The notes under the pieces are model-generated. The model did no database searches and was not told the origin of the DNA. It saw only the letters and a list, made by a program, of their open reading frames with translations. A stretch of 32,000 nt of DNA from Candidatus Nanogingivalaceae bacterium (GTDB lineage: Bacteria; Patescibacteriota; Saccharimonadia; Saccharimonadales; Saccharimonadaceae), in NCBI GenBank assembly GCA_015257795.3, contig CP072208.2, forward strand, positions 360,001-392,000, read 5' to 3'. This document shows, in pieces, positions 1-32,000 of the stretch (position 1 is its first letter; each line of letters opens with the position of its first letter). Both the position numbers and the translations under genes were made by a program.

Positions 1-1027
1 AGATTTGCGTTTTTACAGTTGCCGAAATACCATATTTTTCAAAGGTTTCTTTGGTTTTTTTATCATCTTTAATGAGTGGTTTAAATTGCGTATTTGGAAT
101 GTAATGCTTATTAAAATTCAATTGAGTAGCATTTTTTGAATAGAATAAAATAGTGTCATGATTACGTACGTAATTATTCACACTTGTTTTATAGCCAGAC
201 ACCCAACCAATTCGCCAAATAATTTCACGCTGAAAATTTGCCTTGCCAAAAATTTCGTCCATTAACACTTTACAGTAATGTACTTCGTTGTAGTCTAAAT
301 TAACGTAAATTGCGCCATCGTCGGCTAATAATTCTCGAGCAATTTCAAGTCGATTCTTCATAAATGTCAACCAGGTTGAATGATTGAAACTATCATTATA
401 CTTAAATCCATCATTTCCCGTATTATAAGGCGGATCAATATAAATCAACTTAACCTTGCCAGCAAAGCGTTTCTTGAGACTATGCAGAGCAATAAGATTA
501 TTCCCTTTAATAATAAGATTATCAGTATCTTTTACCTCTTCCACGTTATGTTCGCCAGTTTCGTCATAGCGTTTGAAGTTGGTCAAGACCTTATCATCCA
601 GTAAACGATTAATTTCCGTTGGAGCAAACGTTTCGTTAAAGAAAATCTCTTGACGTTTAGCATCGTCCTTAGTCTGTCCACCCTCAAGGACACAGTCTTT
701 GTACGGAAAATTTAAAACAACTTCTTGATTTTCTGACAGGTACTTATCGCCTGTCGCTAAACCGATTTTAGTCTTGTAGGCGGTAAAGCTATCAGGGAGA
801 AACTCCTTATTGTTCAAAAACTGCAAAAAGACATCTTTCTTAAAGACGAGGGAGCCAGTTTCGAGTGTTGAAAAGAAATGATTAGAGATTTGCTCATCAC
901 TCATTAAAATATTTAGGAGTTCAGGATTATACTGTCGTGCCAGCTCTGCTAATTTATTCTTATTTAATACTCCGTCTACTAAAAAATCAGGATTTTTAAC
1001 TAGGAGATTTTGCAATTCTTTCTTCAT
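1..1027 (-). CDS. mod: Type III restriction-modification DNA methyltransferase (Mod subunit), N-terminal ~342 aa; the 3' part runs off the left edge of the window
   Basis: Not in the supplied ORF track because it is edge-truncated. My translation of the reverse strand from the ATG at 1027..1025 stays open to base 1: MKKELQNLLVKNPDFLVDGVL...DNLIIKGNNLIALHSLKKRFAGKVKLIYIDPPYNTGNDGFKYNDSFNHSTWLTFMKNRLEIARELLADDGAIYVNLDYNEVHY... The DPPY catalytic motif, the preceding IKGNNL..AL block and the FxYND..W..FM block are typical of Type III Mod (beta-class amino-MTase) proteins. Confidence 0.8.
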   Translation of the reverse strand, partial: MKKELQNLLVKNPDFLVDGVLNKNKLAELARQYNPELLNILMSDEQISNHFFSTLETGSLVFKKDVFLQFLNNKEFLPDSFTAYKTKIGLATGDKYLSENQEVVLNFPYKDCVLEGGQTKDDAKRQEIFFNETFAPTEINRLLDDKVLTNFKRYDETGEHNVEEVKDTDNLIIKGNNLIALHSLKKRFAGKVKLIYIDPPYNTGNDGFKYNDSFNHSTWLTFMKNRLEIARELLADDGAIYVNLDYNEVHYCKVLMDEIFGKANFQREIIWRIGWVSGYKTSVNNYVRNHDTILFYSKNATQLNFNKHYIPNTQFKPLIKDDKKTKETFEKYGISATVKTQI

Positions 1028-1073
1028 ATTAAGAGGTTCCTTTTTTACTTATTTTCTTTAAAGGGTTAATCGT

Positions 1074-1100
1074 GGGCTTCTCTATATGTAGAGAAGACCC
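1074..1100 (-). promoter_or_regulatory. Stable hairpin in the predicted 5' UTR of mod
   Basis: GGG-CTTCTCTA / tatg loop / TAGAGAAG-a-CCC. This gives 8 perfect bp plus 3 G-C pairs across a 1-nt bulge. It lies between the predicted mod promoter and the mod start and is not followed by a U-run. Confidence 0.4.
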
Positions 1101-1133
1101 CTATAGCTTGATTTTATTAAAATCTATGTCTCT

Positions 1134-1162
1134 ATTTTACCAAATTTATCTGTTTTTCGCAA
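1134..1162 (-). promoter_or_regulatory. Putative sigma70-type promoter for mod
   Basis: Reverse strand reads TTGCGA-N17-TGgTAAAAT (-35 at 1157..1162, -10 at 1134..1139). It lies immediately after the fusA terminator. Confidence 0.45.
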
Positions 1163-1194
1163 AACAAAAACCACCTCCCGAAAGAGGTAGTTTT
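1161..1194 (-). terminator. Rho-independent terminator of fusA
   Basis: Reverse strand reads CTACCTC-tttcgg-GAGGTGG followed by TTTTTGTTTT, starting 17 nt after the fusA stop. Confidence 0.7.
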
Positions 1195-1210
1195 CAAGTT
1201 TTCGAAATTA

Positions 1211-3301
1211 TTATTTAGCGTTTCGCTTTTCGATAATTTCTTGCGCAACGTTAGGTGGAACTTCTTCGTATTGCGCAAGCTCCATTGTTGAGGCTGCACG
1301 ACCTTTACTCATTGAGCGTAAGTCTGAAGTGTAACCAAACATATTTGCAAGAGGCACGAAACCTCGAATAAGTTTTGTTCCGCCCATCAAATCATCCATT
1401 GAGTCGATTCGACCACGGCGTGAGTTCAAGTCTCCAATTACATCACCCATGAATTCTTCAGGAGTTGTAACTTCAACTTTCATCACAGGTTCAAGAAGAA
1501 CAGGATTTGCCTTCTTAATACCTTCACGAGTTGAAAGCGCACCAGCCAATTTAAAGGCCAATTCACTTGAGTCGACATCGTGGTAAGAACCATCGTAAAG
1601 TGTAGCTTTAACGTCAACTACTGGGTAACCAGCAATCACACCGCCTTCAAGCGTTTCAAGCACACCTTGCTCAACTGGTTTGCGGTATTCTTGTGGCACA
1701 ACACCACCTTTAATTTCATCAAAGAATTCAAAGCCTTTTCCTGGTTCATTTGGTTCAAAGCGAATCCAAACATCACCATATTGACCACGACCACCAGACT
1801 GTTTTGCGTGCTTACCTTGAGCTTCAGCAGTTCCACGAATAGTTTCACGGAAGGCAACTTGTGGCTCACCAATGTTAGCTTCAACATTAAATTCACGTTT
1901 CATTCGGTCGATCAAGATGTCAAGGTGAAGCTCACCCATTCCCGACATAATTGTTTGACCAGTTTCTTCGTCTGTGTGAACTCGGAAAGTTGGGTCTTCT
2001 TCAGCAAGTCGTTGAAGAGCGATTCCCATTTTTTCTTGGTCGGCTTTAGTTTTTGGCTCAACTGCAATCGAAACTGGTGGTTCAGCAAATTCGATACCTT
2101 CAAGAATTACACCATGGTTCAAATCACAAAGAGTTGCACCAGTTGTAACATCTTTCAAACCAACAACAGCGGCGATGTCACCAGCAGTAACTTCTGAAAT
2201 TTCTTCACGCTTATCGGCGTGCATTCGAACGATTCGTCCGATTCGTTCTTTTTTACCAGTCATTGTGTTAAGAACATATGAACCAGCAGTAATTTTACCA
2301 CTATAAACACGTACGAATACAAGTTTTCCAACAAATGGGTCAGTTGCAATCTTAAATGCAAGTGCAGAAGTTGGTTCATTTACAGATGGTTTTCGCTCAA
2401 TAGGCTCACCAGTTTTAGCATCGGTTCCCTTAATTGAAGCAATATCAAGTGGACTTGGAAGGTAATCATTAATAAGATCAAGAACCTTTTCCACGATCAC
2501 ACCACGACCATCACCACCGGTTACCAAGAAGAAATCACCAGCAAGAACTCGTTTTCGAAGAGCGGCTTTAAGTTCAGGAATCGTAATTGATTCTTCACCT
2601 TCTTCAAAGAATCGCATCATCAATTCATCATCAGCTTCAACTGCATTTTCAACAAGCAATGAACGTGCATTTTTAGCTTTTTCAAGCATGTCAGCTGGAA
2701 TTTCGCCAACTTTCAATTGGTGATCGGCATAATTATCGTAAGTGTAAGCTTTCATGTCGATAAGGTCAACAACACCGTTGATATCTTGCTCGAAACCAAT
2801 TGGCAAGTGAATTGGGAAAGCTTGTTTGCTTAGGCGATCATGGATTGATTTGATTGATTTGTAGAAATCACCACCAGTTTGGTTAATTTTGTTAATGAAA
2901 CAAACGCGTGGCACGCCGTATTTGTCAGCTTGTCGCCAAACAGTTTCAGACTGAGCTTCCACACCCATTTTACCATCAAAAACAGTAACTGCACCGTCAA
3001 GCACGCGAAGTGAACGTTCCACTTCGGCAGTAAAGTCGATGTGTCCTGGGGTGTCGATAATGTTAATTTTGTGATCTTTCCAGAAACATGTCACAGCGGC
3101 AGAAGTAATTGTAATACCTCGCTCTTTTTCCTGCGCCATCCAGTCAGTTGTTGCACCATCACCTTCACCACGAACAACACCGATTTTATGTGTCAAACCA
3201 GTTCGGTAAAGAATACCTTCTGTTGTTGTAGTTTTACCGGCATCAATGTGCGCAATAATACCAACATTTCGGAAATTTTCCAATGGAGTATTTTTATTCA
3301 T
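1211..3301 (-). CDS. fusA: Translation elongation factor G
   Basis: 696-aa ORF with the G1 motif [21 protein letters not shown]-type G4 (NKIN) and a full-length EF-G domain order. AAGAGGAA SD lies upstream of the ATG. Confidence 0.97.
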
Positions 3302-3392
3302 TTGATTCCTCTTAAATTTATTATTTTATTGCTGTTTCACGCTAGTTTTGTTGTTTTTTCGAAACCAGCACAAAAACAGCGCTTCGCTATTA

Positions 3393-3421
3393 ATTTTATC
3401 ATATTTTTAAAAAACTGTAAA
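3393..3421 (-). promoter_or_regulatory. Putative promoter of fusA
   Basis: Reverse strand reads TTTACA-N17-TAAAAT (-35 at 3416..3421, -10 at 3393..3398). It is located between an upstream terminator and fusA. Confidence 0.55.
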
Positions 3422-3431
3422 GTATAAATAG

Positions 3432-3460
3432 CCAAAAGAAAAAGCCAGTTCCTCTGGCTT
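3432..3460 (-). terminator. Rho-independent terminator of the small membrane protein gene
   Basis: AAGCCAG / ttcct loop / CTGGCTT (3442..3460). On the reverse strand it is followed by TTTTTCTTTT. Confidence 0.7.
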
Positions 3461-3466
3461 AAAAAA

Positions 3467-3664
3467 CTATCTTCGAGCGTGTTCGGGTACCTTTTCATTA
3501 TATCTTTTAATGGCAATTATTAGAGTAAGAATAACAATTCCAAAAATAAACACGCCAAAGTTCCAATGCGTCAAAATTGTTAAAAATAACGACACACCAT
3601 AGGCTGCGATAAAGTACAAGGAAACCAACAAAGACCCTTTAGCCTCGTTCAATGCTTTTTTCAT
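3467..3664 (-). CDS. Small two-TM membrane protein (65 aa), unknown function
   Basis: The track ORF 3467..3742 is shortened to the internal ATG at 3664 (MKKALNEAKGSLLVSLYF...), which has GGAGGAAATTATCCTT-ATG. The longer version would include a consensus promoter. Two hydrophobic helices. Confidence 0.6.
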   Translation of the reverse strand: MKKALNEAKGSLLVSLYFIAAYGVSLFLTILTHWNFGVFIFGIVILTLIIAIKRYNEKVPEHARR

Positions 3665-3713
3665 AAGGATAATTTCCTCCAATTTTTTATTTTCCACCCA
3701 AAGCGGAATTTCT

Positions 3714-3742
3714 ATTTTATCACAGCCTATAGCAAAAGTCAA
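3714..3742 (-). promoter_or_regulatory. Putative promoter of the small membrane protein gene
   Basis: Reverse strand reads TTGACT-N17-TGaTAAAAT (-35 at 3737..3742, -10 at 3714..3719), starting 3 nt after the rnhA stop. Confidence 0.55.
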
Positions 3743-3745
3743 GAG

Positions 3746-4162
3746 CTAAATCGTTTCGCCGTTTCTTGCCCGATTTGCCCATTCATCAGCCATTTCGTTA
3801 AACTCATGACCAGCATGCCCTTTTAGCCATTTTAGCTCTACGTTCGAATTTTTATAAAGCTCATAAAGAGGCTTTACGATATCGAGATTTTTAATTTCAC
3901 CAGTTTTCTTTTTCCAGCCGTTTCGCTCCCAAGTTGGCGCCCACTTTGTTAAAACATTAATCCAGAATTCACTATCTGTTTGAATTTCTGCCTTTTCCCC
4001 ATTTAAAATTTCGAAAGCCTTTTTTAGAGCCAAACCTTCCATTCGAATATTCGTGCTAGGGTTTTCAGATCCAAGTGCGATTGGCGCGCCGTTTTCAATC
4101 ACAGCAAAACCGCCAGGGCCAGGATTTGGCGAAGCACTACCATCAGTAAAAATAATCCGCAC
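3746..4162 (-). CDS. rnhA: Ribonuclease HI
   Basis: 138 aa with the DEDD pattern (FTDGS, MEGLA, QTDSE, MADEWA) and the GHAGHEFNE block. GTG start shares 1 nt with the upstream stop (TAGTG). Confidence 0.9.
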   Translation of the reverse strand: MRIIFTDGSASPNPGPGGFAVIENGAPIALGSENPSTNIRMEGLALKKAFEILNGEKAEIQTDSEFWINVLTKWAPTWERNGWKKKTGEIKNLDIVKPLYELYKNSNVELKWLKGHAGHEFNEMADEWANRARNGETI

Positions 4163-4722
4163 TATTGTCGTCTTCCGTTATCTTGTTGAACAAAGTTTTG
4201 AACAAAAGGTGTTTGGTTTATATTTTGATTTATACTATTCTGTAGTTGATTTTGGTAGGCTTTTGCTTTTTTCATTTTCCTGAAAGAAATAATTGCTAAA
4301 ATTAGTCCAACAACACCAAGAACCAACAAAACCACAGGGATAATAAGATTCACAATTGGATAGTCGCCAACAACTGCTGCACCAGGATTTTTTTCATCAT
4401 AAAAAACTTTAACTTTTTCACCAATCGTAGGCTCTTCATTTTGTGGATCCGCCTTTGCTTCTATTATTTCATCATTTTGGATTGAAAAATAAACAATTGG
4501 TATAATTTTATATTCGCTTGAGTTTTGACTAACTAGTTCTTTCTCAAGACCAGAGATGTCACCTTCAGTTTGTTTCCAGGTTACTCTTTTCATAAAATTA
4601 TCAAACGGTTTCATACCAAAACATACACCCGAAGTAATTAAACAAATTGCCAAAATTGTAAAAATAATTCCTCGATTTCGATAAGCTTTTGCGCCAACTC
4701 TTATTGTTTGATTTGAATTCAT
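4162..4722 (-). CDS. DUF3592-like membrane protein (TM - beta-rich domain - TM - Q/N-rich tail)
   Basis: 186 aa. It has an N-terminal TM helix, a central segment ending in VKVFYDEKNPGAAV (typical DUF3592 pattern), a second TM helix and a Q/N-rich C-terminus. AGGAGAAAAG SD. Confidence 0.65.
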   Translation of the reverse strand: MNSNQTIRVGAKAYRNRGIIFTILAICLITSGVCFGMKPFDNFMKRVTWKQTEGDISGLEKELVSQNSSEYKIIPIVYFSIQNDEIIEAKADPQNEEPTIGEKVKVFYDEKNPGAAVVGDYPIVNLIIPVVLLVLGVVGLILAIISFRKMKKAKAYQNQLQNSINQNINQTPFVQNFVQQDNGRRQ

Positions 4723-4749
4723 CTTTTCTCCTATTTGATTTATGCTATA

Positions 4750-4778
4750 AGTATACCATTTTTTATTTTTTTAGGCAA
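4750..4778 (-). promoter_or_regulatory. Putative promoter for the DUF3592-rnhA unit
   Basis: Reverse strand reads TTGCCT-N17-TGgTATACT (-35 at 4773..4778, -10 at 4750..4755). Confidence 0.5.
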
Positions 4779-4781
4779 ATT

Positions 4782-4809
4782 AAAACACTGGCGATTAAAC
4801 CAGTGTTTT
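4782..4809 (-). terminator. Hairpin/terminator downstream of rpoC
   Basis: 10-bp perfect stem AAAACACTGG / 8-nt loop / CCAGTGTTTT, 8 nt after the rpoC stop. The U-run is only the 4 Us inside the stem end, so termination may be partial. Confidence 0.5.
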
Positions 4810-4816
4810 AGTATTT

Positions 4817-7800
4817 TTACTCTTCTACAGAAGAATCATTTGTTTCATTTTCAGAATCTAAATCTTCATTGATTTCGAATTTTTCTTCATGAGCTCGAGC
4901 GCCAGTTCCAACAGGAATCTTGCGTCCGATAATCACGTTTTCTTTCAAACCATGAAGTTTATCAACTCGTCCAGAAGTTGCTGCGTTAATCAATACACTT
5001 GTTGTGTTTTGGAACGAAGCAGCCGATAGGAAGCTATCACTAAAGATTGAAACTTTCGTAATTCCAAGAAGTTGTTGCTTGAATTCAGCAGGCTTTTTAC
5101 CTTGAGCTACAAGAAGTTTGTTTGCTTCAACAACCGCAGCTTTCGAAACTACATCACCGATAATAAATGATGAATCGCCAGCGTCTTCAATTTGAACTCG
5201 GCTAAACATTTGTCGAACGATGATCTCAAGGTGTTTTGAAGCAATATCTTGACCTTGAGCTGCGTAAATTCGCAAGATTTCGTTCATAATGTATCGTTGA
5301 GTTTCTTCAACACCCTTGAACTTCATCAAATCTCGAAGATTCAATGAACCAATAGTTAGGCGATCACCCGCTCGAACAATATCGTTTTTCGAAACAGCAA
5401 GAGCCGCAACATTTGGGATTTCATATTTTACAGGATGAGCTTCACTATCTTCAGTCTCTTGAGGTGTGATCTGAACAATGTTCATGTTTCCATCTTCCCA
5501 GATATCAACTACACCTGAGACTTCTGTCATATAAGCTTGACCTTTAGGAGATCGAGCTTCAAGAAGCTCTTGAACACGAGGCAAACCTTGAGAAATCGCA
5601 CCAGATCCAGCAACACCAGAGCTGTGGAATGTGTTCAAAGTTAGCTGTGTACCAGGCTCACCAACAGACTGAGCGGCGATCACACCAACTGGTTCTGCAG
5701 GTTTAACAAGAAGTCCTGTTGCCATATCAATTCCATAAGATTTTTGTGGAATTCCCGCAAGATCTGGAGTTGAAAGCACGCTTTGAATTTTAACTTCTTT
5801 AATGTTTTCATCTTTTTCGATCGCATCGGCAATTTCCCGTGTGATAAGCTTATCTGCTTCAATATAGCCAGGAACAGCTTCGGCAGTAAATCGACCATAG
5901 AGACGATCGCTGAACGGAATCATTGTTTCTTGACTTTCAGAACGATAAATCGCAAATCCAGGATCAACTTCAGATGAATTATCCGCTACAGAGAAGACAT
6001 CTTGAGCAACATCAACGAGACGACGTGTTAGATATCCAGAGTCGGCAGTCTTAAGCGCAGTTGAGATCAATCCCTGACGCGCACCACGAGTGGCCACGAA
6101 AGCTTCAAGTGAGCTCATTCCGTGTGTGTAGTTTGAGCGAATTGGAAGCTCAATTTCACGGTTTGTTGCGTCCACCATAATTCCAGTCAAACCGGCAGCA
6201 AGACGAATATTTGTTGCGCTACCACGAGAACCAGACACAGCCATCAATCCAACCGGAGAGTCAGCACCTTGGTGCTCAACTCGCTCAGAAATCTCATCAG
6301 AAACTTCATCAATAACTTTGTGCCAGTTTTCAATAATCAAGTTGTATCGCTCTTGGTCTGTTAACAAACCTTGATCGTATTGTTCTTGAATCAATGTTGT
6401 TTTTGCATCACCGTTAGCGATAATTTCTGGAATCTTTTCACTTTCGTAAACTGTGTAGTCTTCTTTACCAATCGACAATCCTGATTTTGTTACAAATCGG
6501 AATGACAAACCTTTAATTTTATCGGCAATTTTCACGGTCATTTCAGCACCATAACGCGCAAAAACATCTGCCAAAATCTTATTGATTTGTTTTTTAGTTT
6601 GTGGATTATTATCGTATGGGTAATCTTCTGGTAGAAGCTCATTAAAGAACACTCGACCAAGAGTTGTGTTTCGAATTTCACCTTTTACAAAAACTCGAAT
6701 TGGTGTTTGAAGTGCAATAGCGCCTTTATCATAAGCCATTTCTGCTTCGAAAACATTTGCGAAAGGTCGTGGTTTCTTATTCATTTCAGAATGTTTGTCG
6801 TAGGTAATGTAGTAATTTCCGTAAACAACATCCTGGTCGACAGAAAGAACCGGTTGACCATCTGCAGGTTTCAAAAGGTTGTGAGAAATACTCATCAAGT
6901 CACGAGCTTCAGCTTGAGCGGCGTCAGAAAGTGGCAAGTGAACAGCCATCTGGTCTCCATCGTAGTCGGCGTTAAATCCGTTAGCTACAAGTGGGTGAAG
7001 TTGAATCGCTTTTCCTTCAACAAGTTTTGGCTGGAAGGCCTGAATTGAAAGTCGGTGCAATGATGGAGCACGGTTCAAAAGAATGTATTTTCCTTCAACA
7101 ACGGCATCCAAAGCATCCCAAACTTCAGCTTCTCGCGCATCAATTAATCGAGTTGCTGAACGAATATTGTGTGCGTATTCTTTTTCAATCAACCATGAGA
7201 TAACGAAAGGCTTAAACAATTCTAGCGCCATTTGTGTTGGTAGACCACATTGATGAGCTTTCAAAGTTGGTCCAACAACGATCACAGAACGACCGGAGTA
7301 GTCAACACGTTTTCCAAGCAAGTTTTGACGGAATCGACCTTGCTTACCCTTTAGCATATCGCTCAAAGATTTAAGCTTGCGGCGTCCACCAGCTGTGCTT
7401 ACAGAACGACCACTTCGAGAAGCATTGTTATCAATCAATGAATCTACAGCCTCTTGGAGCATTCGCATTTCGTTTCGCTTAATCACCATTGGCGCATTAA
7501 GTTCGATCAATTTCTTCAAACGATTGTTTCGGTTAATTACTCGGCGATACAAATCGTTTAAGTCTGAAGTCGCAAATCGACCACCTGTCAATTGAACCAT
7601 AGGTCGCAAATCTGGTGGAATCACTGGAAGAACAGTTAGGCATAGACTTCCTGGTTTAATTCCAGCATTTTTCATACCTTCGATTGTTTTTAGACGTTTA
7701 AGAATTTTCTTCTCTCGTTGACCTTTAGCCTTTTCAGCTTCAGCTTCAAGTTTTTCGATAAGTTCATCAATGTTGATTTCATCAAGCAAAGTCTTAATTG

Positions 7801-8521
7801 CTTCACCACCCATTCCAACTTCGATAATCTCTTCATATTCTTCGGGAAGGTTGCGATAATCAGTTTCACTCATCAATGAGCCTTTAACAAAACTATCGAG
7901 TTGACTTTTCTTCAAAGTGTAATTTGAGTTTAACTCTTCAATTTCCTTAGTTTGAGCTTCAGCTAACGACTTAATGTCGGCGCCATCTTTTTCAGCTTCT
8001 TTTTCGTAACGAATTTGGATCGCCATTCGCGCTGCTTTATCTTCAGCGTCAAGGTCTGCAAGCATTTGATCGCGTTTTTCTTCGTCAACGTTAAGAATTA
8101 CATAGCTAGCAAAATAAACAACACGCTCAATGTTTTTGACTGTCATTCCAAGAAGAAGACTCATTGCACTTGGAGCACCACGCATAAACCAAATATGTGC
8201 AACTGGAGCAGCCAATGCAATGTGACCCATTCGTTCACGACGAACAATCGCTTTCGTAACTAACTCACCATTCTTATCAACAGCAGCTTCACGAGAACGA
8301 ACACCTTTTAATTTGTTGTCGTAAGGGTTAATATCTTTAGTTGGTCCAAAGATTTTTTCACAAAACAAACCATCGCGCTCAGGTTTTTGAGTTCGATAAT
8401 TAATTGTTTCTGGCTTCGTTACTTCGCCGTAAGACCAGCCCAAAATGTCTTCTGGGCTAGCAACTGCGAGGCGAACTGCGTCAAAATCAGCAATCTGGTT
8501 CGTATTCACCACTTTCGCCAT
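4817..8521 (-). CDS. rpoC: DNA-directed RNA polymerase subunit beta'
   Basis: 1234 aa with the catalytic NADYDGDQM(AVH) motif and typical bridge-helix and trigger-loop regions. The start abuts the rpoB stop (TAAATG). Confidence 0.98.
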
Positions 8522-11500
8522 TTACGCTTCCTCCTTATTTTCTTCAATTTCGTCAATATCTTGAATGTTCATGCTGTCTTCGAATTCACCATCAGATTCA
8601 TCTCGAACAGTTTCAATGTTTTCATCTTCTTCGAAAGTTGAACTTTCACCATCCTTATTTCGTTCTGCAAGAATTTCATCAGCATCAATGCTTGAGGCAT
8701 GTCGATCGAGCAAGTCAACTCGAAGACCAAGACCTTGAAGCTCTTTCACAAGAACGTTGAATGATTCTGGCAATTTTGGACCAACAATCTCGCTATGCTT
8801 AATGATACTCTCATAAGCTTTTGAACGACCAACAACATCGTCAGACTTAATTGTGAGCATTTCCTGAAGCATATTAGCAGCACCATAAGCCTCAAGTGCC
8901 CAAACTTCCATTTCTCCAAATCGCTGACCACCGTTTTGAGCTTTACCACCCAAAGGCTGTTGTGTCACCATTGTGTATGGACCAGTTGATCGGGCGTGAA
9001 TCTTGTCTGCAACCAAGTGGTGAAGTTTGATCATGTGCATAAATCCAACGGTTGTGCGTTGTTCGAACGGTTCACCAGTTCGACCATCAAACAATTGAAC
9101 TTTTCCATCGCGAGCAACACCAGCAGCTTCAAGTTCATCGCTCAAAGTTTCAGCATCAACACCATCATATGAAGGAGTTGCAACTCGATATCCTTGAGTT
9201 TTTGCAGCCATTCCAAGGTGAACTTCGAAAAGCTGACCAAGGTTCATACGTGAAGGCACACCAAGTGGCGACAAAATAACATCAATCGGAGTTCCGTCTT
9301 CCATGAATGGCATGTCGGCTTCTGGTAAGATTTTCGCAACAACACCTTTGTTTCCGTGTCGTCCAGCCATCTTGTCTCCAACCATAATTTTTCGAGCCTC
9401 AGCAACGAAAATCTGAATTTGTTGAAGAACACCAGCGCGCATTTCGTGTCCATTTTCTCGAGAGAAGATTTTCACACCGATAACTTTTCCTGAACCAGTA
9501 TTTTTCATGCGAGTTGATGTATCACGAACATCTTTTGCTTTTTCACCGAAGATAGCACGCAAAAGTCGCTCTTCGCTTGAAAGTTCTTGCTCACCTTTTG
9601 GAGTAATCTTTCCAACAAGCACATCACCTGGTTTAACTTCTGAACCAATTTGAACAATTCCGTTTTCATCCAAGTGTCGCAAGCTATATTCACTAGCGTT
9701 TGGAATATCACGAGTTACAACCTCTGGTCCAAGTTTAGTTTCTCGAACTTCAACCATGTAATCTTTAATATTGATATTTGTAAGCGTATCTGCTTTAACA
9801 AGACGATCAGAAATAATCACAGCGTCGTCCATATTGAAACCACCCCAAGACATAAACGCTACGCGAAGATCACGACCAAGTGCAATTTCTCCATTCTTAA
9901 TACTTGCACCTTCAACTAAGATATCACCTTTTTTAACTTTTTGACCACGTGAAACTACAACTTTCTGGTTATAGCATCGATCGTCAGCAGTCTTTTGGAA
10001 ATGTTTTAGTTCATATTTAACAACACCAGTTGAATACTTAACTTCAACAACAACAGCATCAGCACGAACAACCTCACCATCATCTTCAGCAACAATAATT
10101 TGGCTTAGATTTCGAGCGATATCAGCTTCAACACCGGTTCCCACGGTTGGAGCTTCAGTCCAAAGAAGTGGCACAGCCTGTTTCTGCATGGCTGAACCTG
10201 TTAACGCACGGTCAATTCGGTCGCGCTCTGCAAAAGGAATCAACGAAGCCGCAGCACCAAGAACTTGTCGGTGAACTGCGTCCATAAATGTAACTTCGCT
10301 AGCATTAACCTGTGATGGAATAAGATTTTTTCGGGCTGAAACTTGCGCTTCAACAAAGCTTCCATCTTCATTCAATTTCGAACCAGCGTCGGCGATAATT
10401 TCACGCATTTCGTGATCTGCATCAAGATATACAACTTCATTTGTGACTTTTCCATCTTTAACACGAAGATATGGAGCTTCAATAAAGCCATATTCGTTAA
10501 TTCGGGCAAATGTTGCAAGGTTTGTCACAAGACCAACGTTTCCACCTTCTGGTGTTTCCACAAGACAAATTCGTCCGTAGTGAGTTGGGTGGCTGTCACG
10601 AACTTCAAGACCGGCACGATCCCGAGTCACACCTCCAGGACCCATTGAGCTCAAACGACGTTTGTGTGAAAGTTCTGAAAGCGGGTTAGTTTCATCCATA
10701 ACCTGCGCAAGCTGTGAACCGGCAAAGAATTCACGCACTGCAGCAACAACTGGTCGGGCATTAACCAATTGTCCAGGAGTTACAGTTTCGATATCTGTCA
10801 TTGACATTCGATCCATGGCATTTCGTTGCATTCGAAGCATACCAACACGGAATTGTCGAGCAACAAGCTCACCAACCAATTTTACTCGACGGTTATCAAG
10901 ACTATCGATATCATCAACTTTACCTTGAGTATTGTTTAGGCGGATAATTTCTTTAATAATCTCGAAAAGATCTTCCATCTGGAAAGAACGATTTTCAGCT
11001 GTGTTTGGAGTTTCAAGATTTAATCGTTTATTAATCTTATAACGTCCAACACGACCATAATCAAATCGTTTAAAGTCGAAGAACATTCGCTCAATCATAT
11101 TTCGAGCGTTCTCAATAGTCGCCAAATCTCCTGGGCGAAGACGACGATAAACTTCAATTAAAGCAGTTGACGGGCTTGAAGTTTGATCTTTTTCAAGAGT
11201 TGAATCGATAAATTTAATATCACCAGTATCAACATCTGCAAAAGTGTTTCGAATTTCAGCATTTGTCATGCGACCAAGTGCACGCAAGAAAGTTGTAACT
11301 GGAAGTTTTCGACGACGGTCGATTTTTACGTAAATTACACCTTTGTTATCTGTTTCAAACTCTAGCCATGCGCCACGAACTGGGATAACTTTTGCACCAT
11401 AATAATTCTTTCCATCATTTCCAGTTTCAGCATTAAAGTAAACACCTTCAGAACGAATCAACTGAGAAACAATTACACGCTCAGTTCCGTTAATAATGAA

Positions 11501-11866
11501 AGTACCTTGGTTAGTCATCCAAGGGTAATCACCAAGATAGATTTCTTGCTCTTTAACTTCACCGGTAACTTTGTTTGTAAGCTCAACTTGAACGTGAAGT
11601 GGAGCTTCGAAAGTTAGGTTATTTTCTTTTGCAAAATCTTTTGTAGTTTTTGGATCTTGAAAATTATAGCTCTTAAAACGCAAAGCTAATTTTTGACCGG
11701 TGTAATCATCGATCGGGTTAATTTCTTCAAAGATCTCACTCAAACCATTATCGACAAAATCCTTCCAAGATTCTTTTTGGTGAGCGATTAAATCTGGGGT
11801 TTCAAGAACGACGTCTTCTTTAGAAAAGAAAGCGCGCCCTACAGCATTAAAGTGCTTTTTTGCCAT
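8522..11866 (-). CDS. rpoB: DNA-directed RNA polymerase subunit beta
   Basis: 1114 aa with conserved blocks such as FFGSSQLSQFMD-like ([12 protein letters not shown]), GRHGNKGVV and [18 protein letters not shown]. Confidence 0.98.
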
Positions 11867-11924
11867 TTTTCTCCTCGCATTTAAAGTGTTATTAGAATCG
11901 GCCCGAAGATTCCCCGTCTATGAC

Positions 11925-11952
11925 TTTCGAAATTTTGCCATCAATTTCGAAG
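11925..11952 (-). repeat. Inverted repeat built from two TTCGAA palindromes in the rpoB leader
   Basis: TTCGAAATT (11926..11934) and AATTTCGAA (11943..11951) are exact reverse complements separated by 8 nt. The two TTCGAA cores are 20 bp apart. Confidence 0.6.
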
Positions 11953-11988
11953 TATTTTTTCCCACAGACACACTACTTCTTGTAGCCC

Positions 11989-12017
11989 ATTCTAACATAT
12001 TTATCAAAAAAAATCAA
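11989..12017 (-). promoter_or_regulatory. Putative promoter of rpoBC (leader about 115-120 nt)
   Basis: Reverse strand reads TTGATT-N17-TGtTAGAAT (-35 at 12012..12017, -10 at 11989..11994). It overlaps the U-tract of the upstream terminator. Confidence 0.55.
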
Positions 12018-12042
12018 TAAAAAAACCACTTAAAAAGTGGTT
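12010..12042 (-). terminator. Rho-independent terminator of the 47-aa ORF
   Basis: AACCACT / ttttа-type 5-nt loop / AGTGGTT (12024..12042). On the reverse strand it is followed by TTTTTTTATTGATTTTTTTT. Confidence 0.75.
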
Positions 12043-12049
12043 ATACAAA

Positions 12050-12193
12050 TTACATTCGAGGTACTAAGGAGGCTGTTTCCTCTACTTTTAGAGCTGCTTG
12101 CTCTCCTTCAATCATTTCTCGATTTTTCTTTTCGCTAATCACTTCAGAATTAGCATGCTTAATTACTTCAGTCATTCTCTTTACTACTGTCAT
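12050..12193 (-). CDS. Unannotated small hydrophilic protein (47 aa), unknown function
   Basis: Below the 60-aa cut-off of the ORF track. My translation is MTVVKRMTEVIKHANSEVISEKKNREMIEGEQAALKVEETASLVPRM*. GGGGGTG SD lies 5 nt before the ATG. It has its own near-consensus promoter and a canonical terminator. Confidence 0.55.
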   Translation of the reverse strand: MTVVKRMTEVIKHANSEVISEKKNREMIEGEQAALKVEETASLVPRM

Positions 12194-12232
12194 AATTTCA
12201 CCCCCTACATTTTTTTGCTCGAAAGCTTAAAT

Positions 12233-12261
12233 ATTCTACACCTTTTTCAATAAAAAGTCAA
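12233..12261 (-). promoter_or_regulatory. Putative promoter of the 47-aa ORF
   Basis: Reverse strand reads TTGACT-N17-TAGAAT (-35 at 12256..12261, -10 at 12233..12238). It is back-to-back with the plus-strand promoter at 12268..12296. Confidence 0.6.
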
Positions 12262-12267
12262 CCCTTA

Positions 12268-12296
12268 TTGATTTTTTATTGAATTTATGGTATTAT
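12268..12296 (+). promoter_or_regulatory. Putative promoter of the secreted-protein gene
   Basis: TTGATT-N17-TGgTATTAT (-35 at 12268..12273, -10 at 12291..12296). Confidence 0.55.
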
Positions 12297-12373
12297 ATAG
12301 TTGTTAAATAATTATTTATGCACCTTGAAATTTTGCTTTTAGCTGTTTTTTGAGTGCATTAGAAGGACTTAAA

Positions 12374-12991
12374 ATGAAGAAAAAATATGTCTTTTTAGTG
12401 CTCTTCGTAGCGCTATTTTCGTTTTCAACATACTCTACTACAAGTAGAGCTTTTGCGCAAGAACGCAAAAATAACACCACTCAAGTTAGCTTCAAAGACT
12501 ATTTCGAAAAAGGTAAATCTTTCTCGAAAGATAAGTGGGGCAAATTTAAGAAAAACAGAGATGAATATTTCGCTGAGCCGTTTGAAGCAAAAGGGTTAAC
12601 CTTTACAGATGTAAATGGCCAAAAAATTGATAAAGTATACTTTTCAATCTCAACGAAATTAAGAATTCACCCGTTGATTAAGCTCGTAGACGAAGATGGA
12701 AAGGATATCACAAATTGTGCCTACGATGCACAAAGCACAGGATCTGAATTCAGATTCATTGATATTATCGGCCGCTCTCGTGCGGAAACTCCTTATGCTG
12801 CAGGCGTAAATATTTTATTGCCAAATGGGCAATATTATGTTTTGGCACAGCGTATCCCTAAGAGTGGAGATAATTCAGAAGAACAAATTTGGCCTGTCCC
12901 TGTTTCAAAAACAGAATGGAATCGACTAAAAGCTCTGAAAAAATCCGCCATTGGCGAAAAAGTTACACCAATTGACGGATATAGCTATTAA
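12374..12991 (+). CDS. Secreted protein of unknown function (205 aa, Sec signal peptide)
   Basis: The track ORF is trimmed to the ATG at 12374, which follows an AGAAGGA SD. The N-terminus MKKKYVFLVLFVALFSFSTYSTTSRAFA/QE is a classic signal peptide with an AxA cleavage site. I recognise no family in the mature part. Confidence 0.8.
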   Translation: MKKKYVFLVLFVALFSFSTYSTTSRAFAQERKNNTTQVSFKDYFEKGKSFSKDKWGKFKKNRDEYFAEPFEAKGLTFTDVNGQKIDKVYFSISTKLRIHPLIKLVDEDGKDITNCAYDAQSTGSEFRFIDIIGRSRAETPYAAGVNILLPNGQYYVLAQRIPKSGDNSEEQIWPVPVSKTEWNRLKALKKSAIGEKVTPIDGYSY

Positions 12992-13018
12992 TAGTCTCGT
13001 TCGCGAGGCTATTTTTCT
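12992..13018 (+). terminator. Terminator of the secreted-protein gene, overlapping the clpP stop (convergent genes)
   Basis: TAGTCTCG / ttcg / CGAGGCTA (one G-U pair) followed by TTTTTCTTGTTT. Confidence 0.6.
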
Positions 13019-13611
13019 TGTTTAATTATTTTATCAACCAAACCGTATTCAACAGCTTCTTCAGCACTCATCCAATAATCTCGCTCCATATCATTTTTGA
13101 GCTTTTCGAAATCCTGACCAGTGTTTTTCGAAAGAATTTTCGCAAGCTTCTCCTTTAAAAGTAGCCCTTCGCGCAAATCAATTTCTTGATCGGTAATTTT
13201 TCCGCGCGTACCACTTGAAGGCTGGTGAATCATCACTCGAGCGTTTGGTAGTACTGCACGTTTACCTTTTGCACCCGCCGAAAGCAAAAATGCACCCATT
13301 GAAGCCTGCAAGCCAATCCCTATCGTTTGAACATCAGGCTTAATAAAATTCATCGTATCGTAAATCGCCAAACCATCATACACACTCCCGCCTGGGCTAT
13401 TTATATAAAGCTTAATATCTTCGTCTGGGTTTTCATACGCTAAATGAAGAAGTTGCGCCACCACAACATTTGCCGTATGCGAATTTACCTCTTCACCCAA
13501 AAAAATCACACGCTCATTTAGAAGCCGCGAATAAATATCAAACGCACGCTCGCCTCTATTTGTTTCTTCAACTACAGTTGGCACTAAATAGCTTTTTAAA
13601 TTATCTTTCAT
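13009..13611 (-). CDS. clpP: ATP-dependent Clp protease proteolytic subunit
   Basis: 200 aa with the catalytic Ser ([11 protein letters not shown]), His (MIHQP) and Asp ([11 protein letters not shown]) contexts. AAGGAG SD. It starts 9 nt after the clpC stop. Confidence 0.95.
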
Positions 13612-13619
13612 ATTTCTCC

Positions 13620-16106
13620 TTATTCTTTCGAAATTTCAATCTTAATTTCGCCCTTTCGCATAGCCGCAATAAATTGGGTTCCTTCTGGTGGATTTTTGTC
13701 TAAGATTTCTTCAGCCAAAGGGCATTCAAGTAGATCCTCAATTGTTCGCCGAAGCGGTCTTACGCCATTTTTACTATCATAACCCTTTTCGATAATCCTA
13801 TCTTTAACAGCTTTTCGAACTTTTAAGTTCAAACCTTTTCTCAACAAACGATTGTTTAAATCAGCTAGAAGTAATTCAAAGATTTGACCAATTTCCTTTT
13901 TCGAAAGCGGCTTGAATGTAATTATTCCATCAAAACGATTTAAGAGCTCGGGTTTTAAGAATTTCGAAAGCGCTTTTTTAGTTAATTTCTTGTTTTTAGA
14001 GTGGCTTTTTTCTAACGAATTTTCCGCTTCAAAACCGAGTGAATTTTCACGCATAATTTCATTCGCACCAAGATTACTTGTTAATATAATCACTGTATTT
14101 TTAAATGAAACTTTTCGGCCTTGCGAATCCGTCAATTCACCATCTTCTAAAAGCTGTAAAAGCAAGTTAAAAACATCAGGATGCGCTTTCTCAATCTCAT
14201 CAAAAAGCACTACAGAATATGGCTGTCGGCGAATTTTTTCGGTTAAAGTTCCACCCTCTCCGTAGCCAACATAGCCAGCAGGCGCGCCTAAAAGCTGCGA
14301 AGTTTTATGCTTTTCGCCAAACTCGCTCATATCGATTTTAATCAATGATTTCGAACCGCCAAAAACTTCCTCGGCAAGCTGGCGCGAAAGTTCAGTTTTT
14401 CCGACACCACTTGGACCAAGAAAAATAAACGAACCAATTGGGCGATTTTCATCCGATAGCCCAGACTTATTACGCCGAATCGCTTTCGAAATTTGCTCAA
14501 TCGCCTCACTTTGCCCAATCACCTTTTTCGAAAGATGCTTTTCGAGATTTTTTAGGACTTTTGCTTGATTTTTCGAAATCTTCCGCACGGGAATATTTGT
14601 TTTAAGTGAAATCGCCTTCGCAACCAAATCACTTGTTAAGATCATTTTTTTCGTTTTACTGCGTCTCTTTTTCTCTTCAGTAATCTTTTTTTCAAGCTGC
14701 AAAATTCGTGATTCATAAATTGGAACCAAATCTTTTTCACTAAATTCAGCTATCATTTTCTTCTTTTTTAGTTCGTCAATTTCATGCAAATAATTGACAA
14801 TTTTATTCGAATGTAGAGAATTTTTGCTTACAAGCAACGCGCTAGCTTCATCTAAAGTATCAATCGCTTTATCTGGCATTTGGCGATCAAAAACATACCG
14901 CGCGCTCATATCAACAATTTCGCTTAAAATTTCATCAGAAATCACAACGCCGTGATATTTTTCATATTTTTCACGCAAACCTTTAAGAATTTCAAGCGTA
15001 TCTTTTAAGCTCGGTTCATCAACTCGAATAGACTGAAAACGTCGAGTTAATGCAGAATCCTTTTCTATTGTTTTCTTGTATTCGTCAAAAGTTGTCGCAC
15101 CAATTAACTTGATTCTACCTCGAGCAAGCGCCGGTTTCAAAATATTTGCCGCATCCATTGCACCATCCGCCGAACCAGTTCCTGTTAACAAGTGTATTTC
15201 ATCGATAAATGCAATAATTTCTTGATGTTTTTCAAGCGCACTAATTACATTCTTCAAGCGCTCCTCAAACTGGCCTCGGAATTTCGTACCAGCCAACATT
15301 CCCGCAAGATCAATTTCGAAAATCTTTTTATTCACTAACTGATGTGGAACTTTTCCGCTCGCAATTTTTTGCGCCAAAAGTTCAACTACTGCCGTTTTTC
15401 CAACACCCGCCTCACCAATCAAAACTGGGTTTGATTTTGTGCGCCTTAATAAAATTGTAATCAACCGCTGTACTTCAATTTCTCGACCAATAACCGGATC
15501 AAGCTCACCATCTTTGGCTTTTTGAGTTAAATCTTCACCAAATTTTTTCAAAAGTGTTATTTCTCGCCCACTTTGCTGTTTTGGAATTGTTTCAGTTTCT
15601 GTTATCGAATTAAAAACATTCCTAATATTATCATCAGCGCCTTCATTTGCCATTTCTTCATCCAAAATCGCTGAAAGCCCCTCGACATCTGTTCCAATTT
15701 TTCGAAGCATCACCTGAAGTTGTAAGTTTTTCTGTTTAATTATCGAAAAAAGAAGATTTTTAGTAGTAATTTCTTCAGAATTACCAGAAACCAAACTTGC
15801 CATTTTTATCGCAAAAGCCGCTCGATCGGTTAAAATTCTCATATTTGGATCTTCTGGCGCAGGTATTCTATGTTTCGAAAGCGGGCTTTCAACTAAAAAA
15901 TCATATACATTTTCAAACTTTAAATTGTGGCGATATGCTAAAAGCGTCGCTGAAGATTCGCGATTATCCAGAATTCCCAACAAAACGTGCTCAATTCCAA
16001 TATAGCCCGTTTTAAATTCACGCGAATAAAACTCCGCACGCTCCAGACTTTTTTGTGCGTTTTCGCTCATTCTTGCAATAATTTCTTGAAAATCTTCAGG
16101 ATTCAT
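13620..16106 (-). CDS. clpC: Clp protease ATP-binding subunit, ClpC-type (double AAA+)
   Basis: Clp_N repeats at the N-terminus, Walker A GEAGVGKT and GPSGVGKT, and an LGF ClpP-docking loop (ENSLGFEA). I prefer the ATG at 16106 (MNPEDFQ...) because the 18 nt of the longer track version (start 16124) spell TGGTATAAT. The start could still be 16124. Confidence 0.9.
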
Positions 16107-16112
16107 ACTCTT

Positions 16113-16121
16113 ATTATACCA
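16113..16121 (-). promoter_or_regulatory. Extended -10 element placed 6 nt before the clpC ATG (leaderless geometry)
   Basis: Reverse strand reads TGGTATAAT-aagagt-ATG. There is no good -35 and no SD. Confidence 0.4.
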
Positions 16122-16188
16122 CATCTTAGCAACCTAATACTTAAACGACTTACCTCTTTTTATTTTTTGATACAGTTTTGGAGCTTAT

Positions 16189-16217
16189 TTGACTTTTATT
16201 CTTTTTTTGTATATAAT
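16189..16217 (+). promoter_or_regulatory. Putative promoter of ogt
   Basis: TTGACT-N17-TATAAT (consensus apart from 1 nt). The ATG is 12 nt after the -10 and has no SD. Confidence 0.6.
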
Positions 16218-16229
16218 TACTGTATTAAA

Positions 16230-16736
16230 ATGTGTGAACTGAAATTATCTAAAATTCAAACCCCTTTGGGTGAAATGATTGCAATTGCGAATGAAGACGC
16301 ATTAGTTTTTTTGGAATTTCAAGACAACGATAATTTCGAAAAAGATCTTGAGCAAATTAAAGATTTTTTCGAAACAACTGAAATTCCTGAAGGCGAAAAT
16401 TTGCCTATAAAACAAATTCGCGCCGAACTTGAAGATTATTTCAAACACCCTTTTGCCGGCTTTCAAACACCTATCGAGATGATTGGCACAGATTTTCAAA
16501 AACAAGTTTGGGAAGAAATTCGAAACGTTCGATCAGGCTCAACTACAACTTATTCAGAAATTGCCGAAAAAATCGAAAATCCAAATGCAATCCGCGCAGT
16601 TGGTAATGCTCTAAACGCCAATAAACTTTCAATAATTATTCCTTGTCATCGAGTTCTCACTAAAGACATGGATTTTGGCGGCTACAATAGCGGACAAAAT
16701 CGCAAAAGCTGGCTACTTCAACATGAAGGAATTTAA
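16230..16736 (+). CDS. ogt: Methylated-DNA--protein-cysteine methyltransferase (O6-alkylguanine repair)
   Basis: The track ORF is trimmed to the ATG at 16230 (MCELKLSKIQTPLGEM...). It has the active-site IIPCHRV motif, the helix-turn-helix TYSEIAEKI and the NALNANKLSIIIPCHRVL block. The upstream 81 codons overlap clpC and the promoter. Confidence 0.9.
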   Translation: MCELKLSKIQTPLGEMIAIANEDALVFLEFQDNDNFEKDLEQIKDFFETTEIPEGENLPIKQIRAELEDYFKHPFAGFQTPIEMIGTDFQKQVWEEIRNVRSGSTTTYSEIAEKIENPNAIRAVGNALNANKLSIIIPCHRVLTKDMDFGGYNSGQNRKSWLLQHEGI

Positions 16737-16737
16737 A

Positions 16738-16768
16738 AAACGCTCATTACTGAGCGTTTATTTTTTTA
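16738..16768. terminator. Bidirectional terminator between ogt and the GalU-like gene (convergent)
   Basis: AAACGCTCA / ttac / TGAGCGTTT (9 bp), flanked by an A-run upstream and ATTTTTTT downstream. Confidence 0.75.
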
Positions 16769-17719
16769 CTAGAGGCTTTCGATATCTTCACTTCTTTCTT
16801 CGAGGTCTTCAGTAAATTTTACCCCATCTTCTCCCAACATCATCATTGTAGCAATCGTTAGAGCATAGTCATAACAATTCCCAATATCGCAATACAATCC
16901 GTTAATTCGAACTGCATAGAATTTCATTCCATCATTCATTGCATTTTGTACAGGAATCTGATACATCAACTCACCGTTTCCGTCAAAATTTTCCGCATAA
17001 TCACTCATATATTTAATGAGTTCATTTTCGAAAATTGCTCCACGAACACTTGCGAGCTCGCTTTTAGCCTTTTCAAAACCTGGTTTTTCGTCGATTTTTT
17101 CAACTTCTAAAACCAAATTATCGTTTTTGTCTCGCGGACGATGAATGATTTCACCCACAACAATTGCATATTTTCCATACTCATCGTCGTTCCGCACTTG
17201 CTTAACCGGCAGAATGCTTCCGCCAAACTTCTCGTAAGCTTCGAAGATTTGCTCGAATTCATTTTTACCAACTGTTGCAAAGTTGTCGTCTGGGAAAAAG
17301 TAAGCAAAATCGCTTTCACCGATGAAATCAATAACTTCAGGTGTGCTGAGTGGAGCTTGATTACCATAGAATTCGCAATCTTGTTGGATAAATTTCGCCG
17401 GAGCTAAAAATTCAACCTGTTCAACTTTTTCAGCAAAATCATGTTTACCCTTGCTTCGAAGCTCTTCAACAATTGCTTTTTTACTTTCGAAAACACTTTT
17501 TATTGAAGTTTTTTCAGGGCTAATAACAATCGCAACGTTCTTTGTGAGTATTCCAGCCTGAACCAGCTTCTTCATCAAAACCACAATTGAATTTTGTAGG
17601 TAGCCCTCAAAGGGTATTGGTAGTAATTCTTTGGCAACTTCTGTGGTTGCTGGTAATGCACGCGTACCATTTCCTGCTGCAGGAATGATAACTTTCAATT
17701 CTTCACGTTTCTTTCGCAT
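16769..17719 (-). CDS. Nucleotidyltransferase, divergent UTP--glucose-1-phosphate uridylyltransferase (GalU)-like
   Basis: 316 aa. The N-terminus VIIPAAGNGTRALPATTEVAKELLPI follows the GalU pattern IPAAGxGTRxLPxTKxxPKExLPI. Later blocks (FFPDDNF, VEKIDEKP, YCDIGN) are collinear with GalU, but several signature residues differ. GGAGG SD. Confidence 0.7.
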   Translation of the reverse strand: MRKKREELKVIIPAAGNGTRALPATTEVAKELLPIPFEGYLQNSIVVLMKKLVQAGILTKNVAIVISPEKTSIKSVFESKKAIVEELRSKGKHDFAEKVEQVEFLAPAKFIQQDCEFYGNQAPLSTPEVIDFIGESDFAYFFPDDNFATVGKNEFEQIFEAYEKFGGSILPVKQVRNDDEYGKYAIVVGEIIHRPRDKNDNLVLEVEKIDEKPGFEKAKSELASVRGAIFENELIKYMSDYAENFDGNGELMYQIPVQNAMNDGMKFYAVRINGLYCDIGNCYDYALTIATMMMLGEDGVKFTEDLEERSEDIESL

Positions 17720-17771
17720 ATCTAAATGCCTCCTTTTTTAAGTACTTTGGTTGCCCAAAGCCAATGTAACA

Positions 17772-17800
17772 ATTATAACATAAGAAAAGCTAGCAGTCAA
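17772..17800 (-). promoter_or_regulatory. Putative promoter of the GalU-like gene, nested in the nusA terminator
   Basis: Reverse strand reads TTGACT-N17-TATAAT. The -35 (17795..17800) lies in the loop and descending arm of the nusA terminator hairpin. A small CTTTGG-gcaa-CCAAAG hairpin sits in the leader. Confidence 0.6.
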
Positions 17801-17814
17801 CCCCTGCTAGCTTT
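17780..17814 (-). terminator. Rho-independent terminator of nusA
   Basis: 11-bp stem AAAGCTAGCAG / 7-nt loop / CTGCTAGCTTT (17786..17814). On the reverse strand it is followed by TTTTCTTATGTT. Confidence 0.75.
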
Positions 17815-17821
17815 CAAGGTT

Positions 17822-19018
17822 TTATTGATCTTCACCACCAAACTTTTCCCGATCACTTTCGTCACCATCAAGATTTTCAACAACTTCACTCTCAGTTGCC
17901 TCGTTTAAAGCGTTAAACAATCCATCTTCAACATTTCCACGAGTTTTCTTTTCAGCGGGTTTAGCAAGCTCAATATCAAGCTCATACCCAGTTAATCGAC
18001 TTGCAAGACGAACATTTTGACCTGCACGACCAATCGCAATACTTTGTTGATCTTCATTAACAAGCACTGTTGCACGTTTTTTCTCATTTTCGCCAGTAGG
18101 TTTGATTTGAACTTCAATAACCTCGGCTGGGTTTAGAGCTTCACGAATAAATTCACTTGGGTTTTCACTCCATGTAATAATATCGATTTTTTCGCGCTCA
18201 CCAATCTCATTCATAACCGATTGAACACGTACTCCACGACTACCAACGAATGTTCCAACTGGATCAACGCCACTCATCATTGAGCGAACAGCCATTTTTG
18301 TTCGACGACCAGCCTCACGAGCAATTCCCACAATTTCAACCATTCCAGTTTCAAGCTCAGGAACCTCTTGCTCAAAAAGATTTTCAACAAATTTAGCATC
18401 TGCACGAGAAAGAATTAATTCTGGCGCACGACCTTCACGCTCAATCTCTTTAATCAAAACTTTAACTCGTTGACCAACACTAAAGTATTCACCGTTGATT
18501 TGTTCACGAAGTGGCATAACTCCAGTCGCTTTACCAAGATCAATTCGAACAAATCGTTGGTCAATTTTCGAAACAGATCCACTTACAATCGTACCAACCT
18601 TATCTTCATATTCCTCAAGAATGATTTCACGTTCAGCTTCACGAAGCCGTTGCAACACAACTTGTTTTGCAGTTTGTGCAGCAACTCGACCGAAAGTTTC
18701 AACAGGAAATTTCTCTTCAACAATTTCACCAACTTCAGCATTTGGATCAAGTTCTTTTGCATCTTCAAGCGAAATTTCGTTATTAATATTGTAAGCTTCC
18801 TCACCATCAACAACTTCATATTGAACAAAAACTTCCGCATCACCAGTTTCAGTATTAAGCTCAGCACGAACATTCTGGTCGCGATTTCCGTTCTCGCGGC
18901 GCCAAGCGGCAGCGATTGCCATTTCAATAACTTCTAGAACTTTTTCTTCAGGCAAGTTCTTTTCAGCAGCAATGTTTTTTGCAGCTAACATCATTTGTTT
19001 AACATTCAAATCTTCCAT
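17822..19018 (-). CDS. nusA: Transcription termination/antitermination factor NusA
   Basis: 398 aa with an N-terminal RNAP-binding domain, S1 (GTIVSGSVSKID..VRIDLG) and KH1/KH2 (GIAREAGRRTKMAV, AIGRAGQNVRLASRLTG), plus an acidic tail. AAAGGA SD. Confidence 0.95.
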   Translation of the reverse strand: MEDLNVKQMMLAAKNIAAEKNLPEEKVLEVIEMAIAAAWRRENGNRDQNVRAELNTETGDAEVFVQYEVVDGEEAYNINNEISLEDAKELDPNAEVGEIVEEKFPVETFGRVAAQTAKQVVLQRLREAEREIILEEYEDKVGTIVSGSVSKIDQRFVRIDLGKATGVMPLREQINGEYFSVGQRVKVLIKEIEREGRAPELILSRADAKFVENLFEQEVPELETGMVEIVGIAREAGRRTKMAVRSMMSGVDPVGTFVGSRGVRVQSVMNEIGEREKIDIITWSENPSEFIREALNPAEVIEVQIKPTGENEKKRATVLVNEDQQSIAIGRAGQNVRLASRLTGYELDIELAKPAEKKTRGNVEDGLFNALNEATESEVVENLDGDESDREKFGGEDQ

Positions 19019-19045
19019 TTTATCCTTTCAAAACATTTTCTTATG

Positions 19046-19067
19046 AAAAATGCCGACCCGCTGGCCG
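19046..19067 (-). promoter_or_regulatory. GC-rich hairpin plus U-run in the nusA leader (possible attenuator)
   Basis: Reverse strand reads CGGCC-agcg-GGTCG (one G-U pair) followed by gcATTTTT. It lies between the predicted nusA promoter and the SD. Confidence 0.4.
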
Positions 19068-19078
19068 ACTACTTTTTA

Positions 19079-19107
19079 ATTTTATCACAACCGGAACATT
19101 TCGTCAA
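19079..19107 (-). promoter_or_regulatory. Putative promoter of nusA
   Basis: Reverse strand reads TTGACG-N17-TGaTAAAAT (-35 at 19102..19107, -10 at 19079..19084). Confidence 0.6.
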
Positions 19108-19111
19108 GAAC

Positions 19112-19143
19112 AAAAAAATAAAAGCCTGCAAAATTTGCAAGCT
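19112..19143 (-). terminator. Terminator of the DUF1653-domain gene
   Basis: Reverse strand reads AGCTTGCA-aattt-TGCAGGCT (one G-U pair) followed by TTTATTTTTTTG. Confidence 0.6.
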
Positions 19144-19145
19144 TT

Positions 19146-19661
19146 TTAGTCCACCAACTGAAATCTTCCATCAGTAAATGTTTCTATCGGGCGTGACCAG
19201 ATTTCTTCTTCACCAATTTTTTGGTAATTCACCAATTTCTCGTCATGATCTGTATGTTGAGAAATGTTTTTAACAATAAATTCCTCACCACCATAATGTC
19301 TATATTTACCTCCAACCTTAACCTCTTTGATCGGCTTAAAAACATTATACCCAAGAGATTCTTGAATTGTTTTAATAAGAATATTCTTAACTTTTTCATC
19401 TAAACACTCTAGGTCTACAAGTTCATTATTTTCTATCAAAAAACTAAATGAAATCCTTGGTCTATTACTCCTCTTTCCAGGCAATAAAATCCCAATACAA
19501 TCAAGCTTTGAGTCGATAACCGCATGACCAATCCGAAGATTGTAATAAATTATACCCAGCCAGTTTATCTCTTTTATCGAAAGAATTATCCTTTTGTAAA
19601 CCGGTGCTACATTTTGAAGGCTGGGCGATTTATTTTCAATTGCTTCTTCTAAAGAAACCAT
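19146..19661 (-). CDS. Hypothetical protein with a C-terminal DUF1653-like domain
   Basis: The track ORF is trimmed to the ATG at 19661 (MVSLEEA...), which has a perfect GGAGGTG SD 6 nt upstream. The GTG of the longer version lies inside that SD. The C-terminal GGKYRHYGGEEFIVKNISQHTDHDEKLVNYQKIGEEEIWSRPIETF matches the DUF1653 pattern (YRHYKG..Y.V...A.H.E..E..V.Y......W.RP...F). I recognise nothing in the N-terminal ~115 aa. Confidence 0.75.
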   Translation of the reverse strand: MVSLEEAIENKSPSLQNVAPVYKRIILSIKEINWLGIIYYNLRIGHAVIDSKLDCIGILLPGKRSNRPRISFSFLIENNELVDLECLDEKVKNILIKTIQESLGYNVFKPIKEVKVGGKYRHYGGEEFIVKNISQHTDHDEKLVNYQKIGEEEIWSRPIETFTDGRFQLVD

Positions 19662-19694
19662 TTTCTTCACCTCCTAAGGTACTAAACTCATCCC

Positions 19695-19723
19695 ATTATA
19701 TTTTATTTTCAATTTAAAAACAA
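19695..19723 (-). promoter_or_regulatory. Putative promoter of the DUF1653-domain gene
   Basis: Reverse strand reads TTGTTT-N17-TATAAT (-35 at 19718..19723, -10 at 19695..19700). Confidence 0.45.
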
Positions 19724-19727
19724 GCTC
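19716..19727. repeat. Left copy of a 12-bp perfect inverted repeat bracketing the accessory patch
   Basis: AAAAACAAGCTC here is the exact reverse complement of GAGCTTGTTTTT at 20662..20673. Confidence 0.6.
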
Positions 19728-19732
19728 TTTAG

Positions 19733-19966
19733 AATGTCGCTGTTTTTCATAAGAGATGCTTAGAAGCTAACTACTCTGTTTCATTCCTTGACGGAACCTA
19801 TCTTCCGTTAAGACATGGAACCGTTAGTAAAGAATGTATTCATATCGCACTTGGCATTACACCAGAAGGACAGAAGGTTGTTCTTGGATATGAAATCACC
19901 CCAAACGAAAAACAATGCTTGTTAGTCCACCCTGTTAGACAGATTTCAAAGTCAACGCATCCATAA
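19733..19966 (+). pseudogene. IS256-family (mutator-type) transposase fragment, internal ~50-60 codons only
   Basis: The plus-strand frame reads ...RCLEANYSVSFLDGTYLPLRHGTVSKECIHIALGITPEGQKVVLGYEITPNE... This matches the conserved IS256 Tnp block (L..Y..lflDa.y.kvR....v.....y.alGi..dG...vLG). There is no start codon, SD or remainder of the ~400-aa protein, and similarity decays after ITPNE. Confidence 0.6.
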
Positions 19967-20051
19967 ATGGTTTGGCTAATGTTCTGACACACTTGAAAGC
20001 TTATTTGATTAACACTCCGTAAAACTCTACTAGAGTGTTTATACAAAATTA

Positions 20052-20081
20052 TTGACAGTATCTTTTTCTTTCTGATATAAT
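20052..20081 (+). promoter_or_regulatory. Near-consensus promoter of the SemiSWEET gene
   Basis: TTGACA-N18-TGaTATAAT, followed by a GGAGG SD 7 nt before the ATG. Confidence 0.7.
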
Positions 20082-20100
20082 AAACCTCAGGAGGTATTAT

Positions 20101-20364
20101 ATGTCTAAACAAAAAATTAATCGCTTTGTCGGATCTATTGGAGCTTTTATTGGGATCCTTGTCTTTATTGCATATGTTCCACAAATTATCGCTAACCTGC
20201 AAGGAGTAAAAGCTCAACCGTTCCAACCACTATTCGCAGCAGTTTCTTGTTTAATTTGGGTAATCTATGGTTGGACAAAAGAACCTAAAAAAGATTGGAT
20301 CCTCATTATTCCTAATGCAGCGGGAGTGATATTAGGCGGTTTAACTTTTATTACTTCTTTATAA
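20101..20364 (+). CDS. SemiSWEET family sugar transporter (3-TM PQ-loop protein)
   Basis: 87 aa with three TM helices. It has the PQ motif in TM1 (AYVPQIIANL), W..YG in TM2 (LIWVIYGW) and a conserved Asn in TM3 (IIPNAAGVILG). Confidence 0.8.
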   Translation: MSKQKINRFVGSIGAFIGILVFIAYVPQIIANLQGVKAQPFQPLFAAVSCLIWVIYGWTKEPKKDWILIIPNAAGVILGGLTFITSL

Positions 20365-20378
20365 AAATTATATAAACA

Positions 20379-20412
20379 AAACCAGCAACTTCATAAAAGT
20401 TGCTGGTTTTTC
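20379..20412 (+). terminator. Rho-independent terminator of the SemiSWEET gene
   Basis: 12-bp stem AAACCAGCAACT / tcataaa / AGTTGCTGGTTT running into TTTTC. Confidence 0.8.
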
Positions 20413-20429
20413 TGCTGGTCGTAGGAATT

Positions 20430-20609
20430 AAGCCTATTTCCAAATATACAAAGCTACCAGAATTAGCCGTTGAGATAGTGAATGAGCTGATTGATAAGAT
20501 TGTGATTCATAAACTAACTGGCACGAAACACAATCGTACTATCCAAATTTACGTTTATTACAATTTCATCGAAAAACTAGATAAGGAAAAAGCGAGCCAA
20601 ACGACTTGA
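20430..20609 (+). pseudogene. C-terminal remnant of a large serine recombinase (DUF4368-like tail)
   Basis: KPISKYTKLPELAVEIVNELIDKIVIHKLTGTKHNRTIQIYVYYNFIEKLD... resembles the extreme C-terminus of DUF4368-containing serine recombinases (eLt.e.l..lIdkI.Vh......r.q.I.I.Y.F.g). No catalytic domain is present. The TTG start in the track lies inside the SemiSWEET terminator. Confidence 0.45.
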
Positions 20610-20661
20610 CTCGCTAATATTAACCCATTTAGCTAAACTGCTATTGTCAGGTCAGCCGATT

Positions 20662-20673
20662 GAGCTTGTTTTT
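20662..20673. repeat. Right copy of the 12-bp inverted repeat bracketing the accessory patch
   Basis: GAGCTTGTTTTT is the reverse complement of 19716..19727. Confidence 0.6.
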
Positions 20674-20689
20674 TATTGTATATATTCAA

Positions 20690-21970
20690 TTAAGAGTTTA
20701 ATTTAACCAACAAATCAATTGTTTTTTCGGTCAAAATTTGATTTGCCAAATTACGGCGAACATCGTCAGAAGAAAGTTGTTTTACAACTTCTTTACTGTT
20801 ACCATATTGTTCTTTTAGTTGAGCGATTCGAGCATCAAGTTCATCTACACTAGATTGAATTTTTTCAACTTTCGAAAGCTCAGCTAAAGCTAAACCAGAT
20901 TTAACTCGAGATTCGGCAACAGCTTTAACATCATTTTCTAGCCACTCTTCGCGAGTTTTATTCATTCGCTTAAGGTAATCATCTAAAGATAGGCCTGAAT
21001 ACATCAAGTTTTGTTGCATATCCATTTCGATACTTTGTTTTTGATCTTCAAGCAAAATTTCAGGAACAGGAACTTTCGAAACTTCAGCAAGCTTCTTTAC
21101 AAGTTCATCTTTAAATTTGTCATCAGTTTCGGCTTGTTTTTGAGTTTTAAGATCTTCTTTGATTTGCTTTTCAAAATCTTCTTTAGTTTTAAATTCGCCT
21201 AATTTTGAAAGGAATTCTTCATTGATTTCAGGCAAAACATTCTCACGAACTTCATGAATTTTAACTTCAAATACAACTTTTGCTCCAGCCAAATCTTTTG
21301 CGTGGTAATCTTTAGGGAATTTCAAATCAAGAGAAAGTTCATCGCCCGCTTTTTTACCAATCAGTCCTTCTTCGAAGCCAGGAATGAATGATTTTGAACC
21401 AAGCTCAAGTGGGAACTTTTCGGCTTTTCCACCATCAAAAGCTACACCATCTTTTTTACCCAAGAAATCGATAACAACTTCATCGCCTTCTTTAGCAGCG
21501 CGCTTAACTTTTTTCTTTTCAGCAAAATTCTTCAAAATTTGGTCGATTGTTTCGTTGACTTCTTTCTGGCTAACTGAAACTTTTTCTTTTTTAACCTTTA
21601 AGTTTTTATAGTCGCCCAATTCAACTTTCGGCATAATCTCTGAAGTTGCCGTAAATTCAAGTTCTGTTCCAGGGACAAATTTTTTAACATCAACCTCAGG
21701 CCGATTAATCGCCTGAATTTTTTCCTTCAAAAAGGCTTCAGCGACAGCTTTCGAAAGTGCATTTTCGATAATTTCTTGACCAAGAACGTTTTGATCAACT
21801 TGTGCTGCAACCATTTCAAGAGGTGCTTTACCCTTTCGAAATCCTTCAATTTTAACTTCTTTTGCAAGCTTAGTTAACGCAACTTGCTCAGCAGCTTTTA
21901 ATTCTTCAACTCCAAGAGAAATTGTAAGCTCAACTTTTACGTCTGAAATATTCTTTACTTTTGTCTTCAT
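20690..21970 (-). CDS. tig: Trigger factor (ribosome-associated chaperone / PPIase)
   Basis: 426 aa. The N-terminal ribosome-binding block is GFRKGKAP, the central FKBP-type domain is DFLGKKDGVAFDGGKAE...FIPGFEEGLIG, and the C-terminal domain is helical. Confidence 0.93.
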   Translation of the reverse strand: MKTKVKNISDVKVELTISLGVEELKAAEQVALTKLAKEVKIEGFRKGKAPLEMVAAQVDQNVLGQEIIENALSKAVAEAFLKEKIQAINRPEVDVKKFVPGTELEFTATSEIMPKVELGDYKNLKVKKEKVSVSQKEVNETIDQILKNFAEKKKVKRAAKEGDEVVIDFLGKKDGVAFDGGKAEKFPLELGSKSFIPGFEEGLIGKKAGDELSLDLKFPKDYHAKDLAGAKVVFEVKIHEVRENVLPEINEEFLSKLGEFKTKEDFEKQIKEDLKTQKQAETDDKFKDELVKKLAEVSKVPVPEILLEDQKQSIEMDMQQNLMYSGLSLDDYLKRMNKTREEWLENDVKAVAESRVKSGLALAELSKVEKIQSSVDELDARIAQLKEQYGNSKEVVKQLSSDDVRRNLANQILTEKTIDLLVKLNS

Positions 21971-21978
21971 ACACCTTT

Positions 21979-22007
21979 ATTATAACATACCCTATTTTTT
22001 AAAGCAA
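21979..22007 (-). promoter_or_regulatory. Putative promoter of tig (near-leaderless)
   Basis: Reverse strand reads TTGCTT-N17-TGtTATAAT-aaaggtgt-ATG. Only 8 nt separate the -10 from the start codon. Confidence 0.5.
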
Positions 22008-22027
22008 AAAAGAGCGCCGAAACGCCC
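22006..22027 (-). terminator. Short terminator after the 57-aa membrane protein gene
   Basis: Reverse strand reads GGGCG-tttcgg-CGCTC (one G-U pair) followed by TTTTTT. Confidence 0.45.
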
Positions 22028-22033
22028 GAAATA

Positions 22034-22207
22034 CTAGTCGCGATAATCCCATTGACGAGTAACTACAATACTTATAGGAAGTGAAAGCATTGCAACAATC
22101 CCAAGGAAACTACCATTTACAAGAAAATACCTTGCAGAAAAAATATCGCACAAAATTATGAAAGTTACAAGAATATGTATTAAAATATCCTTTTTCGATT
22201 TTGCCAT
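22034..22207 (-). CDS. Small two-TM membrane protein (57 aa), unknown function
   Basis: Trimmed to the ATG at 22207 (MAKSKKDILIHILVTFIIL...), preceded by GGGGTG 8 nt upstream. It has its own consensus promoter. Confidence 0.5.
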   Translation of the reverse strand: MAKSKKDILIHILVTFIILCDIFSARYFLVNGSFLGIVAMLSLPISIVVTRQWDYRD

Positions 22208-22242
22208 AAAGAACACACCCCGTTTCTAATTTGATATTTAAT

Positions 22243-22271
22243 AGTATATCATCAGAAACTTACTTTGTCAA
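22243..22271 (-). promoter_or_regulatory. Consensus promoter for the 57-aa membrane protein gene, overlapping the trmH-family stop codon
   Basis: Reverse strand reads TTGACA-N17-TGaTATACT (-35 at 22266..22271, -10 at 22243..22248). Confidence 0.6.
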
Positions 22272-22835
22272 ATAATTTTGTCGAACAAATTCATACATCA
22301 AAATACCGCTAGCCACACCAACGTTAACACTTCTAGTTGATCCAAATTGCTCAATAGCAACCATTTCTTTGCAAGCTTCAACCATTTCTTTCGAAAGCCC
22401 ATCACTTTCATTGCCAAACACTAAAATCGAACCTTTTTCTAACTCAATCTCGTTTAGTTTTTTTGAACCTTTTTGATTATCAACCGCAATTAACTTTAGA
22501 TTATTCTGTTTTGCCCAATTTATAAATTCCATAACTGTTTTGTGGTGAAAAATATTCATATAGGCTTCTGTTTTCATTGCCCCTCGGCGATTCCAATGCC
22601 GGCGGCCAATAATATGAATCCCTGCCGCGTTGAAGGCGTTCGCATTTCGTGCAATGGTACCAATATTAAAATCATGTTGAAAATTCTCAATCGCAACATG
22701 AAAATCATGACGCGAACGGTCAAGGTCATCTTTAATCTCCGCAACAGACAAGCCCTTGTACTTATCTATAACATTTCGAGTATCATTTTGGACAGTCAAG
22801 CCCTCGCCTGTTTCAAAATTTGGTCTATTTTCCAT
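22260..22835 (-). CDS. SpoU/TrmH-family RNA 2'-O-methyltransferase
   Basis: 191 aa with SPOUT motifs NIGTIARNANAF, ILVFGNESDGLS and IEQFGSTRSVNVGVASGILMYEF. The start overlaps the upstream ORF by 11 nt. Confidence 0.85.
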   Translation of the reverse strand: MENRPNFETGEGLTVQNDTRNVIDKYKGLSVAEIKDDLDRSRHDFHVAIENFQHDFNIGTIARNANAFNAAGIHIIGRRHWNRRGAMKTEAYMNIFHHKTVMEFINWAKQNNLKLIAVDNQKGSKKLNEIELEKGSILVFGNESDGLSKEMVEACKEMVAIEQFGSTRSVNVGVASGILMYEFVRQNYLTK

Positions 22836-24423
22836 TTTGAATAGATTTAACTAACTCTTTTGTATCTGGGCGACCTTTTACTCCAGGGTTTAAAATATGC
22901 ATTGGGTCGAAAATATCTTTAATTTGCAAGTAAATATTTTCTACTTCTTCGCCTACATTTCTCGCCACGAAGTGACCGTAAATTCTCCCCTCACCAGCAC
23001 CGTACGCAAATTCGCCGTCAACTTTAGCTAGCAAAGCACCTAAATCAGCAACAAATCGTAATGCTTTTTGTCGGTCGGTAACTTTCGAAAAATCAAATTC
23101 TGCGAGAATTTCAAATACAGAAGTTAAGGCTGAGCCTTGAATAGGCGCCGGAATACTGTATTGCAAAGCTAGTTTTTGAAGACCTAAATAAAACGCCTCA
23201 AACCTTTCCATAGGCACATAAACACCTTGAATTGGGTAAATTTCTTGTTTTATAACGCCACTTCTTGCACGTAAAATTTCGCGAACATCCCGAATCGACT
23301 CCATTTCAGCTTTCGAAAATTCATCATCACCAGGAATCCAGACTGTTGAACCTTCAAAATTAGTTGAAATCTTTTGGATTTTATTCATTTTTGAAAGAAT
23401 CTTTTTTGCCGTTTTATCCGTAATTCCAACCACAACAACCAGTTTCGTAGCTAATTTTTGTGAATTTCTATCTAAATAAAATTGATATTTTTTGCCCGAA
23501 GCTACAGCAGCTTCAAACATTTTTCCATCATAGAGCTCAACAATATCTGGGTTAAATTTTGCAATCTCATCATTAAAATCTCGTGCATCATCACGATTCG
23601 AAAAACCAACAACCATAAAATTGGTTTCGTTAGTTATATATTCTGTTTTAATTCGTGCCTCCGTTATAACGCCAAGAGTTCCAAGGGAGCCGAAAAATAG
23701 CGGAATTAGGTTAAAAGTTCCATCCTCATTTTTTACGTTAGCAATCCCAGAATATCCAAAGCTAGAATCTTTGTCTATTTTCTGAATTAAACTGTAATTA
23801 TCTTCAATTAATGCATCAATTTTACGATAAATCTCGCCCTCAAAGCTAGAAAGAGCAGTCTTTTCACTCAATTCTTTACGCGAAATTTTACCTATATTAA
23901 TAATATCACCGTTACTTAAAACGACTTCAAGTTCTTCGATAAAATCAACCAATTCACCGTAATTATATTTTTCCGCAGGTAAATTCATTGCAATCGCACC
24001 ACCAACAGTTAACCGTTCTCCTGCGGGACTTTGCGGAATATCCATCGCCTGAGATGCTATTGCGAGTTTTAATTTTTGAAAATTAGCACCAGCTTGAACT
24101 TGAACCGTCTTTGAGCGTAAATCAAGCTCCTTAATTTTATCAAGATGGCGAGAAATATCAAGAACAATACCTTTTCCAATCGAAGATCCATCAGTACTTC
24201 CACCATAACCACGTGCAGTTACGCCAAAAATATAATCCTTCTCGGCCAACTGCCAAGAAAAGCGCATAATCTTTTGAATATCCTCATTGAATCTTGGGTA
24301 GACCACTAAATCTGGCTTAATTTTAAGAAAGCTACGATCTGTCGAAAATTGTTTTAGTCTAGTCTCGCGAGCCGAAACCTCTCCGATAATATGTCCATTT
24401 AAGTATTTTGCAATTTTACTCAT
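22825..24423 (-). CDS. FAD-binding oxidoreductase (GlcD / D-lactate dehydrogenase, FAD_binding_4 family)
   Basis: The N-terminal FAD_binding_4 pattern is PDLVVYPRFNEDIQKIMRF...ARGYGGSTDGSS...GIVLDISRHLDKIKELD...VQVQAGANF...TVGGAIAMN, followed by a C-terminal cap domain. The start is uncertain. I prefer the ATG at 24423 (MSKIAKYL) because of promoter geometry; the alternatives are 24432 or the track TTG at 24459. Confidence 0.85.
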   Translation of the reverse strand: MSKIAKYLNGHIIGEVSARETRLKQFSTDRSFLKIKPDLVVYPRFNEDIQKIMRFSWQLAEKDYIFGVTARGYGGSTDGSSIGKGIVLDISRHLDKIKELDLRSKTVQVQAGANFQKLKLAIASQAMDIPQSPAGERLTVGGAIAMNLPAEKYNYGELVDFIEELEVVLSNGDIINIGKISRKELSEKTALSSFEGEIYRKIDALIEDNYSLIQKIDKDSSFGYSGIANVKNEDGTFNLIPLFFGSLGTLGVITEARIKTEYITNETNFMVVGFSNRDDARDFNDEIAKFNPDIVELYDGKMFEAAVASGKKYQFYLDRNSQKLATKLVVVVGITDKTAKKILSKMNKIQKISTNFEGSTVWIPGDDEFSKAEMESIRDVREILRARSGVIKQEIYPIQGVYVPMERFEAFYLGLQKLALQYSIPAPIQGSALTSVFEILAEFDFSKVTDRQKALRFVADLGALLAKVDGEFAYGAGEGRIYGHFVARNVGEEVENIYLQIKDIFDPMHILNPGVKGRPDTKELVKSIQNGK

Positions 24424-24430
24424 TAGCCCC

Positions 24431-24459
24431 ATTTTAACACAAGCAAAATAAAAATTCAA
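24431..24459 (-). promoter_or_regulatory. Putative promoter of the FAD-oxidase/trmH unit (leaderless geometry)
   Basis: Reverse strand reads TTGAAT-N17-TGtTAAAAT-ggggcta-ATG (-35 at 24454..24459, -10 at 24431..24436). Confidence 0.45.
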
Positions 24460-24462
24460 CTT

Positions 24463-24491
24463 TTGATTTTTAGCTTAAAAAATGCTAAAAT
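24463..24491 (+). promoter_or_regulatory. Putative promoter of the PLC-like/rsmD unit (leaderless geometry)
   Basis: TTGATT-N17-TGcTAAAAT-ttatac-ATG. The A of the ATG at 24498 is the 7th nt after the -10, and there is no SD. Confidence 0.6.
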
Positions 24492-24497
24492 TTATAC

Positions 24498-25352
24498 ATG
24501 TATTCAAGAGCAACCCCTTTTCAAAAAGCCGACAAAATCGCCGGAACTCATCAAAAAATTGATCGAGCAGCACGCTTAACACTTCGAAAGATCCTTTCGA
24601 AAAATCCAACTTTTTCAAAAGTTCATTTTCCGAAAATTGACGAAATATTAGTTTTTGAAGGAAACGGTGGTCCAGACGGTATTAAAACAAAATCTCCAGG
24701 AAAAGACGAACCTTGGCATTTCGTTGAGCCTTATGGTGATTTAACACCCATAAAAACCTATGTCGAAAATCACCTATTTAATCTTTCCAAGGCACTTTCT
24801 GAAAAAAATTACGTGCGAGCAAGTTTTGAGGCTGGATGGATGGCTCATGCGATTACTGACGCTTTAACGCCTGCACATCAATACCCAATGACCGATAAGA
24901 TCATTGAAATTTCTGGTAAAAAACCTGAAGAACGAGATAAAATAATTAAAAAAATGTTTCTTTCTGGAAAGAATTGGCGAGAAAGGCTTCTTAATAACTG
25001 GGAATATATCGGACCTAAAGGTGTTATGAGTTCGCATATGTTGTATGAAATGGGCGTAGCGACAATGATAACCTCTATCGCAGCAAAAAAAATCACAAAT
25101 GACCCAACCGAAGAAGAAATTTCTCGCGTGTTAAATGGTGATTTTATGGAAGTTTTTGAAGAAAAAATAAAATGGGTTGCTGATCAGAAATATTACGAAA
25201 CCTACCTTGAAAAAGGATGGACAACATCTCTTGCGCGCAATACGAAGTCTATATTACTACCCGAGATTTCAAAAATAGTCGCCCTTGGATGGTTTGAGGG
25301 TATTCGACGCGCTTCAGTTAAGGATTTCGAAAACTCAAGGAGCAAAAAATGA
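24498..25352 (+). CDS. Hypothetical protein, possibly of the zinc-dependent phospholipase C / P1-nuclease fold
   Basis: 284 aa with no signal peptide. The His/Asp-rich blocks THQKIDRAA, GGPDG...WHF and GWMAHAITDALTPAH resemble the metal-ligand blocks of the Zn-dependent PLC-like superfamily. This assignment is from memory of motif patterns only. Confidence 0.75.
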   Translation: MYSRATPFQKADKIAGTHQKIDRAARLTLRKILSKNPTFSKVHFPKIDEILVFEGNGGPDGIKTKSPGKDEPWHFVEPYGDLTPIKTYVENHLFNLSKALSEKNYVRASFEAGWMAHAITDALTPAHQYPMTDKIIEISGKKPEERDKIIKKMFLSGKNWRERLLNNWEYIGPKGVMSSHMLYEMGVATMITSIAAKKITNDPTEEEISRVLNGDFMEVFEEKIKWVADQKYYETYLEKGWTTSLARNTKSILLPEISKIVALGWFEGIRRASVKDFENSRSKK

Positions 25353-25927
25353 ACATCCGCTTAATTTCAGGAATTTTTAAAAACCACAAAATTACTGCTC
25401 CAAATTCACGACAAACCCACCCAATGAGTGAGCGCGCAAGAAATGCAATTTTTAACGCAATCCAGCAAAGAATCCCCAACGCCGAAGTCCTTGATGCTTT
25501 TGCAGGAACTGGAGCTTTAGGACTTGAAGCAGTTTCACGCGGATCAAAAAAGGTCGTTTTTATCGAAAAAAGCCGTTCAGCTCAAAAGATACTTTCCGAA
25601 AACCTAAAAATTACAGAAAAAAATTCAAATGCTGGCGAAACTAAATTAATTCGCGCAAGCGTTTCAAGCTGGCTAAACTCAACTAAATCTCAATTCCATC
25701 TTGGTGAAATTGAAGAGATACCAAGTTTTGATATTATTTTTGCAGATCCGCCATACTACGACCCTCAATTTCCAACGATCAAGAATCTTTGCAAAAGGTT
25801 AAAGACCGACGGGATCCTAATTTTATCACAGCCTAAAGAGCTTGAAAATTTCGAATCTAAAGAGCTAGTTCTAGTTAACGAAAAACTTTATTCAGGTGCA
25901 AAAATACTATTCTTCAAAGCAAAATAA
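25349..25927 (+). CDS. rsmD: 16S rRNA (guanine966-N2)-methyltransferase RsmD
   Basis: 192 aa with the SAM motif LDAFAGTGALGLEAVSRG and the catalytic FADPPY. ATGA start/stop overlap with the upstream gene. Confidence 0.88.
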   Translation: MNIRLISGIFKNHKITAPNSRQTHPMSERARNAIFNAIQQRIPNAEVLDAFAGTGALGLEAVSRGSKKVVFIEKSRSAQKILSENLKITEKNSNAGETKLIRASVSSWLNSTKSQFHLGEIEEIPSFDIIFADPPYYDPQFPTIKNLCKRLKTDGILILSQPKELENFESKELVLVNEKLYSGAKILFFKAK

Positions 25928-25956
25928 TAACCCTCCTTCAAGGGTTATTATTTTTA
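25926..25956. terminator. Bidirectional terminator between rsmD and the TMEM175-like gene (convergent)
   Basis: AATAACCCT / ccttca / AGGGTTATT (9 bp), with an A-run before it and TTTTT after it. Confidence 0.75.
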
Positions 25957-26622
25957 CATATCTCTTTCAAGTTCTTCTCTTTCGTCTTCAAAAACAGTAA
26001 ATAATGAAATTACTACGGGTAGAACAATTAAGAAGAAAATTTCAACTTGCGGTAAAAAAATTGAGATAAAAGCGATTATTGCAATCCATACCACCATCAC
26101 ACCCGTATGCAAAAGATGGTATTTTCGTTGAATTCTACGATTCTCTCCATGAAAAAAGCCTGCATTATCACCAGATGCACTCGCAGTAATCCAACGAGTT
26201 GCAAGATCTGTAAGTAGATAAATCATCGCATAGCCAAATGCTGGAAGCACCTCGTTTGGCGAAGAAAGCACCCAACGCATGAAAAGCGGAATTAACGACA
26301 TAAAAAACATATACATCATATTCTTCCAAATAAAGCTATTTGTTACTCTATCCACTTTATCTAAAATATGGTGATGTCTGTTCCACTGAATACCAACAAT
26401 AATAAAACTTGCAAAATAAATTAAAATCGAAAAGCCAAACTTGTGCAATTCCGTTAAGCTATTTGAAGAAGTTGGTAATTTAATCTCAAGAACCATCAAA
26501 GTAATAATAATAGCCGTTGCTCCATCTATTAGTCCAACCAACCTATCCTTTGAAATCTTTCCACCATGGTAAATTTTATGTATTCGGCCTAATCGCCTAT
26601 ATGCATTTCTAGTCCTATCCAT
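25954..26622 (-). CDS. TMEM175/DUF1211-family membrane protein (putative K+ channel)
   Basis: 222 aa with about 6 TM helices. TM1 RLVGLIDGATAIIITLMVLEI follows the family signature RxxxFSDGxxAIxxTLLVLE, with FS replaced by LI. The W..HH block follows TM2. Confidence 0.75.
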   Translation of the reverse strand: MDRTRNAYRRLGRIHKIYHGGKISKDRLVGLIDGATAIIITLMVLEIKLPTSSNSLTELHKFGFSILIYFASFIIVGIQWNRHHHILDKVDRVTNSFIWKNMMYMFFMSLIPLFMRWVLSSPNEVLPAFGYAMIYLLTDLATRWITASASGDNAGFFHGENRRIQRKYHLLHTGVMVVWIAIIAFISIFLPQVEIFFLIVLPVVISLFTVFEDEREELERDM

Positions 26623-26641
26623 CTTTTCCTTTCTCGGGATA

Positions 26642-26670
26642 ATTATAACATGTTTTACTTATTTTTTCAA
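26642..26670 (-). promoter_or_regulatory. Putative promoter of the TMEM175-like gene
   Basis: Reverse strand reads TTGAAA-N17-TGtTATAAT, followed by a short leader with an AGAAAGGA SD. Confidence 0.55.
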
Positions 26671-26689
26671 AATGCTTATATTTTATAGG

Positions 26690-26727
26690 CAAAATAAAAC
26701 CGCCCCTTCAGAAAAGCAAGCGGTTTT
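26690..26727 (-). terminator. Terminator of rpsL-rpsG
   Basis: AAAACCGC ... GCGGTTTT (8 bp, 16-nt loop). On the reverse strand it is followed by ATTTTGCC. Confidence 0.6.
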
Positions 26728-26734
26728 ATACTGA

Positions 26735-27214
26735 TTATCCTCGTGCAAAGTGAGCAAAAGCACGGTTAGCTTCTGCCATCTTATGAGTATCTTCTTTCTT
26801 TTTGAAAGCTGCACCAGTTTCATTATAAGCATCAACAATTTCAAGTGCTAAACGTTGACTGTAAGGCATTCCGCTTCGTGCTCGAGCTGCTTGAACTAGC
26901 CAGCTAAAAGCAAAGTGAAGTTGTCGGTGTCCTTGAACTGGGAACGGAATCTGATAGTTAGCACCACCAACGCGTCGAGATTTAACTTCAAATGCTGGTG
27001 AAATATTTTTCAAAGCCTTTTCAAAGATCTCTAATGGATCTTCACTATCAAGTTTTTTGGCTGCAGTTTCAAGTGCTTTATAAACAGCTTTTTCGGCAAC
27101 AAGTTTTTTACCGTCAAGCATAGATTTGTTGATCAATCTTTGAACCAAAACTGATTGGTATCGTCGGTCTGGTTTTAGTTCTCGTTGTAACTTCTTGGTA
27201 ACTTTTCGGGGCAT
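26735..27214 (-). CDS. rpsG: 30S ribosomal protein S7
   Basis: 159 aa, unmistakable S7 (MPRK...DRRYQSVLVQRLINK...GGANYQIPFPV...AHFARG). Confidence 0.97.
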   Translation of the reverse strand: MPRKVTKKLQRELKPDRRYQSVLVQRLINKSMLDGKKLVAEKAVYKALETAAKKLDSEDPLEIFEKALKNISPAFEVKSRRVGGANYQIPFPVQGHRQLHFAFSWLVQAARARSGMPYSQRLALEIVDAYNETGAAFKKKEDTHKMAEANRAFAHFARG

Positions 27215-27216
27215 CT

Positions 27217-27627
27217 TTATTTCTCCTTCTTCGCACCGTATTTTGAACGGCCTTGTTTACGATCTGAAACACCTTGAAGGTCTAGTGCACCGCGTACGAT
27301 GTGATATCGCACACCTGGAAGGTCAGGCACACGTCCACCGCGAACCAAAACTACGGCGTGCTCTTGAAGGTTGTGACCTTCACCACCAATGTAAGCCCAT
27401 ACTTCATAACCATTTGTCAAGCGAACACGTGCAACTTTTCGGAGCGCTGAGTTAGGCTTTTTAGGTGTCTTTGTTGTAACTTTAACACAAACTCCACGTT
27501 TTAGAGGTGCGTTTTGTGCATAATATTTAGTTTTTAGCGCATTATGGATTCGTCCAAGTGCTGGCGATTTTGATTTTTTCGCAGCAGTCTTTCGAGGTTT
27601 TCGCACTAACTGATTGATTGTTGGCAT
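27217..27627 (-). CDS. rpsL: 30S ribosomal protein S12
   Basis: [13 protein letters not shown]...[19 protein letters not shown]...[17 protein letters not shown]. The start is trimmed to the ATG at 27627, after a GGGAG SD. The extra Met in the track comes from a TTG. Confidence 0.97.
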
Positions 27628-27697
27628 CAATTCTCCCTTAAATTATTTAATATTTCACTTCCCAAAAGTTGATAAATCTTTTAAAAAGTGCCTCATA

Positions 27698-27724
27698 TTT
27701 TTCGAAACAGCATTTTCGAAAAAT
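27698..27724 (-). repeat. Two adjacent TTTCGAAA-type palindromes in the rpsL leader, able to form a 10-bp hairpin
   Basis: TTTCGAAA at 27700..27707 and TTTTCGAAAA at 27713..27722. On the reverse strand TTTTTCGAAA-atgctg-TTTCGAAAAA. Confidence 0.6.
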
Positions 27725-27793
27725 GTCTTTACCTTTTTAGCTGAACTCCTTAACACACAAATTCATTCACTAAAAAGAGGAAACTCACTAAGT

Positions 27794-27822
27794 ATTTTAC
27801 CAAATTTTTAATCAAAAATCAA
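27794..27822 (-). promoter_or_regulatory. Putative promoter of rpsL-rpsG (leader about 160 nt)
   Basis: Reverse strand reads TTGATT-N17-TGgTAAAAT (-35 at 27817..27822, -10 at 27794..27799), 10 nt after the recG stop. I see no terminator between recG and rpsL. Confidence 0.5.
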
Positions 27823-27831
27823 GACTAAAAT

Positions 27832-29883
27832 CTAATTTAATAGAGTTAGGCGTTGATATTTTTCAAGAGTTTTTGGTCTATTGCTTAGGTATTTTTTCCA
27901 TTCTTCTTGATTTTCGAAAAGAAAGTCCACAGCAGATTGCGCTTGATAAATTATCTGCGTATCACCAATATTTGCAAATTCCAGATTAATTTCACCCGAC
28001 TGAGCCTTACCGTAGATTTCACCCGCGCCACGAAGCTCTAGATCTTTTTCTGCCAAAATAAAACCATCGTCTATTTTAGAAATTTCCTGAAGTCTTTGAG
28101 GCGGTTTTGCGTTAGAACTCATTACAAGATAGCAAAAAGCATCTCCGCCACCGCGACCAACACGCCCACGCAACTGGTGAAGCTGCGCCAAACCAAAACG
28201 ATCCGCATTCTCAATCACAATTACACTTGCATTTGGAATATCAACACCAACTTCAATAACAGTAGTCGATAATAAAATATCCGCTTTTTTCGCCAAAAAA
28301 TCTGCCATAACTTGTTCTTTTTCTTCAGATTTCATTTTTCCATGAAGTTGTAAAATTCGAAGACCCTTAAAATCACGTTTTAACCGCTTAAATTCTGTTT
28401 CGACATTTTTAATTTCTTCGTTTTTGCCCTCTTGAATTGCGGGAACAATAATAAACACTTGTCGCCCGTTCGAAATTTCCGTTTTGATTTTAGAATTCAT
28501 TGGTGTACGAGATGCCGGCGAAATAATTTCTGTTTTTACAGGTTTTCGCCCAGCCGGTTTTTCCTTTAAAATTGAAACACTCAAATCTCCAAAAAGAGTC
28601 AATTGTAATGATCGTGGAATTGGCGTCGCCGTCATCGCAAGCAAATGCGGCATCTTCTGATGCGATTTTTCAAGAATTTTCTGCCGTTGAGCTACACCAA
28701 AACGATGTTGTTCGTCAATAATCACCAAACCAAGATTCGAAAATTCAACTTTATCTTGTATGATTGCACTCGTTCCAACCAAAACATCTATTTCACCATT
28801 TTTTAAGTTTTGATAAAGATTTTCTCTCTGTTTGCCCTTAACTTTCCCCGACAAAAAACCAACCGAAATATTAGCCCAAGATAATGTTTTCGAAAAATTC
28901 TCCGCAAGCTGAAATGCTAAAATTTCAGTTGGTGCAAAAACAGCAACCTGAAAACCATTTTTAATCGCATTTAATGCTGAAATCGCCGCCACTGTCGTTT
29001 TACCGGATCCAACATCACCCTGTAAAAGCCGATTCATCGGAAAATCTTGTTTCATATTTTGAATTATCTCCCAAGAAGCCAACCTTTGAGAAGGCGTTAA
29101 ATCAAACGGAAGTTTTTCGACAAACTTTTTTACATCTTGAATTCTTGGCTCAAAAATATATCCGCGCAACTGTTCATTTTCTATTTTATTCAATTTCGAA
29201 GCCAATATTAACTCAAAAATCTCCTCGAAGGCCAATCGTTTTATCGCTAAATCAAACTGCTTTCCAGATTCAGGAAAATGCACCCACTCAATTGCTTGCG
29301 CACGTGAAATTAGTTTTTCTTTTTGAACAACAACTTCCGGTAAAGTTTCAGGCAGAATTTTCATGAGCGGTTTTAACTCCGCCAAAGTTTTACGAATTAT
29401 ATCCGTTCTCAAACCTTTTTTTTGATGATAAATTGGCACAATTTCACCATTTTCACCTTCGAAATTTGTTTTATTCGGCAACTCTTCGTGCTTCATTACG
29501 CTTGGGTTTGTGATTTGGTAACGATTATAGTTAAATTCAAACTTTCCCGAAAAATAAAATTCATTTTCATCCTGCAACTGCTTAACCCTATAAGGTTGAT
29601 TAAACCAAATCGCTTTAATCTTCTCCTTACCATCTGTTAAAATCGCCTCAGTTATGGTCATTCCCCGACGAACCCGGCGCATAGAAACTTTTTCAGCATA
29701 AGCTTTAAATAAAACTTTTCCCGGCTTAATTTCATTCAAACTAGTTAAACTTGCAAAATCTTCATATTTTCTCGGAAAAAACTCTAAAAGATCGCCAACT
29801 GTTCTTAAATTAGCATTTTCGAATTTTTCAAGTGTTTTTTCGCCAACACCTTTTACTAAACCGAGCGAAGAATTCAAATTCAT
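27832..29883 (-). CDS. recG: ATP-dependent DNA helicase RecG
   Basis: 683 aa with a wedge domain N-terminus (GVGEKTLEKF..LRTVGDLLEFFPRKYED), helicase motif I GDVGSGKT, motif II DEQHRFG, and QLHQLRGRVGRG. Confidence 0.95.
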   Translation of the reverse strand: MNLNSSLGLVKGVGEKTLEKFENANLRTVGDLLEFFPRKYEDFASLTSLNEIKPGKVLFKAYAEKVSMRRVRRGMTITEAILTDGKEKIKAIWFNQPYRVKQLQDENEFYFSGKFEFNYNRYQITNPSVMKHEELPNKTNFEGENGEIVPIYHQKKGLRTDIIRKTLAELKPLMKILPETLPEVVVQKEKLISRAQAIEWVHFPESGKQFDLAIKRLAFEEIFELILASKLNKIENEQLRGYIFEPRIQDVKKFVEKLPFDLTPSQRLASWEIIQNMKQDFPMNRLLQGDVGSGKTTVAAISALNAIKNGFQVAVFAPTEILAFQLAENFSKTLSWANISVGFLSGKVKGKQRENLYQNLKNGEIDVLVGTSAIIQDKVEFSNLGLVIIDEQHRFGVAQRQKILEKSHQKMPHLLAMTATPIPRSLQLTLFGDLSVSILKEKPAGRKPVKTEIISPASRTPMNSKIKTEISNGRQVFIIVPAIQEGKNEEIKNVETEFKRLKRDFKGLRILQLHGKMKSEEKEQVMADFLAKKADILLSTTVIEVGVDIPNASVIVIENADRFGLAQLHQLRGRVGRGGGDAFCYLVMSSNAKPPQRLQEISKIDDGFILAEKDLELRGAGEIYGKAQSGEINLEFANIGDTQIIYQAQSAVDFLFENQEEWKKYLSNRPKTLEKYQRLTLLN

Positions 29884-29889
29884 TACTTT

Positions 29890-29898
29890 ATTATATCA
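29890..29898 (-). promoter_or_regulatory. Extended -10 element 6 nt before the recG ATG (leaderless geometry)
   Basis: Reverse strand reads TGATATAAT-aaagta-ATG. The -35 is weak and there is no SD. Confidence 0.45.
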
Positions 29899-29925
29899 CA
29901 TATTGATTACGGCTAAAATTCCTTA

Positions 29926-29957
29926 TAACAAAAAATGAGCAGTTTTCACTACTCATT
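29926..29957 (-). terminator. Rho-independent terminator of the RNase J gene
   Basis: Reverse strand reads AATGAGTAG-tgaaaa-CTGCTCATT (9 bp, one G-U pair) followed by TTTTTGTT. Confidence 0.7.
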
Positions 29958-29965
29958 TTGAAATT

Positions 29966-32000
29966 TTAAACTTTATTTACAACCGGAATAACGATTGGTG
30001 TATGACCAGTTGAGTCAAACAAGATATGAGAAATATCATCCTTGATCTCTTGTTTCATATCTGCAATTTCGATTTTACGTTCAACTTCGCGATCGGTTTT
30101 AATTCGCAAATAATGACGAATCTTACCAATCAATTCTTCACTATCTTTAAGATATACAAATCCACGAGAAATCACATCTGGAGTCTTCAATAACCGACCC
30201 GTTTTCTTACTAATAGTTAGAACAATAATAAAGATTCCCTCTGTCGAAATATGCAAACGATCTTTTACAACAGCATCATGAACCGTGTTTCCAGTATTGT
30301 CATAAAGAATTGATCCAACATGAACGCGGCCACCTTTTTTAATTGTGCGCTCTTTGGTTAATTCAATAATATCACCGCTATCCGCAACAAGAATTTCATG
30401 TCGTTTTAGCCCAAGCACTTTTTGCGCCATTTCGGCATTATGTTGAAGCATATAGAATTCACCGTGAACTGGCAAGTAGTTTTTTGGACGAATAGTTTCA
30501 ACCAATCGAACATGATCATCATAATATGCATGCCCCGAAAGATGTAGAGGGCCAATTCCGTGATAATGACCACGGCCGTGTTGAATTACACCGGCACCCT
30601 CGCGCAACAATCCATCCACTGTTGAGGCAACTCTAGGCTCATTTCCAGGAATAGGACTTGATGAAAACACCACAACATCAGTTGCTTTAATTTTCACAAA
30701 TCGGTGAGCTCCAGTTGCCATGCGGTTCAAAACAGCATTTAATTCACCCTGTGAGCCGGTACATACGATTGAGACTTTCGAATCATCAAGTTTAACGATA
30801 TCTTCCATTTTCACAATAACATCTTTAGGAACTTTAATTTTTCGTGATCGCAAAGCAACTTCAATTGCGTTAATCATTGAGAAACCTGCAAAAGCCACTT
30901 TCCTATTATGTTTTACCGCTTCATCGAGAATCAATTGCAATCGATAAATCTGACTTGAAAAACATGAGAAAATCAATCGAGCGTGAGGGTAAGCTGTCAT
31001 AACCTCGCCAACACTTTCACCAATGGAATATTCACTGTGTGGGTGTGTTCCCGGTGTATCAATATTAGTACTTTCGTTCATTAATAGATCAACGCCCTCT
31101 TTTTGCGCAATCTCAGCAAGACGTGGAAGGTCGAACTGTGTGTCGACTGGATCATTTTCGAAACGCCAGTCACCCATATGTACAATGTTTCCATTTGGCG
31201 TACGAATAACCATCGCTACACATCCTGGAATTGAGTGAAGAACATGCACGAACTCAAGCGTCATATGCTCAGAAATCCTAATCTGTTCGTGTTTAAATGG
31301 ATCAACAACTTGATAGTTTGGTGAAACTTCAACAACCGCCTCTTCCATTTGACGCTTAATCATACCAATCGTAAAATCAGTAGCATAAATTGGAATATTG
31401 TTTCCAAATTCAGGCAAGAGCTGACGAACTGCACCAATGTGGTCAAGGTGGGCATGAGTAAATGCAACCGCTTTAACTTTATGCATATTATCTTTCAAAT
31501 ATGTAATATCCGGCGTCATAAAGTTTACACCAGGGTAGTCTTCGTTAGGAAAAATTGAGCCCATATCGATAACTAGGATTTCATCCATATACTCGATTGC
31601 GAACATATTTTTACCAATTCCAAACTCGCCCAAACCACCAAGCGGAATCACTCGCACGCTATCTTTTTCTGGGCGAAGTTTTTTCAACTTCGAAGCCGTT
31701 AATTGTTCACCATCAAAACCATTGAACAGCGATTTGTTAACAGGGATATTTACGATATGTTGCGTTGCGCGCATATTAATGTCATTTGAGATCATTCTTT
31801 GAGCACGAATAACCGCACCACGCCTTGTTGTTGTTGGTAGATTTACCTTTTTTGCATCATTTTTTTGTGAATGATTGTGCTTAGCGATATTCTTTGCTTT
31901 TTGCTGAGCTACTTTTGCAGACTTCTTTTCGCTTTCTTTCTTGCTGTTTCCAACGTATTTATCGCGATTTTTTTGCAGATCTTGCGCCTTTTTTTGTAAA
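29966..32000 (-). CDS. rnj: Ribonuclease J (metallo-beta-lactamase/beta-CASP RNase); the reading frame is open to the window edge, so the true start is undetermined
   Basis: Contains the HAHLDHIG zinc motif, the beta-CASP region and an RNase J C-terminal domain. The track starts at the ATG at 31795, but that ATG has no SD. The same frame continues without a stop through base 32000 as a Lys-rich segment (...KKAQDLQKNRDKYVGNSKKESEKKSAKVAQQKAKNIAKHNHSQKNDAKKVNLPTTTRRGAVIRAQR-MISND...). Confidence 0.9.
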   Translation of the reverse strand, partial: LQKKAQDLQKNRDKYVGNSKKESEKKSAKVAQQKAKNIAKHNHSQKNDAKKVNLPTTTRRGAVIRAQRMISNDINMRATQHIVNIPVNKSLFNGFDGEQLTASKLKKLRPEKDSVRVIPLGGLGEFGIGKNMFAIEYMDEILVIDMGSIFPNEDYPGVNFMTPDITYLKDNMHKVKAVAFTHAHLDHIGAVRQLLPEFGNNIPIYATDFTIGMIKRQMEEAVVEVSPNYQVVDPFKHEQIRISEHMTLEFVHVLHSIPGCVAMVIRTPNGNIVHMGDWRFENDPVDTQFDLPRLAEIAQKEGVDLLMNESTNIDTPGTHPHSEYSIGESVGEVMTAYPHARLIFSCFSSQIYRLQLILDEAVKHNRKVAFAGFSMINAIEVALRSRKIKVPKDVIVKMEDIVKLDDSKVSIVCTGSQGELNAVLNRMATGAHRFVKIKATDVVVFSSSPIPGNEPRVASTVDGLLREGAGVIQHGRGHYHGIGPLHLSGHAYYDDHVRLVETIRPKNYLPVHGEFYMLQHNAEMAQKVLGLKRHEILVADSGDIIELTKERTIKKGGRVHVGSILYDNTGNTVHDAVVKDRLHISTEGIFIIVLTISKKTGRLLKTPDVISRGFVYLKDSEELIGKIRHYLRIKTDREVERKIEIADMKQEIKDDISHILFDSTGHTPIVIPVVNKV

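Follow-up and report, generated by a model that had tools for sequence, protein, structure and literature searches.

Why does one 8-base palindrome, TTTCGAAA, recur about once per kb throughout the window, the whole 32,000-nucleotide stretch of DNA analyzed here? An earlier note had claimed about 71 copies of the hexamer TTCGAA and about 36 of TTTCGAAA. Exact counting gave 73 hexamers, 36 of them inside the octamer, and its five example coordinates were all correct (Table 1). About 50 kb of the source species and the orthologous loci of relatives, about 23 kb each, were analyzed. The source species belongs to Candidatus Nanogingivalaceae, its RpoB being 99% identical to that of a MAG from this family. 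No earlier account of this iteration was found in the literature searched.

Octamer excess at the DNA level

The window contains A 29.9, T 32.3, G 16.2, and C 21.7% (GC 37.8%), with a mild CpG excess (CG observed/expected 1.19). Compared to the 36 copies of TTTCGAAA observed in the whole window, 1.0 was expected from an order-0 model, 4.1 from an order-1 Markov model, and 6.6 from an order-3 model. TTTCGAAA was also the best-scoring 8-mer in the window based on the order-1 model. The sequences flanking the copies were unrelated and unconserved; therefore, TTTCGAAA is a bare word and not a repeat element.

Synonymous codons were shuffled in 21 genes, which yielded 5.8 ± 2.2 octamers compared to 29 observed, and 27.4 ± 4.3 TTCGAA hexamers compared to 64. 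A stricter shuffle of 22 genes (100 runs) held the proteins, the codon usage, and all dinucleotides including those at codon junctions. It yielded 7.7 ± 2.4 octamers, with a maximum of 14, compared to 31 observed; the corresponding values were 34.5 ± 4.6 compared to 67 for TTCGAA and 171.6 compared to 192 for TCGA. Across every null tried (Markov, synonymous shuffle, and codon and dinucleotide shuffle), the octamer excess displayed z = 9.6–15.7. The note had claimed an excess of both hexamer and octamer. The octamer excess stood, whereas TTCGAA not within the octamer reached only about 1.6-fold of expectation, and the pressure acts on the octamer as a unit.

The note placed the motif in all three reading frames, and two of them displayed enrichment: xTT-TCG-AAA (Ser-Lys; 19 copies vs. 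2.9 expected) and xxT-TTC-GAA-A (Phe-Glu; 9 vs. 2.2). The TTT-CGA-AAx frame was not enriched (1 vs. 0.8), with just three Phe-Arg-Lys/Asn sites in the window genes. Intergenic DNA contained 5 copies compared to 0.29 expected (17-fold). The Ser codon TCG made up 16% overall and 19 of 26 codons in xTT-Ser-AAA contexts; in Ser-Lys outside the TT..AAA context it showed no preference (6/32). TCG and TTC were favored solely in the full octamer context. TTTCGAAA stood at 19 of the 33 [FLIV]-Ser-Lys sites and, among the 18 permissive x-Phe-Glu-[A..] sites, at 11, so that about 60% of the permissive peptide sites were occupied. The excess, already described as more than a single-codon effect and as arising at the DNA level, is confirmed as real and at that level by its survival under the codon- and dinucleotide-preserving nulls, by its presence in two frames and in intergenic DNA, and by codon choice that leaves the genome norm only around the full octamer.

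Table 1. Positions of TTTCGAAA copies and of related features in the window.
Position	Strand	Feature	Context
2..1048	-	Strain-variable Type III Mod methyltransferase gene, 5' part	In-window negative control; 0 TTCGAA, 0 TTTCGAAA
1201..31694		All 73 TTCGAA, total span	Exact count
1200..1207		TTTCGAAA	Intergenic, 3 nt past fusA stop codon
3357..3364		TTTCGAAA	Intergenic, 56 nt upstream of fusA start, downstream of promoter-like site
4009..4016		TTTCGAAA	RNase H gene, xxT-TTC-GAA-A
5141..5148		TTTCGAAA	rpoC, xTT-TCG-AAA
5387..5394		TTTCGAAA	rpoC, xTT-TCG-AAA
11925..11932		TTTCGAAA	Intergenic, 59 nt upstream of rpoB start
12502..12509		TTTCGAAA	213-aa hypothetical gene (DYFEKG), Phe-Glu
13104..13111		TTTCGAAA	clpP, Phe-Glu; orthologous site without octamer in L016, L010, L012
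13126..13133		TTTCGAAA	clpP, Ser-Lys
13626..13633		TTTCGAAA	clpC (EISKE*), Ser-Lys
13899..13906		TTTCGAAA	clpC, Ser-Lys
13962..13969		TTTCGAAA	clpC, Ser-Lys
14484..14491		TTTCGAAA	clpC, Ser-Lys
14526..14533		TTTCGAAA	clpC, Ser-Lys
14571..14578		TTTCGAAA	clpC, Ser-Lys
15314..15321		TTTCGAAA	clpC, Phe-Glu
15873..15880		TTTCGAAA	clpC (ESPLSKHR), Ser-Lys
16200..16736	+	ogt	O6-methylguanine-DNA methyltransferase gene
16334..16341		TTTCGAAA	ogt, Phe-Glu
16367..16374		TTTCGAAA	ogt, Phe-Glu
16769..17719	-	galU-like 316-aa gene	Label from sequence only
17026..17033		TTTCGAAA	galU-like gene, Phe-Glu
17485..17492		TTTCGAAA	galU-like gene, Phe-Glu
18566..18573		TTTCGAAA	nusA, Ser-Lys
20870..20877		TTTCGAAA	tig, Ser-Lys
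21074..21081		TTTCGAAA	tig, Ser-Lys
21749..21756		TTTCGAAA	tig, Ser-Lys; kept in L028, L026, L027, L030
21834..21841		TTTCGAAA	tig (GFRKGK), sole copy in TTT-CGA-AAG
22389..22396		TTTCGAAA	SpoU-family RNA methylase gene, Ser-Lys
23083..23090		TTTCGAAA	FAD-linked oxidase gene, Ser-Lys
23311..23318		TTTCGAAA	FAD-linked oxidase gene, Ser-Lys
24595..24602		TTTCGAAA	284-aa gene (weak Zn_dep_PLPC match), Ser-Lys
25325..25332		TTTCGAAA	284-aa gene (weak Zn_dep_PLPC match), Phe-Glu
27700..27707		TTTCGAAA	Intergenic, upstream of rpsL
27714..27721		TTTCGAAA	Intergenic, upstream of rpsL, 6 nt from 27700..27707 copy
27912..27919		TTTCGAAA	recG, Phe-Glu
28888..28895		TTTCGAAA	recG, Ser-Lys
31156..31163		TTTCGAAA	RNase J gene, Phe-Glu

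Spread among relatives and site turnover

The excess extended about 8 kb past either end of the window. On the right, 7.7 kb contained 10 copies compared to 1.0 expected; on the left, past a variable island, 5.4 kb contained 9 compared to 0.94. The density of TTTCGAAA was 0.14 per kb in strain-variable restriction-modification islands and 0.87 in the flanking core. About 25 related species with RpoB ≥94% displayed the excess; their loci contained about 1.0–1.6 copies per kb, except for L078 (RpoB 98%) with 0.44. A second sub-lineage was also enriched (L028, 40 vs. 4.0 expected), and L025 contained 10 compared to 2.4. The excess had faded in the L026/27/30 group (7–8 vs. 2.2), and L029, L031, and L032 contained 0–1 copies. 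The other G6 lineages and all further Saccharibacteria sampled lacked the excess; almost all of the latter were without any copy, and no replacement word was seen in the lineages without TTTCGAAA. TTTCGAAA is a HIP-type (highly iterated palindrome) genome signature of one sub-clade of Candidatus Nanogingivalaceae, ultrasmall oral bacteria (Saccharibacteria/TM7 group G6), and its excess is clade-specific and can be lost.

Turnover was counted by parsimony on a 12-genome alignment, in which the numbers are small (14 losses, at synonymous or intergenic positions, and 8 gains). The losses were compared to 47.6 expected from a crude control that overstated the effect (median ratio 0.54 for very frequent words), and to 38.9 after rescaling to 132 control words (p = 4e-6). 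The loss ratio was below that of 94% of control words, and loss was about 3-fold slower than theirs at all eight positions. The 8 gains exceeded the 3.0 expected by about 2.7-fold (p = 0.012), TTTCGAAA was gained faster than its neighbors, and the one-off neighbors TTTCAAAA and TTTCTAAA turned over above expectation. Between the window and L028, 6 of 10 sites were retained (1.2 expected), and 10 of 17 were retained in L016 (3.1 expected); none were retained in L029 or L031. Retention was confined to lineage pairs in which both have the excess. Some gains were paid for with an amino-acid change: at the second clpP site, orthologues have TGGCCGAA (Ala-Glu), and the gain of TTTCGAAA therefore changed the protein. 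A fixation bias toward TTTCGAAA exists.

Two readings do not survive these data. A translational or peptide effect, that is, codon-pair bias (TCG-AAA, TTC-GAA) or a selective advantage of Ser-Lys and Phe-Glu peptides, would suit the confinement of 28 of 29 scored genic copies to two frames, 19 of them xTT-TCG-AAA, and the genome does have a genuine single-frame codon-context effect (GAG preferred before C). However, the same palindrome arises from two frames encoding unrelated peptides, close relatives have the same proteins without TTTCGAAA, and the intergenic excess, the context-limited codon choice, and the stricter shuffle effectively refute this very improbable reading. Chance, base composition, a hidden repeat family, or a mobile element has a negligible probability. 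AT-richness and the mild CpG excess favor it and nothing further does; it is refuted by the z-scores under all nulls, the unrelated flanks, and the recurrence of the excess in relatives and on either side of the window.

Candidate origins of the fixation bias

We tentatively favor a self-DNA tag resembling HIP1 or uptake sequences, perhaps methylated, that is preferred in natural transformation and recombination. A clade-specific factor, a dimeric DNA-binding protein, would read the whole palindromic octamer; on the HIP1 analogy, the likeliest such factor would be an orphan Type-II-like DNA methyltransferase with the core site TTCGAA. DNA carrying the (modified) octamer would be preferred at conspecific uptake and recombination, and alleles with TTTCGAAA would therefore replace alleles without it, a molecular drive that would turn the octamer into a tag. 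A lineage that lost the reader would stop maintaining TTTCGAAA, and its sites would decay, as may have occurred in the L026 group. Recombination between species does occur in the clade, which speaks for this reading: fusA of L026 has 94% nucleotide identity to the window, and its rpoB 81%. The window ±10 kb yielded neither a methyltransferase or nuclease nor a DNA receptor for TTCGAA or TTTCGAAA; the methyltransferases there were RNA methylases or Type I, IIG, or III enzymes that vary between strains. To our knowledge, competence has been demonstrated in group G1 Saccharibacteria and not in G6, which counts against the tag.

The resemblance to HIP1 and to uptake sequences, proposed from the window alone, held up, with orthologues displaying lineage-specific gain and retention. 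HIP1 of cyanobacteria is likewise an iterated palindrome without explanation, and the TTTCGAAA process is likened to it. The DUS/USS of Neisseria and Haemophilus are self-DNA tags spread by molecular drive, as proposed here for TTTCGAAA. However, known uptake sequences are asymmetric 9–12-mers whereas TTTCGAAA is a palindrome, and its enrichment over codon-aware nulls is about 4–5-fold compared to the far stronger 15–300-fold of USS or HIP1. HIP1 increases transformation, an effect that depends on methylation (bioRxiv 10.1101/2024.09.10.611283), and has been put forward as a sequence recognized at uptake (bioRxiv 10.64898/2026.06.24.733823). Cognate methyltransferases co-occur with high-frequency HIPs (PMC4390886). 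Saccharibacteria are naturally competent through ComEC (PMC10633639).

Ordinary selection for any function inside the cell, or biased repair, would account for slow loss and fast gain just as well. Biased DNA repair directed at the site, as in Elhai's HIP model or in a Vsr-like very-short-patch system, has a modest chance of being correct. A methyltransferase would mark the site, and mismatches in or beside the octamer would be resolved toward the intact or methylated strand; sites would therefore arise and persist without a cellular function. This suits the joint rise in gain and fall in loss, the half of the inferred gains that are T>C or A>G making the central CpG, CpG loss of 0.039 per site-branch inside the octamer compared to 0.079 at other CpGs, the lineage-specific and losable trait, and the foreign islands without TTTCGAAA. 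However, the classic VSP signature is absent, with TTTTGAAA/TTTCAAAA undepleted (14 vs. 12.9), and neither a cognate methyltransferase nor a vsr gene was seen within the window ±10 kb. The outer T/A positions are also protected (0 losses vs. 19.5 expected), which T:G-specific patch repair would not bring about, although Elhai's whole-site model could produce it. For HIP1, Xu et al. attributed site conservation to selection, proposing purifying selection, and not to repair-driven replenishment (PMC5861425).

It is unlikely that ordinary purifying selection keeps TTTCGAAA as the place where an abundant protein specific to the clade, nucleoid-associated or chromosome-organizing, would bind. Conservation above background at all eight positions, the palindrome that a dimeric binder would suit, and similar density within and between genes agree with it. 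However, the occupancy of permissive sites and the gains at many different positions exceed a spacing or structuring need, most of the excess is gone from the L026 group, whose conserved genes at the locus are not visibly altered, and no candidate protein is known. Less likely still is a Chi-like hotspot, at which a putative helicase-nuclease would recognize the octamer, spare self DNA from degradation, and stimulate RecA loading. The Chi sites known so far lack symmetry, function on one strand, and show a skew that follows replication direction, and a palindrome cannot carry orientation; enrichment in the core and absence from foreign islands fit such a hotspot. For HIP1, an effect like that of Chi has been proposed (bioRxiv 10.1101/2024.09.10.611283).

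Abundance and placement of the octamer

The octamer TTTCGAAA, an 8-bp palindrome around TTCGAA, was claimed from the sequence alone to be far over-represented in the window. All example coordinates of that earlier note were correct, and exact counting gave 73 TTCGAA hexamers and 36 octamers, the latter at a density of 1.1 per kb. The octamer was also the 8-mer with the highest score in the window against an order-1 model. For the whole window, the 36 copies were compared to 1.0 expected from base composition, 4.1 from an order-1 Markov model, and 6.6 from an order-3 model. When synonymous codons were shuffled inside each of 21 genes, 5.8 ± 2.2 octamers and 27.4 ± 4.3 hexamers were expected, and the genes held 29 and 64, respectively. 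The excess persisted when proteins, codon usage, and all dinucleotides, including those at codon junctions, were kept fixed in 22 genes (31 octamers versus 7.7 ± 2.4, with a maximum of 14 in 100 runs; 67 hexamers versus 34.5 ± 4.6). Overall, the hexamer was enriched 2–3 times and the octamer 4–9 times over expectation, and chance is excluded as an explanation of the octamer excess. The flanks of the 36 copies share nothing, the word does not extend past 8 bp, and the spacing between copies ranges from 14 to 6538 bp. The octamer is a bare word in dispersed single copies and is not part of a longer repeat or a mobile element.

The motif had also been described as occupying all three reading frames rather than following from a single codon. 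This was borne out for two frames, xTT-TCG-AAA (19 octamers versus 2.9 expected) and xxT-TTC-GAA-A (9 versus 2.2), an enrichment of 4–6.6 times, and for wholly intergenic copies (5 versus 0.29). However, the third frame, TTT-CGA-AA, was at expectation (1 versus 0.8), with only three possible sites. The two enriched frames code for unrelated peptides. The synonymous choice of Ser codons followed the full context, as that note had anticipated: TCG made up 16% of Ser codons overall but 19 of 26 in xTT-Ser-AAA contexts, and Ser-Lys pairs outside this context remained at the baseline (6/32). A codon-level explanation of the octamer is therefore excluded. The octamer was carried at 19 of 33 [FLIV]-Ser-Lys sites and at 11 of 18 permissive x-Phe-Glu-[A..] sites, so that about 60% of all free sites are occupied. 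Its seeming scarcity in fusA and rpoB results from the presence of only one or two permissive sites per gene. A promoter role of the intergenic octamers was rejected, as these copies sit downstream of promoter-like sites and not within them.

Another pattern in the genes of the window concerned words containing TGAGC, which were over-represented under the synonymous shuffle (e.g., TTGAGC, 22 versus 6.3 expected). Before a C, 57% of Glu codons were GAG, compared to 15–22% before other bases; equivalently, GAAC was avoided. In contrast to the octamer, these words are non-palindromic and reflect a true codon-context effect in one frame only.

The RpoB of the window is 99% identical to that of a MAG of Candidatus Nanogingivalaceae, which belongs to Saccharibacteria/TM7 group G6, and the near relatives are oral and gut MAGs. 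Contigs with identical EF-G or RecG were used to extend the analysis beyond both sides of the window. The octamer remained abundant on the right (10 versus 1.0 expected in 7.7 kb) and on the left (9 versus 0.94 in 5.4 kb). Directly downstream of fusA lies a strain-variable slot for Type I, IIG, or III restriction-modification genes or GmrSD/HEPN genes. The variable islands contained 4 octamers in 29 kb, or 0.14 per kb, compared to 0.87 per kb in the flanking core, and were AT-richer (GC 0.29–0.35). This difference shows the octamer to be a trait of DNA that has long been resident in the genome. No RNA feature turned up when the window was scanned with Rfam and for tRNAs, and RNA explanations were set aside. 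A region of about 1 kb in the window lacks a long ORF; its 128-aa ORF looks spurious, and gene calls on matching contigs give an 87-aa MtN3_slv/semiSWEET-like gene there.

Coordinates of the features discussed in the window and in compared loci
Feature	Location	Strand	Remark
Start of Type III Mod gene	window 2..1048	-	octamer-poor variable slot
fusA	window 1211..3301		
Region without long ORF	window 19671..20689		Rfam and tRNA scans empty
128-aa ORF	window 19840..20226	-	
Defence-island slot in strains with identical EF-G	L002–L007 ~12180..18800		Type I, Type IIG/Eco57I-like, Type III, or GmrSD+HEPN
611-aa ORF	L023 656..2489	-	PCQxFS, ENV, and DPPY motifs

Distribution among relatives and turnover of sites

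Loci covering rpoB ± 10 kb from GTDB species were surveyed for the octamer. Where RpoB identity was at least 94%, almost all species carried about 1.0–1.6 octamers per kb; one close relative had fewer (L078, 0.44 per kb). At about 88% identity, the excess was strong in locus L028 (40 versus 4.0 expected, despite 45% GC), moderate in L025 (10 versus 2.4), and weak in the sub-lineage of L026, L027, and L030 (7–8 versus 2.2). At 85% identity, L029 (N. gingivitcus), L031, and L032 had 0–1 copies, and among more distant Saccharibacteria only L044 (4) and L037 (2) exceeded one copy. An RpoB+RpoC tree grouped the loci as ((window group, L026 group),(L028, L025)), with L029 and L031/L032 outside. The octamer is strong or moderate in three sub-lineages, faded in one, and missing from the outgroups. 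On this tree, the simplest history would have the octamer gained once in the family and subsequently fading in the L026 group.

No substitute over-represented word or palindrome was found in the L026 group, L029, L031/L032, or more distant Saccharibacteria. TTCGAA was below the order-1 expectation in L029 (1 versus 5.2) and L031 (3 versus 9.5). Restriction avoidance in these sister lineages was considered and rejected, because unrelated low-GC bacteria are equally below this expectation. Two other repeated words were observed. The 8-mer ATAATCTC/GAGATTAT recurs 4–8 times per locus in several other Saccharibacteria (L031, L035, and L044) and may be a shared regulatory or promoter motif. L032 contains a (GATA)n microsatellite, with ATAGATAG occurring 12 times.

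In codon alignments, octamer positions differ between lineages, and some of the differences bring an amino-acid change, such as TTTCGAAA (Ser-Lys) versus TGGCCGAA (Ala-Glu) in clpP. A comparison of orthologous sites, as proposed in the earlier note, showed that lineages with the excess retain octamers far better than other 8-mers from the same gene and reading frame: the window and L016, a relative's locus, had 10 of 17 in common (3.1 expected), and the window and L028 had 6 of 10 (1.2 expected). None were kept toward lineages without the excess.

Parsimony on a nucleotide alignment of 12 genomes was used to count gains and losses at positions that are synonymous or intergenic; the counts are small. 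Octamers were lost 14 times, compared to 47.6 expected from matched mutation types, and the outer T/A positions 1–3 had 0 losses versus 19.5 expected. Gains from one-off neighbours were more frequent than expected (8 versus 3.0, p = 0.012). The first loss-rate control (p = 5e-9) was inflated, since a ratio of 0.54 is what very frequent words reach in general. Its replacement was a set of 132 control words, each represented by 10 or more independent sites, with a pooled ratio of 0.82. The octamer's loss ratio of 0.29 was below 94% of these words (38.9 losses expected, p = 4e-6). The one-off neighbours TTTCAAAA and TTTCTAAA turned over faster than expected. There was no depletion of the neighbour words TTTTGAAA/TTTCAAAA (14 versus 12.9) or of TTTGAA/TTCAAA (77 versus 71.5). 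A hypermutable, 5-methylcytosine-like CpG was considered, as 21 of 34 losses were CpG transitions; this was rejected, because other CpGs were lost twice as fast (0.079 per site-branch) as the octamer's central CpG (0.039). Taken together, slow loss, fast gain, and undepleted neighbours amount to a fixation bias that favours the whole octamer. It is not a mutational quirk of one position and carries no Vsr-type repair signature.

Comparison with known iterated words and possible explanations

HIP1 is GCGATCGC in cyanobacteria, and its cognate methyltransferases recognise CGATCG and GATC. The likeness to HIP1 and to uptake sequences drawn in the earlier note held up, and these two are the closest precedents. 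All features of the HIP class apart from the methyltransferase were found for TTTCGAAA. Like HIP1 and the alternate HIPs, it is an exact 8-bp palindrome on a Type-II-like 6-bp core containing CG. As with HIP1, its copies are abundant at about one per kb and lie singly and scattered, with flanks that share nothing; they occupy more than one frame within genes and also occur in intergenic DNA. Related genomes conserve them beyond control words, and the word is clade-wide apart from exceptional lineages that lack it. It is not HIP1 proper, which is GCGATCGC in cyanobacteria. The word is different and AT-rich, the phylum is Patescibacteria, the genome is roughly 0.7 Mb, and the occurrence is limited to part of one family, whereas HIP1 covers most of a phylum. 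HIP1 is enriched 15–300-fold; the octamer is about 36-fold over base composition and only 4–9-fold over context-aware nulls. Unlike in cyanobacteria, no alternate word appears in the lineages without it. The abundance of HIPs follows the cognate orphan methyltransferases (PMC4390886). The sites of HIP1 are conserved (PMC5861425), HIP1 raises natural transformation in a way that depends on methylation (bioRxiv 10.1101/2024.09.10.611283), and it has been proposed as an uptake recognition sequence (bioRxiv 10.64898/2026.06.24.733823).

No counterpart of the HIP1 methyltransferases was identified: Pfam and motif scans of the window, its ±10 kb, and the relatives' rpoB loci gave no DNA methyltransferase for the octamer or its core. 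In the accessible loci, the only methyltransferases were RNA methylases and strain-variable enzymes of Type I, IIG, or III. No cognate nuclease or DNA receptor was found within the window and ±10 kb. A 611-aa ORF on L023, one of the compared loci, combines cytosine-5 methyltransferase motifs with a DPPY motif. The loci of sister species did not show this ORF, which may encode a fused or dual methyltransferase belonging to a further variable region.

Like the DUS of Neisseriaceae and the USS of Pasteurellaceae, the octamer occurs about once per kb in core genes, is poor in recently acquired DNA, and is placed where proteins tolerate it, sometimes with an amino-acid change. However, DUS and USS are asymmetric 9–12-mers read in one orientation and often paired as terminators, and their sister lineages carry dialects, whereas the octamer is a palindrome with no equivalent in the sister lineages and no known uptake bias or receptor. 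In Campylobacter jejuni, CtsM methylates RAATTY, and self DNA is discriminated in transformation by this methylation. The resemblance would lie in a short palindromic site whose methylation by an orphan methyltransferase marks self DNA. RAATTY has, to our knowledge, not been reported as strongly over-represented, unlike the octamer.

Cross-species exchange was suggested by fusA. The window's gene is 94.0% identical to that of L026 at the nucleotide level and 83.6% at third positions, compared to 81% and 61% for rpoB; fusA of L030, the sister of L026, is 87.7% identical to the window's, with 69% at third positions. This pattern suggests a recent allele exchange between species. The exact EF-G protein of the window is listed in 398 blocks of the assembly collection. 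Saccharibacteria other than G6 were shown to be naturally competent via ComEC (PMC10633639), a trait of the phylum in common with the carriers of DUS and USS.

The octamer was shown to be a HIP-type word: a palindrome dispersed in the core DNA of one clade only, whose sites are conserved and actively replenished. We infer that there must be a factor, specific to the clade and open to loss, that reads a palindromic 8-mer. Our tentative preference is that the octamer would serve to tag self DNA, with a drive arising because octamer-bearing DNA, probably in methylated form, would be preferentially taken up or recombined. The HIP1 and uptake-sequence precedents, the competence of Saccharibacteria, and the allele exchange at fusA favour this reading, and a drive of the DUS/USS type would yield exactly the slow-loss, fast-gain pattern. 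Methyltransferase-linked biased repair, which is improbable in our estimation, has a precedent in Dcm/Vsr very-short-patch repair, where a methyltransferase-target-type palindrome, CCWGG, is in excess in E. coli through repair bias. But such repair depletes the T:G-derived neighbours and acts only at the methylated C/T position, whereas TTTTGAAA/TTTCAAAA were not depleted here and all eight positions were protected, including the outer ones.

The core TTCGAA is the AsuII/BstBI-type Type II restriction-modification site, and we know of no Type II enzyme for the octamer. Genomes with a restriction enzyme usually avoid its site; here, by contrast, there is an enrichment, and its unit is the octamer. 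A binding site for a nucleoid protein seems quite unlikely to us. A Chi-like recombination hotspot is very improbable, since hotspots of this type are asymmetric with a strand or orientation skew, which a palindrome cannot have.

A wider form of the self-DNA tag reading, possible but doubtful in our judgement, is that TTTCGAAA would be the first HIP/uptake-type tag outside cyanobacteria and Proteobacteria. Ultrasmall, host-dependent, competent Saccharibacteria would mark their own DNA with a palindrome, probably methylated, and preferentially take up or recombine marked DNA; the reader gene would have been gained once in Nanogingivalaceae and later lost in one sub-lineage. Such a tag would set conspecific DNA for exchange apart from the surrounding host and community DNA.

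Significance and occurrence in other collections

HIP1 was unexplained for three decades and was tied to methylation-dependent transformation only recently. The octamer offers a second, independent case of this puzzle, in which the genome of roughly 0.7 Mb greatly narrows the search for the gene responsible. It joins the HIP/USS-like iterated words, among which its phylum and tiny genome stand out, as does the range from strong through fading to absent that the clade offers among close relatives. The competence of Saccharibacteria was shown only in 2023; a self-recognition signal would affect gene exchange of these epibionts and would bear on their engineering, where transforming DNA could, for instance, be given the octamer or be methylated at it. 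Octamer density is also a simple marker for binning the clade and spotting recently acquired DNA. In the literature searched, neither TTTCGAAA as a genomic signature nor any HIP-like word in Saccharibacteria was described, and no paper joined Saccharibacteria with a palindromic methyltransferase motif.

Metagenome and viral collections were scanned for three clustered octamers. Almost all matches were tandem satellites with conserved flanks, as in contigs L151, L133, L118, L123, and L216 (e.g., 27-nt and ~36-nt units), and the satellite octamers of these contigs are unrelated to the window's dispersed word. L114, a 4-kb fragment, resembles the bare-word pattern. The viral-collection contigs L237/L238 (IMGVR_UViG_3300044959_000237, 111 kb) and L248 carry 16–20 dispersed TTTCGAAA in 7–12 kb. 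L237, the only one with ORFs listed, is an odd genome with no similarity to the Saccharibacteria loci compared here; it is very TTCGAA/CGAA-rich, and its long ORFs are open in almost every frame, with rare stop codons.
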